From Mobula birostris (Eukaryota): a DNA stretch of 64,000 nt. Positions 1-64,000 of the stretch are shown one piece after another (the first letter of the stretch is position 1; the number at the start of each line of letters is the position of its first letter). The position numbers and the translations under genes were made by a program. The notes beneath the pieces were generated by a model. That model saw only the letters and a list, made by a program, of their open reading frames with translations, did no database searches and was not told where the DNA came from. Location of the stretch: the NCBI RefSeq assembly GCF_030028105.1, contig NC_092384.1:3515665-3579664 (forward strand), read 5' to 3'.

Positions 1-280
1 AGGACAAACGTGATCATTGGTGGAAGCGTCACTTTCTACTGTGCTTTCCCACTCCTCCAAGATAACTCAGATCTAAATGTTGTCTGGTGGAAACTAGGGG
101 GAAACAATTTTCTGCAGACTTGGCTGGACAGCAGGAAATATGTCCCTACTTTAAGTAACGGGGAGGCTTCTTTTCAGCTCATAAACGTCAGTGCCGCAGG
201 CACGGGAGTATATTATTTTGGGGTGAAACGTCGAGATCATTCAATAATAAATGGAACTGGGTCAAAACTCGTGGTCCATG
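1..280 (+). CDS. Gene A V-set exon (5' truncated by window edge) with J-like end NGTGSKLVVH
   Basis: Open frame from base 1: GGSVTFYCAFP...VVWWKLGG...ASFQLINVSAAGTGVYYFGV...GTGSKLVVH, phase-1 donor CATG|GTAAG at 281. Gap-free colinear with the gene B V domain. Confidence 0.9.
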
Positions 281-435
281 GTAAGCAGAAATTATTAAAA
301 TTTATACCAAAATAAAGTAAAGAAAGTTCACTTCGAGTTCTCTTATAATAACAACCTAAATTTTATGCAAAAAAAATCTGGTTTCTATTCCCACATAAGT
401 TGTCTGTCTTCTTAGTGTTTCCAGATTTTATTTTT

Positions 436-850
436 TTCTATTCCCTGGAGCGTAGAAGAATGAGGGGAGATTTGATGGAGGTATATAAATTTATGATGGG
501 TATAGATAAAGTGAATGCAAGCAGGCCTTTTCCACTGAGGCAAGGGGAGAAAAAAAAAAACAGAGGACATGGGTTAAGGGTAAGGGGGGAAACGTGTAAA
601 GGGAACATGGGGGCGGTTCTTCACACAGAGAGTGGTGGGTGTATGGAATGAGCTGCCAGACGAGGTGGTAAATGAGTTTTTTTTTAACATTTAAGAATAA
701 ATTGTACAGATACATGGATGAGAAGTGTATAGAGGAATATGGTCCGTGTGCAGGTCAGTGGCACAAGGCAGAAAATGGTTCGGCACAGCCAAGAAGGGCC
801 AAACGGCCTGTTTCTGTGCTGTAGCTTTTTCTATGGTTTTTCTATGGTTT
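436..850 (+). mobile_element. CR1-clade LINE 3' fragment
   Basis: YSLERRRMRGDLMEVYKFM...FFTQRVV-type RT C-terminus followed by a short repeated tail (ttctatggttt)x2. Confidence 0.85.
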
Positions 851-1897
851 ATTGTTTCACTCTGCTGTGTTTTTGATCTGAGAGTTGGAAGCTGAATTGT
901 AAATTCAAAATTGCTACAAATACAATATAGGGTGCGCTATGGCTTCATTTAGGGACATGACTGAAAATTTTTCGCATTCAAATTTGTTTCTGAATCGAAT
1001 CATGAATATTTTTGTCATTCAAATTTAATCTCACTTTTTTGATACTTAGTCTATGGAATAATGGTGGTGTAATAAGATCATGAAAATGACTTTCACCAAA
1101 CCTTTAACAGAAATTCCAAAGAAACACAGTCAAAAGATGATTCGATGTTCTTGGTTAGTAAGAGAGCAGTGTGACCGACAGTTCGATGCTTGTATTTTGT
1201 TATACCAACTGAAGTAATTAATGCTGAGTAATCTTTTTTTTCGCAACTCACAGTAGATGTTGGATTCAAATGACGACAATTTCGGCTGCATTCAAGTGCT
1301 TCAAAATCTACGACTTTCTTATTTACCGGGCATCGTTTAGATTTTCCTTCTTAATATTATAGTTTTCCTCCTGAAACATATCTGCAGCACCTTAAAAAAT
1401 AACTCCCAATCTCCCAAATACCTTTAGCTGTGTGATGAGAATTGCATTTTTCTAATGGCATCAAATATTGTATCTAAACGGATTCTGCCACGGTCATTTC
1501 CAACATTTACTTCATTACTTAAACCTGCCATTTGGCAATCCAAGCCTTCCTCTTGAAAATGCTACAGCTTCTTTGATGTAACCTTGCAGCATCAGAACCA
1601 CCAACTCTCTTAAGTTTGTGATCCCGCCTATAGGTACCATTATTATCTATGTGAGCATTTCAGGGCATTGAAATTAAAATGAAATAATGTCATTAATTTA
1701 TAATTTTCTCACCACCTATAGAAAACAATGTTTATGTCCTGTGCAGATATTAAACAGACAGTCCAGTAATGTTATTGATGTCACAGTCGATGAAATGTAT
1801 ACAATGTCAATTTGCTTTTACCGAAGAAAGATTTAAATTATTCTGCAATTTTGGATAAAAATATCTGTTATGAATAAATATTTAACTTGTTCTGCAG

Positions 1898-2206
1898 TTC
1901 CACCGACCCCATTACGAATTACTTACAATGAAACCAATCATAATGGATCTATCTCCCTTAAAATTGTATGCAAAACTCCTGAATTCTACCCTGATGAGAT
2001 AAATATTACTTGGTGCAAGGATGGTCTGACCGTCGGGAATGGTATAACTACAATAAAAGCGCTAAAATCAAATGGTCTCCATGAAGTTACCAGCATTCTG
2101 GTCGAGGTACAACCTGTCAAGAGCGGGACTATTTACACTTGTCAGGCAAGTCATCCTACAATCAAAACGGCAAAGGAGTTCCAATTTATGTCAACGACTA
2201 CAGGAG
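1898..2206 (+). CDS. Gene A C1-set exon
   Basis: Acceptor ttgttctgcag|, donor GGAG|GTAAAA. VPPTPLRIT...IVCKTPEFYPDEINITWCKDG...YTCQASHPTI; begins with the same VPPTPL(R/K)IT as gene B. Confidence 0.92.
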
Positions 2207-2424
2207 GTAAAAATAGAATTCTGTTAACCATTAGCCACGTTCCTGAAACAAGCGTTTTTTCGAATATTAGGAACACAGTGTCGCACTACTTGTTAGTAAT
2301 AGGCAGAATCTTAAAAATGTTTGCGCCTGTATTGGAAAGGATGGCTGTAATTCAAAAGCGATGAGGCAAAATCAGTTAAAATCTTAATTTGACGAAAAAA
2401 TAAATTTGTGGTGCACTGAAAGGG

Positions 2425-2700
2425 GTATCACGATAGCGTTACCGCAAGCGTAACACTTTTAGAGCGCCAGCTGTAATACTAGAGATCGATTCCCGCCACT
2501 GTCACGAGTTTCCGCGTTTGGCGCGTGACCGCGTGTGTTTCCTCCGGGTCGTATTGTTCCTCATACATTTCATAGGTGCGCTGTGAAAGTTAGTAAGTTC
2601 TGGACATGCTGTTTTGACACCACTTGAGTTGTCCAGCCAGATCTCGCTGATTGAATTTGACGTAAGCTACACATTTCCCTTTATGTTTTCATGCATATGC
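2425..2700 (+). mobile_element. Decayed tRNA-derived SINE (V-SINE/HE1-like)
   Basis: tRNA-like head (gatagcgttaccgc...gatcgattcccgcc) followed by cgtgaccgcgtgtgtttcctccggg, which resembles the V-SINE core as I recall it; not database-checked. Confidence 0.55.
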
Positions 2701-3220
2701 CGCAATCAAAGCTAATTTAGTTACTGGATATGATCTTGGTTAAGATGAATGCCCCGAGGATATCTACCAAAAATCTATTTGTACAGTCATAGGGCAATAT
2801 ACTACCGATGCCCGACGTCTGCTAACCATTCCATGTCGACTACTGAGCTAATTCCGGATTTCTGTTTTTGTTGCCCGCGGTCCCATCCCCTCTGTGTACC
2901 TATTTTACTTGCCTCAGCTATCTACTCTAACAAGTCATTCAATATAGATACCACCCTCCGTGTGAAAAAAAAAGTAATTCAGATTTGTTTTTAAATGTTT
3001 CTCCTATCGTTCTAAAGTGTTGCACCAGAGATTTGGAACTTCTCATCCTGGGGAACAGGTATTTAGTCTGAGGTAATGCCGAATAAAATATCTAACAACT
3101 GTAGACATAATAACAACTTCCGTATATGCACATACCCAAATAAAAGATCAGAAGTGTGACATTATACTTTTCAATCACATTAAAGTTGTTCTACAATAAT
3201 TCGTTACATTTCCTTTGCAG

Positions 3221-3331
3221 AAATTCACCACGCACAATAGTATGTTCAGATTTGTCGGTCGATTGGCGGTGGATTGTTCATTCTATTGCTTGTAATAATC
3301 ATAATACAAAAGCTTGTAAGAAAATACAGAG
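3221..3331 (+). CDS. Gene A transmembrane exon with premature stop: (E)IHHAQ*YVQICRSIGGGLFILLLVIIIIQKLVRKYR
   Basis: Acceptor catttcctttgcag|, donor AGAG|GTGAG, phase 1-1, 111 nt (same length as the gene B TM exon). Hydrophobic run followed by basic residues; TAG at 3238-3240. Confidence 0.85.
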
Positions 3332-4236
3332 GTGAGGAATCATGACATTATAACAAGTTAATTGAAAGCTTTGGTTTTTTTTCAGTGGGCTAAGTGCACT
3401 TCGGGTAAAGTTAGATGAAATTAATGCCAAGGTTGATGCAAGGTTAGCACAGTCCTTGATTACATCCCATATTGCAAGGAAAATATACAGAACATATCAT
3501 TAGATAATTGGCCTGCGTGGTAAAAAAAAAAAAAAAAAAAATGCCGTGCAGTCTCATCACTTCCCTTTTCGCTGCTTTGAACATTTCCTGAATAAATGTA
3601 TTACATCTAGCACTTCGTTAACAGGATATATTTGAACAAGTTTTGACACCATGTGGTTCCGGATATACATTATTTACAGAAATGTGCCGTAAGGAGCCAG
3701 TAACATAATGAGGGATTTCACCCATTCGGCCTATGGATTGTTTGTCCCACTGCCATCGGGAAGAGTCTACGTTGCATCCACGTTAACACCATCATTTTCA
3801 AAAGCAGTTGCTTTCTGCAAATAGTGAGACCGGACCGGCACCTTCATCCACTAATGCACCTCTTCAAACCTCCAACCGTCACAACTTTATTGCAAACTAT
3901 ATTGTATATATTTCTCTAACATTAAATATATCTTTGAAATCTTTGAAACCTTTATGTTTTCCTGTTAGTCACCTTATGTACAGACAGTCCTGTGCCAAGC
4001 GATTTTCTATCGACATACAATCAATCTATCTTATGGACTTATAGTTATTGTGTTGTTATATTATTATAGTGTTCTTTAGCTTATTGCAGTTTTTGTGCTG
4101 CATCGAAGCCACAGTAACAATTGTTCCGTTTTCCATTACACTTGTGTACTGGAAATGACATTAAACGTTCCTGAATCGTGAATCCTAAATTTTGAAACTT
4201 ATAGTCATAAATTCAGCGCCGTGTTATGGCATGTTA

Positions 4237-4244
4237 GTGTGTGT

Positions 4245-4316
<72 letters not shown>

Positions 4317-4330
4317 GAGAGAGAGAGAGA
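4237..4330 (+). repeat. (TG)n microsatellite followed by (AG)n
   Basis: About 39 TG units read directly, then a short GA run. Confidence 0.98.
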
Positions 4331-5344
4331 TAAAGGGGGTGGGGTGGGGGTGTAAGGAGACCGTATAAGATAAAGTGTTCTGCCAGGAGTACTCGGTTGA
4401 AAAAACTTGTCAAAACCACTTCCTCTTCCTTTACTACACTGAGTAAAATGTTCGTGAAGTTAATGCATTATATAAATGCCATCCTTTAATTTTGTCATGC
4501 TGTCGAGAGCAGTGAGCGAGAAGTGAGGCATGGCCGGGGTATTATACGCTGTGCTAAATGCTGAGGATAATATTAGACGCATTAATTACAAATCTAAGAG
4601 CAATTTCTGTTTTTAACATATGGCAGTATTCAGCAAATATCGTACTACAATATTGCTTAAAATATTAATGTAAATATTGCCCATCAGAAATATTATTTCA
4701 TGCTGAAAAACGAATAATTAATTGGATAATTTGGAATTATGATCATAATTATGTATAAGAGATTCGAAAGACAACGCAGTGCATTCTGAAGGTCAGGTAG
4801 GTTCTGTTCTGTTTTTGCTTTGGTAGATTGGTAAATAGATCGAAACAAAGAGAGACGGAAAGGTGGACTCTCGACATAGATATGTAGCCACATATAGTTA
4901 TAAATAAATGTAATTAAACAAATAGTGGACACAAACAACCCGGCATTTACCCTCTATCGTGGAAAATTATTTTGACTGATTATTATTTCCTGCATCCCTT
5001 TCTTGCTTTTTTTCGTCTGTCACTCTTGACATGTCGAAATATTTCATTCTCTGCAATTAGTATATTAAATTGTCTGACCTCTGACACAATTTGTAGCAGA
5101 AAAATCCAGAATTCACTTCTGTCTGGCACATTTTGAATATTTGGTTAATGGTTTCTGATCTTTGATATCTGAAGCCTCAAACAATGTTGTCCCTCTTTCT
5201 CAACTGACTAGCCTACCCTTTTTGCAGTTGGTTATGTAAGTTCTTATTTTTACACAACAGGACATGATTGCTTACACGTGGCCTTTGAAATATACGCCAA
5301 ACTTGCCATCATATCTCTGTAACTGCCACAGTCGGTCAACAATA

Positions 5345-5632
5345 TATTCCTTCTTCGCTTTTCCTGCCTATCACCTCCCTGCTTCCCCTTTCCCACCCAT
5401 TTATCGTTCCCCTTACTGGATTTTCACCTGGAACCTACCAGCCTTCTCCTTCCCACCCTCCTCCCACCTTCTTTATAGGGCCTCTGCCCCTTCCCTCTTC
5501 AGTCCTGATGAAGGGTTCCGGCCCGAAACGTTGACTGATCGTTCCCACAGATGCTGCCCAACCTGCTGAGTTCCTCCAGCGTCCTGTGAGTGTTGCTTTG
5601 AACGCAGCATCTGCAGAGTATTTTGTGTCTCT
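5345..5632 (+). mobile_element. Penelope-associated 3' repeat fragment
   Basis: cctgatgaagggttccggcccgaaacgttgac...agatgctgcccaacctgctgagttcctccagc matches the tail of the Penelope copy at 28460-28580. Confidence 0.7.
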
Positions 5633-5834
5633 AATATCTGAAGACTCAATCAATTCTGTCCCTCTTTTTAATCTGTCTAGTCTGCCCTTTTTGCAGTTAG
5701 ATTTTCAATATTTTTACATACCGGTACATAATTGCTTACATTTGAACTTTGAAATGTACGCCAATCGTCCCATCAGATTTATGTAACTGCCACAGTCGGT
5801 CAACAATAAATACATGTAGCAATATATAAAACAA

Positions 5835-6010
5835 AAGATCTGATCGTTGATTACCGGAGGAACAGAGACAGGCTCAGCTCGATTAACAGCTGAGAGGGTG
5901 AATAGCTTCAAGTTCCTCGGTATATACATCTCTGAAGATCTCAACTGGACTGTACACACCGGCTATGCGGCAAAAAAAAAAAGCAACAACAACAACAAGC
6001 GTCTCTTCCA
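5835..6010 (+). mobile_element. Rex1/Babar-like LINE fragment
   Basis: ERVNSFKFLGIYISEDLNWTVHT motif, shared with the longer copies at 12130 and 20640. Confidence 0.7.
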
Positions 6011-6864
6011 CTTCCAATTGAATCACGATGCTTATATGTTCTAGATCTACTTGCCCGCATTACGCAGTTTGTTTTTTTTTCTCTTCTCCAGCCAATATAA
6101 CCTCCCTACCCTTCTTCTGTCTAAACTCCAGACGACTGAGAACGAATTTGCTAACCTTTATTTATTTTTTTCAGAATCCCAATAAAGCTTTTCAGTTGAA
6201 AATTTAATAACAGATTCTTCCCACTATGTTGACTGCTGTCTTTGAGCTTGCATGCATGTTTTCTTTTTTTTTTTTGAAACAGAATTCTTGTATCGCTCGC
6301 CAATAACGTGCTCGTCTCCAGACTCTGAAGAATTTGAGACATTACGACCAATAAATCCATATTTCAGTTTCCATTTGGGAACTTCGTTTTGGGATGCAAT
6401 TGTCAGGTCCTGGGAATTTGTTGCCCTTTTATCCCCATTAATTTCGAATTTTTATGTCTTTTCGAAAACTGATTTCCTTCAGTCCTTTTTCCTTACATAC
6501 TCATGTCGCAGCTCCGTCTTTTGTGCTGCTTTGCGAAGACTGAATGAATGCAGTGATCGAACTTCCCCTGCATGTTATTTGGCCAAGTATATTCACTACC
6601 TTTATGAATGTAAAGGTACCATATTTGCTGCACTCTTTATAAATTTGCACAGTTTTCAAATGAAAATGTTACATTCCTTGCACGATTGTTTTCATACTCT
6701 AATAAGCATATCAATTTTCATTTCTTTTTTCTGAATTATCAATGCCTATATTCTGCAACCCTTTATTATTTCTGAGAGGCTTATAAACGTTCTCTTTGGA
6801 TCTTATAATTTCTCTTATGTCCGTGGTTGAACATCTTTCTTTACGTAATTTTGTGCAGGACATG

Positions 6865-8250
6865 GAAACCATCGAAACCATATAAAAACTACAGCACGGA
6901 AACTGGCCTTTCGGTCCTTCTTGGCTGTGCCGAACTATTTTCTGCCTAATCTCACTGACTTGCATACGGACCATATCGCTCCATACGCCTCCCATCCATG
7001 TATCTGTCCAATTTATTCCTAAATGCTAAAAAAAAAATTGCGCATTTACTACCTCGTCTGGCAGCTCATTCCATTATCCCACCACTCTCTGTGTGAAGAA
7101 GCCCCCCCCCCCGCACCACAACCACAATGTTCCTTTTAAACTTTTCCCCCCTCACCCTTAATCTCTGTTTTATTCTCCCCTTGCCTCAGTGGAAAAAAAG
7201 CCTGCTTGCAGTCACTCTATCTATACCCTTCATCATTTTATATAACTCTATCAAATCTCCCCTCATTCTTCTACACTCCAGGGAATAAATTCCTAACCTA
7301 TTCAACCTTTCCCTGAAGCCGAGTTTCACAAATCCCGGCAACATCCTTGTAAACCTTCTCTACACTCTTTCAACCTTATTAATAACCATCCTGTAATTTG
7401 GTGACCAAAACTGAACACAATACTCCAGATTCGGCCTCAGCAATGCGTTATGCAACTTCATAATAACATTCCAGCTCTTATACTCAATACTTTCATTAAT
7501 AAAGGCCAATGTACAAAACGCTCTCTTTACGACCCTGTTTACCTGTGCCGTCACTTTTAGGGAATTTTGTATCTGTATTCCCAGATCCCTCTGTTCCACT
7601 GCACTCCTCAGTGCCTTATCATTAACCCTGTATGTTCTACCTTGATTTGTCCTTCCAGACCTCATGCTTGTCTGTATTAAACCCCATCTGCCATTTTTCA
7701 GCTCATTTTTCCAGTTGGTCCAAGACCCTCTGCAGGCTCTGAAAACCTTCCTCACTGTCCACTGCACCTCCAATCTTGGTATCATCAGCAAATTTGCTGA
7801 TACAATTTACCACATTATCATCCAGATCATTGATATAGATGACAAAAAACAATGGACCCAGCACTGATCCCTGTGGCACACCACTAGTCACAGGACTCCA
7901 CTCTGAGAATCAATTCTCTACTACCACTCTTTGGCTTCTTCCATCGAACCAATGTCTAATCCAGCTACCACCTCTCTATGTATACCTAGCGACTGAATTT
8001 TCTGAACTAACCTGCCATGCGGGACCTTGTCAACGACCTTACTGAAGTCCATGAAGACAATATCCACTGCCTTCCCTTCATCCACTTTCCTGGTAACCTC
8101 GTCGAAAAACTCCAGCAGATTGGACAAACATAACCTACCACGCACAAAGCCATGTTGACTCTCCCTAATATGTCCCTGTTCATCCAATTGCTTGCAGATT
8201 CTGTCTCTTAGTATTCCCTTCAATAACTTACCCACTACCGACGTAAGTGC
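6865..8250 (-). mobile_element. CR1-clade LINE, 5'-truncated, RT region plus 3' tail
   Basis: SQHGFVRGRLCLSNLLEFF, MDFSKVVDKVPH, SGVPQGSVLGP, KFADDTK motifs, broken by frameshifts. Confidence 0.92.
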
Positions 8251-8464
8251 TCTCTAACATCGGTGCTTCAACTTCAATTTTTATATATTTTTTTAGATCA
8301 TGCTTTGCCCACCTTTCCAAAAATGCTTTTTCAAAATGTATTCTTTCTTCATGATTTGCTCAATTATTCAGAAGACAAATATTACTGATTAAACTGTGCA
8401 TTATTGCATGTATCTCTAACCAATTGTTAAATTTAATCCACCTTATCGTCTCTACTCTCTGCAG

Positions 8465-8497
8465 AAAACAAAATTTCCCAAAATCACAACTATGAAT
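8465..8497 (+). CDS. Candidate small cytoplasmic exon of gene A
   Basis: Good acceptor (tcgtctctactctctgcag|) but weak donor (AAT|GTAAAC). Reads ENKISQNHNYE in phase 1 or KTKFPKITTMN in phase 0. Confidence 0.35.
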
Positions 8498-9114
8498 GTA
8501 AACAAAAATAAACACTAGTTTTATTTCTATTTAAGAGGAAGTAACCTCTCTGAAACAAAATGACCAGAGACTTTTAAGATGCATAGAGGTTTAGGTGCAC
8601 AGAGTCCGATTCAAAATACAAAACATTTCATGGATGGCGAGCGTCCATAATGATGGATGCCACATTCTTGAAGCAACGCCTTGTGAAGGTGTGCTTTATG
8701 TGTAGCGTTGTGGCCCGAAGGGAAATGATTGTGTGGGCAATCCTTTGCATCCCCTTATGATTCTCCTTATTGATACTCCAGAACAGTTGTAAATGCATGC
8801 CAATATAGTAAGCAGGTTACAGCAATTGCTGTGTTATTTAAATTTCGAAATGGGAAAATACAGCGGAATCATTGGGCATCTGCAAGTCTATGTGACCCAG
8901 TGCGCAAAATTTCACTTAGCACGGTTTAAGAAAGTTATCAAACCAATCGTCTTAAGGATAATACAACTATTGTCATACTGATAAGTTCATGTCATGATTC
9001 TTCCGCTATGTACATACTGCAGTATATAGTTAATGATAGTTACCTGAGCGTCAAGAATAGTGAGGTTGTGATCGAGCAACTGTAATGCATAACTTTAATT
9101 TCCGTTTTATGCAG

Positions 9115-9252
9115 ATATCACTGAACGATAAGGTGCATTATACTACGATAAATGTGACCAAGTCAGTTAAAAGCAAGGAACATCTGCATCAAGGAGAGAT
9201 ACTTGTATACGACAAAGTATATCAAAGACCACTTTCTATGAGTATTCTTTGA
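9115..9252 (+). CDS. Gene A terminal ITIM exon ISLNDKVHYTTINVTKSVKSKEHLHQGEILVYDKVYQRPLSMSIL*
   Basis: Not in the ORF track. Acceptor tttccgttttatgcag|, phase 0 like gene B exon 6. Motifs VHYTTI (9133-9150) and LVYDKV (9202-9219) have the same 23-aa Tyr spacing as gene B. Confidence 0.8.
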   Translation: MSLNDKVHYTTINVTKSVKSKEHLHQGEILVYDKVYQRPLSMSIL

Positions 9253-10949
9253 TCGGAAAGCTAAATTTTTTTGCTAGGTTCTAGCTATTTTCCCAATCTT
9301 TGTTTTGCAGGCAAAACACACGACTAGCATGAATGACTAGCCTGATTCTCTGAAGACAAAGTACTCTGAACGTAATTTCAGGAGTGCGGATATGCAAAAG
9401 TGCACATGAAACACAGGTCTAGGATATTTATTAAGAAAGCAGTTAACGGGACACCTGCGGAGAGGTCACCACAATTGTTCAGTTTCCTCCCTTAACTTAT
9501 GGGTTTGAACCGGCCTTCCTCTTGCTCTGATCTTGTAACTATCATTTTTTAACATCTCAATCCTCCTTTGCGACTGAATTAACCAGAACAATTATTTTTT
9601 TTCTGACATTTTTCCAATAATATCAAATATAGTCCATGACACCAAAAGATATAGGTGCCGCTTTACGCCATTTCGCCCATCTAGCCTGCACTGCCATTTC
9701 ATCATGGCAGATCCAATTTTGAATGGATAATTAAAGGAACACAGTACAAAAGGAATGCATTCCTTTAGTAATGAAATACCTAACGAGCTGGGGACACTGA
9801 ATGCTGCAAGAACTGAAAGGACAAACTGGCTTTTTCGACTTTACATCAAATTTCGAGTTACTCCTTATTCTAATTGCTTCACCATACCCGTATGCTATAG
9901 CCAAAAGTGGCGAGACTAAATTAAAATCAGTATTTGTCTGCATTGAAAATGGCTGATTCATGAAACAAAAATGCAAGCGTAGGAACATTCTGCGTTTGGT
10001 TCAAATTACCATAGATCACCAAATGTTGTCATCTAAGATTAAACAAAACTGCCCCAATGTGCTCTCTTCTGCAGAAAACAAAATTATGTGATCAAGCAGT
10101 TTGCTGATTTTAGACCATGAACTTGGACCAGTTTGTAATTTTTCCGTCAGTGCTTTCAAATCCATGCCAATTGGCCCGGTGACTTTACAAATTGCTCTGT
10201 AATACATTAAAACGTGAAACTGTACACCGCCCATAACTTCATATAGTAACATCATAATTGCAGACGTTTGTTGAGAATTTTTCGAGCACCCTTCAAAGAT
10301 GACGTACAGATTTTGTATTTCTGCCCCCTTCAGCATGAGGTGTGAAGTCTAATGCTATTAATGGCAGTATTCACAGATAACAGGTAACAGACAATAAGGA
10401 ACTAAGGAGAGGTTCACGATATTTTTACTGTACCCTTTTTCCACATTGTTTTTGAGACCAGCAACAGTGCTGTCAATCTCAAATTTAAAGATAGCCTTGT
10501 CCTGTACCTGGACCCAGAGTCATGGGTGTAATAGGGTTACAGCAGGGGATATACAGTCATTGGTGTAATAAGGTTAGAGGACTCTCCAGGAGGCGCTCAT
10601 GGCGTGAGGTACAGATCGCATTCTCTCCATTCCCTTTACTTCTTTTACCTGTAACCACCTTTATTTACTTTATCTATACCTGCACTAAAGGGTTTATACC
10701 ACAAATAGATCTTTGAACTTCGATTTTAACTTACTGAAAATGCTGACCAGAGAGCATAAAGTTCAAAGTGGGAAAGACTCCGGCGAGAACGGGAAAAGAA
10801 AAAGATAGCGATCCCCAAACATCTAAGCATATTCCATTAACAACGAAACAATGTCAAAACTTCTAGAGGATACACTTAACTAAAGATTTGCTCTGTTTGA
10901 AGACGTTTTGAAGACCATTCAATATGATGTTAAATCATATCTTAAATCT

Positions 10950-11262
10950 AGTACGAAAGGGCATGACTTAATGATTGAAGGGCGCCCATTCAGAACAGAA
11001 ATGCGAAGATTTTTTTTTAGTCAGACGGTGGTGAATCTATGGAATTTGTTGCCATGGGCAGCAGTGGAGGCCAAGTCATTGGGTGTATTTAAGGCAGAGA
11101 TTGATAGGTATCTGAGTAGTCAGGGCATCAAAGGTTATGGTGAGAAGGCGGGGGAGTGGGACTAAATAGGAGAATAGATCAGCTCATGATAAAATGGCAG
11201 AACAGACTTGATAGGCTGAATGGCCTACTTCTGCTCCTTTTTCTTATGGTCTTATGGTCTAA
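10950..11262 (+). mobile_element. CR1 3' fragment nested in L1 relic
   Basis: TKGHDLMIEGRPFRTEMRRFFFSQTVVNLWN; near-identical in type to the 3' end at 40860-41150 (minus). Confidence 0.85.
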
Positions 11263-12129
11263 TTCGTTTAGATGCGAAGTCGATCAACAACAGATTAGAA
11301 TTTCAGAGCTGGTTGAAGCCGGTCGGAAGAGAGACCAAAAAATTGAATCCCTGGAGAGAAATCTGTCTTTGACATCTCAGCTGTTGTAATGTTATAAATC
11401 AAAGATTATCGATCTTGAAAATCAAACTTGGCGACAGAATCTGGGAATAATCGGACTTCCTAAAGATGTTGAGATGGGCGATCCCACTAAATACTTTTCT
11501 AAATTCTTAATGGATGTGTTTGGACCAGAAGTTATGGAAGCCCCCCATTGTTAAATTGTGCGTATCGCACCTTCCAAAGAATTTAAACCGAGACCTATTA
11601 TTGTTCGGTTTTACGATGTTCACATTAAGGATCAAATAATGCATTTTTTTTCTTTTTTGTAACTTGCTTTTCGTGTTTTTTTTTGAAGAAGAAAGATAAT
11701 ATCTAGATTAGCGATTTCGTTTTTTACATTTTGAAGGCTGTCACCTTCGTTTTGTAGTGTAGGAGTTTTTCGTGTTTTTGAATGAAAGTATTCTTTTTTT
11801 CTTTTTTCGTTAGTGATTTTGTATTTTTTTCACTTTTCATCAGTTTTCTTTTGAGAGTAATTAAGTAGTAGATTCAGTGTTTGATTTCCTTTTGTTTGAA
11901 ACTTTATTGGAGAAGTATTACATCTTAAGATGGTGAATTGCTCTGTCCTTCTTCTCAGAATTTATCTTTTCTTGCTGCGTCATTTCCAATCATTTATATA
12001 TGAAATAAACTAATAATATGAATTGGCACTTGGTCTTTTTTTTGAATTATGCGGAAGAAAAAAACTATTTTATGTTTGTAATTGTTGTAATCTTTTCTTT
12101 ACATTTATAGCGATCGATTTTTTTTTGAC

Positions 12130-13115
12130 CACTCCGGAATGACTATCGACCTGTGGCTCTGACATCAATTGCTATGAAGTGCTTCGAGAGATTGGTTATG
12201 GCACACATCAGCCACAGCCTACCAGTCAACCTCGATGCTTTGCAATTCGCCTACCGGAGCAACAGTTCAACGGCTGGTGCCATCTCTCTGGCCTTACATT
12301 TCACTTTAGAACACCGGGAGAATAAAAACGCATAGGTAAAGTTCCTTTCCATTTCTACAGCTCTGCCTTTTCTACCATCATTCCAAATAAACTGATTCCT
12401 AAACTCCAGAACCTGGGCCTTAGCACTCAGATCTGCAACTAGATCTTCAACTTCCTCACAGACAGGACCCAAGCTGTATAACTAGGGGACAAGCTCTCCT
12501 CTACATTCACTCTGAGCACCGGTGACGCATAAGGCTGTGTTCTCAGCCCCCTACTGTACTCACTGTACACCCGTGATTGTGTAACCAAGTTTCCATTAAG
12601 CTCAATATATAAGTTTGCTGATGACACAACAATTGTAGGCCGTATCTCGGGTAATGAGGAGTTTGAGTACAGAGAGGAAATTAAGAACCTGGTGACATGG
12701 TGCGAAGACAATAACCTATCCTTCAAAGTCAGCAAGACGAAGGAATTGGTTGTTGACTATAGAAGGAGCAGCGGACCGCACAACTCAATTTACATCGGTG
12801 GTGCGCAAGTGGAACACGTCAAAAGCTTTAAGTTCCTCGGGGTCAGTATCACAAATGACATGACTTGGTCCAACAAAGTAGAGTTCACTGCCAAGAAGGC
12901 CCACTGGCGCCTTTCCTTCCTGAGAAAACTAAAGAAATTTGGCCTGTCCCAAAAAACCCTCACTAATTATTATCGATGCACCGGAGAAAGCATTCTCCTA
13001 GGGTGGACCACAATCTGGTATGCCAGTTGTCCTATCTAAGACCGAAAGAAGCTGCAGAAGATCGTGAACACGGCGCAGCACATTACACAAACCAATCTTC
13101 CGTCCGTGGACTCAC
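12130..13115 (+). mobile_element. Rex1/Babar-like LINE RT fragment nested in L1 relic
   Basis: [20 protein letters not shown]...LQFAYR...KFADDTT...WCEDNNLSFKVSKTKELVVDYRR...SFKFLGV. Confidence 0.9.
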
Positions 13116-14226
13116 TTTCCATTTAAGAGTTTGTTTATCCCGCCGGAATAGATTTATTATTTGCCTATTTTTTAAAATATTTATAATTTTTTTGTTTATT
13201 GAAATCTTAATTCTATTGAGATGGAACTCCATGGATCTGAGTGACCATTTATTATAGGCAATACTGGCATACAGTTCATTGGCTGCTTTGATTTTATTTT
13301 TATGGTAAGTGGGTTGAGGAGATAACGTTCACAATATAATAAGGTGCGTGGTTGATGGGCACCACTAGTTGCCATGGGGTTAGGTTTGCATAGTTTAGCT
13401 GCTCCTCCTTACGGTGGATCTGCACAAGCCCTATAGTTTTATGTTTTGAGTAAGGGAGGGGGAATTCAAGACTTCAGATGTCTATATGTGCAAATGTATG
13501 TCGTGCACCCGACATAGCAGTAATATTTCTTACTCCGTTTCCTGATGTAATTGACATGAAAATATACGTAACAAAAACGCACTCACAATATCTTGAATAT
13601 TAAAGTCACAGGTTGGAATGTTAGGGGACTAAAGAAGTTAACCAAATTAAAACAGATTATAAATAGGATCAAACCGCTTAAGTCCAAAAATACTTTTTTT
13701 CTTCAAGAAACCTATCTGAAAGTCTCGGATATTAAATAGGTGCGGAATAGATGGCCTGGAGAAGCAATATATGCAACATACAACAGCTATGCTAGATGTT
13801 TACTTACACTTATGCATAGAACGATACCATTTCAAACTATGAAAACAACCTAAGACTCAGCCGGAATGCATGTTATTATGCAAGGTAATATCCTCTGTTT
13901 CACATTAAACCTTGTCAATATAAATGGCCCAAATGAGTATAATCCTATTTTTTTTCAATATTTTTTCCTTACTGTGTACGTTTTCGAGGCTTTTATATCA
14001 TTGGAGGAGACGTTAATTGCACTTTAAACCCAGCAATGGAATGCTTTACAGGCTGTGATACCTACATGGCACAAATTCTAACATTATTAAAACAATACAT
14101 CGTGGATACAAATTTGGTTGTAGTATGCAGAGAACAAAACCGGGCAAAATAGAATACTCTTGTTATTCAAATACATGCAAATCTCGTTCTCCTATTGATT
14201 ATTTTCTTGTCTCAAGAGAGCTCTTA

Positions 14227-16185
14227 TCAAAGATTAAAAGTTGCTGGTATGATAGCATTGCATATGCAGCGACCATGCTGATCGCGTCCAAGATATCCTG
14301 AAGTGGGAGGGTGAGGAGCCAGATGTCGTGGTACATATAGGTACCAATGACATAGGTAGGAAAAGGGATGAGGTCCTGAAAGGAGAATATAGGGAGTTAG
14401 GAAGGGAGTTGAGAAAAAGGACCGCAAAGGTAGTAATCTCGGGATTACTGCCTGTGCCACGCGACAGTGAGAGTGCGTTGAGGTGGAGGATAAATGCGTG
14501 GCTGAGGGATTGGAGCAGGGAGCAGCGATTCACGCTTTTGGATCATTGGGACCTCTTTCGGCGCAGGCGTGACCTTTACAAAAAGGACGGGTTACACTTG
14601 AATCCTAGGGGGACCAATATCCTGGCAGGGAAATTAGCGAGGGCTACTGAGTTGACTTTAAACTAGAATGGTTGGGGGGTGGGAATCAAATTAAAGAGGC
14701 TAGGCGTGAGGAAGTTAGTTCACAACAGGGGGATGGGAACGAGTGCAGAGAGACAGAGGGGTGTAAAGTGAGGGTAGAAGCAAAAAGTACTAAGGAGAAA
14801 AGTAGAAGTGGCAGACCGACAAATCCAGGGTAAGCATTAAAAAGGGCCACATTTCAACATAATTGTATAAGGGCTAAGAGAGTTGTAAAAGAGCGCCTGA
14901 AGGCTTTGTGTGTCAATGCAAGCAGCATTCGTAATAAGGTGGATGAATTGAAAGTGCAGATTGTTATTAATGATTATGATATAGTTGCGATCACAGAGAC
15001 ATGGCTCCAGGGTGACCAAGGATGGGAGCTCAACGTTCAGGGATATTCAATATTCAGGAGGGATAGACATGAAGGAAGGGAAGGTGGGGTGGCGTTGCTG
15101 GTTAAAGAAGAGATTAACGCAATAGAAAGGAAGGACATAAGCCGGGAAGATGTGGAATCGATATGGGTAGAGCTGCGTAACACTAAGGGGCAGAAGACGC
15201 TGGTGAGAGTTGTGTACAGGCCACCTAACAGTAGTAGTGAGGTCGGAGATGGTATTAAACAGGAAATTAGAAATGTGTGCAATAAAGGAACAGTAGTTAT
15301 AATGGGTGACTTCAATCTACATGTAGATTGGGTGAACCAAATTGGTAAAGGTGCTGAGGAAGAAGATTTCTTGGAATGTATGCGGGATGGTTTTTTGAAC
15401 CAACATGTCGAGGAACCAACTAGAGAGCAGGCTATTCTGGACTGGGTTTTGAGCAATGAGGAAGGGTTAATTAGCAATCCTGTCGTGAGAGGCCCCTTGG
15501 GTAAGAGTGACCATAATATGGTGGAATTCTTCGTTAAGGTGGAGAGTGACGTAGTTAATTCAGAAACAAAGGTTCTGAACTTAAAGAGGGGTAACTTTGA
15601 AGGTATGAGACGTGAATTAGCTAAAATAGACTGGCAAATGACACTTAAAGGATTGACGGTGGATATGAAATGGCAAGCATTTAAAGGTTGCATGGATGAA
15701 CTATCACAATTGTTCACCGCAGTTTGGCAAAAGAATAAATCAAGGAAGGTAGTGCACCCGTGGCTGACAAGAGAAATTAGGGATAGTATCAATTCCAAAG
15801 AAGAAGCATACAAATTAGCCAGAGAATGCGGCTCACCTGAGGGCTGGGAGAAATTCAGAGTTCAGCAGAGGAGGACAAAGGGCTTAATTAGGAAGGGGAA
15901 AAAAGATTATGAGAGAAAACTGGTAGGGAACATAAAAACTGACTGTAAAAGCTTTTTATAGATATGTAAAAAGGAAAAGACTGGTAAAGACAAATGTAGG
16001 TCCCCTACAGACAGAAACAGGTGAATTGATTATAGGGAGCAAGGACATGGCAGACCAATTGCATAATTACTTTGTTTCTGTCTTCACTAAGGAGGACATA
16101 AATAATCTTCCAGAAATAGTAAGGGACAGAGTGTCCAGAGAGCTGGAGTAATTGAGTAAAATAAATGTTAGTAGGGAAGTTTATT
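14227..16185 (+). mobile_element. CR1-clade LINE segment: ORF1 esterase-like domain and ORF2 APE endonuclease
   Basis: VHIGTNDIG (SGNH-type) in 14328-14666; 351-aa open ORF 14906-15961 with NASSIRNK, ITETWL, YRPPN, GDFN, SDH endonuclease motifs. Confidence 0.93.
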
Positions 16186-16189
16186 TTTC

Positions 16190-17225
16190 AGCAGGCATTC
16201 CCGACTCCTCCTCGTGGTCTTCCGGAGCATCCACCAAGAAGGCCTCGCCCTCGGGCATTCTGGGAAATTTGGGGTTTCCCATTACTCTCACTACTTCCCC
16301 GGGCCATAACATGATTGGCTTGGACTGGGGAACCACACAGTCCCTCGTTTAAATTCGTTATCAGGCCCAATGCAGCCACGCATTTCCTCAAAGGCAGCTC
16401 GAAGCACCGAGTGAAAGGACAATGTTCTCAGAAAGCTCTCTTCAGCTTTCTCGTTACAGGCTCCCATGAGCTTCGTCACAATAGGAGGGTTGGTCTCCAC
16501 AAGAATTGAATCACCGCCTTTCTCAGCAGGGTCCTGACAGCCTAGCGGTAATGTATCCAGCCCCTCAGCCACTCACACATCGGCATCCGAAAGTTCTAGT
16601 TTTACTGACAAGTAACCATCATACGGATAACCAGTCGCACTAAGAGCCCGGATCTCAAGTGCACTGAATTGCGCCAATGGTTATAAAATGAATGGTACAA
16701 CGAAGTGACTTTCGATTCTGTGTCAAGTATGGCTCTAGTATAAATACCTTCTATCAGCAGCGATACGCTGGAGCTTGGTCCATAAAGCATTAAGAAATAG
16801 GGTTCTTTGCTTCCGAGTGTTCCTTAATACATTCCGAGAAATGTGCCACCGCAGCCCACTACACCTCGCTATCCCTCACTGCGTGTCTTTTAAGGATTGC
16901 CAACGACCCGCTCTGCTTAGGTATCCGTGGGCTCACTCTCCGCAGTGTTTCCTGTCATTCCTACTCTCGCCTGAAGTGTCCCTCTTCACCACAGTTGTAA
17001 TAGACAATAACGGCCGCTCCTTCTCCTCACTTCTCAGAAACGATAGAACCCTGTCTTTGAAATCTCCGACCCTAGCTTCCGCAAACTCGTTTTGTGATTC
17101 GGTCCGCTCTGCTCCCGGTTGCACAGAGAATGGACAATTTTGGCGTTACCAGACAGAATTGGAAATGGTGGATTGGCTCAGGTTATTTTCTGCCGAATGA
17201 ATGGGAGGCCTTCAGAAATTTAGGG
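16190..17225 (-). mobile_element. Gypsy LTR retrotransposon internal fragment (gag-protease region)
   Basis: VSLLIEGIYTRAILDTESKVTSLY is an aspartic-protease LDTG-like motif; a degenerate CCHC-like segment lies upstream; frameshifted. Confidence 0.7.
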
Positions 17226-17354
17226 AGTACAAAGTTTGCATGTACCTGTCAGAATAAAGAAAAAGCAAACAGGTTTACGGACCATTTTGTTATCGAGAAA
17301 GATATGAAGCCTGGCTTAAAATAAGAAATAATTAAATAACAAATATTGCACGGA

Positions 17355-18140
17355 GACATTGATAGGATCAGAAGTGTGCTGACAAGTGGCTGATGGAGTT
17401 AAACCCAGAGAAGTTTAAAGTAAATGTCAGCATACGTGGAAATGTGGAGGAGCAGAGGGATCTGGGAGTACATATCCACAGATCCGTGAAAGTTGCCCCA
17501 CAGGTAGAAAGGGTAGATTATAAATCTTATGGGGTGTTAGGCTTCATTAGCCAAGGGATAGAGCTTAGGTGTCGCCAGGTAATGATGGAGCTCTATAAAA
17601 CTCTGGTTAGCCCACACTTGGAGTACTGAGGTCAGTTCTGGTCACCTCACTATAGGAAGGATGTGAAAGCATTGGAAAGGGTACAGAGGAGATTTACCAG
17701 GATGCTTCTAGGTTCAGAGCGCATGGATTATGATCAGATATTAAGGGAACACTAGGGCTTTACTCCTTGGAGAGAAGGAGGATAAGAGGAGACATGATAG
17801 AGGTATAGAAGATATTAAGATGAATAGATAAAGTAGAAAGCCAGCGCCTCTTCCCCAGGGCACACTTGCTCAATACAAGAAGACATGGCTTTAAGGTAAG
17901 GGTGCAAAGTTCAAGGGGGATATTAGAGGATTTTTTTTTCACTCAGAGAGTGTTTGGTGCGTGGAATACACTGCTTGAGTCAGTAGTGGAGGCAGATACA
18001 CTAGTGAAATTTAAGAGACTACTAGACAGGTATATGGAGGAATTTAATGTGGGGAGGTTATATGGGAGGCAGGGTTTGAGGGTAGTCACAACATTGCGGG
18101 CCAAAAGGCCTGTACTGTGCTGTACTATTCTATTCCAGCT
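17355..18140 (+). mobile_element. CR1 LINE 3' portion
   Basis: MELNPEKF, QRDLGVHIHRS, LYKTLVSPHLEY, FFTQRV motifs. Confidence 0.88.
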
Positions 18141-18699
18141 AATATACAGACAGCAAAGAACAAATGTGGTACGTGACTTGTGTGTGAAATGAAAAAGACA
18201 CTAAAGAGCGAAATCATGAGGACATCAGCTTGTGCTATCCGAGATTGTGAAGGGGAATAGCAGCATTTCTACAAATATAATAAGAGCAGTGGACCAAATT
18301 GGTCGTCATAATAATCACCGTGGTCATTTTTACATGGAAGCGAGGGAGACAAGAAACATCTTAACAGGCGTTGGCGTCATTGCATTCGCTTGCCAAACGA
18401 TGGGCTCATGAATAGATAAACAGGGAGGTGATCTTGAAATGCTGAGCCAAATTGGGTGGATAAATCCACAGGGCCGACAAGGTGTCTACTTTTACCCAGA
18501 TAAAGGTGAGGTGTTTCAGGTCGATATTGTGGTTAACAAAGCTTAAGTGACGCTTGTTTTTATCAGTCGAATTATTTATGACACTGCAGATATTTTAATG
18601 AGACATGCAGAGATGGCAGAGGAACGGAATACGTATTTTGTATCAGTTCTCACAGGGGAAGGTTCTGCAGTATACTGGACATTCAAGAGTTTCAGGGAA

Positions 18700-20130
18700 G
18701 TGAAGTATGTGCAGTGAAAATTACGACTGAGAATCTGCTCAGGACGCTTAAGTGTCTGAGCGTGGATAAGTCTCCTGGACCTGTTGGAATGCACCCTTGG
18801 GTTCTGAAGGAACTAGCTGCAGAGATTGTAGAGTCATTAATAATGATCTTTCAAGAATAGATACATTCTGGCATAATACCGCATGACTGGAAAATTGCGA
18901 AAGCCACTCCGCTATTTAAGAACGGTGTGTGGCATCATAAAGGAAATTATAGATCAGTTAGTGGTTGGGAAGTTGTTGGAATTGATTGTTGGGGACGAGA
19001 TAACGGAGGCACATTACAAGATAGGTCATAGCCGGCATGATTTCCTGAAAGGAATTTCCTGCCTGACTAGCATACTGCAGTGTTTTATGGAAATTACAAG
19101 CAGCGTAGAGAAAATAGATGCAGTAGACGTAGTGTACTTGGATTTCCAGAAGGCCTTTGACAGGGTTCCGTACATGAGGCTGTTTGGTAAGATAGAGCCG
19201 ATGGAATTACAGAAGAGTTGGTAGCATGGGTGGAGGATTGGCTGATCGGTAGAAAACAGAGACTGGGAATAAAGGGATCCTGTTCTGGCTGTCTGCCGTT
19301 TACCAGTGGAGTTCCGCAAGGGTCGGTGCTGGGACTGCTGTTTTTTCTAATGCATGGCAATGATGTGCACTATGCGATTAATGAATTTGTGGTTAAATTT
19401 GCCGATGATACAAAGATAGGTGGAGGAGCCAGAAGTGTTCAGGAAAAAGGGAGCCTTCAGAGGGACTTTGGTAGTTTAGAGGAAAGGGCAAAGAAGTGGC
19501 AAATGAAATACAATGGTTGGGGAACTAATTCAAAATGCAGAAATGCAAAGGTACTGGGGAGCCCTTTTTGCAGGATACCCTAAATGTTAACCTTCAGGTT
19601 TAGTCACTGGTGAAGAAGACAAATGCAAAGTTGGCATTGCTTTCTAGAGGTATGGAATATAAGAGCAGGGTTGTGATATCGAGGCTCTACAAGGCACCCG
19701 TGAGACAACACCTGGAGCATTGTGTACAGTTTTGGACTCCTTATTTAAAAAAAAAAAGATATACTGACATTGGAGAGTGTTCAGTGAAATTTCACGAGAA
19801 TGATTCCAGGAACAAAGGGGTTAACGCTTTAGGAACGACTGGCAGCAATTGGGCTGCATTCTCTGCAGTTCAGGAGAATGAGTGGGGGGGTCTCATAGAA
19901 ACTTTCTGAATATCCAATTGCCTGCACAGATTAGATATGGCAAAATTATTTTCCATGGTCGGGGAGTCTAGGAAAACAGGGTACGACTTCAGGATTGAAG
20001 AACATCCATTTAGAACAGCGATGCAGAAAAATTACTTTAGTCAGAGGGTGGTTAATCTGTAGAATTCGCTGGCAGGATTGGCCGTGGAGGCCAAATTATT
20101 GAGCGCATTTCAGACAAAGATGGATAGATA
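18700..20130 (+). mobile_element. Degenerate CR1 LINE RT
   Basis: LDFQKAFDRVPY, SGVPQGSVLG, KFADDTKIGG; many stops. Confidence 0.88.
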
Positions 20131-20182
20131 AGTTCTTGATTCGCCAGATAGCAAGCATCGAATGTAAGAGAATCGTATCAAA

Positions 20183-20349
20183 NNNNNNNNNNNNNNNNNN
20201 NNNNNNNNNNNNNNNNNNNNNNNNNNNNNNNNNNNNNNNNNNNNNNNNNNNNNNNNNNNNNNNNNNNNNNNNNNNNNNNNNNNNNNNNNNNNNNNNNNNN
20301 NNNNNNNNNNNNNNNNNNNNNNNNNNNNNNNNNNNNNNNNNNNNNNNNN
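20183..20349. other. Assembly gap (167 N)
   Basis: Run of N. Confidence 1.
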
Positions 20350-20639
20350 GTGGATGCCCTTAATGCAGTGTCTGATATGGCGGTAGAAGAAAATACATTT
20401 GAAGATTTTAAGTATCGTCTTGATAGGCACATGATTACGAGGAAGATGGGGAGATATGGAAGGATTCGTTTTTGGGTTTTCTTAATTTAAGTTGTAGCCG
20501 TATCGGCTCGACATTGTGGCCGTATGACATCTTACTCTGTTGTACTTTCCTATGTACTATGTTCTAATGTGACCACGTGGTGAACTACCGCAGGAATGAC
20601 GTAGGCTTTAGCAGAGGTATTTATCGCAGTCTGAACCAC

Positions 20640-21890
20640 AGCTAATGAACAGGAGGATTGCAGCATCGCTATGATGTCTGTCTCAGAGGCTGATGTTAGG
20701 CTGTCTTTAAAGAGGGTGAACCCTCGCAAGGCGGAAGGTCTGGATGGATTACCTGGTAAGCCTCTAAAAACCTGTGCTAACCAAGTAGTGGGAGTATTCA
20801 AGGACATTTTCAATGTCTCACTGCTGCGGGCGGAAGTTCCCACTTGCTTTAAAAAGGCAACAATTGTACCAACGCCTGGAAGAATAACGTGGGTTATCTT
20901 AATGACTATCGTCCGGTAGCACTCACATCGAGAATAATAAAATGCTATGACAGGTTGGCCATGACTAAACTGTACTCCTGCCTCAGAAAGGACCTGCACC
21001 CATTACAATTTTCCTATCGCCACAACAGCTCAACGGCAGACGCAATTTCAATGGGTATCCACACCGCTTTCGACCACCTGGCCAGCACAAACACCTATGT
21101 CAGGATGATGTTCGTCGATTAAAGCTGAGCATTTAATACAAACATTCCCACAATCCTGATTGAGAAGTTGCAGAACCTGGGCCTCTGTACCCCTGCAATT
21201 GGATCCTCGGCTTCCTAACCGGAAGAACACAATCTGTGAGGATTGGTCATAACATATCTTCCTCGTAGGCGATCAACACTGACGCACCTCAGGGGTGTGA
21301 GCTTAGTCCACTGCTTTACTCTCGATATACACATGACTGTGTGGCTAGGAATAGTTCAAACGCCATCTATAAATTTGCTGACGATACGACTGTTGTTGGC
21401 AGAATCTCGGGTGGTGACGAGAGGGCGTACATGAGTGTGATATGCCAACTAGTGGAGTAGTGCCGCTACAGCAACGTGACACTCAACGTCAAACAGCTGA
21501 TTGTGGAAATCAGGAAGGGTAAGACGAAGGAACACATACCAATCCTCATAGAGGAATCAGAAGTGGAGAGATTGAACAGTTTCAAGTTCTTGGCTGCCAA
21601 GATATCTGAGGAGCTAACCTGGTCCCAACATATTGATGTAGTTATAAAGAAAGCAAGAGAGCGGCTATACTATATTAGGAGTTTGAAGAGATTTGGCAAA
21701 TCAATAAATACACTGAAAATCTCCCATAGTGTACTTTGGAGAACATTCTGATAGGCTGCATCTCTGTCTGGTATGGGGGTGGGGGGCGCTACTGCACAGG
21801 ACCAAAAGAATTTGCAGAGGGTTGTACATCTGTCAGCTCCATCTTGGGTATTAGCCTAAAAAATAACCAGGACATCCTCAGGGACCGGCC
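20640..21890 (+). mobile_element. Rex1/Babar-like LINE RT fragment
   Basis: [44 protein letters not shown]. Confidence 0.88.
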
Positions 21891-22443
21891 AAACTTAAGA
21901 AATCTCGTTTGGGTGGATGCTGCGTGACGTGTCCCATGTCACAAATCAGTACCCCAAAATAACAAGCAGTACACCAAATGCGATTAAATGATTAAGCTTT
22001 ATAACTCTTACTTTGACTATGTGATCAGTAGAGAAACAAAATATAAAAGAAAATGGGGCGAATCTTATTAAACAGTCTGTGCCGAACCGTTGGAGCTCAC
22101 TCAGTAGTCGTCCTTCCACCATTCGATCTCCTCCGAGTGTAACCGACCTTCGGACCACCGGTTGCAGTCCACTCTGTCTGGCGGCCTATCGAATCTCACC
22201 ATTCGCGTCTTCTCTCTTCATCCTTCTCTCTCCCTCTAGCAAACGCCCGCTAAACCAACAGCTTCCAGAATTACCAGACAGGCAACAGAATCCTGATTGG
22301 CTAACGTGCATAATTATCTCCAGCCATAACCCAAACATTCCTGCTACAGAGGAACCGTTACATCAGCAGTGAACATTACAGAGAAGCTATTACATTAGCA
22401 TTGGCAGTGAAACATGACAAAGAAGCCATTACGCACGTTTTAA
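21890..22443 (-). mobile_element. Putative LTR-derived fragment
   Basis: Non-coding, breaks off the Rex1 copy, contains TGTCACA and GTTACA terminus-like motifs; no TSD found. Confidence 0.35.
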
Positions 22444-23531
22444 AATATATGCATTATATGTGTACTGCAATTCATTTACCGAAATAAATATATATATATT
22501 ATTTACGTATTTATTGTTTACTTTCTAGATTATGTATTGCATTGAACTATTGCTGTAAGTTAACACATTTCACGTCACATGCCGGAGTTAATAAACCTCA
22601 TTCTGATTCTGATTTTACTGTTGTCCATTGTTCAGGAAAGGCTACGGTAACACTTGGCAAAACATATTTTGCTTCCTTAATACCTTAGTATGCACCTTAT
22701 GGACTTTACGCTACTGATTACGAAAATCACCATGATTTTTTTCTTTTTTTATCACGTGTTATTCTTTGGAAGTTGCCAATTCATTGTTCAAGACAACGAA
22801 AGTGTTACCTACTATGTAAGGAGGCACACTTGGTGAAATCTTGGGCGGAGGGGGGGCGATGGTGTGGTGTTGGTCTTTCTATAGACAGCCTGGGGACTGG
22901 GATTCAACTGTACTATGCAAGGGAAGAAGCGAGCTCAGCCGAGGGACAGAGCTGCAGGAAGGCACGGGGAGAGTCCTCACCAGGTAGAACAGAAGTACCC
23001 CAGGTAGTGATGGGACCTGAAGGGGTAGATCAGCGGGTACAGAGGTCTCAAAGAATCAGGCGACCACCGGATAGTCTGGGCCATGTAGCACCGAGGGAAC
23101 AAAATGTGGCACTTAACACCATGGGGAGCTATGTCACTGCCTTTTACACCTGGGTTGGACTTTGTGATTTGCATGAAGGGTTGGCAATTTATCTTAATGT
23201 CATGAGGACATTACTAAATTTGGTGGTGGGGGGGGGGGAAGTTTACCACCCTAGGAAACGTTTAGCTTCTAGTGTAATGGTCTTTAGCAGCACTGCCAAA
23301 GTATTTGTTTTTCTGTTGCAGCGGTGTTTGGGTTATGTTTAGAGATAACGGAGGCTTTGAAGTGTGAGACATTCAATTTTGGGAGGGCTGTTCTGCCTGT
23401 GTGCCTGACACCGAAATGATCTGTGTCTTTTTTCGGTGGAAGACGAAGAGAGGAGATACGAGAAAGGAGAGGTCGTAGACACCTGAAAGGAATGGAGATG
23501 AAGCGGTGCCGGCAATCAACGAAGCCCGGGG

Positions 23532-25108
23532 TGCCATGGTCCGGATCGGGGTCCCTTTAAAATTACCTTGTTTATGTTATGATCCGGCCATTAATTTCCT
23601 GTTTTCCTGTGTCCCTTGACTTTGGCTATTAGAGGCAATACACACTCGGCTGAACCGGTAGTTTATAGTCCCGGCTTTCAACCGTTCGGTGCGGGAGCGT
23701 CTGCAAATTCATAGAAGGTACGGTGTTCAGATATCATCTGGCCGGAGCAAACCTGGTCTCTGCCGAAGCGAGTGCCAGTAATTCGCCTCTCCTCACCGGA
23801 GCAAACCTGTCCAGATACCTCGCTAATGCGAGCCTGCAAAGTTTCCTCACCCTGATGGGTCCGTCAGTTAAACCGCCGGAGGGATTCAAGAACCGCTGTT
23901 TACTGTTCCCGGGCCAAGTCGAGGGCTCGCCACTACCCGGTGGCTCCAAATCAAGTCCTGTCTCCGGCGGCATTCAAGCACCAATCAAGTCCTGGACTGA
24001 CGGCATTCAAGCAGTAAGTCAAGTCCTGTCCATGGCGGCATTCAAGCACCAAGTCAAGTCCTGGACTGGCGGCATTCAAACCACCAAGTCAAGTCCTGTC
24101 CAGGCGGCACTCAAGCACCAAGTCAAGTCCTGTCCATGGCGGCATTCAAGCACCAAGTCAAGTCCTGGCACTGGCGGCATTCAAGCATCAAGTCAAGTCC
24201 TGTCCATGGCGGCATTGCAGCACCAAGTCAAGTCTTGGCCCTGACGGCATTCAAGCACAAAGTCCTTGCCCTGGCCGCATTCAAGCACCAAGTCAAGTCC
24301 TGGTCCTGGTGGCTTCCCAATTCTGTTTCAAGTCCTGTCCCTGGCGGTATGTGATTCCTGTCCTACCCCCTTGTCTGAATCCCTCCTCTGGCCCTCTCGC
24401 CTCTAGCCCTCGTCTGCAGCCCCGACCTGCACTTCGGTCTAATTCCATCATCTGAGGTAGATAGGTACTGTCTGGTGTTCATTCGTGTTGGCCTTTACTT
24501 GCCTTGTCCTCGCCTCTGTGGGGTAAGTCAGGCCGTCGTACCGTTGCTCCGCGGGGGGTCATGTCCTGTCTTGTCTGGTCCTCGCCTCCGTGGGGGCAAG
24601 TCTGGCCGTCTTGTCGTCCTGTTCCTATGTCCTGTACCCAAGGAGGGCTCCCGGCTCTCTGTTCTGTGTGTGAGTCCCGGCTCTCTGTCCTGTACCGAAG
24701 CGGGGGTCCCGACTTTGTTTTCTGTGTATGTGTCCATGCTTTCATGTACCTGCTCCCCGAGACCAAGGCTCTGTGTTGACATGTTCCTCCCCTCCCTAGC
24801 CCATATCATGGCCTTGCCTGGTCCGAGCACGAGGCAAGACCCAGGTACAGGGTCCCTGCCCACTCTCTGTTTCGGAGTCCATGCCCTAGCCACTTCATGT
24901 CTCCTCTAGTTCTGAGAACCGATTACGAGTCCAAGGCCAGACCCTTGGTCCCAGCCTAGTCGTAGTCTTCAGTCCTTGTCCAGTTCGTTATTTCCTGCTC
25001 CTGCCTTGCTCTCCTGGTATCGAATAATAAACTAAATCTAAGTAACCTCACAGGATGTGTTTTGCATTTGGGTCCACCCTTGCTCCCAAAGCCCCCGCCA
25101 ATGTGACA
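23532..25108 (+). mobile_element. Solo-LTR-like element with internal ~35-bp tandem array
   Basis: Starts TGCCATGG, ends TGTGACA, flanks CGGGG/CTGGG (5-bp TSD with one mismatch), AATAA plus gcatttgggtcc near the 3' end; about 10 degenerate copies of caagtcaagtcctgtccatggcggcattcaagcac at 23945-24310. Confidence 0.65.
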
Positions 25109-25532
25109 CTGGGAAATTGGTGGAGCACCAGCGGAAGGAATACTGTGAGCTCCAACTTGTACACAATAGATTATTTCATTAAAATTGGTCTTTTTTCTTT
25201 TTTTTTTTACTTTACTAACAGTTAAGGAAACTTTACAATTATAAAGCTAAATGGTTTAATTCCATTTGGTGAACTGTCAGTTATTTCGTGGTACTGATTT
25301 CTAACAGGCTGACACATCACGCAACATCCGAACAAACAGGTGGATTTGCACCTCAATCTCACACGTTTGGTGGGACTAGAGATTGTCTTCCACAGAATTA
25401 CGCACTTGGCAGAACCTGAGGGTTACAATTAAAGGTCGGAATTCACGAATTTGTCCATAATTATGCAGACAGCAAGAAGATAGGTGGAGAAGCAGGTCGT
25501 TTTGAGGAAGTAGGTATGCTACAGAAGATTAA

Positions 25533-25920
25533 TGTCATACGGGGGCGCTGTCAACGGACCCAAAAGCAAGACACGGACATTGAACTACTATCAACAGTAC
25601 TAGGTTAGTCAAGGAAGCAAGAGAAGTGGAGAAGAAAGGACGCTGGACATGACACAGGCCCTGGGCGAGACAAAGATCTAGGGCCTGGGCTGACTAGGAT
25701 AGTGGAACCAGGACATGGAACTAGGAACTAGGAGCCTGGGCTTGAAGTCCGTGCCAGAGGTTGGATAAGGACCCAAAACATAGGTCTTGACTCGGGCTTG
25801 GAACTCGGATCTAAGAGAAGACATGACAAGGCTTGCGTTCTTCGGGGCTGGGGTACTTCGAGGCTTGGGTATGGACTCCGAGACAGAGACTGAGGTCAGT
25901 CCCAGAACATATCGGATTGA
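25533..25920 (-). mobile_element. Partial copy of the same LTR-like family, inverted
   Basis: Reverse complement ends gtgtcttgcttttgggtccgttgacagcgcccccgtatgaca and shares ctagttcc/gagtcc motifs with 23532 and 38685. Confidence 0.55.
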
Positions 25921-26209
25921 ACGTAAGAAAACAATTTCCTCTGCATTCACAAGAGTTGCAATGCAATTTCATTAAGTACCTCAACGAAAAACTCTTCCTG
26001 TTGAAGGAAAGATTCATGTCCAGTCTTGTTTGTACATTTGTTATTCTTGATATGGCCTCTCTGAATCAGCAAAAAAAAAAAAAATCAATTTCGAGTAAAC
26101 CAATAGTTGAGCGGTGCATCGGCAATTTGTCGCCACCGCACTTCTTCATCTTCCTGATTTCCGGCCAGTCAATTCTCTTCCAAAACCGAACAGTCTGATA
26201 TAAACACAA

Positions 26210-26860
26210 CGGGCTGTGCAGATGCTGAAAATCCATATCATCACACAAAAAGTTATGGGGGAACGCAGTAGGGCAGGCATAGGCAAATTAATAATGGATG
26301 TTTCAGGCCTAGACCTTACGTCAAGACTGGAAAGGAGGGTGATGAAGCGAGGCTAAGGAGGTTCGAGTGAGCAAAGATACTGGCTAGAAGATGAAACTAC
26401 CTGGGTGGTGAAGGAAGCATACTACAGGTGAATCAGTTCGTTTGTTCTGGATAAAATGCCAAGAAGGAGGTTACAGTGTCGGACTGATGGACAAGGGAAA
26501 TACGAATGGAGAGATTCTTGGGGTAATCGGAGATCGGAGGGTGTGGGTCAGGTAAGGAGGAGTCTTGTGGTAAGGTTCAGTACAAGATGGAGGCGGTTGC
26601 AGAGAGTAATGTGTTGGATGCAAAGCCTACAGGGGTAGTAGAGGCGTGAAAAGGAAGTCTATCTTGTTAAGATGGAGAGATGGTGGGGTGACGGCGAATG
26701 TTCGAGAAATGCAGGACCCAAGAAGGGCAGGCTCAGTTCGCTCAAAAACTATCTCCCAGTTGCACTCAAACTTATCGTCCCGCAGTGCTATGAGAGTTTG
26801 GCTATGGTCTGAACCAATTCTTTCCTTAGCATTGAGCTTGACCGGCTGAAATTTGCCACT
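26210..26860 (-). mobile_element. Old Penelope-like fragment
   Basis: Reverse-strand similarity to the 27270-28580 copy (tttgcatccaacacattactc...; tail cagatgctg inverted). Confidence 0.5.
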
Positions 26861-27269
26861 TGCCACAATATGCCTGCAGTTAATCTATTATCATTGGTTT
26901 GGCCTTGGATCATCTGAACACTAACAATACCCACGTTAGCTTGCTGTTTATTGATTACTCATTAGAATACAACAACATCATATTCTGAGTACTAGTCAAC
27001 AATTCCAACGCCTGGACCTCTGTACGTCCTTCTGCAAGTGGACTCTTCACTTACTCATCAGATCACCGCATTCAGTAGGGATCGAAAATAGTTATCACTG
27101 ACAATTAACGCTGGTATATATCAAATGTTCGTGTATAGCCCACTGTAGAATTGTCTCGTTCTGCATTTATGATCGTGAGATTAAGCACAACAATTTTTAA
27201 ATGGTGAAGGGGAGGCGTATAGGAGTGAGATAGATCAGTTTCTTCAGTGGTGTAGCATCAACAAACTTC

Positions 27270-28580
27270 CACTTAATGTCACTGAGACAAAGGATTCCTC
27301 TTCCCACCCTGTCACTTGTAAAAATGCCATCAACTTCATTGGATTCCCCCGTCTCCACCGCACCTGCTGTCAGAATGAGGCGTTTTATTCCAAGACAAAG
27401 GAGATGTCTTCCTTTATTAAAGCAAGGATATTCCCTTCCTCCACCATGAAGTCTGCCCTCAAACGCATCTTCCCATTTCACGCACATCTGCTGTCACCCT
27501 ATCCTCCCGCCACCCCAGTAGAGATAGGGTTCCACTTGTCCTCACCTACCATCCATCCAGCCTCCGTGTCCAGCATATAATCCTCCGTAACGTCCGTCAT
27601 CTCCAACGGGATCCCACCGCCAAGCACATATTTCCCTACCCCTCGCCACTTTCTACTTTCCGCAGGGATCCCTCCCTACGCGACTCCCTTGCCATTTGTA
27701 CCCCGCTATACCCCATCCCTTCCTACCGATCTCCCTCTTGCCACTTATCCTTGTAAGCAGAACAAGTGCGACCATTACACTTCCTCCCTCACCACCATTC
27801 AGGGCCCCAGACCGTCCTTCCTGATGAGGTGACACTTCACCTGTCAGTCTGCCGGTGTGATATACTGTGCCCGGTGCTCCCGGTGTGGCCCTCTATATAT
27901 TTGTGAGACCCGACGCAAATTGGGAGATCGCTTCACTAGACACCTTTGCTCTGGCCGCCAGAGGAAGCAGGATTTCCCAGTGGCCCACTCATGTTAATTC
28001 CACGTCCCATTCCAATTAGGATATGTGAATCCATCCCCTCCTCTACTGTCGAGATGAAACCACACTGAGGCTGGAGGAAGAACCTTATATTCGGTCTGGG
28101 TTGCCTCCAAACTGATGGCATGAACATTGATTTTTCTTACTTCCGTTAATGTCCCTCCTCCACTTCTAACCCCATTCCTATTTAGTTATGAATGTGTTTG
28201 TTTGTTTGTTTATTTATTTCTCTCTCTTTCCCTCTCATAATAATTCCTTTCCTGTTCTCCTTCTTCCTCTGGTGCTCCCTCCCACTTTCGTTCGTCCAAG
28301 GCCTTCCGCCCATGATATCCCCCCTTCTCCAGCCTTGTATCCCTTTTGCCAATCAACTTCCTTGCTCTTGGTTTCATCCCTCACCCTTCTGTGTTCTATT
28401 ATGATTTTGGGTCTCCCCTTTCCCCTCCCACTTTCTAATTTTTTACTATCTCTTTTTTCCGTTAGTCCTGATGCGACCCGAAACGTCAACTGTACTTCTT
28501 CCTATAGATGTTGCCTGGCCTGATGCGTTCCACTAGCATTTTGTGTGTGTTGCTTGAATTTCCAGCATCTGCAGATGTTT
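27270..28580 (+). mobile_element. Penelope-like element, RT C-terminus plus GIY-YIG endonuclease plus tail
   Basis: GVIYCARCSRCGPLYICETRRKLGDRF (27856-27933) is a degenerate GIY-YIG with the Penelope CCHH-type linker. Confidence 0.85.
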
Positions 28581-29699
28581 TCGTGTTTGTGTTATTGGGC
28601 AATCTAGCAGAGCACTGGGCCATTGGTGCAATAGCTGAAATTTGAAATCACTGTTTATAACAGTGATTATAATTGATGTTTTTGTTTCTTATTGTCACAT
28701 ATTCCGAGGTACGGGAAGATACTTGCCTGGCTGTTCTTTTTAGAGATTAATTCAATTAATTTAAATTATAATTGTGGAAGAATTTAAGACTCTTTGCATA
28801 TGTCGGTATTAATCTATTCGATTGCGAACGCTCTTAGAATTTATTAAAAAGTCCTTGCACGTCTTAGAATCTAGACCTTGCTAAAGTCTAAACAAGAATG
28901 CTATGGCACCACATTTACGTCTCTCCTGTTTGTTGAACATCTAGTCCTAAATTCAAAGTCAAGTAATATTACTGTTAAGTGTTTTTAATCACGTACGCTG
29001 TGCCTATATAATAAAGCGGGTCTGCAAGATCAGCACTGCTCCGAAGCACAGCTCTTAGCTGGAAGAAGGCTGTACGTGATATCATGCAATAAAGTCCTCT
29101 AGTCTGAAACAGCTCTCTGAGTCGGCCTGATCTATTTTGTCTGCTGCACGTGAGATTTTTTTTTTTCCCGTAACAATGATAGTTAAATATACTTGAATGT
29201 AGCAAATGTAAGCTCATTAATGGTAAAGACAAAACTGTCCGCTTTTCAGAAAAGAAAACCTGCCTATACGTATCTCCACCCCAGAAAGCTTTTAAGTTCT
29301 TCTACAGTTCAGAAGCATTTATGGTTAAACAATTAATACATTCTCCATGACGTGAACCACTCGTGAACAAATTACAATGAATATTCAAACAGATTGGAAA
29401 TAGCCTTCAATTTACTTTGCATCCTTTTCTATGAAATAAATGATATTTCTTCAACGGTGATGCCAGCTTTTTTTTTTATTAACAGGTGGTCGCCACAAAG
29501 TGGTGGGATTCGCACCTAAATTAACTTCAAAATATTAAGAGGGATGAACTGTGGCGTTTCTGCGCGACAATAGACATGAAATCAGCATTTTTTTAATCCC
29601 CCAATGGACAATGAAAGCCAAATCAGTAGTTTCTGCAAGATGGAAAATATAATTTCCTAGCACATACCAAATGTTAGACGAACTCAACAATCGATGCAT

Positions 29700-32620
29700 A
29701 AGACGATAAGACATAGCAAAAGAATTAGGATATTTGGCCCGTCGAGGCTGCTCCAACATATCAACATGGCTGATCCACTTTTCCTCTCAGTCCCAATTAC
29801 CTGACTCTTCCTGTTTCCATTCATCCCTTGACCAACCAAAGGCTATCAACCTCTGCCTTAAATTTAGGTAAACATTTGGCCTTCAGCACCGCTAGTGTCA
29901 CCGAATTCCATAGGTTCACTACTCTTTGGGTGAAGAAATTCCTGCTCATATCTGTTCTATAAAGACCCTGTGACCTCTGGTCTTCGGCTCTCCTACCATC
30001 TGAAGCATGCTGTCTATATCCATTCGATCAAGGCCTTTCAATAATCGCTCTGTTGAAACAAATTGTAGTGAATACAGGCCCAGAGCCATCAACTGCTGTT
30101 CATACGACAAGCCGTTCAATTCTGCAATCATTGCGGTGAACTTCCTTTGAACCCTTCCAGTGCTCGCACATTCTTTCTATCATAACGGGCCCAATCAATC
30201 TCGTAATGCTCCAACAGAGGCCCCGCCGGTACTATATAAAGTCGCAAAATTACATTCTTGTTTTTTTTTATTTTTTTTTTATTATTCCCTCTTCTTGGGA
30301 TGAATCCCAACCTTGAAATTGCCTTCCTCACCTCAGAGTCAACCTGCAAGGTACACATTTAGAGAATTCTGCACAGGGACTCCCAAGTTGCTCTATCTCT
30401 GTTTTTTTTTATCTACTCTCTATTTAGAAAACAGTCATTCTTTTCTTTCTTCTAAACCAAGTGCATGACTGTACATTTTCCCGACACTGTATACCATCTT
30501 CCCCTTTTTTGCCCATTCTCCTAATATGTTTACGTCCTTCTGTATCCCCTCCACTTCCTTAAAACAACCTGCCCTTATGCGTATCTTCATATTGTCCGCA
30601 AAATTGAAACAAAGCCATCAATTCTGTCATCCAAATCATTGACAGATAACGTACAAAAGTAGCCCCAACGGAGACCGCTGTGAAACACCAGTAGTCAACT
30701 GTAGTTAACCAGAAATGTCTCCCCTTATTCCCACTCTTTTTCTCCTGCCAATTAACCACTACTTTATCCATGCTGGTATATTTCCTCTATTAACATTGGC
30801 TCTTAAATTGTTCAGCAGCCTCATGTGTTCTGTTTGTCAAAGCCATTCTAAAAATCAAGTACACAGCATCGACCGAGTCTTCTTTCTCTATCCAACGTGT
30901 TATTTCTTCAAAAGAATCCTAACAGATTTGTCAGAGAAGTGTTTCCCTGGAGGAAACCATGCTAACTACCGCCTACTTGATCATACAGTGACTCTATTTT
31001 ACAACTTATGCAACTGAAGAATCTTATAATATCCTCTTTAATATTATTAGCTTGCTTACCTCTCAGTAGCCCCCTACTGCTTTTAAGAAGTTTCCCAATC
31101 TTCGTAATTACCCGGTGATTATTACTTTATTGTATATCCTCCATTTGGATTTTATATCTTTGACTTCTCTTGTTCGTCGCAGTTCTGTCATTTCACCTTC
31201 AGAATGATTCTTCCATTTGGGAATGTATATATCCTATACAGTTCAATTTGCTTCCAGAAATTCCACCTTTACTGCTCAGCCGTCATTCCTGCCAGTTTTC
31301 TTTTCCAATGATTTTGACCAACTGCTCACTCATGCCTCAGTCATTGCCTTGCAATGCATCTGATTTTAGCTTAGCTTTCAGCGTGAATTCTGGTATACTA
31401 TGACAGCTGTCCAAGAGGAGTACTTTTAAATTAAACTCTCTAATTATTCCAATTAACTGCACAACACCCTTCCCAGAGGAGCTAATTCTCTAGCTAGTTG
31501 CTCTAAAATGCCACCTCGTAGGTTTTCTAGAAATTTCCTTTCCTGGATTCCAGCACTACCTTATTTTCCCGGTTTACCTGCATATTGAAATCCTCCATGT
31601 CTCTTGCAACATTTAACTTTTGGCATTTTCTGTCTCCCGTTGTGACTTGTAGACCACATCCTTACTACTTCCGAACAACTCTAGCAAACCTACCTGCAAG
31701 GATCATGGAACCCCTCGGTTTCATTTGTAACCTGTCCCTTTACCCCAGAAGATATTCCAGTGACCATAGGTCTGAACCCATATTCCCTGTACCAGTTGCT
31801 CAGCCACAGATTTTACCTGCCAAATCGTCCTATTTTTATTCTCGCTTGCACCTGGCACAGGCAGCAATTCAGAGATCACTATCTGGAAGGTCCTGTTTTC
31901 GGCGTTCTACCCAATTTCCTAAATTCGCTGTTCCAGACCTCCTGACTTTGTCACCTATCTCATTGGTACCAATATGCACCAAGACATCTGGCTCCGCACA
32001 GTCGTCCTTGAGAATGCCATGGGCCCAATCTGACACATCCGTCATCCTGGCACTGGAGAGGCAACTAGCTGTCCGGGTGTCTCTATCACACCCACAGAAT
32101 TTCCTTTCTGCCTCTCTGACTGTGGAATCCCCTATCAGTCCTGTTCACCTCTCTGTTCTTCCGAGCTAAAACAGCAGAGTTAGTGCCAGAGACCCGGTCA
32201 CTGTGGCTCACCCCTCGTAGTTTTTTGCCTTTAACGGTATCTGAGTATGTATGCTTATTATTGAGGGAAACGGCCGCAGGCTTACTATGCACTGGCTGTT
32301 CATTTCTCTTCATTCTATTAATAGTTATCTAAATACCTGTCTCCTGCGACCTAGGGTGACTTCCTCCATGTAGCTCCTATCTATTAGTTCCTCATTCTTC
32401 AGTGTGAGTCGCACGTCACAGAGCTGCAGTTCCAGTTCCTTAATACGTTTTCTCAGCAACTCCGTGCACCTGGTGCCGCTGTGTTCATCCGGGAGACTGT
32501 GGGCATTCAAGACTTCTTCCCTCGCACACACAGTACAAAACACTGCCCCTGGAGCCCTTCTCATTGCACTACAATGTCCTAACATGCGAGGAATGAAGAA
32601 ATAAAAAGGAAGAAAATATG
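29700..32620 (-). mobile_element. Degenerate CR1 LINE (RT, EN and ORF1 remnants)
   Basis: Reverse-strand LYSLQF/LKGLDRMD 3' motifs, ADNM/KFAD-like region, ORF1 start CTRCTELLRKRIKELELQL at 32400-32520. Confidence 0.75.
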
Positions 32621-32950
32621 ATGAAGGGCATTGATCGTGAACAGCCAAATATATTTTCCCAGAGCTGAAATGGCTAACATGATGAGGCATAGTTTTAAGG
32701 TGCTTGGAAATTGGTACCATGGGGATGCCCAGGGTATTTTTTTTTTCACACAGAGAGTGGTGGATGCGTGGAATGCTCTGTCGGCCACGGTGATCGACGC
32801 GAATACAATAGGGCAATTTAACAGCCTTTTAAATAGGTGCATGAAGCTTAGAAAGATAGATGGCTAAGCGCCAGGCAGTTTCTAGAGTAGGTGATATTGT
32901 CGGCAAAACATTGTGGGCCGAAAGACGTGGAATATGCTGTGAATTTCTAT
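32600..32950 (+). mobile_element. CR1 3' fragment
   Basis: RHSFKVLG...FFFTQRVVDAWNAL. Confidence 0.8.
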
Positions 32951-33894
32951 ATTCTCCATTTCTAAACTCACCAGGTACTTTCGCTTGCCCAAGACTGATG
33001 AAGCAATGCCTCTTTAAACACTGGCGCACTGAAAATAATGTCTACGCCGCTTGCACTTGCCTCGTTTCTATTCGCTCTTGCTCATGATATCCATGGGAAC
33101 ATTTAAAAATGCTGGCGAAATTGACAGGTGGAGGGTGTGAAATGTGGTCAAATTCGGAAAGATTATACAGTCTCCCGCAAAACTAGATCTTTTATATTAT
33201 TTTCTACAGCATATGCACACAGCGAGTGAACAAAACATTGTCGATCAGTTATTTTATTTACTTTGCCTTGAGAAACAGAAGAATACGTGGAACATTTGTT
33301 GATGACATGGGCGTAACGGTGGCCAATAGAGTAAGCTAGACGAGCCGAATGACTCGGTTCTGTGCAACAAAGTGTTCACAGTGTAACGTAAGGAGCGTAG
33401 AACATGGGATATAACGACCCAGTAGATATAATTTACATAAACTTCTGTAATACTTTTACAAGATTTCAAATTGTACTCAGTTCCGTTAGGGAGAATAAAG
33501 CACGAAGAAAAACAGTGTTAGCAAGCTGGATCTTAAATTGTTTTCTCGATCGGAACACAGACTTTGATACCGGATGTTTTTTTTCGGGATGTTTGTTTTT
33601 GACAAGTTGGGATTGCAACATTGATACCTAATTATATAATTGTTGGAGATGTAGATAGCGAATAAGTGTTTCCATTGATATTGCTGACCATAAATGGAAA
33701 TTCAACCATAAATTTCTGACGTCTACATTTTGAGTTTATTCCTATTGTATGAAAAGTAGAGTAAATGAAAGGACCTTTGGAAGTCTGATCTTGTGTTGCA
33801 AATCTATACCTCGCTAGAACATGTTGAAAGTCTAGGACAGGGTAGTGAAGAAGGCACTTGGTAGGTTTGGCTCATAGGACATGGTAGTGAGATA

Positions 33895-34740
33895 AGACAA
33901 TAAGACCATAAGATATAGGAGCAGAAGTGGGCCATTAGGCTCATCCAGTTTGCTTCGCTATTAAATCATAGACTGATGAATTCCTTCCAGTCATCCGCAT
34001 TCCCCTGTTTTCACCCCATACCCGTTGATGGTTTGGCTAATGAAAACTCTATCTATCTTTGCCTTAAATATGCCCAATGACTTGGCCTCCACAGCCGATC
34101 GTGGCGAAAAATTCCATATTTGCCACCTTCTGACTAAAGTAATTTCTCCGCAGCTCAGTTCTAAAAGGATGTCCTTCAATCTTGCCCTAGAGTCCTCTAC
34201 CATAGGAAATAAGTTTGCCATATCTAATCTTTTCAGGCCTTTTAAGATTTGTAATGTTTCTATGAGATGCCCCCTCAGTTTCCCGAACTCCAGGGAATAC
34301 AGCCCAAGAGCTGCCAGACGTTCCGCATACGGTAAACCTTTCATTCCTGGGATCAATTTCGAAAATATTCTCTGAATACTTCCCAATGTCAGCATATCCT
34401 TTCTAAAATAAGGAGCCCACAAACTGCACACAATACTCCAAGTGCGGTCTCACGAGAGCCTTATAGAGCCAAACATCACATCCCTGCTCTTTTATTCAAT
34501 ACCTCGACATATCAATGTCAACGGTGCATTTGCCTTTTCACAACCGACTCGACCTGGAGGTTAACCTTTAGGATATCTTGCACAATGACTCCCAGGTCGC
34601 TTTGCATCTCTACATTTCGAATTCTTTCTCCGTTTTAATAATATTCTGCTCGTTTATTTATTTCACCAAGCTGCATAGCCATACAGTATCCAACATTGTA
34701 TTTCATTTGCCACTTCTTTGCCTATCCCCCTAAACTATCA
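33895..34740 (-). mobile_element. CR1 3' portion
   Basis: WAPYFRKDMLTLGSIQRIFSKLIPGMKGLPYAERL. Confidence 0.88.
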
Positions 34741-34741
34741 A

Positions 34742-35260
34742 AATGGAGAGAGTACAGAAAGATGCCAACAACATAAAGAGAGTACAGAAAGATGTCAGCA
34801 AAATAGAGATGGTACAGAAAAGATTTACTAGAATTTTACCTGGGTTTCATCACCTAAGTTACAGAGAAAGGTTGAACAAGTTCGGTCTTTATTCTTTGGA
34901 ACGTAGAAAGTTGGGGGGTGGAGACTTGATAGAGGTGTTTAAAATTATAAATGGAATAGATAGAGTTGACGTGGATAGGCTTTTTCCATTGTGAGTGGGG
35001 GAGATTCAAACAAGAGGACATAATTGTAGAGTTACGGGGCAAAAGTTAGGGGTAAAATGAGGGAGAGTTCTTTACCCAGAGAGTGGTAGCTGTGTTCAAC
35101 GAGCTTCCAGCTGAAGTGGCTCAGGTAGGTTTGAAGTTGTCGTTTAAAGTTAAATTGGACAGCTATATGGACAGGAAAGGAATTGAGGGTTCTGGGCTGA
35201 GTGCAGGTCGGCGGGAATAGGTGACAGTATGAGTTCTGCACGGACTAGAGGGGTCGAGAT
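34742..35260 (+). mobile_element. CR1 3' portion with triplicated MERVQK unit at its 5' end
   Basis: EMVQKRFTRILPGF...YSLERRKLGGGDLIEVFK; three tandem copies of an agagagtacagaaagatg-type unit at 34745-34825. Confidence 0.85.
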
Positions 35261-35269
35261 AGATATCTA

Positions 35270-36920
35270 AGTCTCTCTGCAGCTCTCTGTTTCTTCAACA
35301 CTACCCTCCCCTCCACCTATCTTTGTTTCATCGGCAAATTTAGCAACAAATTCATTAATACCGTTTTCTAAATCATTGGCATACATCTTAAAAAGCTGCT
35401 GTCCCAATACCGACCAGTGTGGAACTCCACTGGTAACTGGCTGCCAGCCAGAATAGGATCTATTTATTCCAACTCTCTGTTTTCCGCCGGCCAGCCAATC
35501 CCCCCGCCCCCCGCTTTTAAGTTCCCTGTAATTCCATGGGATCTTATCTTGCTAAACAGCCTCATGTGTGGCACCTTGTCAAAGGCCTTCTGAATATCCA
35601 ATTACACCATGCCTGCTGCATCTCCTTTGTCTACCCTGCTTGTATTTACTCAAACGAGTACATTTGGTTTGTGAGGCAGAATTTTCCTTTCAGGAAACCA
35701 TGCTGGCTCTGGCATATCTTGTCATGTGCCTCCAAATGCTGTGTAATCTCATCCCTACCAATCGATTCTAATAACTTCCCAACCACTGATGCCAGGCTAA
35801 CAGGTCTGTAGTTTTCTTTCTGCTACCTCCCACCCTTCTTAAATAGCTGAGTAACATTTGCAAATTTCCAGTCATTCTGTACAATACCAGAATCTATCAA
35901 TTCTTCAAAGATCATTGTTAGTGCCTCTGCAAACGCTTCAGCTACTTCTGTCAGAACCCGAGGGTGCACTCTATCAGGGTCAGGAGATTTATTCACCCAC
36001 AGACCATTAAGCTTCCTGAGCACATTCTCATTCGTAATTTTCTCTCCACAAACGTAACTTCTCTGACACTCTTGAATGTGCGATATACGGCAGACGTCTT
36101 CCACTGTGAAGACTGATGCAAAATACGCTTTGTAGTTCTTCTGCCATCTCTGCATCTTTCATTACAATATACCCAGCATCATCTTCTACTGGTCCTATAT
36201 CTACCCTCGACTCTTTTTTATCCTTTATATACTGTACCTAAAAATGCTTTTCGTATCTTCTTTGATATTAGTCGTCAGCTTCCGCTCATAATTCATCTTT
36301 TCCTTCTTAATGACCTTATTACTTTACTTGTGCAAGTTCTTAAAAGCTCCCCAATCCTCTATATTCCCACAAGCGCTGGGTTCGTTTTATACCTTCTCTT
36401 TTGCTTTTACTTTGGCTCTGACTTCACTTGACAGCCACGGTAGTGTTCTCCTTCCCTTGAAAATTTCTTGTTTGGAATGTATATGTTTTGCATTTCCCTC
36501 ATTTTCCTCAGATACTCCAACCATTGCTGCTCTGCTACCGTTCCTGCAATTGTTCCTTTCCAATCGACTTCGGCCAGATCCACTCTCATGCCATTGTAAT
36601 TTCCTTTAGTCCACTGCAATACTGACACATTGGATTTTATTCTTCCCTTCAGTTTTCAATGTGAACTCCATCATATTGTGATCACTTGCCCCTCAGGGTT
36701 CCTTAACCATAAGCTCTCTTATCAGCTCCGTAGCATTGCACAGCACCCAATTCAGCGCAGCCGATCACCTAGTGGGCTCACCGGCAAGCTGTTCTAAAAA
36801 GCCAGTACTGACCTGGTTTCCCAAACCACTTTCATTTTAAACTCCCCAACGATTATCAGGACAATGCCTTTCAGACACGTCTTTTCCACCTCCTGCTGTA
36901 GTTTGTAATCCTCATCCCGA
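35270..36920 (-). mobile_element. CR1 LINE EN-RT segment
   Basis: KSPDPDRVHPRVLTE, DWKFANVTQLFKKGGR, WTKGNYNGMR motifs. Confidence 0.85.
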
Positions 36921-36974
36921 CCATAAGACATAGGAGCAGAATTGGACCACAAATCGCCCAAGACATGAAATGGA

Positions 36975-37598
36975 CACCCAACGCGGACACTCTTATCAAA
37001 AAGGCTCAGTAAAGGTTGTATTTCCTACGTCATCTCCGGAAGTACAGCCTGATTCAGGAGCTACTTATTCAATTCTATTCAGGAATAATCCAGTCTGTTC
37101 TCTGTTCGTCCATCACTGTCTGGTTTGTATCAGCTAACTCACAGGACACGAATAGACTCTAAATACCCGTCAGGGCTGCGGAAAGAATTGTTGGTGTGAA
37201 GCTGCCTCGATCCAGGACTTATAAGCATCTAGAGTCAGGAAGCGAGCAAGCAGCATCATTGTAGACCAATCACACCCTGGACATCACCTGTCCCAACTCC
37301 TTCCTTCTGTAGGCGCCTTAGATCACTGTATGCCAGGACAAATAGGTACAAGAACAGTTTCTTTCCCTATGCCATCAGTCTAATGAACACTTGAATTTTG
37401 GTCCATTATAAACCATGTCCACTGTACATACACAGGTATACCTTATTGTATATAGTTCACGATTATTTGCACTATTGTTTTGTTTGCTTTTTGATGCTGT
37501 ACAGCGAGAGCTCGGGGAAACCGGCATCAAACTCCCTGTATGTGTCCACATAGTTGGCGATAATAAAGGATTCTGATTCTGATTCTGATTCTGATTCT
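36975..37598 (+). mobile_element. Rex1-like LINE 3' end with (ATTCTG)n tail
   Basis: KKAQ.RLYFLRHLRKY...; aataaagg followed by attctg repeats at 37570-37598. Confidence 0.8.
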
Positions 37599-38684
37599 AA
37601 AGCCCATCGAGTCTGTTGTCCCATTACAGCATAGCTGATCCCGGATCACACTCATCCCCAACCATCTGCACTTCCTTCATGTCCATTGCTACCCTGACTG
37701 ATCAGCAAACGATAAAATTCCGCCTTAAATGTTTGCAGGAACTTGGCCTTCACCCCAGTCTGTGGCACAGCATTCCACAGATATTTACTCTCTGGGAAAA
37801 AAAAATCCTCCTTACCTCTGTTCTAAAGGGTCGTACCTCACCTTTGAGTTATGCCCTCTAGTTCCGGGTAACCCCACCATAGGAAACAGCCTCTTGACAT
37901 TACCATGCATTCGGTAGGTTGACATGAGATCACCCATCTACCACCCCCCCACCCCAAACACACACACAAACACACATTCTTCTAAATTCCAGTGAGTACA
38001 GGCCCAAAGCTGCCAAACGCTCCTGATATGTCAACCCCTTTATTCTCGTGAACCCCCCTAAACTATCTCCAATTACAGCACTTGCTTTCGGAGATATTGG
38101 GACCAAAACTATTGATAATTTTCCAAGTGCGATCTGACTTGTCTCATAAAGGCTCAGTATTATCTCCTTGTTGTTTTATTCTACACTCTTGAAAAAAAAA
38201 TGGCAACATTACATTTGTCTTCTGTACTACAGACTCACCTGGGATTCTTGAACGAGTATTCCGAAATCTCCTTGCACCTCTGATGTTTCAACCGTCTCCC
38301 TATTTAGATTATTTTCCGCAGTATTGTTCCTTTTACCAAAATGCGTTATCATACATTTCCCAAATACTGTACTGTTTTGCCCATTCTCTCAATTTGTCTC
38401 AGTCCTGCTGCAATCGTATTTCTTCCTCAACACTACCTATCTCTCCGGCTGACTTTGTGACAACGTTATTTTGCGGCTGGGCAAAAGATATACTAATGTA
38501 TTCTAAAGATTTCCGTTCTCCGCATGATGTGGAAGGGTGGTGAGGTAGCAGAAGAGAATCACAGATGTTGTCTGAAATCTTAAAATATAGTTGTAAGGAG
38601 CAATTGGATAGGTTGGGAATGCGATGTTGAGGATGACCTTGTGGAAGTTTATTTCTGTATAAGAGGCACATGTAAGGCAGATAG

Positions 38685-40213
38685 TGTCATGGTCCTGTGC
38701 GTGAAATCCGGATTCCGGTTCACTGTCCGGTCCATCGTCCCTTATTCCAGGTTTTCTGGTTTTCCCTTTTTTTTCTGTTGGGTGGTCTAATTGAGGCAGC
38801 CGATTCACATTTTCGACTGGCTACATAAATAGCTCTTTTTTCAGCTTCAGTTGCTGGATTGTTCCCGTCCAAACGCCCTATCTGAATCCCTTCTCTGCCC
38901 CTTCCTCCTGAAGCCTTGCCCGACAACCAATGTCTAAAGCCTTGCCTGCAACCTGTGTCTATAGCCTTGCCTTGCCTCGCCTGAGGCCTTGTCTGCCGTG
39001 AAGTCTTGCCTCCGCTGAAGCCTCACCTCGCCTGCAACCATTGTCTCCCCTGAAACCTCGCCTGCACCACTGTCAAGTTCAACAGTCGGAGCAAGATCGG
39101 AGCCTTTATGTGTCTGAATAAGAAACTATCTGTCATTGTTTGGAACTGCTCCTCTGTGTTCACGCCTTCTATAGGTACTTCCGGCCGTTTGCCATAGGCT
39201 AGTATTGAAAACTGTCTTTGTATCCACGCCTTCGCTAGGTAGGTCCGGCCATTTGCCGCTATCTAGTGTTGGTAACTGCCTCTCTGTGCTCTGTATACGA
39301 GTCCCGGCTCGAAGTCCTGCTTCCTATGAAGGGTCCTGACTCTGTGTAGAGCCCCGGCCCCAGGTCCTGTTCCCAAGGAGGGGTCACGACTCTGTGTTCC
39401 ATGTCTCTGTGTTCCTGTCCTCTCAAGTCCAAGGCTCTGTATCCCTGTCCTCCCTCGAACAAGGTTCTGCGTTCCTGTCTCCCAAGCCCAAGACTCTGTG
39501 GTTTGTCTTTATGACTCCCTTCAACCAGGGATCTGCGTTCCTGTATTCCCCGACCAAGTCAAGGCTTCGTGTTCTCGTCCTGTCCATGTGCCTCGTCCTG
39601 TCCGTGTGTGTCGTCCAGTGCTGGAGTTCCCTCGTCCTGTATTGGACTTCCCTTGTCTTGCCCAGGAGTCTCTCGTTCTGTCCTGTAGCCGCGCCTAGTT
39701 CTGTCTCCCAAGACGACGTCAGTTCTTCGCCTAGTTTCGGATTCCGAGCTGGAGTTAAGACCCAAGTTCTATGTCCTTGTCCAGGCTCTCGCTCGGAGTC
39801 CAAACCCAATCTCGTCATGTCCTCGCCTCGAGGAACACAAGCCCCGTCCTGTCCTCGCCTCGAGGAACCCAACCCACGAAGAACACAATCCTCGAGGATC
39901 CCAAGCCATGTCCGGTCCTGTAGGCACGTCATGTCTTCGCCTAGTTCCGGCGTCCGAGCCCGAGACAAGACCTAGATTCTGGGTCCTTGTCCAGTCTCTG
40001 CCTCGGAGTACAAGCCCAGGCTCCTAGTTCCTAGTTCCCAGTCCTGGTCCTCTTTGCCTAGCCAAAGTTTGTGTTCTTGTCTCAACTCCTAGTCTGCATC
40101 CAGTTCCGTCTCTTGCTGGGTTAAGAGGTCTGTTCTCTAGTCCTGTCCTGCTCCTGCTACTTCAGTGTCTGTGTATGGCATTTGGGTCTGCCTTCAACGC
40201 TCCCGTTGTGACA
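38685..40213 (+). mobile_element. Solo-LTR-like element inserted into a CR1 3' remnant
   Basis: TGTCATGG...TGTGACA termini, flanks GATAG/GATAC, CR1 sequence continues on both sides; same family as 23532-25108. Confidence 0.72.
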
Positions 40214-40631
40214 GATACACAGTGTAATTTTACCACGGCAGGGGACTCTAGAACTTCAGAACAACTGTTCAAAATTAGAGGGCGGAATTTAAAACAAGAG
40301 CGCGTATGTAAGTCATAGGGTGTAGTTTATTTGGAATGAGCTGCCCGGAAGGTAATGGAGGCAGCTACAACCAACGGTTAAAATGTATTTGAACTGGTGA
40401 TTATATTGTAAAGTGTCATGTGATGCGGGCCCAATGCTGCTGATAGGGATTTCGTTTCTATACACTTGCTGTGCTGAACACGATTTCCTATTCAGTGGTC
40501 CATTAATCGTAGCTTTTTTGTTTTGTTGGAATTGGTGATTTCTCATTAAAGTCCTTTGCTTACTCCACAGTTGTTACGAAACAGTAACAGCCCCTCGACA
40601 CCACGATAACCAGTAACGTGTAATACAATTA

Positions 40632-40799
40632 TCAATAGCTATATGTTGCTGTTTTCGTTTCCATATTTCTCGCCTCTTCCTTTATCTTTATTCCAGCATA
40701 CTCGATCTCATGAGTCTTCTGCACTCTTCCTGCGTTTTTCTGAGAAGCGGCGAGATCCACACGTGCATACATAAGTGTATCTTCAGTTCCTTGCATGAT
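40632..40799 (-). CDS. Gene B exon 6, terminal ITIM exon IMQGTEDTLMYARVDLAASQKNAGRVQKTHEIEYAGIKIKEEARNMETKTATYSY*
   Basis: Not in the ORF track. Acceptor tgattgtttccatag|, phase 0. Motifs LMYARV (40775-40758) and IEYAGI (40706-40689) fit the ITIM consensus (I/V/L/S)xYxx(L/V/I). It lies in a non-repetitive island between TEs. Confidence 0.85.
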   Translation of the reverse strand: MMQGTEDTLMYARVDLAASQKNAGRVQKTHEIEYAGIKIKEEARNMETKTATYSY

Positions 40800-43700
40800 C
40801 TATGGAAACAATCATTAGAGATAAGGAGCTTCTGATCCACTATTTTTGAAACCTAATTTAGTCCAAAAGACCAAAAGACAAAGGAGCAGAAGTCGGCCAT
40901 ACGGCCCATCGAGTCTGCTCCGCCATTTTATCATAGCTGACCGATTCTCCCATTGAGTCCCATTCCCCCGCCTTCTCACCATTGATGCCCTGGCTACTCA
41001 CATACCTATCAATCTCTGCCTTAAATACACCCAATGCCTTGGCTTCCACTGTTGCCCAAGGCAACAAATTCCATAGATTCACCACCCTCTGACTAAAAAA
41101 AAAATTCGCATCTCTGTTCTGAATGGGCGCCCTTCAATCCTTAAGTCATGCCCTCTCGTACTAGACTCCCCCATCATGGGAAACATCTTTGCCACATCCA
41201 CTCTGGCCATGCCTTTCAACATTCGAAATGCTTCAATGAGGTCTCCCCTCATCCTTCTAAACTCCAAGGAATACAGTCCAAGAGCGGACAAACATTCCTC
41301 ATATGTTAACCCTCTCATGCCAGGAATCATTCTACTGAATCTTCTCTGTACCCTCTCCAACGTCAGCACATCCTATCTTAAATAAGGAGACCAGAACTGC
41401 CAACAGTGATCCAAGTGAGGTCTCATCACCGCCTTATAGAGCCTCGCATCACATCCCTGCTCCTATACTCTATTCCTCTGGAAATGCATGCCAACATTGC
41501 ATTCGCCTTCTTCACCACTGACTCAACCTGGAGGTTACCCTTAAGGGTATCCTTTACGAGGATGCCCAAGTCCCGTTGCATCTCCGAATGTTCAATTCTT
41601 TCCCCACTTAATTAATAGTGTACCCGTTTTTTTTTTCTGCCAAAGTGCATAACCATACACTTTCCAACACTGTATTTCATTTAGCACGTCTTTGCCCATT
41701 CTTCCAATCTATCCAAGTGTCACTGCAGACTCCCCGTTTCCTCGGCAGTTCCGGCCCCTCCACCTATCTTCGTATCGTCAGCAAACTTAGCCAGAAAACC
41801 ATTTATTCCATAATCCAAATCGTTGATATACAATATAAAAAGAAACGGCCCCAACTCAGACCCCTGTGGAACACCACTGGTAATCGGCAGCCAACCAGAC
41901 CAACCAGAATAGGATCCCTTTATTCCCACTCTCTGTTTCCTGCCAATCAGACAACGCTCTATCCAACGTATGTAAATTTCCCGTAATTCCATGCGCGCTT
42001 TTCTTGTTAAGTAGCCTCATGTGTGGCACCTTGTCAAAGGCCTTCTGAAAATCCAAATATACAACATCTACTGCATCTCCCTTGTCTAGCCTACTGGGAA
42101 TTTCCTCAAAAAAATTGTAATAGGTTTGTCAGGCAGGCTTTTCCTTTAAGGAATCCATGCTGAGTTCTGCCTATCTTGTCATATGCCTCCAGGTACTCTG
42201 TAACCTCATCCTTGACAATCGACTCCAACAACTTCCCAACCACAGATGTCAAGCGAACAGGTCTATAATTTCCATTTTGCTTCCTTACCCGATTCTTGAA
42301 TAGCGGAGTGACATTTGCAGTCTTCCAGTCCTCCGGAACCATGCCGGAATCGATTGACTTTTGATAGATCAACGCTAATACCTCCGCAATCTCCACAGTT
42401 ACTTAAGAACACGAGGGTGTATTCCATCTTGTCTGGAAAATTTATCTAGCTTTGGACTATTCAGCTTCATGAGTACTTTCTCTGTCGTAATTGTGACTGC
42501 GCACACTTTTCTTCCCTGCGACCCTTGAGGGTCCAGTATGGTGCTGATGCATTCCTCAGTGAAGACTGATGCAAAATACTCGTTCAGTTCCTCCGCCATC
42601 TCCTTAACTCCGATTACAATTTCTCCAGCATCATTTTCCATCGGTCTTATATCTACTCTCACCCGTCTTTTGCTCTTTATATACTTGAAAAACCCTTTAG
42701 TATCCTCTTTTGATATTATTTGCTAACTTCCTTTCTTAGTAAATCTTTTCCCTCTTAATGACCTTCTTAGTTTCATAGAAACATAGAAAATAGGTGCAGG
42801 AGTAGGCCATTCGGCCCTTCGACCCTCACCGCCATTTATTATGATCATGGCTGATCATCCAACTCAGAACTCTGCTCCAGCTTTCCCTCCATACCCCCCA
42901 TCCCCGTAGCCACAAGGGCCATATCTAACTCCCTCTTAAATATAGCCAATGAACTGGCCTCAACTGTTTCCTTTGGCAGGTCACCCAGGTCTCCTTGCAC
43001 CTCCCCTTTTCCTAATCGGCCACCATTCAGATAATAATCTGTTTTCCTATTTTTGCCACCAAAGTGGATAACTTCACATTTATCCACATTAAATTGCATC
43101 TGCCATGAATTTGCCCATTCACCCAACCTATCCAAGTCACTCTGCATCCTCTTAGCATCCTCCTCACAGCTAACACTGCCACCCAGCTTCGTGTCATCCG
43201 CAAACTTGGAGATGCTGCATTTAATTCCCTCATCCAAGTCATTAATATATATTGTAAACAACTGGGGTCCCAGCACTGAGCCTTGCGGTACCCCACTAGT
43301 CACCGCCTGCCATTCTGAAAAGGTCCCGTTTATTCCCACTCTTTGCTTCCTGTCTGCTAACCAATTCTCTATCCGCATCAATACCTTACCCCCAATACCG
43401 TGTGCTTTAAGTTTGCACACTAATCTCCTGTGTGGGACCTTGTCAAAAGCCTTTTGAAAATCCAAATATACCACATCCACTGGTTCCCCCCTTCCACTCT
43501 ACTAGTTACATCCTCAAAAAATTCCATGAGATTCGTCAGACATGATTTTCCTTTCACAAATCCATGTTGACTTTGTCCGATGATTTCACCGCTTTCCAAA
43601 TGTGCTGTTATCACATCTTTGATAACTGACTCCAGCAGTTTCCCCACCACCGACGTCAGGCTAACCGATCTATAATTCCCCGGTTTCTCTCTCGCTCCTT

Positions 43701-46700
43701 TTTTAAAAAGTGGGGTTACATTAGCCACCCTCCAATCCTCAGGAACTAGTCCAGAATCTAACGACTTTTGAAAAATTATCACTAATGCATCCACTATTCC
43801 TTGGGCTACTTCCTTAAGCACTCTGGGATGCAGACCATCTGGCCCTGGGGATTTATCTGCCTTTAATCCCTTCAATTTACCTAACAGCACTTCCCTACTA
43901 ACATGTATTTCGCTCAGTTCCTCCATCTCACTGGACCCTCTGTCCCCTACTATTTCTGGAAGATTATTTATGTCCTCCTTAGTGAAGACAGAACCAAAGT
44001 AATTAGTCAATTAGTCTGCCATGTCCTTGCTCCCCATAATCAATTCACCTGTTTCTGTCTGTATGGGACCTACATTTGTCTTTACTAGTCTTTTCCTTTT
44101 TACATATCTATAATAGCTTTTACAGTCAGTTTTTATGTTCCCTGCCAGTTTTCTCTCATAATTTTTTTCCCCTTCCTAATTAAGCCCTTTGTCCTCCTCT
44201 GCTGAACTCTGAATTACTCCCAGTCCTCAGGTGAGCCACTTTTTCTGGCGAATTTGTATGCTTCTTCTTTCCTTTTGTAAGGTTTTAGAAACTTCCCAAT
44301 CCTCTGTCTTCCCACTAACTTTTGCTTCCTTGTATGCCCTCTCCTTTGCTTTAACTTTGGCTTTGACTTCTCTTGTCAACCACGGCTGAATCCTTTTTCC
44401 ATTCGAAAATTTATTCTTTTTTGGAATATACCCGTCTTGTACCTCCCTCACTTCTCGCATAAACTCCAGCCACCGCTGCTCTGCCGTCTTTTCCGCCAGT
44501 CTCCCTTTCCAGTCAACTTTGACCATTTCCTCTCTCATGCCACTGTAATTTCCTTTACACCACTGAAATACCGACACATCAGATTTCGGCTTCTCTTTTT
44601 CAAATTTCACAGTGAATTCAATCATGTTATGATCACTGCCTCCTATGGGTTCCTTCACCTCAATCTCTCTAATCACCCCCGGTTCATTACACAATACCCA
44701 ATCCAGTACCACCGATCCCCTTGTGGGCTCAACAACAAGCTCTTCTAAAAAGCCATCTCGCAGATATTCTACAAATTCTCTCTTGAGATCCAATGGCGAC
44801 CTGATTTTCTGAATCCATTCGCATCTTAAAATGCTCCACAATTATCATAACACCGCCCTTCTGACAAGCCTTGTCTATTTCTTGTTGTAATTTGTAGTCC
44901 ACATGACTGCAGCTGTTTGGAGGCCTATAAATAACTGCCCTCAGGCTCCTTTTACCCCTGCGATTTCTTAGCTCAACACATAAAGATTCTTCACCTTCCG
45001 ATCCTATATCACCTGTTTCTAATGATTTAATTTCATTTTTACCAAAAAAGCCACGCCTCCCCCTCTGCCTACCTTCCTATTCTTCCAATACACCGTGTAT
45101 CCTTGGACGTTCAGCTGCCAGAGACATGCATCCTTTAGCCACGTCTCATTGATGGCCACAGTATCATACTTGCCAATCTGTAGCTGTACAACAAGATCAT
45201 CCACCTTATTCCTTATGCTGCGTGTATTTAAGTATAACAGCTTAAGACCAGTATTTGGTACTTTTCGCTTTGATTTCACTGCAACTTTATTGCATTGTAA
45301 ATCATCCCAATGGTTACAAATTTGCCCCATCACATGCCTGTCTTTCCTGAGATATTTACTGCTCGTTATCTGAGATTTAGTTCTGTTTTCCCCTTCCTCC
45401 ACTCTGTCATTCCGTTTCCCATCCCCCTGCGAAATTAGTGTAAACCCTCCCTAACAACTCTGTTAAACTTACCCGGCAGGATATTGGTCCCCTTCGGGTT
45501 CAGGTGTTACCTGTCCTTTTTGAACAGGTCATACTTCCCCCATAAGAGGTCCCAATTATCCAAGAATCTGAAGCCCTGCCCCCTGCCCCAGTCTCTCAGC
45601 CACGCATTCATCTGCCAGATCCCACTATTCTTGGCCTCGCTAGCACGTGGCACAGTTAGCAATCCCGATATTGCTGGGGCAAGTTTTGAGTAGTCAAGGT
45701 ATTTATAAAGTTTTAAAATTTGCATCACCTGGCCTTTCCAAACGATGATTGTGAACAGGCCATAGCCCTAACAAGCTAATTAAGGTATGAGACTTGGTAA
45801 AAATAATCTAAAAGCTCAAATCTCTTGGGGTGCCCAAATTTTGCATGGTTCTCCTTTCCTTTTTTTCAATCTAAAATTGTACAAAACAAAAATAATACTC
45901 TTAACTTGCTTACAATGTAGAAAAGAATGTTTCATATTTAACTTTAGGACTTTTGGAGATCAGTTCATCTTCTACTCACTTAACTATACGCAGTAACAGA
46001 AATTTTGGCCGGGGTGCTGAAACCTTCGCATACCACTGCACTAGCTACTGTCCTAAACTTTATTTTGTTAGGACGAATGCCCAATTAGAAAATGACGGGC
46101 CTCAGGTAAAATGATTCACGCAGGACCGGTCTGATTAATTAAAATATCAAATGCAGTATCTTGGGGAGCTTAAGGAATTCCTGAATAAGACCAGAAGACC
46201 ATAATACATAGGAGCAGAATTAAGCCATATGGCCCATCGAGTTTGCTCTGCCATTCAACCATGCCTAATACTTTATTTTCTTCTCCTCAACTCCAGTTCC
46301 CGACATCTTCTCGTCATCTTTAATGCTATGTTCAATCAGAGCCTATCTGTCTCTGCCTTAATTACACCCAATGAATTGGCCTACACAGCGATATGTGGCA
46401 TCAAATTCCACAAATTCACAACTTTTTGTTTAAAAAAAAAGTCTCTGCATCTCTGCTTTGAAAGGGCGCCCCTCTTTCCTGAGCCTCTGCTATCTTGTCC
46501 GAGATTCTCCGACCATGGAAAACATCCTTTCCAAAGCTACCCTCTCTAGGTCATTCAACATTCGAAAGGGTTCAATGAGATCCCCCTCAGCCGTTTGAAT
46601 TCCAGCAAGTGCATATGCGGAGCCATCAACCTTTCCTTGTGTGATACAGCTTTCATTCCTGGAATCGTCCTTGTGAAACTCCTCTGAATAAATAAATCGC

Positions 46701-49700
46701 TGAAGATGCTGCACTACATAAGTCAAAGATACAGAACAAAAATGAGCACTGCTTTTCTGGAACATAAGGTGTTATATGCAAAGTGACAGTCATTCTGTTG
46801 CTCTAATTATGTGCTCCTGATAATGGGTGTATGTACAACATATGCTGCGGATATTCTACGAGTCTGTGGTGTCCAGTGCTATCATCTGTTGCTGTTGTGC
46901 GCTGGGGCAGCTGGCTGCGGGTAGCAGACACCAACAGAATCAAGAAACTCATTCGTAAGGCCAGTGATGTTGTGGGGATGGAACTGGACTCTCTCACGGT
47001 GGTGTCTGAAAGCAGGATGCTGTCTAAGTTGCATACCATCTTGGTCAATGTCTCCTATTCACTACATAATGTACTGGATGGGCACAGGAGTACATTCAGC
47101 CAGTGACTCATTCCACCGAGATGCAGCACTGAGCGTCATAGGAAGTCATTCCTGCCTGTGGCCAGCAAAATTTACAACTCCTCCCTTGGAGGGTCAGACA
47201 CCCTGAGCCAATAGGCTGGTCCTGGACTTATTTCTTAATTTACTGGCATAAATTACATATTACTGTTTAACTATTTATGGGTCCATTACTATTTATTATT
47301 TATGGTGCAACTGTAACGAAAACCAATTTCCCCCGGGATCAATAAAGTATGACTATGACTATATATAAACCCCTATATATGTCATAATAATATTAATCTT
47401 ACCTGATTTTCCAGGTAGCGACTTAAGTTCTCATCATTTTCGGCTACAACTGGAGGAAATAAAAAGTGACCAATTTCATCCTCAGCTTGTGAACTGCTGC
47501 ACCGAATGTTATTGAATATTCCAAAAGCAACCAGATCGGTTCGAAATAGGCCAGTGATCTGATGCAATTCTTGTCATTTTATCAAACCACCCAATGATGA
47601 TATTACTGATGATAAAAATTGACCTAGTGTATGCGTAGAATTGTTCAAACTATGTTCTCCTGCGCAACAAACATTCTAAATTTGTAACACTAGTTGCAGA
47701 GTTAACAATATTTTTTTTAGTTGTTACAAAATTCAGTAACATCGAGTAAAATGCGTTTTAAATCTTGTTCTGCACACAACACTCAGCTGTCAGATAGACT
47801 CTCAAGCATATCTACTCAAACCTATATTTTAACATGAATGTTTTATCCTTCTCACTGCCATTTCAACTCCAATATGCTCGTGAAACTAAATATGGGCCAG
47901 GGCAATGTAACGTCTTACCTTCAGTCCTGTCTACTCTGCAGCATCTGATAAGTAACAACAGCGCTAGGATAATGACTCCGCATGCTGCAAGCGCACCCGT
48001 CAGGATCAAGATGAACTGGTATCTGCTTTCTGAGGTGTGCAATAGAAGTCAAATATTAGCATTTTACGGAGATTAAACAATTGAATCACGTGTACTGCGG
48101 ACGTAAAGAATCCGATCCGTACTTTCTCTCGCATCTTGACCACATTGCCTTCGTAGTAAATCGCAAATTGAAATAAAACGTGGATTATGCGTAGGGCATT
48201 AATAAGTAATTATATCAATATTTAATCCAGCTTATTTTCATCAGTAATTCTGTATTCTTGAGGAAGTTGATAAGGCATGGATTGAAGCGAGGGCTGGCAA
48301 ACATACACAAGCGAACTCAGGTCAAAGAATATGATGATGCAAAACGGAATTTCTAGGTCGAGTTGTGAATTGTGCCGGCAAAATTTAGCAGATACGAACT
48401 CTGATATAATAGGCAGGCAGGCTAATATAAGGTGTAGCAGCTTGGTGTGCAGAATTAGGGATATCAATATGTTGTTTTAAACCAGATGAAGGGAAAAGCA
48501 GCTTACATTTATTTATAGTATCATGTCAGGGCAGGTTGCGAAGATGCTAGTAAGGCTTATGCCATTCGTCGGCACAAATGTGGAATCTGAAAGAAGTGAA
48601 GTCATGCCGCATTTTTATTGAACTATGGTCTGGGATATTGTGATATTGTGTTCAATTAGAGTAAGATTGTGACGCGTTAGAGAGGATCCACGAAAGTCTA
48701 TTTCTGTTAGAGATGCTGTCGAAACTGCATGCATTCTTCACTTTGCTCAGTCGTGGAGAAGATAACTGAAGACTCACACACACCGATTATGAAACATTCT
48801 GTTTCTTTACGGGAACATTTTTGTACTACTGATTTATATATGTAACTTATAGTAGGTCGATGACTGCATTGTACTGCTGTCAAACAACAACAAATTTCAG
48901 GTCATGCAATTCAGTGATCAGAAAATTCGGTGAATCTGATCGTGCAAAGTGGAGATCAGATAAAATTACATAAGAGGGCAAGTCTGCATTGCTGATAACA
49001 AGGATTTAGAAAGACAGGATCTGCAAAAGTCAAGGAGTTACGCCATTTATTTTTGCATATTATTCCTTGAAGCAGGAAACAGCAGCAGTATAATATGATA
49101 TCTAACTCTTCTTTGTATAGCCAATGCCTTACATTTCGCTTTCCCCCTTTGAATATGCTCGCTTCATCACTGTTTGTGAGGAATTGATAAATACCAGACA
49201 TAAAACATGTGGTTAAGAATATAAGCCTCTTACCCAATATGATTCTATATGACTCGGAAGCTGGCTCCTTCATAGATTCATGGAACACCTGGCAAGTATA
49301 AACATACCCACTTTCTGTTACATTGAGGGAGCTTGAAACGAGATATAATCCCTCCTCGTTCTGCATTCGTGTGGTATGCATTCCTGAAGTGATTTTGATT
49401 TCATTTTTATACCATATGAGCTCATAGTCCTTCGGGAAAAAAGCAGCAGTTGTGCACGTCAGAGTCACGGAAGGAGCGTTTACTTCGGTGATTTTCAACG
49501 GAGTCGGCGGAACTGCAAATGATTAAAAAAAAGAAGAGAGCTAGAATCTCTAAGCGCGCATTTATCAGAGAAAATAATCGCCGACAGAAAAGTACTCTTC
49601 ACAACCGGGAACGTTAATCTGAATTTAATTTGAAAACATTAATCCCAAATCAAGCAGGTTAAACATTTCTGCATGACGTTTTATGCAGCGATATACATTT

Positions 49701-52700
49701 TCGTTAGTTGTTTTTTTTCTTTGAATAGAACACTTTCAACTCAGGTGAACGTATCACGGAGAACTTACATAAAACCTTTCCGTGTTACTCTTTAACTCCG
49801 TGACCACTATTTATTTCTCCTTATTCCACATGCAAAAAGCTGCAATAAGATTAGTTTGTTTTTTTTGTAAATTTGTCTAATCTTAAATCAACATTTTATA
49901 AATGATTGTATTTGCATTGTGAGAACGTTCTGCACGATCTATAATGTGTTGTGCTATAAAGCATTTCGATTAGGTCCTCGTAATTCTTCTCATATTCTAT
50001 ATGTCGTAATGGTTATACGCCGAAACAACAGAATCTCACTACATATTACACAAACAAATGACTTATTTTTGCAAATACTGAATTCAGTTTGAATCCCATT
50101 ATATCTTCCATCGACTCGTCATACCGATTGAAAATATATACACGTTTAGTCACATCAATTACCTTACAGAGTGTTGCATATAAAAATAATTTGAAGGTAC
50201 AGAAGACCTATTTTAGCTAACGTATGCAATTAAATTTATCGTGAGTTTTAATCTAATTTTGTTGTTATCAAGTGTTGACTTGTATTGTATCGGATCCTGC
50301 CTAATAATTATTTCATTCTCCTTTATACTTGTGTACAGGAAATTACATGAAGCAATCTTGAATCTTGAATTTGGGACCTTCACTGCAGATACCAGTTCCA
50401 CATCTCGGATTGGTAGTGGTTCCACAGACCAATCAGGTGTGCGAGATTGAGTCAAAACAAAGCGGGAAGAGTTGATAACAAAACGCAGCTTAACTACTTT
50501 TGGAGAAACTTAACGGAAGGACGTTTTGAACGCAAGGTGGTCTACACTATCTAGTATGATTAACAGCCAAGATCTTACAGTGTAGAAGGACGTGCGAGAT
50601 TCTGATTACTGACGCAGTGCTGCAAAATGATGCAGTGAGTAATTTGTAATACCATTGAATGTGTTACTATCAAAAACAATGTAAGGAAAGAACGTTCAAT
50701 TCAGAAAGTAATTCATCAGCAATAGAAAAAACCAAGAAGCTTTTGTGAGAACAAATCTCCTTTTTGTACAGAGTGTAAATCCTACACTAGGTTTAGTGAG
50801 AAAAAGAGATCGTTTTATAAGCCGAAATAAAAAAGCCACTTTTAAATCAGGAATAAGTGTTGTATCAACTGTTCTGTAACTCGCTTAATAAAATGTTACT
50901 ATTTAGAGAGGATGGAATAATGATATCCATCTGAATGGACTGGAAGTGGAAATCAGTATATATGGAGGGGGCATGGAACTTGGGCGTGTTGCAATTGTTA
51001 GTTGAAATTAGTGCGGCACAACAGCATTCTGTATAATCGACAGACATTGAAATGTCAACTAATCAAATTCCTATAAGGGCCATAATTAAATCTCTCACTA
51101 TTCATCACACATACAATTGGTTATCCAACAATGCTCTAATCGGTGTCGCATTAAGACTGCTAATTCCAACATGTTTACCCGGAACAAACCTGTTTGCAAT
51201 ACGAAAAAATATCGTATAGCGATGTGCTCTATTTTCTACATTAAACTAGAACAACGCTTAAACAATAATTGAGAGTTCCATAGAGAGGATTGACATAAAC
51301 AGAACCCTTGTACCGTACGTGCCTAATCACTCAAAGTAGTGACACAGTTGGGAAATGTGGCGAAGAAGGCAGTTTGATATTCCTGCCTGCGTTGGTCAGG
51401 AATTGAGACGTCAGGCTGAAATTGCACAAGTCGTTGGCGAGAACATACTTGGGGTATTGTCCATGGTTCCCTTCACCTAGCCACAGCATAAATGTCATTA
51501 ATCTGGAATGAGTGCGTGCAGCACTGGCTCTGCAGGATTTCATTTACTTGGAGAATCTACGACTCTTTGTCAGCAGAGAAGGAGGTCGAAGAGTGCTCTG
51601 ATAGATGCTTATAAAGTTATAAGGACCAAGATAATGTGGATAGTCAAAGTCTTCTTCCCAGATTCTCGGTGTTTGCAACTAGAGGGATGGATTTAAAATG
51701 AATGGGCATAGGTTTAAATTGAACTTAAAAGGTATTTTTTTCTGCACACTTGGCAGTAGGTACATGAAATGACATGCACGAGGAAGTTGAGGAAGCGGGA
51801 TAAAATGATAATGCCAAAGAAAAAGAAACATTCAGACATGCGCATGAATAGAAAAAAAATGTGTTCAGGGATGTTGGGGTTTGTTCGGCATGTCAGATTT
51901 GGGTTGAGAAGTGTCCGTCTAGGTTGTATAAATCTATGACTCGTGTGAAAAAAAAATCAAGCTAATTTTGTGCATTTTAATAACCCTACAATTTTAGCGG
52001 TTAATTGGTTTCCTGCAGTTCTCTCCTGTCTGTCAACATGCAAGAAAAAACAACAATTTTTTTTCTAACACACTGAAAGATCATGGCCGATCTGCATTTT
52101 CACTTTCAAGTTGGAAGGTGAAATGTACAATGACTTTGTCGCCGGGGAGATATCATTCTGTTAAATCGGCTTGGAGAGGAAAGTGATCGTGGTTGGCAAT
52201 GGGAAATGAAACAAAACAGAATGAATGAAAACGAGCCAAAAAAACGTAAGTATTATTTCATGCCCAACCCTCCTGCTCTCCATGACAGGGTTTCTCTAGA
52301 TCTAGTTACGAAGAAGAAAAATACCCGATTTAAGAAGAAGCTACGTCAATAAACTTAATGATCCAAGCACAGCGTAGTGAGATTGTTCCGGTGTAGGTTA
52401 TTTAGCGACATTTAATGCCATTCTTTTAATAATGCCATGGAATAGAAACATAGAAACATAGAAAATAGTTGCAGGAGTAGGCCATTCGGGCCTTACAGCC
52501 TGCACCGCCATGCAGTATGATCATGGCTGATCATCCAACTCAGAACCCTGTACCTGCCTTCTCTCCATACCCCGATCCCTTTCCTCACCAGGGCCATATC
52601 TAACTCCCTACTAAATATAGCCAATGAACTGGCCTCAAATGTTTCCTGTGGCAGAGAATTCCACAGATTCACCACTCTCTGTGTGAAGAAGTTTTTCCTG

Positions 52701-55700
52701 ATCTCGGTCCTAAAAGGCTTTTCCTTTATCCTTAAACTGTGACCCGTCGTTCTGGACTTCCCCAATAGCGGAAACAATCTTCTTGCATCTAGCCTGTCCA
52801 ATCACTTTATGATTTTGTACGTTTCAATAAGAACCCCCTTCAATCTTCTAAATTCCAGCGAGTATAAGCCTAGTCGATCCAGTCTTTCATCATATGAAAG
52901 TCCTGCCATACCAGGAATCAATCTGGTGAACGTTCTTTGTACTCCTTCTATGGCAAGAATGTCTTTCCTCAGATTAGGGGACCAAAACTGCACACAGTAC
53001 ATAGAACATATAACGTAGAATAGTACAGCACAGTACAGGCCCTTCGACCCACAATGTTGTGCCGACACTCAAACCCTGCCTCCCATATAAGCCCCCACCT
53101 TAGATTCCTCCATATACCTGTCTAGTAGTCTCCCAAACTTCACCAATGTAACTGCCTCCACCACTGACTCAGGCAGTCCATTCCACGAACCAACCACTCT
53201 CTGAGTAAAACACCTTCCTGTAATATCCCCCTTGAGCTTCCCACCCCTTACCTTAAAGACATGTCCTCTTGTATAGAGCAGCGGTGCCCTGGGGAAGAGG
53301 CGCTGGCTGTCCACTCTATCTATTCCTCTTATTATCTTGGACACCTCTATCATGTCTCCTCTCATCCTCCTTCTCTCCAAAGAGTAAAGCCCTAGCTCCC
53401 TTAATCTCTGATCATAATGCATACTTTCTAAACCAGGCAGCATCCTGGTAAATCTCCTCTGTACCCTTTCCAATGCTTCCATATCCTTCCCATAGTGAGG
53501 TGACCAGAACTGGACACAATACTCCAAGCGTGGCCTGACCAGAGTTTTATGGAGCTGCATCATTACATCGCGGCTCTTAAACTCTATCCCTCGACTTATG
53601 AAAGTTAACACCCAATAAGCTTTCTTAACTACCCTATCCACCTGTGAGGTAACTTTCAGGGACCTGTGGAAATGTACCCCGAGATCCCTCTGCTCCTCCA
53701 CACTACCAAGTATCCTGCCATTTACTTTGTACTCTGCCTTGGAGTTTGTCCTTCCAAAGTGTACCACCTCACACTTCTCCGGGTTGAACTCCATCTGCCA
53801 TTTCTCAGCCCACTTCTGCATCCTATCACTGTCTCTCTGCAATCTTTGACAATCCTCTACACTATCTACAACACCACCAACCTTTGTGTCGTCTGCAATC
53901 TTGCCAACCCATCCTTCTACCACCACATCCAAGTCGCCAATAAAAATCACGAAAAGTAGAGGTCCCAGAACAGATCCTTGTGGGACACCACTAGTCACAA
54001 TCCTTCAATCTGAATGTGCTCCCTCCACCACCATCCTCTGCCTTCTGCAAGCAAGACAATTCTGAATCCACCTGATCGAACTTCCCTGGATCCCATGCCT
54101 TCTAAATTTCTGAATAAGCCTACCGTGTGGAACCTTGTCAAATGCCTTACTAAAATCCATATAGATCACATCCACTGCACTACCCTCATCTATATGCCTG
54201 GTCACCTCCTCAAAGAACTCTATCAGGCTTGTTAGACATGATCTGCCCTTCACAAAGCCATGCTGACTGTCCCTGATCAGACCATGAGTCACTAAATGCC
54301 TATAGATCCTATCTCTGAGAATCTTTTCCAACAGCTTTCCCACCACAGACGTAAGGCTCACTGGCCTATAATTGCCCAGACTATCTCTACTACCTTTTTT
54401 GAACAACATTCGCCTCCCTCCAATCCTCCGGTAACATTCCTGTGGACAACGCGGACGTAAAGATCCTTCCCAGAGGCTCAGCAATCTCTTCTCTCGCCTC
54501 GTGGAGCAGCCTGGGAAATATTACGTCAGGCCCCGGGGACTTATCTGTCCTAATGTATTTTAACAACTCCAACTCCTCCTCTCCCTTAATATCAGCATGC
54601 TCCAGAACATCAACCTCACTCATATTGTCCTCACCGTCATCAAGTTCCCTCTCATTGGTGAATAGCGAAGAGAAGTATTGATTGAGGACCTCGCTCACTT
54701 ACACAGCCTCCAGGTACATCTTCCCACCTTTATCTCTAATCGGTCGTACCTTAAGTCCTTTCATCCTTTTTTTCTTGACGTAATTGAAGAATGCCTTGGA
54801 GTTTTCCTTTACCCTCCTCGCCAAGGCCTTCTCATGCACACTTCTTGCTCTCCTCAGCCCCTTTTTAAGCTTCTTTCTTGTTTCCCTATATTCATCAATA
54901 GACCCAGCTGATTCTTGCTTCCTAAACCTCAAGTATGCTGCCTTCTTCCTCCTGACTAGATTTTCCACCTCACTTGTCACCCATGGTTCCTTCACCCTAC
55001 CATTCTTTATCTTTCTCACCGGGACAAATTTATCCCTTACATCCCGCAAGAGATCTCTAAACATCGACCACGTGTCCATAGTGCATTTCCCTGCAAAAAC
55101 ATCATCCCAATTCACACCCGCAAGTTGTAGCTTTATAGCCTCATAATTTGCCTTTCCCCAATTAAAAATGTTCCTGTCCTCTTTGATTCTATCCTTTTCC
55201 ATGATAATTATAAAGGCCAGGGATTGGTGTTCACTGTCCCGCAGATGGTCACCCACTGAGAGATCTGTGACCTGACCCGGTTCATGAACTAGTACTAGAT
55301 CTAGCATGGCATTCCCCCTGGTCGGCCTGTCCACATACTGTGACAGGAATCCATCCTGGACACACTTAACAAATTCTGTGCCATCTAAACCCTTGGAACT
55401 AATCAGGTGCCAATCAATATTAGGGAAGTTAAAGTCACCCATGGTAACAACCCTGTTATTTATGCACCTTTCCAAAATCTGCCTCCCAATCTACTCATCT
55501 GTATCTCTGCTGCTACCAGGGGGCCTATAGAATACCCCTAGTAGAGTAACTGCGCCCTTCCTGTTCCTGACTTCCACCCATATTGACTCAGAAGAAGATC
55601 CGCTACATTATCCATCCTTTCTGTAGCTGTAATAGTATCCCTGACAAGTAATGCGACCCCTCCTCCCGTTTTTCTGCCCTCTCTATCCCTTTTAAAGCAC

Positions 55701-58700
55701 TGAAATCCAGGAACATTGAGAATCCATTCCTGCCCTGGTGCCAGCCAAGTCTCTGTAATGGCCACTACATCATAACTCCATGTATGTATCGAAATTCAGT
55801 TCATCACCTTTGTTCCTGATGCTTCAGGTGTTGTCTTACCGAGACCTTGACAACTGCAGTGGTACCTCCCTGCTGCTGTACTTGAATCCTGTTGCAATGA
55901 ATATCAGCATACCATTCGCCTTTTTCAACGCCTGCTGTACCTGCATGCCCACTTTCAATGACTGGTGTATAATGACACCCAGGTCTCGTTGCACCTCCCC
56001 CTTTCCTAATCGGCCACCATTCAGATAATAATCTGTTTTTCTGTTTTTGCCACCAAAGTAGATAACCTCACATTTATCCACATTGACTTACCTCTGTAAA
56101 TTTAAGGTGTTGTAATATCAGGTATTGTAATATATAATGTTTGGATTTCATTATTTCCTTAATAAACTGTTTCTTCCGTCATTCATTTTGCTGCTGTCTG
56201 ACAGTATGCGATTTTCCTCACCGGACGGGGTTCAGGTGTAACATTCACAGACAAGAACAGAACTCAGTGACTACCAAAACCTTGTAACCCCTCACTAGTG
56301 ACGAAACACTCGACCCCTCTATTTGGTTGTGTCAGAGGAAATTACTGCTTATTTAACACAATACGTTCTACCCCTATGTTCTAATTCTCTAAACCCGCTG
56401 AAAGTTCTGCGTCGCCTGAGCATAACACACCGTCACCCATGTGCTTGCCTTGTTTGAAACAAAGCCTTGCGGGAAACTTTGGTCGAGGCCTGCAAGATTG
56501 TTTTTTTGACGAAATCTCAAAATATTCCGTGATATTTCGTCATAACTACAACCCAAGCCTATGTAGAGCAAAGGCTTCCAATTCAAGAAAAAAAAATGGT
56601 GTCCACCCACTGTAAGCAGCAAGGCCATCGTTCCGGGGAAATAATTCAGCGATCCTACCCGGATGTCTGGTAAACATCCTGAATCTGCATACCTAGATGT
56701 TCTGTGGAAGATATTCATCAGAGGTTTTGCATAGCTCCAGAAGTTGCGGTAAACGTATATTTCCGGAATAAATAGCATTGCAGCAGGTAAAGGAATAAAC
56801 AAAAAAATGTTTGATGGACGCAGAGGATCGAGAACGCGTGATTGTGGAAGTCAGCATGTTGGACCATGCTGGAATGAGGGGCAAGCAGGGGAATGAAAAA
56901 TAATAAGTAACAGGAGGAATAAAATAAGCAGGAATTGCAGTAAGAGTGAAACAATAAAGCTAAAATTTTTAATTCTCTTGTGATCAGGACAGAATTTATA
57001 AAGCAAATCTGCCAAAGATACTATACCCTTTGCCATTATTTCAAATGAATCTGGTGAAATATTTATTTTAAAATGTTACAGATCATTATTTGTGTAATGT
57101 TTTGGACGCTACGTGTTTTTGATTTGTCTCTGAGGCTGCAGCAAGGTATGACAAAATGATGAAAACTCCCTGACGTTCAGAACGGAATATAAAGAAGGAT
57201 TTTTTTTTTCAGAGTAACATCGTTAACCTGCGGGAAAGACTGGAAAATAATATTGGAACAAAAAAGGAAAATACCGTCTTTTCTGGGGGAACATATTGCT
57301 GTAGCAATTTTCCAACTAGCTTGATGCAGTAATGCAGACATAAGGTGATAAGAGGGCACATAATTAAATAAAGGTTGCTTCCAGTACTGTAATGACAATG
57401 ATGACCAGAAATTGCGGGTTTCACTGCTGAGCAAAATAAATTATAAATTTCCCAGTGACAGCTTCGAAATGTATAACAAGGACATATCATCCCAAGGAGG
57501 GTTACAACCGTTAAATGTTTAGGAATTCTGAATTTAACAGGTATTTCTATTTTTTACATTCTTTGGACCAATCTTTTGTTAGACGTTGCATTGATTATGT
57601 GTACAATGCTCAATTGTGTGATTTAAAGTGTTTTGTCTTCCATCGTGAGCAAACATACTACCATTTATTTTACCGATCCCTGCCTCCAAGACAAACTTAT
57701 ATTACATGCTGTACCGCATTCACAACTGAAACTCGCAAAATGTCATGAAATCTTTCATATATTTATTATTATTAATATCACTGTTTTATTTTTACATGTT
57801 CTACTGTTTAACTGATTACTTAAGAACGTAAGAAATAGGAGCAGAAGAAGGCCATCTGGCCCCTAGAGCCTGCTCCGACATTCAATAAGATCACGGCTGA
57901 TCTGGTCATGGACTCATCTCCATACCTACCTGTCTTTTCTCCGTAATCGTTAATTTCCCTACTATACAAAATTTTTATCCAACCTTCTATAAAATCTGTT
58001 AACTGAGGTAGCCTCCACTGCTTCACTGGGCAGAGAATTGCACAGATTTAGCATTCTAAACTAAGTAATAAACTGTGTTTTTAAATAAAACAGAGAACAA
58101 ACTAGAACACGGTCAATACCACTAAAACCGTCTAGTGGTTCCTAATAGTTATTGACGGAGGAATTCATACAGTGCACGCTGCTGTGTATTTTTTTCAGAA
58201 TCAGAATGTGCGGCAGCGGATATGGTAGCTCACAGGACTAGAACCACAATCAGCGGCTTTTCAGACGGCCTTAGATCACCAGGACAATACCAATACGCGC
58301 TCACGATGCTGCTTGCAGTTCGTTGACTCCAGCCTTTATCACCATCATTCTTTCAGTCTGATTGATAAGCTATGGGTCTCTGTATCTCCCTCAGCAATTG
58401 GATTTTCGACTTGCTGACCTGAAGAAAACAATTTGTATCAATAACTCCTCCTCACTGAGGACCAACACTGGCGCATCTCTGGAATGTGCCCTTAGCCCAC
58501 TTATCTACTCTCTCTATATCCATGGCTATGTAGCTAGGCATAGCTAAAATGTCAGCAATAAATTTGGCAATGATACAACAATTGTTGGCAGAATCTCAGA
58601 TGGAAAGGGGAGGGCGTACAGCAGAGAGCGATATTAGCCAACTGAGTGGAGTTGCAGCAACGACCTTTCACTCAACGCAGTAAGACGAGAAAGTTGACTG

Positions 58701-60857
58701 AGGTCTTCAGAAACAGCAGGAGGAGGGATCATAAATCAATCCTCAAATTGGGAGAGAGAAGGCAATTTCAAGTTCCTGGGTGTCAATATCTCTGGGGAAC
58801 GAACCTGGCCCTAACAAATCGACGTTGCTATAATGTGGGCAAGTTAGTGGCTATATTTTTTTGGAAGTTTGAGGAGATTTGGTTTGTCACCTAAGACCCT
58901 CGGAAACGTCTAGGGATGTACCAGAAGAGCATTTTGACAGGTTGCATCACCGTCTGGCATGCTGGGGAGCGACTACTGTACCAGATCGAAAGAAGCTACA
59001 GTAAGTTATAAATGAGTTAGTTCTATCATGGGTGCTAGCATCCATAGTATCCAAGACATCTTCAAGGAGCAGTGTCTCTGGAGGACTGCCTTCATCATTA
59101 AGGACTTCCATTACCCAAGACATGTCCTCTTCTCATTATAACCCTAAGGAAGGAGGTGTGAAAGCGTGAAGACACACACTCAGCGATTCAAAGAAATCTT
59201 TCTTCCTCTCTGCTATCCGATCTCTCATGGATAATGAACCTATAAACACTACCTTACTGACATCAGCACTGGACTCCAAGGCCGGATTGTTCTGAGTTCA
59301 AACTCAGCCGGGTCCCAGCCTGGACAGCAGCAGTGTCTGCAGAGAACAAATGCCCGGCCATCTACTTTCATATCTGCCATGAATACCCTGTATACCCTTT
59401 GGTCCACGATGTCACGAAGAGTCGGACTCGACTTAAGGACTTAACAACTGAACAACAACTTTAAATGATTTTGCTGATTTTCTCTTTTTCCTATATTATT
59501 AGGTTGTATTTGCTTTATATTGTACTGCTGCCGGTACGTTAATAAATTTCACGACGTATCCCGTCGATGATTTTAGTCCTGATTCTGATTCTGATTATAA
59601 GTTAATTCTGTTTAGAAGTTCTCCATTCGCTAAATAGACATAACAAACATTTATTTATTTTTTTTTTCCATTTGCAAAGTGACAGACAGACTCGAGTTTA
59701 CAAATGAACTATTCTCGGGCTTTCCTAATGATGCCAGAGTATGCAACCGAGACATCGGTTGCAATTGATATTTGTACCCGGCTGGAAACCCGAGAAGCGG
59801 TTATTTGTTATATATGCTGACAAAACATTAGAACTTTTTCCAGAATCGTTTTGATATTCTGCAGGTAATCGCTGAATTCTTAACTTACGAAGGCCACGAC
59901 ATCATCTGTAACTCACAGGTCTACAATCGGATGAAATAATTTCAGTTAACACATGTAATATTCTATTTCAGTAATTGCCTAGCTACGGACTTAAAATCCT
60001 TCATTAGATATACATCCCAGAATTAAATTTCCAGATAAAAAAGGAGCATAATTTTTTTTTGAAATTAGAAAGCAATGTTCTTTCGGAGATTACACTGTTC
60101 CACCAACAGTAAACGGTGGTTATTCAAACCCGAAAGGAAGAATACTATTGTGGATAGTGTGGCAGTCCCTTGTTCTACTTTATCAATATATAACGCGCTC
60201 CGTTAAATGTAGTCGTTGCATTTGTCTAAGACACGCCGAGTGAGACTTACCGTGTACAATAACGTTCGTGCCACTGCCTTGGGAAAATTTTCTTGTCCAG
60301 TCTCTCACACTGCAATAATAGATTCCAGAGTCACCGAAGCTCACCCCGAGGATATGGAGTTCGGCAGAACCTTGCTCTGAAGTTATAATACTCATCCTTC
60401 TCTCTGCAGTGGCATCTATAAATTGTTTTTGTCCCCCTTTCCTCCAATAAGCATCCACCAGTGAGTTATGAGCGAAGATTGGGTAGGTGCAGTAAATTGA
60501 CACATTTTCACCCTCTGCCTTCGTCACCTGCTCAGGAATCTGGTTCACTGTGAACGAGGCCCTGCCAGCAACTGTCAGAATGAAAAACATTCGTTATCAG
60601 AGCATAATGATCGGCATTATTGACCAGAAAAAAAAACATATACTGTTACTGTAAACGAAAAAAGGTCAATTTCCTTGTGATTGAAGTAAATCAATTGTAA
60701 ATATCTAAACTGCGATTTACTAATCGAGCAAAAAGTACCTCATGAAGATATTCCCTGCCCCCACTCCGTTATTCAGCATTAACGAGAGAAGCGTATACAT
60801 ACCAGTGTAAGTAATCTGCAGGACTAAGATATACTGCAGCAAAGTAAATATTTGCAT
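40632..60857 (-). CDS. Gene B: complete 6-exon VJ-C1-TM-2xITIM inhibitory Ig-superfamily receptor (SIRP/NITR-like), 326 aa; join(60857..60803, 60571..60251, 49512..49234, 48029..47919, 47449..47403, 40799..40632)
   Basis: Manual splicing. All five introns are GT-AG with compatible phases (1,1,1,1,0). Exon lengths 55+321+279+111+47+168 = 981 nt = 326 codons plus TGA, with no internal stop. Domain order is leader, V, C1, TM, cytoplasmic tail with two ITIMs. Confidence 0.88.
40858..42775 (-). mobile_element. CR1 LINE RT and 3' end (gene B intron 5)
   Basis: NYRPVRLTSVVGK, DFQKAFDKVPH, GVPQGSELGP, KFADDTK, YSLEFRRMRGDL. Confidence 0.92.
42777..45660 (-). mobile_element. Young composite CR1 LINE (ORF1 esterase end, EN, RT with internal deletion, 3' tail)
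   Basis: Long open ORFs 42845-43480, 43420-44010 and 44227-44841; RT jumps from GEVQGDLG directly to LPKETVEASS; tail catagaaacatagaaa. Confidence 0.92.
45665..45860. mobile_element. Possible Tc1/mariner remnant
   Basis: ggggtgcccaaattttgca resembles Tc1 terminal repeats as I recall them; no partner TIR found. Confidence 0.3.
46830..47362 (+). mobile_element. Rex1-like LINE 3' end with (TATGAC)n tail
   Basis: ADTNRIKKLIRKASDVVG...STFSQ; aataaagtatgactatgactat. Confidence 0.82.
47403..47449 (-). CDS. Gene B exon 5, short cytoplasmic exon (V)VAENDENLSRYLENQ
   Basis: Strong polypyrimidine acceptor ctttttatttcctccag| and donor CAG|GTAAG. It is 47 nt and gives exactly the phase 1 to 0 change needed to join the TM exon to the ITIM exon. 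Confidence 0.8.
47919..48029 (-). CDS. Gene B exon 4, transmembrane exon (E)SRYQFILILTGALAACGVIILALLLLIRCCRVDRTE
   Basis: Not in the ORF track. Acceptor cttctattgcacacctcag|, donor GAAG|GTAAGA, phase 1-1, 111 nt. About 23 hydrophobic residues with no charge, followed by RCCR. Confidence 0.9.
49234..49512 (-). CDS. Gene B exon 3, Ig C1-set domain
   Basis: Acceptor tttttttaatcatttgcag|, donor TTGG|GTAAG. VPPTPLKIT...VTLTCTTAAFFPKDYELIWYKN...GLYLVSSSLNV...YTCQVFHESM carries the C1 hallmarks C-x4-F-x-P, W, and YTCxVxH. Confidence 0.95.
52444..56082 (-). mobile_element. Nested CR1-in-CR1: host copy at 52444-53000 and 55822-56082, inserted copy at about 53001-55820
   Basis: Host reading frame breaks at YCVQFW (52998) and resumes at 55822. 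The insert carries EN, RT and its own 3' tail, including a 309-aa ORF at 53069-53998. Confidence 0.88.
58330..59598 (+). mobile_element. Old Rex1-like LINE RT and 3' end with (ATTCTG)n tail
   Basis: TGASLECALSPLIYSLY, KFGNDTTIVG; cctgattctgattctgatt tail. Confidence 0.75.
59258..59459 (+). mobile_element. tRNA-derived SINE with RTE-type 3' tail
   Basis: B-box-like gagttcaaactc at about 59297; tail gtcacgaagagtcggactcgactt...gaacaacaac. Confidence 0.6.
60251..60571 (-). CDS. Gene B exon 2, Ig V-set domain with J-like G strand
   Basis: Acceptor ttttcattctgacag|, donor CACG|GTAAGT. Sequence FTVNQIPEQVTKAEGENVSIYC...YWRK...LHILGVSFGDSGIYYCSVRDWTRKFSQGSGTNVIVH has the canonical Cys, Trp, DxGxYxC and GxGT motifs. 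Confidence 0.95.
60803..60857 (-). CDS. Gene B exon 1, signal peptide MQIFTLLQYILVLQITYT
   Basis: ATG at 60857, hydrophobic 18-aa stretch, phase-1 donor ACTG|GTATGT, 231 nt upstream of the V exon acceptor. Confidence 0.8.
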
Positions 60858-60919
60858 TTTGAACAGAAGCAATAAAATCGAACAGTGGTAACTGTCTGGC
60901 AGCGGCTCAGTCAAATAAC

Positions 60920-61160
60920 ACAATGAAAGGAAGCTTTGAGGGTGCCTGATGGAAGTGCTGTTGCAACTGATGACTTTGTTTCAAATTACGTCACAACGGC
61001 GAACAAAAAAAACGTTTAAAGTTGCACGCTGGCTGGACGTATCTGATATTACAATCAGGTCAGAATTTCCATTGGCTTTCTCAGTTGTTATGAAACACAT
61101 TGAGAAATGGAAATCGAATGCGAGAGTAACACGGCGGAAAGATACACCGCTGTGGTTTCA
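60920..61160 (-). promoter_or_regulatory. Putative proximal promoter of gene B with ETS (GGAA) and RUNX-like sites
   Basis: AGGAAG at 60928-60933, GGAAGTG at 60951-60957 and TGTGGTT at 61151-61157, 70-300 nt upstream of the ATG. These short motifs can occur by chance and the TSS is unknown. Confidence 0.3.
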
Positions 61161-61423
61161 GTGTCTATTTGAAAAACCAAAAACCCATGCAGTCACAGCA
61201 TTAGAGTGAAAAGGAACAGGCAGAACAATTGAACCTAATACTTCTGCCTTCGTAGGAGCTCGCAGAAGCTTTAGATAAATAGTGTCGCATAAAGGATAAG
61301 TGCAAATGATAGAGGAAAAGGAAACTCTATCAAAAACTAAGAGGAAATAATGAGCCGAAAACTGATGAATCCAGACAGCTAATTGTCAAAATCCGGGCTT
61401 CCAAACGGATGTGGGGTGTGGGG

Positions 61424-61430
61424 GAGAGAA

Positions 61431-61508
<78 letters not shown>
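61424..61508 (+). repeat. (GA)n microsatellite about 570 nt upstream of gene B ATG
   Basis: About 40 GA units read directly. Confidence 0.98.
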
Positions 61509-61515
<7 letters not shown>

Positions 61516-63260
61516 AGGGATGAAGATAGTATACAAATTAATTTTTTATTATTTGTAGTTATCTGTTAGGCGGTGCAGACAGGGTTGTGCTAGGCGGTAT
61601 GGTGGGGTATAACATCCTTTGGTCTCCCCGAAGAGTTCAGTCAGTTTATAGCTTGGAGGTTTGTAAAAATAACATACGATTAGCGAATAATGTGAAGTAT
61701 TTATTAGGAGTTGCTTAATGCTTAGAATTCAAAAACTTAAAATACAGAGGCATGTTGGTAGGCGATGAGCAATGGATTGGGAACTGTGCCTTTGTTGAAC
61801 CGGAACCCAGGTATCTTTGTGCACACATCTCCAAAACCACAATTAAAGTAAACGACTGCATATCTTGGGATTTTGCGGGGCTTTGGTATGAGCGCAATGT
61901 TAAAAAATGCCGGAATTTCCATCGGTCCTTGATCTGTATACCTGAGGTAAAATGAGCGTAGTGAATATTCTCCAAACTGTTTTGTCGGGTCGTACATGTA
62001 GACATTGGCGAGGTATGCGAAGATTAAAGATTGCACAAGAGTCATTTAAGTATGGAATCATACAGCACCATGAAGAATCATACAGTATCATTCAGTTCGA
62101 CTCTTCCATGGCGACGGAGAGGCCTCACTTCGCTTGCGATTCACCCTCCAGGCCCTAAGATTTTCTCTGCTATCTTCCGCTTCCTGGGACGGCAAGATGA
62201 TATTCTCCAAGGTTAAGTAATAGTTATTGACATACTTAAGCGCAATACCGCACGAAACAGTGATAACTGAAATTTGGACTTTTCTGTAAAGACTAAATAG
62301 TGAAGTAAAATAGTTTTTTTTTGTAGCGGAGCTCAATGCACTATAATCTTGCTAAACTGAAGATACTCCAAGATGCTTATATCAGATACAGCACAATGAC
62401 TAAATTAACTTTTAAACTCGCAATCCGTGCGCTTAAGATGGCGCGCGATGTAGTCATGTTTATTGTAAAGCAGTAGTCCGACTGCTCAGGCACACGTCTG
62501 TTACTACAGACTGTCGATATTATGATTCCAGTAGTTGTCCAAGTAAATACAGGTCGATGTTATGGATGTGCTAACGAGGTGGAGGCGACATTTAAAAAGT
62601 GAGGAGGACCGTGCGGAAGTTTCTAGCAGGCTTGCGATATTGGGAGCATTCGCTTTTTTACTGCAGAGTGATGAAAGGTGTGAAGGGACAGAGGGACCTT
62701 GCGTTATACGTCCATATGCACCTGAGTGTTGCAGTGAATGTTGATTGGGTTGTTAGGAAGACGTATGGTGCGTTGCATTGTTCATTTTCATTAGTCAGGG
62801 GATAGAGCTTAAGAACTGCGAGATAATATTACAGTTCTTTATAATTCTGGTTAAATCACACTTAAAGTATTGTGTTCTCTTCTGATCATTTCATAATAAG
62901 AAGTACATGGAAACTCTCCAGTGGTTACAGGGGATATTGACCAGAATGTTACCTGAATTGAAGTACTGGTTCAGACGCTAGCCACACTGACTGTCTCAGC
63001 TTTGGTTTGCAAAATAAAGTTTGAAATTTCCTGAAAATTTTTCGGCGACTCCTTGTCATTTGTGAAATCACGACAGGGGCTAGTAGAAAGAAGACGTGAG
63101 GATGGAAAATGGATGGAGTGGAAAGTACCAGAGAGACATTTTGTAATGACCAATGAATGAAATGTTTGGAATCAACTGAGCTTGCCTGCTGTCTCAGGGC
63201 TGGGTGTGATTGCTCCGCACCACAGCCACCCCCTGTTCACCTTCACTGTACCTGCCCCAT

Positions 63261-64000
63261 ACTGACTGTAAAAGCTTTTATAGATATGTAAAAAGGAAAA
63301 GACTGGTAAAGACAAATGTAGGCACCTACAGACAGAAACAGGTGAATTGATTATGGGGAGCAAGGACATGGCAGACCAATTGAATAATTACATTTGTACT
63401 GTCTTCACTACGGAGGACATAAATAATCTTCCAGAAATAGTAGGGGACAGGGGGTCCAGTGAGATGGAGGAACTGAGCGAAATACATGTTAGTAGGGAAG
63501 TGGTGTTAGGTAAATTGAAGGGATTAAAGGCAGATAAATCCCCAGGGCCAGATGGTCTGCATTCCAGAGTGCTTAAGGAAGTAGCTCAAGAAATAGTGGA
63601 TGCATTAGTGATAATTTTTCAAAAGTCGTTAGATTCTGGACTAGTTCCTGAGGATTGGAGGGTGGCTAATGTAACCCCACTTTATAAAAAAGGAGGGAGA
63701 GAGAAACCGGGGAATTATAGACCGGTTAGCCTAAAGTCGGTGGTGGGGAAACTGCTGGAGTCAGTTATCAAAGATGTGATAACAGCACATTTGGAAAGCG
63801 GTGAAATCATCGGACAAAGTCGGCATGGATTTGTGAAAGGAAAATCATGTCTGACGACTCTCATAGAATTTTTTGAGGATGTAACTAGTACAGTGGATAG
63901 GGGAGAACCAGTGAATGTGGTATATTTGGATTTTCAAAATGCTTTTGACAAGGTCCCACACAGGAGATTAGTGTGCAACCTTAAAGCACACGGTATTGGG
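63261..64000 (+). mobile_element. Young CR1 LINE RT segment (runs off window)
   Basis: KSPGPDGLHSRVLKE, NYRPVSLKSVVGK, DFQNAFDKVPH; near-identical to 15938-16180 (+) and 43420-44140 (-). Confidence 0.92.

Follow-up and report, generated by a model that had tools for sequence, protein, structure and literature searches.

An intact and a broken member of a shark-and-ray immune receptor gene family side by side in Mobula birostris

The charged transmembrane (TM) region of activating immune receptors pairs with an ITAM adaptor, and ITIMs recruit SHP-1/2. Among the SIRP receptors, SIRP-alpha and SIRP-gamma bind CD47. The PRARP genes, which occur in chicken and in further bony vertebrates outside the mammals, reportedly consist of a non-rearranging VJ exon, one C1 domain, a TM segment and an ITIM tail, and occur as two linked paralogues. 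The PRARP work of Fu et al. 2019 (PMID 30770416) is cited in PMC10751288. In paired receptors, activating forms derive from inhibitory ones (PMC2213150). Sharks have the non-rearranging, antibody-like genes UrIg and UrIg2, whose proteins have the order V-C1-C2-C3 (PMC12227049). Literature searches returned nothing specific to a chondrichthyan V(J)-C1-TM-ITIM family, which is known only from automatic gene predictions; RefSeq calls its members SIRP-alpha-like, tapasin-related-like or lambda light chain-like. In overall shape, the family joins an antibody-light-chain-like ectodomain to an "off-switch" tail.

We analysed 64,000 nucleotides of Mobula birostris (RefSeq assembly GCF_030028105.1, contig NC_092384.1, positions 3,515,665 to 3,579,664 of the forward strand), here called the window, and coordinates below count from its first letter. 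In it lie two members, only distantly related to each other, of an immune receptor gene family of sharks and rays: gene B (minus strand) is intact, and gene A (plus strand) is broken. Such an intact and a broken copy side by side represent ordinary turnover in gene clusters of this kind. The best full explanation, to which we assign a probability of about 0.8, is that the family comprises non-rearranging receptors of cartilaginous fishes, built as V(J), C1, TM and a tail with tyrosine motifs, and that A and B are neighbouring members of it in a multigene cluster, B intact and inhibitory, A a young pseudogene or null allele. The family is already predicted by RefSeq under automatic names, and what is described here is a further member, not a new kind of system.

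Gene B runs from 60857 to 40632 in six exons, with a CDS of 981 nt encoding 326 aa and with every intron GT-AG. The order of its protein is leader, V domain with a fused J-like motif, single C1 domain, TM span, and tail with two tyrosine motifs. The orthologue is M. hypostoma XP_062923423 (P0006), matched at 84-93% exon by exon. The leader exon (60803..60857) has its ATG at 60857. The V exon (60251..60571; 321 nt, phase 1-1) contains the J-like GSGTNVIVH, matches Pfam V-set at 6e-11, and is 93% identical to P0006; the C1-set exon (49234..49512; 279 nt) starts with VPPTPLKIT and matches Pfam C1-set at 9.5e-14. The TM exon (47919..48029; 111 nt, phase 1-1), whose membrane span has no charged residue, is followed by the cyt1 exon (47403..47449; 47 nt, phase 1 to 0) and by a last exon (40632..40799; phase 0) that carries LMYARV (Y282) and IEYAGI (Y305) before the stop and is 91% identical to P0006. 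A middle cytoplasmic exon of SPSYADL type, known from paralogues, is missing from gene B and from the orthologue model P0006 alike, and an HMM search of the window for this exon gave no match. The AlphaFold model of a B-type ectodomain has a pLDDT of 88, and its top PDB fold matches are antibody light chains, with E about 1e-16. A Fab-like pairing predicted for any two V-C1 chains, A and B among them, would be unspecific.

Gene B is best regarded as an intact inhibitory member. Its V domain would bind some ligand, and Src-family kinases would phosphorylate both tail tyrosines, which lie 23 residues apart; the phosphorylated pair could then engage SHP-1 or SHP-2 through the tandem SH2 domains of these phosphatases, damping cell activation. 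For gene B, as for the family, we infer SHP recruitment and inhibitory function from the motifs only, together with what is established for ITIM/ITSM receptors. Three observations count against this reading: the terminal branch of gene B in the family tree is longer than that of its orthologue (0.059 against 0.027), one RNA-like run contained only 5% of the words of the C1-TM-cyt1 stretch, and the protein collection searched had no protein identical to the gene B product.

Genes A and B are genuine paralogues within one V(J)-C1-TM-ITIM family. Re-analysis confirmed the earlier exon models of both genes, which have a common exon plan: a single-exon V with a J-like motif, then one C1-set exon starting with VPPxPL, and a last exon with two tyrosine motifs, LMYARV and IEYAGI in B, VHYTTI and LVYDKV in A. 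The original prediction had named a gap-free V alignment, a shared start of C1, the same intron phases and the same ITIM spacing, and all four hold. The V domains can be aligned gap-free, with about 30% of positions identical, both C1 exons open with VPPTPL(R/K)IT, the intron phases are 1,1,1,1,0 in each gene, and the tail tyrosines are spaced by 69 nt, or 23 residues (9139/9208 in A, 40769/40700 in B), a spacing seen also in family members P0005, P0015, P0025, P0028, P0035 and P0036. Its description of the 111-nt TM exons as identical applies to their length, which is 111 nt in both, and fails for their sequence, since an ungapped comparison finds 42/111 nt and 7/37 residues alike and blastn aligns no part of one to the other. 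A and B have only about 30% of their residues in common. Across 32 aligned family sequences, P110, P112 and the positions of the G-x-G hardly vary.

Gene A extends from before position 1 to 9252, with its 5' end outside the window and with exon plan and phases as in gene B. Its orthologue is M. hypostoma XP_062923424 (P0014), matched at 83-88%. The V(J) exon (1..280), cut in its 5' part by the window start, reaches a phase-1 end at a GT donor and is 88% identical to P0014; the C1-set exon (1898..2206; 309 nt, phase 1-1) starts with VPPTPLRIT and matches Pfam C1-set at 7.6e-10. The TM exon (3221..3331; 111 nt, phase 1-1) has an Arg in the membrane region (ICRSIGGG) and an in-frame TAG at 3238-3240. 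From the TM exon through the cyt1 exon (4762..4796; phase 1 to 0) and the last exon (9115..9252; phase 0) the frame is open, and VHYTTI and LVYDKV, 23 residues apart, are followed by the stop. A match to the Hemitrygon akajei orthologue, isoform X1 (P0046), shows the ITIM exon to be real, and the cyt1 exon matches this isoform as well.

Several lesions set gene A apart from these orthologues. Codon 217-219, which encodes the second canonical Cys of the V domain in orthologues, reads TTT (Phe); at position 218, contigs of the window's organism have T in DNA, and those of the sister organism have G, in DNA and RNA alike. At the place of the TAG, P0014 and P0018 have Trp, the residue of the M. 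hypostoma and H. akajei orthologue proteins. A DNA contig from the window's organism over 2904-3299, spanning the TAG, shows 0 differences from the window; the DNA run that confirms the lesions is probably the assembly's own sample, which leaves room for a private or heterozygous allele. At the cyt1 acceptor site expected from H. akajei, the window reads AT, not AG, and the acceptor is placed 9 nt downstream of it. Past the second Tyr, the last exon diverges from that of H. akajei, and the old C-terminus remains out of frame at 9296-9361. The terminal branch of gene A is 0.12, against 0.051 in its orthologue. Sister-organism RNA splices position 279 to 1897 and shows zero depth over introns 1 and 2, unlike 3302-3714, over which RNA contigs are continuous; the sister organism thus uses a read-through 3' end after the TM exon (3332..3714). 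Within it, 3611-3708 corresponds to the last exon that H. akajei isoform X2 uses as an alternative; in the window, this counterpart contains a TAA close to its beginning, and the Tyr of a YxxM motif is replaced by Phe.

Gene A is a member of a second, anciently diverged subfamily and is probably a young pseudogene or null allele in this genome, having lost the second V-domain cysteine and bearing a stop ahead of the membrane span. The suggestion that the pair consists of one functional and one decaying member fits these data, as the B reading frame is intact and A has both a Cys-to-Phe change and an in-frame stop, neither of them present in the sister species. The death of the gene is dated by this comparison, with gene A intact in Mobula hypostoma and broken here.

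Phylogeny places A and B in two deep subfamilies of a single family, each with support of 100/100 and each including sharks as well as rays, in agreement with their proposed kinship. Both group with named members and with 1:1 orthologues: gene B with P0006 (99/97), gene A with P0014 (100/96). The A orthogroup extends to Pristis and Heptranchias (99/98), and the B clade contains both sharks and rays (100/100). The split between A and B is older than the shark-ray divergence.

A six-frame search of the window with a family HMM matched only the exons of A and B, and so the window has no third family member; a separate HMM, of the activating-type TM exon, gave no significant match. A leader-like match at 32842-32774 was rejected as a chance match, as no V domain continues from it. 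Beyond the window, family copies lie on the same chromosome of M. birostris (XP_072135197, 199, 230 and 231), and M. hypostoma has at least nine family loci on one chromosome, where the orthologues of B and A bear the consecutive accessions 423 and 424. A-type and B-type genes of H. akajei have neighbouring accessions (657-659, 661-662). One contig carries A-like together with B-clade genes, or several members, in Hemitrygon, Heptranchias, Heterodontus, Chiloscyllium, Pristis, Scyliorhinus, Mustelus and Callorhinchus, and in every species sampled the members share one chromosome. These consecutive accessions and single shared chromosomes support the reading, advanced in the original prediction together with a call to count further copies, that the window samples a multigene cluster. 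The form expected there with a charged TM and no ITIM is found in M. hypostoma, but not within this window: P0001, with an Arg-bearing TM and a short tail, and P0040, with an ITIM tail, belong to one 90% cluster, occupy neighbouring loci, and have near-identical ectodomains, as is usual for an activating and inhibitory pair in a paired-receptor cluster. Across seven Mobula B-type ectodomains, variability is even (22-56% of positions in V regions, 29% in C1) and shows no concentration in CDR-like loops; being so evenly spread, it gives no support to loop-focused diversification. The A/B pair is probably part of a chromosome-level multigene cluster shaped by duplication, gene loss and the birth of activating forms with an Arg in the TM and a short tail. 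The window offers an exon-level record of an inhibitory member and a recently broken one, from a family with many members in sharks, rays and chimaeras.

Gene A might instead be modified and not dead, giving a secreted or TM-less V-C1 product that either terminates at the TAG or leaves out the 111-nt TM exon. The stop might also be a polymorphism carried by the animal that was sequenced. With the exons joined from V to the last one, the frame is open but for the single TAG, the lesions are backed by DNA of one individual only, and the symmetry of the TM exon means that skipping would bypass the stop, a point against the pseudogene reading; a TM-less isoform is in fact annotated in a shark relative, Heterodontus (P0013). 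We nevertheless consider a modified gene A unlikely, as the structural Cys of its V domain is also gone, its cyt1 acceptor and last-exon end are altered too, one RNA run of the window's organism leaves its exons uncovered, and the protein search returned no A-type protein of M. birostris. The convergent arrangement raises a separate concern. As assembled, the two genes do lie tail to tail as originally described, their stop codons 31.4 kb apart, but an N gap (20183..20349) falls between them, 10.9 kb beyond the A stop and 20.3 kb beyond the B stop. Because A lies to its left and B to its right, both spacing and orientation depend on the scaffold join. The contigs flanking the gap could be non-adjacent, or one could be inverted: the flanks are not collinear, the left ending at the 3' end of a LINE copy, a typical break point, and the right unrelated to it at the nucleotide level. 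Neither gene has an exon or reading frame close to the gap. We regard such an artefact as quite improbable, given the accessions of the orthologues, consecutive on one M. hypostoma chromosome and nearly so in H. akajei, which fit adjacency and are silent on orientation.

The same adjacency invites the proposal that an A-type and a B-type chain together make up a heterodimeric receptor, comparable to TCR alpha/beta or the chicken PRARP pair, and that they stay adjacent for co-expression, not through simple birth and death. Neighbouring A and B accessions in both rays, a single chromosome in sharks, and the light-chain-like ectodomain are all compatible with this. It is very improbable all the same, since B is intact yet A broken in this genome, Mobula has at least three B-type genes and only one A-type gene was found, a membrane-proximal cysteine pair is absent, and adjacent duplicates are the default expectation in such families. 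In a broader version, the neighbours, which are directly or almost directly adjacent in two rays and share a chromosome in all sharks, rays and chimaeras sampled, would be kept together because their chains co-operate. As a heterodimer or as a matched set of receptors, they would belong to a paired-receptor system of chondrichthyans not described before, in which Mobula A would first have been remodelled to an activating-like form (Arg in the TM, transcript end after the TM exon), with its loss in the manta lineage coming later; we hold this to be distinctly unlikely. Turnover within a cluster of one receptor family, with B intact and A broken, remains the preferred reading.

Among described systems, the mammalian SIRP receptors (SIRP-alpha inhibitory, SIRP-beta activating) resemble this family in having a single-exon N-terminal V with a J-like GxGTxLxV, a C1-set domain, paired tail tyrosine motifs for SHP-1/2 (a binding predicted for the ray proteins), charged-TM sister genes with short tails, and clustered genes. 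Many family members are automatically named 'tyrosine-protein phosphatase non-receptor type substrate 1-like' by RefSeq, and language-model neighbours of the family (atlas features) include SIRP-alpha clusters. However, SIRP proper has a V and two C1 domains, whereas A, B and all orthologue models have a single C1 exon between V and TM, and the ray genes have one motif pair, with a third motif in some paralogues, against four tyrosines in SIRP. PDB sequence and fold searches place antibody chains first, with SIRP-alpha (2wng) among many matches at 2.4e-14; these searches fail to separate SIRP from antibody and TCR chains. PRARP, likened here by description only, agrees in its layout of VJ exon, one C1, TM, ITIM-bearing tail and two linked paralogues, but belongs to bony vertebrates, whereas 20/20 sampled nearest relatives of the ray genes come from cartilaginous fishes. 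UrIg and UrIg2 share an elasmobranch origin and a VJ in a single exon followed by C1 (PMC12227049), and UrIg2 (9dmx) is among the top PDB sequence matches, at 5e-15 to 8e-14, a score no better than that of ordinary antibody chains; they differ as V-C1-C2-C3 molecules, and the text of PMC12227049 makes no mention of an ITIM. KIR, LILR, NITR and CD300 likewise form multigene clusters with inhibitory ITIM and activating charged-TM members, pseudogenes and fast ectodomain divergence, but KIR and LILR use C2/I-type domains, NITR V plus I, and CD300 V only. These four families are analogues of the ray family, not homologues.

Gene A (plus strand) and gene B (minus strand) are distant members of one receptor family. 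Their V domains align without gaps, as the original prediction had it, at about 30% identity, and their C1 domains share about 31%; the motif VPPTPL(R/K)IT opens the C1 exon in both, again as predicted. The TM exons, described there as identical 111-nt exons, agree in length only, with 42 of 111 nt shared. Gene B has six exons (60857-60803, 60571-60251, 49512-49234, 48029-47919, 47449-47403 and 40799-40632), with AG/GT at all borders, and its spliced reading frame of 981 nt encodes 326 amino acids. Pfam identifies V-set (6e-11) and C1-set (9.5e-14) domains, and the ectodomain is confidently predicted (pLDDT 88) to adopt a light-chain-like fold. The V exon terminates in a J-like motif, GSGTNVIVH, and the tail carries LMYARV (Y282) and IEYAGI (Y305). 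Each exon matches the 326-residue Mobula hypostoma orthologue P0006 (XP_062923423), with 93% identity for V, 84% for TM, and 91% for the last exon. An additional 35-residue exon bearing SPSYADL is present in the paralogues P0005, P0008 and P0009; no trace of it was found within the window, and P0006 likewise is without it.

In gene A, the V exon (1-280) begins upstream of the window, as does the leader; the C1 (1898-2206) and TM (3221-3331) exons follow. These three are 88%, 88% and 83% identical to P0014 (XP_062923424), the M. hypostoma orthologue, whose model is missing the ITIM exon originally placed far downstream, at 9115-9252. The stingray orthologue from Hemitrygon akajei has an isoform X1, P0046, that ends in a short cyt1 exon and then a last exon; these two align to 4758-4799 and 9112-9210 of the window at 70%. 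The distant ITIM exon is therefore real, and gene A shares with gene B both the six-exon plan and the intron phases (1,1,1,1,0), the latter as had been claimed. In H. akajei, A-type isoform X2 ends in an alternative last exon with a YxxM-type motif (YTEM). Its counterpart in the window, at 3611-3708 (plus strand), has TAA near its start and Phe replacing the Tyr, and sister-organism RNA contigs run straight across it. Where the membrane span of gene A has an Arg (ICRSIGGG), the stingray has Gly (ICGSIGGG), while P0014 has a second, deeper Arg (LLLIRIII). Judged from these sequences, the A-type membrane anchor is altering within the Mobula lineage.

The joined frame of gene A is open except for a single TAG, at 3238-3240, where orthologues have Trp. 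The codon at 217-219 is TTT, where orthologues have the second V cysteine. At the stingray-equivalent position the cyt1 acceptor reads AT, and an AG 9 nt downstream preserves the frame. Divergence begins after the second tail Tyr, and the old C-terminus lies out of frame at 9296-9361. About 88 nt separate that Tyr codon from the ancestral remnant (AKHTTSMN...SLKTK) within 9211-9361, where no internal duplication was detected; the difference may have arisen by insertion in the window or by deletion in the stingray. DNA contigs of the window's organism, from a sample that is probably the assembly's own, show no differences over 1-466, 795-2635 and 2904-3299, so the lesions are not assembly slips. 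In a sister organism, diverged by about 4-6%, both DNA and RNA contigs have G at 218, making the codon Cys. One of its RNA contigs links 279 to 1897, the V-C1 splice, and its RNA has zero depth in introns 1 and 2 and continuous cover over 3302-3714. This pattern indicates that the sister species expresses A mainly with the TM exon extended as the last exon, which accounts for P0014 being modelled with a short tail. An RNA-like run of the window's organism gave zero cover over the gene A exons, and protein search returned no A-type protein of M. birostris. We read gene A as a young pseudogene or a null allele.

A family tree of 36 rows splits in two: the B clade has 17 rows and the other clade 19, each supported at 100/100, and within the latter the window's gene A groups with M. 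hypostoma, Hemitrygon, Pristis and Heptranchias sequences (99/98). The A/B duplication is therefore older than the shark-ray split. The window's gene B pairs with P0006 (99/97), P0008 pairs with P0009, and P0005 joins P0040 and P0001, the last having an Arg-bearing TM and short tail; these groupings imply that the Mobula ancestor had three or more B-type genes. With two annotated M. birostris paralogues also on the tree, the window's gene B makes a third B-type gene of Mobula.

The predicted multigene cluster is supported by the location of its members. In M. hypostoma the accessions run 413/414, 415/416, 417-422, 423 (the B orthologue) and 424 (the A orthologue), a consecutive series from which we infer gene order on the strength of RefSeq practice; 465, 618 and 619 lie on the same 80.6-Mb chromosome. 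M. birostris members 197, 199, 230 and 231 share a single 86.2-Mb chromosome, H. akajei has B-type 657-659 and A-type 661-662, and in each of eight further species all members found lie on a single contig. Members with a charged TM and no ITIM, which the original prediction had proposed looking for, occur in M. hypostoma as 413/414, with Arg in the TM and a short tail. Activating-type members (P0001, P0003, P0016, P0020 and P0029-P0034) all lie outside the window and come from both deep clades. They share a conserved TM exon, xR(I/F)(L/I)LG...II(V/A)(D/E)HLK, in which an Arg is placed close to the outer end, and a His together with Asn or an acidic residue close to the inner one; the pattern may loosely resemble the TCR-alpha TM. 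In a search of 1.84 billion proteins, all 20 nearest relatives sampled were chondrichthyan, the chimaera Callorhinchus among them, and the window's best protein matches came from Mobula rays.

The window as a whole has 42% G+C, a CpG observed/expected ratio of 0.58, and abundant LINE debris with endonuclease and reverse-transcriptase reading frames. Its only run of N (20183-20349) lies 10.9 kb beyond the gene A stop and 20.3 kb beyond the gene B stop, away from the exons and reading frames of both genes. The left flank reaches to about 100 nt short of a LINE 3' end, as judged against the more complete copy at 40.9-45.5 kb. Nothing in the right flank resembles those LINE copies at nucleotide level, and no tandem repeat was found at the gap edges. 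Because the flanks are unlike, the two sides are not demonstrably continuous; the convergent orientation of A and B and the 31 kb between them depend on this join. LINE copies at 43487-44063 and 63327-63903 (also 43391-43492 and 63899-64000), in opposite orientation, are 96% identical, which points to a recently active family; one of the two sits in the last intron of gene B. Between the genes, long reading frames on both strands at 22773-24909 and 39394-39975 are low-complexity and rich in Ser, Pro and Gly, without a Pfam match, and are probably an unclassified repeat. An inverted similarity, 80% complementary, joins 25691-25827 with 39928-40064, 14 kb apart.

RefSeq already predicts the family, and the finding is correct and ordinary. 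The genes are predicted to act in the manner of SIRP/KIR/LILR-type paired receptors. A spacing of 23 residues between the tail tyrosines recurs across the family, and TEYAGI, in most paralogues, is ITSM-like. Such an ITIM plus ITSM-like pair at this spacing would suit docking of SHP-1/2 through their tandem SH2 domains, in the manner of PECAM-1, PD-1 and SIRP-alpha, and the Arg-TM relatives may pair with an ITAM adaptor. SIRP proper is V-C1-C1, an arrangement that the window genes do not have. By domain layout, the nearest architecture is that of PRARP, the VJ-C1-TM-ITIM pairs of bony vertebrates.

Follow-up and report, generated by a model that had tools for sequence, protein, structure and literature searches.

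Gene structure at the locus

The window, by which we mean the whole 64,000-nucleotide stretch of Mobula birostris contig NC_092384.1 that was analysed (positions 3,515,665 to 3,579,664), contains a real and intact gene on its minus strand, whose six exons (60857-40632) splice conceptually into 981 nt encoding 326 aa with no internal stop. Every splice site is canonical (GT..AG), with donors GTATGT, GTAAGT and, three times, GTAAGA, and with pyrimidine-rich acceptors ending in CAG or TAG; introns 1-4 are in phase 1 and intron 5 is in phase 0. The uninterrupted six-exon protein proposed in the first-pass annotation is thus borne out by these sites and by the stop-free splice.

Exon 1 (60803..60857, minus strand) starts with the ATG at 60857 and, by direct reading and in an RNA contig that extends the 5′UTR to at least 60880, supplies 18 codons of a split leader, MQIFTLLQYILVLQITYT, plus 1 nt. 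Exon 2 (60251..60571, minus strand), documented by Pfam V-set, RNA contigs and AlphaFold, encodes the final residues of the leader and the V domain with its landmarks Cys46, Trp61 and DSGIYYC105, and also holds the CDR3-like stretch and the J-like G strand. By direct reading this strand, GSGTNVIVH with a GxGT motif (60252..60278, minus strand), is joined to V in the germline. The C1-set domain recognised by Pfam occupies exon 3 (49234..49512, minus strand), beginning VPPTPLKI and carrying Cys145, Trp159 and YTC199xVxH; since this exon is of phase 1-1 it could be skipped in frame, and paralogue isoforms devoid of C1 are present in RefSeq (P0008, P0009). No further Ig exon was found between 49234 and 48029.

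Exon 4 (47919..48029, minus strand) contributes the connecting peptide ESYRIILESRYQ, which has no cysteine, a transmembrane segment (TM) from F224 to I246 (47947-48015) with no charged residue, and the juxtamembrane sequence RCCRVDRTE. The 47-nt cytoplasmic exon 5 (47403..47449, minus strand) encodes VVAENDENLSRYLENQ, with Y267 in a YxN context; it is the sole 47-nt candidate that combines a strong acceptor (TTTTATTTCCTCCAG) with a strong donor (GTAAGA), and its residues are identical to those of paralogues P0005 and P0006 at 14 of 14 positions. Exon 6 (40632..40799, minus strand) encodes the tail with both ITIMs, LMYARV (Y282, 40758-40775) and IEYAGI (Y305, 40689-40706), as well as the stop codon at 40632-40634, and shares 50 of its 55 residues with P0001, a RefSeq protein of Mobula hypostoma. 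The cytoplasmic tail measures 74 residues, and its ITIMs stand 23 residues apart. The first polyadenylation-signal hexamer after the stop (AATAAA or ATTAAA pattern, 40326..40331, minus strand), a motif match only, would give a predicted 3′UTR of about 300 nt.

Both large introns have been filled by retroelements: intron 2 (49513..60250, minus strand, 10.7 kb) contains same-strand LINE debris with reverse-transcriptase and endonuclease ORFs, including an RVT_1 match at 53072-53998, and intron 5 (40800..47402, minus strand, 6.6 kb) contains LINE debris with an RVT_1 match at 42848-43480. A highly covered repeat at 47300-47363 had no match in Rfam, and a leader-like tblastn match at 32774-32842 (E 0.04-0.3) has stop codons inside and was set aside as noise.

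The remark that a listing of open reading frames conceals part of this gene proved correct, as the ORFs holding the TM exon (59 aa) and the ITIM exon (54 aa) both fall short of the 60-aa cut, while the leader is enclosed in a 67-aa ORF and exon 5 in a 61-aa ORF. The broader suggestion that annotation could miss the gene holds in part: no protein flagged as encoded by the window appeared among the database matches, whereas RefSeq does have, for M. hypostoma, a model of 326 aa that is collinear and, for M. birostris, paralogue models of 361 aa.

Transcript and orthologue support

Four runs, presumed to be RNA, were mapped. The joint of exons 1 and 2 (60571|60803, CT..AC on the plus strand) was seen exactly in two of the four, and one RNA contig covers 60803-60880, joined to 60571, with 0 mismatches. 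The contigs of exon 2 are confined to 60251-60571 (one of 170 nt again has 0 mismatches), and read cover is restricted to exons 1 and 2, leaving intron 1 and the flanks bare. At an identity of 95% or more, the four runs gave no reads or contigs on exons 4 and 5 and only patchy cover on exon 3. A contig ending at the exon 3 acceptor, with 4 mismatches in 115, did not recur on the V exon and probably derives from a paralogue. Of the five junctions for which an RNA check had been proposed, the first is therefore confirmed; no joint was seen for junctions 2-5 in the four runs, so that these rest on their splice signals and on gap-free collinearity with P0001. That M. hypostoma protein has the same length of 326 aa and is identical at 299 of the 326 positions (92%; 93% in the V domain), with differences spread over all exons and neither frameshifts nor stops.

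A decaying or non-functional copy, whose frame is still open merely through youth and of which exons 1 and 2 alone are transcribed, perhaps being spliced elsewhere, would explain why exons 4 and 5 are uncovered and exon 3 barely covered in the four runs. It would also suit the missing 35-aa tyrosine exon described below, the introns swollen by LINE debris, and the neighbouring paralogue, in which the second canonical V cysteine has gone. Against this stand the open frame of six out of six exons with canonical splice sites, the retention of every invariant family residue, and the M. hypostoma counterpart, whose differences fall in all exons without a single frameshift or stop and whose identical, gap-free 326-aa structure argues for conservation since the species split. 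We consequently judge decay improbable and treat the locus as an intact gene.

Domain architecture of the ectodomain

The architecture claimed for the protein in the first-pass annotation, namely V and J joined in the germline, one genuine C1-set domain, a TM without charge and a pair of ITIMs, is present in full. Pfam recognises in the manta protein a V-set domain (44.3 bits, E 2.4e-11) and a C1-set domain (54.9 bits, E 1.2e-14), the latter against 29.2 bits for the CD80-like C2-set_2. No recombination signal sequence (RSS) was found at the junction of V and J-like strand, whose codons are contiguous in exon 2, and the lone CACAGTG within 60100-60700 is part of FR1 at 60552 and has no nonamer. 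AlphaFold models the V domain at pLDDT 90 and most 10-residue blocks of residues 31-250 at 85-98, with two blocks at 76-78, and places a helix across 221-252.

Structural searches agree with the proposal of an antigen-receptor-like ectodomain. The best 50 Foldseek matches in the PDB are all antibody light chains (E ~1e-16, 18-25% identity), and the V domain taken alone matches CD79b, CD8beta, Ig kappa V, NKp30, TCR V and skate IgNAR V. Among PDB sequences, the C1 exon matches Ig constant domains and UrIg2 (9dmx_A, E 2.5e-15). The corresponding profile search with the V domain was uninformative, being dominated by the summed scores of multi-Ig proteins such as titin and contactin. Look-alikes of the V domain in the ESM Atlas were generic V-set clusters, of which the first, a "putative antigen receptor (fragment)", is a lead only.

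When the whole model is compared with Swiss-Prot, PD-L1, CD276, Skint and butyrophilins come first (E 1e-15 to 1e-18, TM ~0.45-0.5), SIRPalpha ranks fourth, and identity is 15-20% throughout. Such a ranking, together with the V + IgC + TM layout shared with PD-L1, CD276, BTN, Skint and B7-H6, and with the names "CD276 homolog", "butyrophilin-like" or "NCR3 ligand 1-like" that NCBI gives to some relatives, would be expected of a ligand of the B7/butyrophilin type whose tail motifs, like those of B7-H6, are incidental. Yet the C1-set score exceeds that of the CD80-like set, the V domain bears a J-like GxGT strand and on its own resembles CD79b, CD8beta, NKp30 and Ig/TCR V rather than B7 V, and the identity to B7 and butyrophilin proteins reaches 20% at most. 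The relatives of the gene also speak against a ligand: siblings that lack a tail and have an arginine in the TM typify paired receptors, and the spacing of the tandem ITIM/ITSM pair is fixed across the family. We regard this reading as very unlikely and continue with that of a paired receptor.

A paired receptor family of cartilaginous fishes

An exhaustive phmmer search yielded 913 representative clusters at E < 1e-3, 48 of them at < 1e-30. The named best matches that were checked came from Mobula, Hemitrygon, Pristis, Amblyraja, Heptranchias, Heterodontus, Scyliorhinus, Mustelus, Carcharodon, Hemiscyllium and Callorhinchus, every one of them chondrichthyan, so that the V(J)-C1 family occurs in sharks, skates, rays and chimaera. 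A word-indexed profile search gave 23 matches, 22 chondrichthyan and one without name or taxon, a result that says nothing on absence elsewhere; indeed the exhaustive search found more distant V-C1-TM relatives among osteichthyans, in coelacanth, reedfish, turtle and frog. Several members share a single chromosome per species, and a second member lies within the window itself, at 1-303 and 1897-2180. The family is large, clustered and chondrichthyan-wide, and the manta gene is one copy among many, not the singular gene that had been envisaged.

Membership of a little-described chondrichthyan family, on the other hand, is supported by both profile and tree. The family V-C1 HMM scores the manta gene at 267.6 bits, within the range of the members (176-284), and in the tree its sister is P0001 (97/95), the two falling within a batoid clade that comprises 7 rows (100/100). 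In the alignments its V domain matches the family consensus VYWWK.GE... and DSGxYYC and keeps the invariant G, C, W and C, and its C1 domain keeps the VPPTPLKI start and the invariant P, C, F, W, L, C and H; the consensus of the J-like strand in the family is NGTGTxLxV. The tail likewise fits the family pattern of a proximal LxYAxV/L ITIM followed some 23 residues on by a distal xEYAxI/L motif, a tandem spacing that is constant throughout the alignment.

Two forms of TM and tail are found side by side in the family. Inhibitory forms have tails with an ITIM plus an ITSM or a second ITIM, and activating-type forms have Arg at the start of the TM, Asp/Glu-His at its end, and almost no tail; in the tree P0002, of the activating type, and the inhibitory P0006 form a sister pair (100/95). 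Taking these observations together, we consider it probable that the manta locus is an intact transcribed gene for a type I V(J)-C1 receptor with two ITIMs, and that it is an inhibitory batoid member of this chondrichthyan paired family.

The manta copy has its own peculiarities. It is without the 35-aa tyrosine-bearing SPSYADL exon of the 361-aa paralogues, and tblastn of intron 5 up to E 1000 at word size 2, together with an ITIM regular expression, returned only noise, from which the exon appears absent there; this copy may have lost the extra tyrosine exon of the family, or may never have spliced it. Its distal motif is an ITIM (IEYAGI) where the family has TEYAxI, suggestive of a change from an ITSM-type TEYAGI to a canonical ITIM. 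Exon loss, ITSM-to-ITIM change and a mosaic similarity of V and C1 to different paralogues make the gene an illustration of how the family diversifies.

Predicted signalling

The motifs of the tail suggest that the manta protein would recruit SHP phosphatases. Comparable tyrosine motifs are also found in proteins that are not inhibitory. In the proposed mechanism, the V domain would bind a ligand, after which Src-family kinases would phosphorylate Y282 and Y305, providing docking sites for the tandem SH2 domains of SHP-1 or SHP-2. The docked phosphatase would dampen ITAM signalling, including the input of activating siblings, whose ectodomains are nearly identical and whose TM arginine presumably links them to an ITAM adaptor.

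Relationship to known receptors

Names assigned to family members in RefSeq conflict with one another, ranging over SIRPα-like, tapasin-related-like, Ig lambda-like, CD276, B7-H6-like, "butyrophilin-like", "NCR3 ligand 1-like" and H-2 class I. As we found no paper describing the family, it is apparently computer-predicted yet unstudied, and the automatic names appear to hide it misleadingly.

Taken at face value, the SIRPα-type name that NCBI gives to many members ([quoted passage not shown]) implies that the manta gene is the ray orthologue of SIRPalpha, the CD47 receptor. The likeness is real, as SIRPs share with this family an N-terminal V followed by C1-set, an SHP-recruiting ITIM tail in the inhibitory form (SIRPalpha), activating partners (SIRPbeta) in which the TM is charged and the tail short, and clustered multigene organisation; moreover SIRPalpha is high among the whole-model matches, and the skate member P0021 has two C1 domains, as SIRPs do. 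But the manta gene has one C1 where the SIRP layout needs two, and SIRPs have four tail tyrosines. In the tree, the bird and coelacanth SIRPs form a clade (100/99) apart from all 45 other rows, the manta gene included, on a branch of length 1.61, and on the family HMM they reach 73-93 bits against the 176-284 bits of members. In coelacanth a V-C1-TM homologue (P0137) exists apart from the SIRP (P0203), no SIRP V is among the best 30 structural matches of the V domain alone, and the names themselves are inconsistent. We therefore give scarcely any credence to SIRPalpha orthology, and the relatedness to SIRP that had been suggested for the gene is not supported by the tree; a paired receptor of a separate chondrichthyan family remains our preferred reading.

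NKp30 (NCR3) resembles the manta protein in its VJ-type V domain, with a G strand similar to G-x-G-N/T-G-T...L-V-V, and takes ranks 5, 6, 10 and 11 of the structural matches of the V domain (TM ~0.78), a resemblance only; NCBI names a V-only isoform of one family member (P0185) NCR3-like. NKp30 has a TM arginine, as do the activating members of the manta family, but it lacks a C1 domain and is activating, whereas the manta gene has C1, ITIMs and an uncharged TM. The chicken PRARPs reportedly carry one V domain and lack a C1. From B7 and butyrophilin proteins, the manta protein differs further in that its J-type V and C1-set domain belong to a paired activating and inhibitory family, at 15-20% identity.

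With Ig light and TCR chains, the protein shares the V(J)-C1 ectodomain and the GxGT G strand, and light chains are its best Foldseek matches in the PDB. The manta gene differs in having no V/J split, no RSS and no interchain Cys in the connecting peptide, and in its uncharged TM and ITIM tail, with identity of 18-25%. UrIg and UrIg2 are likewise non-rearranging genes of cartilaginous fish with a single-exon VJ, a split leader and subsequent C1-type domains. C1-type domains number nine in nurse shark UrIg2 and eleven in an epaulette shark model, the crystallised fragment of UrIg2 being V-C1-C2-C3 (PMC12227049). Both are described as individual genes with linkage to the MHC or to the antigen-receptor complex, rather than as a multigene family of large size, and ITIMs have 0 occurrences in the paper that describes them (PMC12227049). 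The manta family, by comparison, is a large multigene one, whose members have one C1, or in rare cases two, together with either ITIM or activating modules.

Evolutionary implications

Comparative immunologists have sought genes with a germline-joined VJ and a C1 domain, which could resemble the receptor into which the RAG transposon inserted itself, and the current candidates for that receptor type are UrIg and UrIg2. With exactly one VJ, one C1 and a TM, and with either ITIMs or a charged TM, the layout of the V(J)-C1 family is more TCR- or light-chain-like than that of UrIg. It is conceivable, though we think it unlikely, that the family and its relatives in coelacanth, reedfish, turtle and frog form one lineage spanning the gnathostomes, made up of membrane-bound receptors that do not rearrange, have a single V(J) and a single C1, and occur in paired inhibitory and adaptor-coupled forms. 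Were this true, no surviving type of gene would come nearer in layout to the precursor of TCR and Ig light chains as it was until the RAG transposon split its V exon, and the family would add to UrIg and UrIg2 an independent second body of evidence for that precursor. The manta gene alone has a more modest value, as a clean, intact and partly RNA-supported example with a defined exon map, which might be used as a probe when studying expression, searching for ligands or assaying SHP recruitment.

Gene Structure and Predicted Protein

Candidate exons of the receptor gene were read directly and the model was then rebuilt by script, giving six exons on the minus strand: exon 1 (60857-60803, 55 nt), with the ATG at 60857 and 18 leader codons plus one nucleotide; exon 2 (60571-60251, 321 nt), encoding the V domain with its J-like strand; exon 3 (49512-49234, 279 nt), encoding the C1 domain; exon 4 (48029-47919, 111 nt), encoding the connecting peptide and TM; exon 5 (47449-47403, 47 nt), which is cytoplasmic; and exon 6 (40799-40632, 168 nt), encoding the ITIM tail and including the stop codon. 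All introns begin with GTATGT, GTAAGT or GTAAGA and end with a pyrimidine tract followed by CAG or TAG. Introns 1-4 have the phase 1 typical of IgSF domain exons; intron 5 is in phase 0. With these splice signals and a conceptual splice of 981 nt (326 aa) free of internal stops, the six-exon model proposed in the first-pass annotation is right. Exon 5 is the sole 47-nt candidate combining a strong acceptor with a strong donor, and 14 of 14 residues match those of paralogues. The same annotation was also correct that an ORF track represents the gene poorly, the TM and ITIM exons lying in ORFs of only 59 and 54 aa, and the leader and exon 5 being contained in unrelated-looking ORFs of 67 and 61 aa.

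Pfam recognized exon 2 as V-set (44.3 bits) and exon 3 as C1-set (54.9 bits), the latter well above the CD80-like C2-set_2 (29.2 bits). Within the V exon, the CDR3-like stretch continues uninterrupted into the J-like strand GSGTNVIVH, and a search for RSS near this exon returned a single CACAGTG, which is FR1 coding sequence and has no accompanying nonamer; because the V and J-like segments are contiguous and the heptamer match falls only in FR1, the gene does not rearrange. The TM is uncharged, a CC pair is located juxtamembrane, and the tail carries two canonical ITIMs whose tyrosines are separated by 23 residues, together with a third tyrosine, Y267, in a YxN context. Since the protein has no membrane-proximal cysteine, it is unlikely to form a disulfide-linked dimer in the manner of TCR or light chains. 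Given this domain layout, the contiguous VJ and the two ITIMs, it is reasonable to regard the gene, as was first proposed, as a putative inhibitory receptor of antigen-receptor shape that does not rearrange.

LINE fragments with endonuclease and reverse-transcriptase ORFs are found at 14906-15961 (+), 42845-44010 (-) and 53069-55475 (-); those inside introns 2 and 5 are on the gene's own strand and make up most of its 20-kb span. The window also contains a 167-base N run (20183-20349), together with long microsatellites of the (GA)n/(CT)n and (CA)n/(GT)n types (61330-61570; 4234-4419).

Transcript Evidence

The sequencing runs used here are presumed, not confirmed, to be RNA. Searching with the V exon turned up runs that hold as many as 75% of its sampled words, and when four of the presumed-RNA runs were mapped to 60000-61200, cover was confined to 60251-60571 and 60803-60880, leaving intron 1 and the flanks bare. 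The splice joint 60571|60803 is present in two runs, and mismatch-free contigs were obtained both in mapping the joint region (115 nt) and on the V exon (170 nt). The joint and these contigs therefore establish that, with the runs taken as RNA, this copy itself is transcribed, undergoes splicing at junction 1 and has a 5′UTR of at least 23 nt. Mapping to 47300-49600 left exons 4-5 uncovered and gave patchy cover of exon 3, where a 358-nt contig stops at the acceptor with 4 mismatches in 115; this contig was absent from the window V exon in the second mapping (60000-61200) and probably belongs to a paralogue. Of the five junctions in the proposed model, the first thus stands on reads, and junctions 2-5 are without direct read support.

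In run X5, a 60-nt contig at 60309-60338 links the V exon to the start of a paralogue-type C1 exon (TTCCGCCGGTGCC...). It leaves the V exon just past the Cys codon at a donor-like site (TGC AGT | GTGAGA) where the frame would shift, and probably derives from a near-identical paralogue through rare splicing at a cryptic donor. Within intron 5, positions 47300-47363 hold a short dispersed repeat ending ...CCCCCGGGATCAATAAAGTATGACTATGACTAT, with an enormous summed word depth of 20,000-95,000; all four RNA-type runs contribute contigs that carry it, hundreds in total. Because Rfam returned no match for this repeat, it is likely to be a SINE-type tail embedded in many transcripts.

Orthologue and Paralogues in Mobula

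Protein searches used the C1-containing open frame as query, allowing proteins of up to ~329 aa. They returned the orthologue, P0001, a 326-aa RefSeq protein of Mobula hypostoma named [quoted passage not shown] which aligns with the model end-to-end without gaps (299/326 identical), all four domain-junction residues coinciding, from a gene of ~18 kb against 20.2 kb here. None of the database matches was flagged as the window gene's own protein.

An extra 35-aa exon (…GSPSYADL…) is located between exons 5 and 6 in P0004-P0006 (361 aa; M. birostris/M. hypostoma) and in Hemitrygon P0007, and intron 5 of the window gene shows no trace of it; since P0001 is also without it, the loss seems to be common to the copies of both Mobula species. 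In the Mobula and Hemitrygon relatives, P0001 among them, the distal tyrosine motif is the ITSM-type TEYAGI; in the window gene it is IEYAGI, a canonical ITIM. With the orthologue P0001 set aside, the V domain is nearest the P0005 type among paralogues (96/107), whereas C1 is nearer the P0006 type (83/93) than the P0005 type (75/93), a mosaic similarity which suggests that clustered paralogues have exchanged exons or undergone gene conversion. RefSeq also lists paralogue isoforms devoid of C1 (P0008, P0009, P0032), consistent with a C1 exon of phase 1-1.

A second, divergent family member is found at the left edge of the window on the plus strand (V 1-303, C1 1897-2180), tail-to-tail with the main gene. 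The window edge truncates its V exon, which has the J-like NGTGSKLVVH and reads YYFGV at the second canonical cysteine position. The C1 exon shares 57% identity with Heptranchias P0023, and the window sequence downstream yielded no TM or tail exon; this member may be a pseudogene or possess an unusual V domain.

A Family of Cartilaginous Fish Receptors

The window gene is not unique but one intact copy of a large, computer-predicted and inconsistently named family. An exhaustive phmmer search with P0001 returned 913 representative clusters with E ≤ 1e-3, 48 of them with E ≤ 1e-30, and among the 30 hits whose source names were looked up, all with E of 2e-21 or better were chondrichthyan. The phmmer names include sharks (Heptranchias, Heterodontus, Scyliorhinus, Mustelus, Hemiscyllium/Chiloscyllium), skates and rays (Amblyraja, Pristis, Hemitrygon, Hypanus, Mobula) and the chimaera Callorhinchus, to which a word-indexed profile search added the shark Carcharodon and the ray Narcine. 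Paralogues are clustered, many on a single chromosome per species, under discordant automatic names: SIRPalpha-like, SIRPbeta-like, tapasin-related-like, Ig lambda-1 light chain-like, CD276 homolog, butyrophilin-like, NCR3 ligand 1-like and H-2 class I-like. No paper describing this family was found in the literature searched, and it is apparently undescribed.

The family alignment gave the consensus …VYWWK.GE…DSGxYYC…NGTGTxLxV for V and VPPTPLKI…C.TAAF.P…W…EGLY.VSS.L…VYTC.VSH for C1, and a few members, such as Amblyraja P0021, have two C1 domains. Two membrane/tail modules occur: an uncharged TM followed by a 70-140-aa tail with LxYAxL and xEYAxI/L, and an almost tailless form with the TM R[FIL][IL]LG…IIV[DE]H. 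Such a charged TM with almost no tail classically marks activating partners that couple to an adaptor.

Phylogenetic and Structural Placement

A maximum-likelihood tree was built from the V+C1 region of 47 rows with Ig, TCR, UrIg, NKp30, B7 and tapasin references left out, and because these are absent it cannot place the family among them. The window gene and P0001 pair (97/95) inside a seven-row batoid clade (100/100) that mixes inhibitory and activating forms. SIRPs of birds and coelacanth are split from all other rows on a long branch (1.61; 100/99), and the V-C1-TM proteins of coelacanth, reedfish and turtle (98/84), which a frog protein joins more weakly (82/71), fall on the chondrichthyan side of that split. 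The family HMM scored members at 176-284 bits, osteichthyan V-C1-TM proteins at 84-123 and SIRPs at 73-93. From tree and scores together, SIRP orthology is ruled out, the kinship with SIRP first suggested being one of analogy, and the sequences indicate that the family has distant relatives in bony vertebrates.

The AlphaFold model has a mean pLDDT of 80, the ectodomain being mostly above 90. In the PDB, the best matches to the whole model were antibody light chains (E about 1e-16, 18-25% identity), and among Swiss-Prot models it matched PD-L1, CD276, SIRPalpha, Skint, butyrophilins, TAPBPR, TCRbeta, Ig lambda and B7-H6 with similar scores throughout (14-23% identity). The V domain alone (pLDDT 90) matched CD79b, CD8beta, Ig kappa V, NKp30 and TCR V domains, and VIA-align returned NCAM Ig1, skate IgNAR V (Z 15.3, 98/104 residues) and TCRdelta V (32% identity). 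As modeled, it is a compact, J-type domain with the C′-C″ region almost absent and no single nearest family.

PRARP is another VJ gene; chicken PRARPs are not known to have a C1 domain, which the window gene has. PRARP is cited as an MHC-linked VJ gene in a passage of PMC10751288. UrIg and UrIg2 are published non-rearranging VJ-C1 genes of elasmobranchs, full-length shark UrIg2 having nine or eleven C domains, and the paper makes no mention of ITIMs (PMC12227049); they are a different gene type. The reading of the window gene or its family as a pre-RAG relic is unproven.

Predicted Signaling

Following established ITIM biology, ligand engagement would lead to phosphorylation of Y282 and Y305, upon which SHP-1 or SHP-2 would be recruited via tandem SH2 domains and ITAM-driven activation damped. 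Activating-type siblings, which are present in the same clade, would serve as a counterweight via an adaptor bound at the TM arginine. In the activating-type members P0002, P0012, P0019, P0034, P0037 and P0053, all outside the window, the TM is strikingly conserved: an Arg lies close to its outer end (R[FIL][IL]LG...), and Asp/Glu-His is found at the inner one (...IIVDHLK). The two charges are kept from rays to the sevengill shark, and this pattern may define the adaptor that these members use.

What the first reader, a model, noticed from the sequence alone, without database searches (positions are those of the whole stretch)
60251..60571. Compact V domain resembling IgNAR V (short C'-C''/CDR2 region)
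Seen: the conserved Trp to second-Cys distance is 44 residues in both genes (Phe occupies the Cys position in gene A). Established: conventional Ig, TCR and SIRP V domains have roughly 50-60 residues here, while shark IgNAR V domains are shorter because they lack C''/CDR2. Gene B's N-terminus VNQIPEQVTKAEGENVSIYC resembles the VNAR framework VDQTP..VTKETGESLTINC, and gene A's SRKYVPTLSNGEASFQL resembles VNAR GRYVETVNSGSKSFSL (both compared from memory). Inference: an innate receptor that shares ancestry or convergent architecture with VNAR.
Basis: partly seen in the sequence, partly recalled or inferred. Interest (0 to 1): 0.75.

Follow-up and report, generated by a model that had tools for sequence, protein, structure and literature searches.

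The report
Compact V domain of ray receptor
This exon encodes the tip of a manta-ray immune "brake" receptor. The tip is an antibody-type variable domain that lacks one loop-and-strand segment, so it is shaped like the shark single-domain antibody VNAR, but I found no evidence that the two are specially related.

Summary
Window 60571-60251 (minus strand) is a clean phase-1/phase-1 exon for a ready-joined V-J immunoglobulin domain. Its conserved Trp lies 44 residues before the second Cys. Gene A has the same spacing, with Phe in place of that Cys.

- **Spacing across the family:** it is 44 in 36 of 49 homologues from chimaeras, sharks and rays, and it is never longer.
- **Predicted fold:** AlphaFold models of both gene types (pLDDT 89.8 and 88.7) show no C'' strand and only a one-residue C' bridge.
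- **Sequence kinship with VNAR:** not family-wide. Gene A's type and a shark orthologue of gene B show no VNAR among their listed PDB hits. The E-F-G half matches NKp30 at E about 6e-6.
- **What the gene is:** gene B is an intact inhibitory receptor (leader, VJ, C1, membrane span, two ITIMs). It belongs to a large cartilaginous-fish family of paired ITIM and Arg-TM receptors that carries only automatic database names.
- **Gene A:** a decayed copy of the activating type.

The VNAR likeness is therefore shared compact architecture, not shown ancestry. I did not run a V-domain tree that includes VNAR. This scan noted the same family before on other DNA of this genome.

The parts
60803..60857 (-). 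Gene B leader exon (MQIFTLLQYILVLQITYT + 1 nt), donor G|GTATGT
   Evidence: Read. tblastn of P0003 and P0171 gives 83-89% identity. The spliced reading frame is open.
60251..60571 (-). Gene B VJ exon, the finding itself. It encodes a compact V domain with a fused J-like motif (QGSGTNVIV), no RSS at its 3' end, and one N-glycan sequon (NVS) on strand B.
   Evidence: Translation. Pfam V-set, E 2.4e-11. Splice sites. AF2 model m4c0c2570a949. The only RSS-like heptamer (60546) lies inside framework 1, not at a V-J junction.
49234..49512 (-). Gene B C1-set constant-domain exon (phase 1/1)
   Evidence: Pfam C1-set, E 9.5e-14. 78-86% identical to the Mobula paralogues. Best PDB sequence hits are Ig heavy-chain C domains and UrIg2.
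47919..48029 (-). Gene B stalk and transmembrane exon (ESRYQFILILTGALAACGVIILALLLLIRCCRVDRTE). The hydrophobic core carries no charged residue.
   Evidence: tblastn gives 81-89% identity to P0003, P0004 and P0183. Splice sites.
47403..47449 (-). Gene B first cytoplasmic exon (VAENDENLSRYLENQ)
   Evidence: 14 of 14 residues identical to P0004. Splice sites.
40644..40799 (-). Gene B last cytoplasmic exon, with two ITIMs (LMYARV, IEYAGI) and the stop codon
   Evidence: tblastn gives 78-84% identity to the paralogue tails. Motif scan of the conceptual 326-aa product.
1..289 (+). Gene A VJ exon, cut by the window start. It has the same 44-residue spacing, but the second Cys is replaced by Phe (TTT, 217-219).
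   Evidence: 82% identical to P0056, which keeps the Cys.
1897..2205 (+). Gene A C1-set exon
   Evidence: Pfam C1-set, E 7.6e-10. 88% identical to P0056.
3217..3342 (+). Gene A transmembrane exon of the activating type, with Arg in the membrane-proximal part (QICRSIGGG). An in-frame TAG at 3238-3240 interrupts it.
   Evidence: tblastn against P0056 gives 81% identity, with the stop where P0056 has Trp. Sequence read.

Best explanation
The exon is the ligand-binding tip of an ordinary but undescribed kind of immune receptor gene of a manta or devil ray.

**Gene B (minus strand, 60857 to 40644)** encodes a signal peptide, one germline-joined VJ-type V domain, one C1-set domain, an uncharged membrane span and a tail with two ITIMs. 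By analogy with other ITIM receptors, the V domain would bind a cell-surface ligand that has not been identified. The phosphorylated ITIMs would then recruit SHP-type phosphatases and damp the cell. This step is inferred.

**The family.** It is a large multigene family restricted to cartilaginous fish. Inhibitory members like gene B are paired with short-tailed members that carry an Arg in the membrane span, the usual mark of pairing with an ITAM adaptor. Gene A in this window is of that activating type. It looks dead, having lost the canonical Cys and gained a stop in the TM exon.

**The V domain.** It is a compact 'I-type' V. The C-to-D connection is only 14 residues, C' is vestigial and C'' is absent. 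That leaves the BC loop (10 residues), the short FG loop (5 residues) and the C-D belt as possible contact surfaces.

**Relation to VNAR.** VNAR, NCAM-type I-set domains, CD79b and NKp30 share this compaction. That shared shape explains why VNAR tops the structural lists. The likeness to VNAR is in architecture, either convergent or an old shared state. It is not evidence of a special VNAR relationship.

**Shown:** exon structure, domain types, spacing and its conservation, predicted topology, motif content. **Inferred:** signalling, ligand binding, monomeric use of the V domain.
For: - **Gene model:**. The conceptual product is 326 aa and open, with ITIMs LMYARV and IEYAGI.
- **Domain calls:** V-set E 2.4e-11 and C1-set E 9.5e-14.
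- **Family:** 214 representative proteins at E <= 0.001 in 1.84 billion. Every member of the family whose source was looked up is from a chimaera, shark or ray: Callorhinchus, Scyliorhinus, Heterodontus, Heptranchias, Cetorhinus, Mustelus, Chiloscyllium, Hemiscyllium, Rhincodon, Pristis, Hemitrygon, Hypanus, Narcine and Mobula.
- **Paired forms:** ITIM-tailed P0003, P0004, P0009, P0019 and P0024, against Arg-TM P0001, P0021, P0028 and P0017.
- **Compact V:**
- **Sequence neighbours differ by member and by half of the domain:**
- **Published background:** VNAR has 8 strands instead of 10 through a framework2-CDR2 deletion and was proposed to derive from a cell-surface receptor (PMC4622739). NKp30 has a type I Ig-like topology of eight strands (PMC12272517).
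Against: - For gene B itself, VNARs hold the first six places by Z, show the highest structure-based identity (up to 34%), and are the nearest ESM feature clusters. A real, faint kinship therefore cannot be excluded.
- No phylogeny including VNAR, NAR-TCR V, NKp30, SIRP and TCR V was run.
- The strand assignment rests on predictions, not on a solved structure.
- One cytoplasmic exon present in the paralogues was not found in gene B, so its tail may be altered.
- Expression of this particular copy was not shown.
- The key paper on shark NCR3-family genes (Kinlein et al. 2021) could not be read. The family may already be described there.
Confidence: 0.72

Rival explanations
1. The family is a true relative of the NAR variable domain. 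On this reading, a non-rearranging cell-surface VJ receptor of this compact kind is the lineage from which VNAR and NAR-TCR V arose, so the missing C''/CDR2 is inherited and not convergent.
For: - VNARs are the top six structural matches for gene B, aligning end to end at 24-34% identity.
- The nearest ESM feature clusters are 'putative Antigen receptor (Fragment)' at 0.96 and 0.94.
- By my recollection of VNAR sequences the C-to-D connection is the same length. That is a lead, not a test.
- Both families occur in elasmobranchs; this one is also found in chimaeras.
- A cell-surface-receptor origin of VNAR has been proposed in print (PMC4622739, citing Streltsov 2004).
Against: - The Z margin over V-light, TCR V-alpha and NCAM Ig1 is under 1 unit.
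- The gene-A type shows only 17-23% identity to VNARs, with V-light ranking first and PD-1 tying with VNAR.
- The gene-A-type V and a shark gene-B orthologue give no VNAR sequence hits.
- The E-F-G half prefers NKp30 and TCR-gamma.
- The N-terminal framework prefers TCR V-alpha and pIgR.
- Further shortening to 41 and 39 residues happened inside the family, so loss in this region recurs easily.
Confidence: 0.1
2. It is simply a member of the cartilaginous-fish NCR3 (NKp30) gene family already published for nurse shark. Its I-type V would then be the same eight-strand fold known from human NKp30, and nothing here would be new.
For: - The E-F-G profile hits four NKp30 chains at E 5.5-7.2e-6 without gaps. 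These are among the best single-domain matches, though a TCR-gamma chain scores higher (32 against 29 bits).
- P0008 hits NKp30 at E 8e-4.
- NCR3 gives TM 0.78-0.81 in Swiss-Prot models, and an 'NCR3-like' Atlas cluster gives TM 0.88.
- RefSeq names a V-only isoform of one member 'NCR3-like'.
- C1-skipping isoforms exist, giving V-TM proteins of NKp30 layout (P0003, P0008, P0010).
- Arg-TM members exist.
- The nurse-shark NCR3 family comprises eight accession numbers (PMC12227049); that the eight subtypes are 'highly divergent' is my recollection of the unread 2021 paper's abstract.
Against: - Most members carry a C1 domain, which mammalian NKp30 lacks.
- Gene B is inhibitory, not activating.
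- Full-length V similarity to human NKp30 is weak (21-23% identity), and NKp30 is not in gene B's top 60 sequence hits.
- No curated NCR3 or nurse-shark entry appeared among the family hits.
- Another agent of this scan judged a sister gene 'not a true NKp30 gene' (s1-145351; I did not test that independently).
- I could not read the 2021 paper.
Confidence: 0.3
3. It is the cartilaginous-fish orthologue of SIRP (signal-regulatory protein), as RefSeq's automatic names suggest.
For: - Many members are named 'tyrosine-protein phosphatase non-receptor type substrate 1-like'.
- The layout is shared: a V with a J motif, C1-set domain(s), and paired ITIM and charged-TM forms.
- A turtle SIRP cluster appears at rank 14 in AFDB clusters.
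Against: - There is one C1 domain, not two.
- The V domain lacks the C'/C'' segment.
- No SIRP chain appears in any of the top-60 PDB sequence lists or the top-50 structural lists.
- RefSeq gives the same family five other unrelated names, including tapasin-related, CD276, NCR3LG1, Ig lambda and TCR beta. The names reflect architecture only.
Confidence: 0.04
4. The 'missing C''' is a modelling artefact, and the real domain keeps short C' and C'' strands like a small conventional V domain.
For: Both structures are predictions from an alignment of 49 sequences without templates. DSSP does show one bridge residue at position 50.
Against: - Only 14 residues join strand C to strand D, too few for two strands plus three turns.
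- pLDDT there is 92-94.
- Two independent models agree.
- Family profiles align without gaps to I-set domains of Robo, titin and contactin across this region.
Confidence: 0.05

Closest known systems
Shark IgNAR variable domain (VNAR)
   Different: - VNAR is assembled by RAG from V, D and J segments. This exon is germline-joined and ends in a splice donor.
- VNAR sits on five C domains of a secreted or membrane heavy-chain dimer. This V sits on one C1, a membrane span and an ITIM tail.
- The FG loop here is 5 residues, with no extra cysteines. VNAR has a long CDR3 that is often disulfide-tethered.
- The sequence likeness is not seen in other family members.
NKp30 (NCR3), including the shark NCR3 gene family
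   Same: Both have a non-rearranging VJ exon and an eight-strand I-type fold (PMC12272517). The E-F-G region, including the GxG(T/S)xLxV J motif, matches without gaps at E about 6e-6. An NCR3-like Atlas cluster gives TM 0.88. Some family members have an Arg in the membrane span, and some isoforms are V-only.
   Different: - The usual form here has a C1-set domain.
- Gene B is ITIM-bearing, hence inhibitory.
- Overall identity to human NKp30 is 21-23%.
- By my recollection of the human sequence, its Trp-to-Cys spacing is about 53. I did not check that here.
- MHC linkage and B7H6 binding are unknown.
SIRP family (SIRP-alpha/beta/gamma)
   Same: Both have a V domain with a J-like motif followed by C1-set domain(s). 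Both form a paired family with ITIM tails or charged membrane spans. RefSeq's most frequent automatic name for the family is SIRP-like.
   Different: - There is one C1 domain instead of two.
- The V domain is compact, without C''.
- No SIRP chain appears among the listed sequence or structure matches.
I-set domains of adhesion molecules (NCAM Ig1, Robo, titin) and CD79b
   Different: The I-set adhesion domains lack the J-like GxG motif, and none of these relatives has the V-C1 receptor layout or the paired ITIM and Arg-TM signalling of this family.
UrIg / UrIg2 (non-rearranging shark antigen-receptor-like genes)
   Same: Both have a germline-joined VJ exon followed by C1-type domains and are confined to cartilaginous fish. 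The C1 of gene B hits the UrIg2 chain at E 2.5e-15.
   Different: UrIg2 has nine C domains and forms disulfide-linked dimers (PMC12227049). Its V is most like VH and is not among the top structural matches here. It has no ITIM and Arg-TM pairing.

Membership tests
IgNAR V (VNAR) | V domain lacking C'' and CDR2 (8 strands instead of 10) | tested here: met
   AF2 models show a 14-residue C-D connection. VIA alignment onto VNAR is end to end. This rests on predictions, not on a solved structure.
IgNAR V (VNAR) | Assembled somatically from RSS-flanked V, D and J segments | tested here: not met
   V and the J motif are one exon ending in G|GTAAGT. There is no heptamer at the junction.
IgNAR V (VNAR) | Carried on the IgNAR heavy chain with multiple C domains (or on TCR-delta as NAR-TCR) | tested here: not met
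   One C1 exon is followed by TM and ITIM exons.
IgNAR V (VNAR) | Sequence or phylogenetic grouping with VNAR to the exclusion of other V families | tested here: inconclusive
   Gene B scores 28 bits with VNAR against 31 with TCR V-alpha. Other members show no VNAR hit. No tree was run.
NKp30 / NCR3 | Single non-rearranging VJ-type Ig domain of I-type fold | tested here: met
   NCR3 models give TM 0.78-0.88. The E-F-G match is E 6e-6.
NKp30 / NCR3 | Ectodomain is the V domain alone (no C domain) | tested here: not met
   A C1 exon lies at 49512-49234. V-only isoforms are annotated for paralogues, but the gene carries a C1.
NKp30 / NCR3 | Arg in the membrane span and a short tail (activating, adaptor-coupled) | tested here: not met
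   Gene B has an uncharged span and two ITIMs. Gene A and other members are of the Arg type.
NKp30 / NCR3 | MHC linkage and B7H6 as ligand | not testable with these tools
   The window holds no marker genes. The look-up of the paralogue's contig gave no neighbours.
SIRP | V-C1-C1 ectodomain with a conventional ten-strand V | tested here: not met
   One C1 and a compact V. No SIRP chain appears in the hit lists.
SIRP | Paired ITIM-tailed and charged-TM members | tested here: met
Paired ITIM / charged-TM IgSF receptor families (general kind) | Clustered paralogues with similar ectodomains and opposite signalling modules | tested here: met
   Gene A (Arg-TM type) and gene B (ITIM type) lie tail to tail in one window. 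Both types occur across species.

The most novel reading that the evidence does not exclude
This cartilaginous-fish VJ-C1 receptor family preserves the compact, non-rearranging cell-surface V domain from which the NAR variable domain (VNAR and NAR-TCR V) was derived. If so, the absence of CDR2 in VNAR is an inherited state. That would give the long-proposed 'cell-surface receptor' ancestor of VNAR a living representative.
Probability: 0.08. Interest if true: 0.85.

Novelty: new variant of a known kind. Interest (0 to 1): 0.42.

Why it matters
Intact single-exon VJ genes are actively sought as relics of the gene that the RAG transposon split to create antibodies and T-cell receptors (PMC12227049). 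The VNAR domain has been proposed to descend from a cell-surface receptor (PMC4622739).

This work shows that a large family, known only from automatic annotation and present in sharks, rays and chimaeras, carries a germline VJ domain of VNAR-like size and shape on a C1 domain. The VNAR comparison can now be tested with real sequences from the same animals.

My evidence favours the modest reading. The compaction is the I-type state also seen in NKp30, CD79b and adhesion molecules, and it has recurred inside the family. The value lies mainly in documenting the family's V architecture and its paired inhibitory and activating design. It does not lie in a new origin story for VNAR.

These stable, small, non-rearranging V domains might also interest people who engineer single-domain binders.

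Tried and rejected
- **V-sized profile search of the 5.8-billion-protein set:** returned three family fragments and no outgroups.
- **Full-length profile search:** returned only family members plus two unrelated multi-Ig proteins. I had hoped for named nurse-shark NCR3 entries, TCR, Ig-light and SIRP chains, and none appeared.
- **Whole-domain profile against PDB:** swamped by multi-domain I-set proteins, whose scores add up. It could not rank single V domains, so I split the domain into halves instead.
- **Papers not held:** Kinlein et al. 2021 (PMC8273117), Flajnik et al. 2012 (PMC3709836), Ohta and Flajnik 2015 (PMC4594805) and Streltsov et al. 2004 (PMC515081).
- **Full-text searches with no result:** family accession numbers and 'NS344823' found nothing.
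- **SIRP orthology:** rejected on domain count, V topology and absence from all hit lists.
- **UrIg identity:** rejected, because UrIg proteins have many C domains and a VH-like V.
- **Genomic neighbours of the paralogue P0170:** no DNA and no neighbouring genes were returned.
- **Missing cytoplasmic exon of gene B:** a low-stringency search found nothing convincing.
Full report
**What is at the coordinates**

On the minus strand, 60571 to 60251 is a 321-nt exon bounded by a ...ctgacag acceptor and a G|GTAAGT donor. It is phase 1 at both ends, which is the classic layout of an immunoglobulin-superfamily domain exon.

It encodes 106 full codons, running from AGRASFTVNQIPEQ... to ...SGTNVIVH. 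It carries the canonical Cys27, Trp42 and Cys86, the DSGIYYC motif, and a J-like G-x-G-T-x-V-x-V motif fused in the same exon. There is no recombination signal at the junction. The one heptamer nearby (60546) lies inside framework 1. Pfam calls it V-set at E 2.4e-11.

**The observation**

Trp to second Cys is 44 residues in gene B. In gene A it is 44 counted from the family-aligned Trp. Gene A has Phe (TTT, 217-219) at the Cys position.

Across 49 aligned homologues the spacing is 44 in 36, 43 in 2, 41 in 8 and 39 in 3, and never more. The stretch between strands C and D is 14 residues in 41 of them and 12 in the other 8.

Conventional V domains are longer in this interval. In HMMER's own alignments, TCR V-alpha 10 needs 7 extra residues there. 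pIgR D1 carries about 11 more residues over its aligned stretch, inserted in the same interval.

**The gene and its family**

Homologues let me place the other exons of gene B:

| Exon | Window coordinates (minus strand) | Note |
|---|---|---|
| Leader | 60857-60803 | |
| VJ | 60571-60251 | the finding |
| C1-set | 49512-49234 | Pfam E 9.5e-14 |
| Stalk and membrane span | 48029-47919 | uncharged core |
| Cytoplasmic 1 | 47449-47403 | |
| Cytoplasmic, last | 40799-40644 | ITIMs LMYARV and IEYAGI |

Spliced conceptually, these give an open 326-residue protein. One 36-codon cytoplasmic exon that the Mobula paralogues carry was not found. The interval is full of retrotransposon ORFs, but the flanking phases allow direct splicing.

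Gene A (plus strand) has a VJ exon at 1-289, a C1 exon at 1897-2205 and a TM exon at 3217-3342. It is the short-tailed type with Arg near or in the span. Besides the Cys-to-Phe change it has an in-frame TAG at 3238-3240, so it is probably a pseudogene.

An exhaustive HMMER scan of 1.84 billion representative proteins found 214 hits at E <= 0.001. Every member of the family whose source I looked up comes from a chimaera, shark or ray. The closest are Mobula birostris and M. hypostoma models, 85-90% identical in V, so gene B is a further paralogue of an annotated cluster.

The family splits into two kinds of member. ITIM/ITSM-tailed members include P0003, P0004, P0009, P0019 and P0024. Members with an Arg in the span and almost no tail include P0001, P0021, P0028 and P0017. 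Some annotated isoforms skip C1.

RefSeq's automatic names are inconsistent: SIRP-like, tapasin-related-like, NCR3LG1-like, CD276 homolog, Ig lambda-like, TCR beta-like, H-2 class I-like, and NCR3-like for one V-only isoform. I found no curated name and no paper that cites the accessions.

**Fold**

AlphaFold2 with the 49-sequence alignment gives a confident model of gene B's V domain, with mean pLDDT 89.8 and values of 92-94 across residues 41-60. The strands are A, A', B, C (39-44), one bridge residue at 50, D (59-64), E, F and a bulged G. There is no C'' strand and essentially no C'.

A model of the gene-A-type domain (P0056, which keeps the Cys) has pLDDT 88.7 and the same layout. Family profiles also align without gaps to I-set domains of Robo, titin and contactin across this region.

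**How VNAR-like is it?**

Structurally it is VNAR-like, but not uniquely so.

- **Foldseek against PDB.** VNARs lead at E 4e-9 and TM up to 0.80. CD79b, V-lambda, NKp30 (rank 22, TM 0.77), NCAM Ig1 and TCR V-alpha follow within a tenfold E range.
- **ESM Atlas.** The nearest feature clusters are 'putative Antigen receptor (Fragment)', at 0.96 and 0.94.
- **Other libraries.** Reviewed AlphaFold models rank CD79b and NCR3 first, with TM 0.76-0.81. The Atlas shape search gives the family itself at TM 0.89, then an 'NCR3-like' cluster at TM 0.88 with rmsd 1.8 over 104 residues.

At the sequence level the VNAR signal belongs to gene B alone and is weak.

| Query | Best PDB sequence hits | VNAR |
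|---|---|---|
| Gene B V | TCR V-alpha 10 (31 bits), V-light (27) | 28 bits |
| Gene-A-type V (P0056) | V-kappa, pIgR | none in top 60 |
| Window's own gene A V | nothing significant | E 0.4 |
| Shark gene-B orthologue (P0008) | I-set proteins, CD79b (E 1e-4), NKp30 (E 8e-4) | none at E <= 0.01 |
| B-type E-F-G half profile | TCR-gamma (32 bits), four NKp30 chains (29 bits, E 5.5-7.2e-6, ungapped) | none in top 60 |
| B-type N-terminal half profile | TCR V-alpha (0.0014), pIgR D1 (0.005) | 0.03-0.3 |

**Interpretation**

Published work states that VNAR has 8 strands instead of 10 because of a framework2-CDR2 deletion, and that it resembles adhesion-molecule domains. This led to the proposal of a cell-surface-receptor origin (PMC4622739). 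NKp30 has a type I Ig topology of eight strands (PMC12272517).

The ray domain belongs to the same structural class, a VJ domain in the compact I-type state. Three observations argue that the compaction is either an old shared state of non-rearranging VJ receptors or easily repeated:

- The family is at least as old as the chimaera-elasmobranch split.
- It shortened further at least twice, to 41 and 39 residues.
- Its different halves point to different relatives.

None of this marks a special bond with VNAR. I put the specific-ancestry reading at about 0.1.

**Mechanism**

The exon structure, domains and motifs are shown. The rest is inferred. Gene B would sit in the membrane with a single compact V domain held out on a C1 spacer. 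It would bind an unidentified ligand through its BC and FG loops and the C-D belt, and signal inhibition through its two ITIMs. Arg-TM paralogues would couple to ITAM adaptors and give the opposite signal, as in SIRP, KIR and other paired families.

Other notes of this scan report expanded B7H6-like genes in this genome, and published work links NKp30 and B7H6 copy numbers. B7H6-like proteins are therefore reasonable first candidates for the ligand. That is speculation.

**Classification and novelty**

It fails defining tests for VNAR: no rearrangement, no IgNAR constant region and no long CDR3. It fails them for SIRP: one C1 and a compact V. As a whole gene it fails them for mammalian-type NKp30: it has a C1 and is inhibitory. 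Even so, its V domain is closest in kind to NKp30 and CD79b.

It may overlap the 'shark NCR3 family' of Kinlein et al. 2021, which I could not read. I give that 0.3. I file it as a new variant of a known kind, namely non-rearranging VJ-type paired receptors.

Earlier notes of this scan (s1-145351, s1-145097) reached the same view of the family on other DNA of this genome. My analysis of the V fold and the VNAR question is independent of them.

**What was left out**

No tool supplied VNAR, NKp30, SIRP or TCR reference sequences as usable ids, and typing long sequences is barred.

Noticed in passing
window 1-3342 (+): Gene A looks like a pseudogene of the activating (Arg-TM) type. The canonical second Cys is Phe (TTT, 217-219), and the TM exon has an in-frame TAG at 3238-3240 where the close homologue P0056 has Trp.
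   Followed up: partly
window 40800-47402 (-): Gene B lacks a detectable copy of the 36-codon cytoplasmic exon (with an SPSYADL motif) that the Mobula and Hemitrygon paralogues carry. The interval holds non-LTR retrotransposon ORFs. The exon phases still allow an open 326-aa product.
   Followed up: partly
window 32774-32842 (-): A short ORF start, MHLFKRLLNCPIVFASITVADRA, weakly matches (E 0.04-0.3) the leader plus first V codons of family members, without the leader intron. It could be a relic of a processed copy or a chance match.
   Followed up: no
window 14906-15961 (+), 42845-44841 (-), 53069-55475 (-): Long ORFs with endonuclease and reverse-transcriptase-like sequence, typical of LINE-type retrotransposons, fill the introns and the intergenic space. 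The 11-kb V-to-C1 intron of gene B contains one.
   Followed up: no
window 61380-61530; 20183-20349: A long (GA)n microsatellite lies just upstream of gene B's leader, and there is a 167-base run of N. Neither was examined further.
   Followed up: no
proteins P0060 / P0186 (Pristis pectinata): RefSeq names the V-only isoform of one family gene 'NCR3-like' and the V-C1 isoform of the same gene 'SIRP-like'. The automatic names follow architecture, not ancestry.
   Followed up: partly
proteins P0005, P0007, P0013, P0015: Multi-V-domain proteins with 4-6 tandem VJ-like domains and Trp-to-Cys spacings of 46-50 are among the best hits. Several cartilaginous-fish VJ families therefore seem to have shortened C'-C'' regions.
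   Followed up: no
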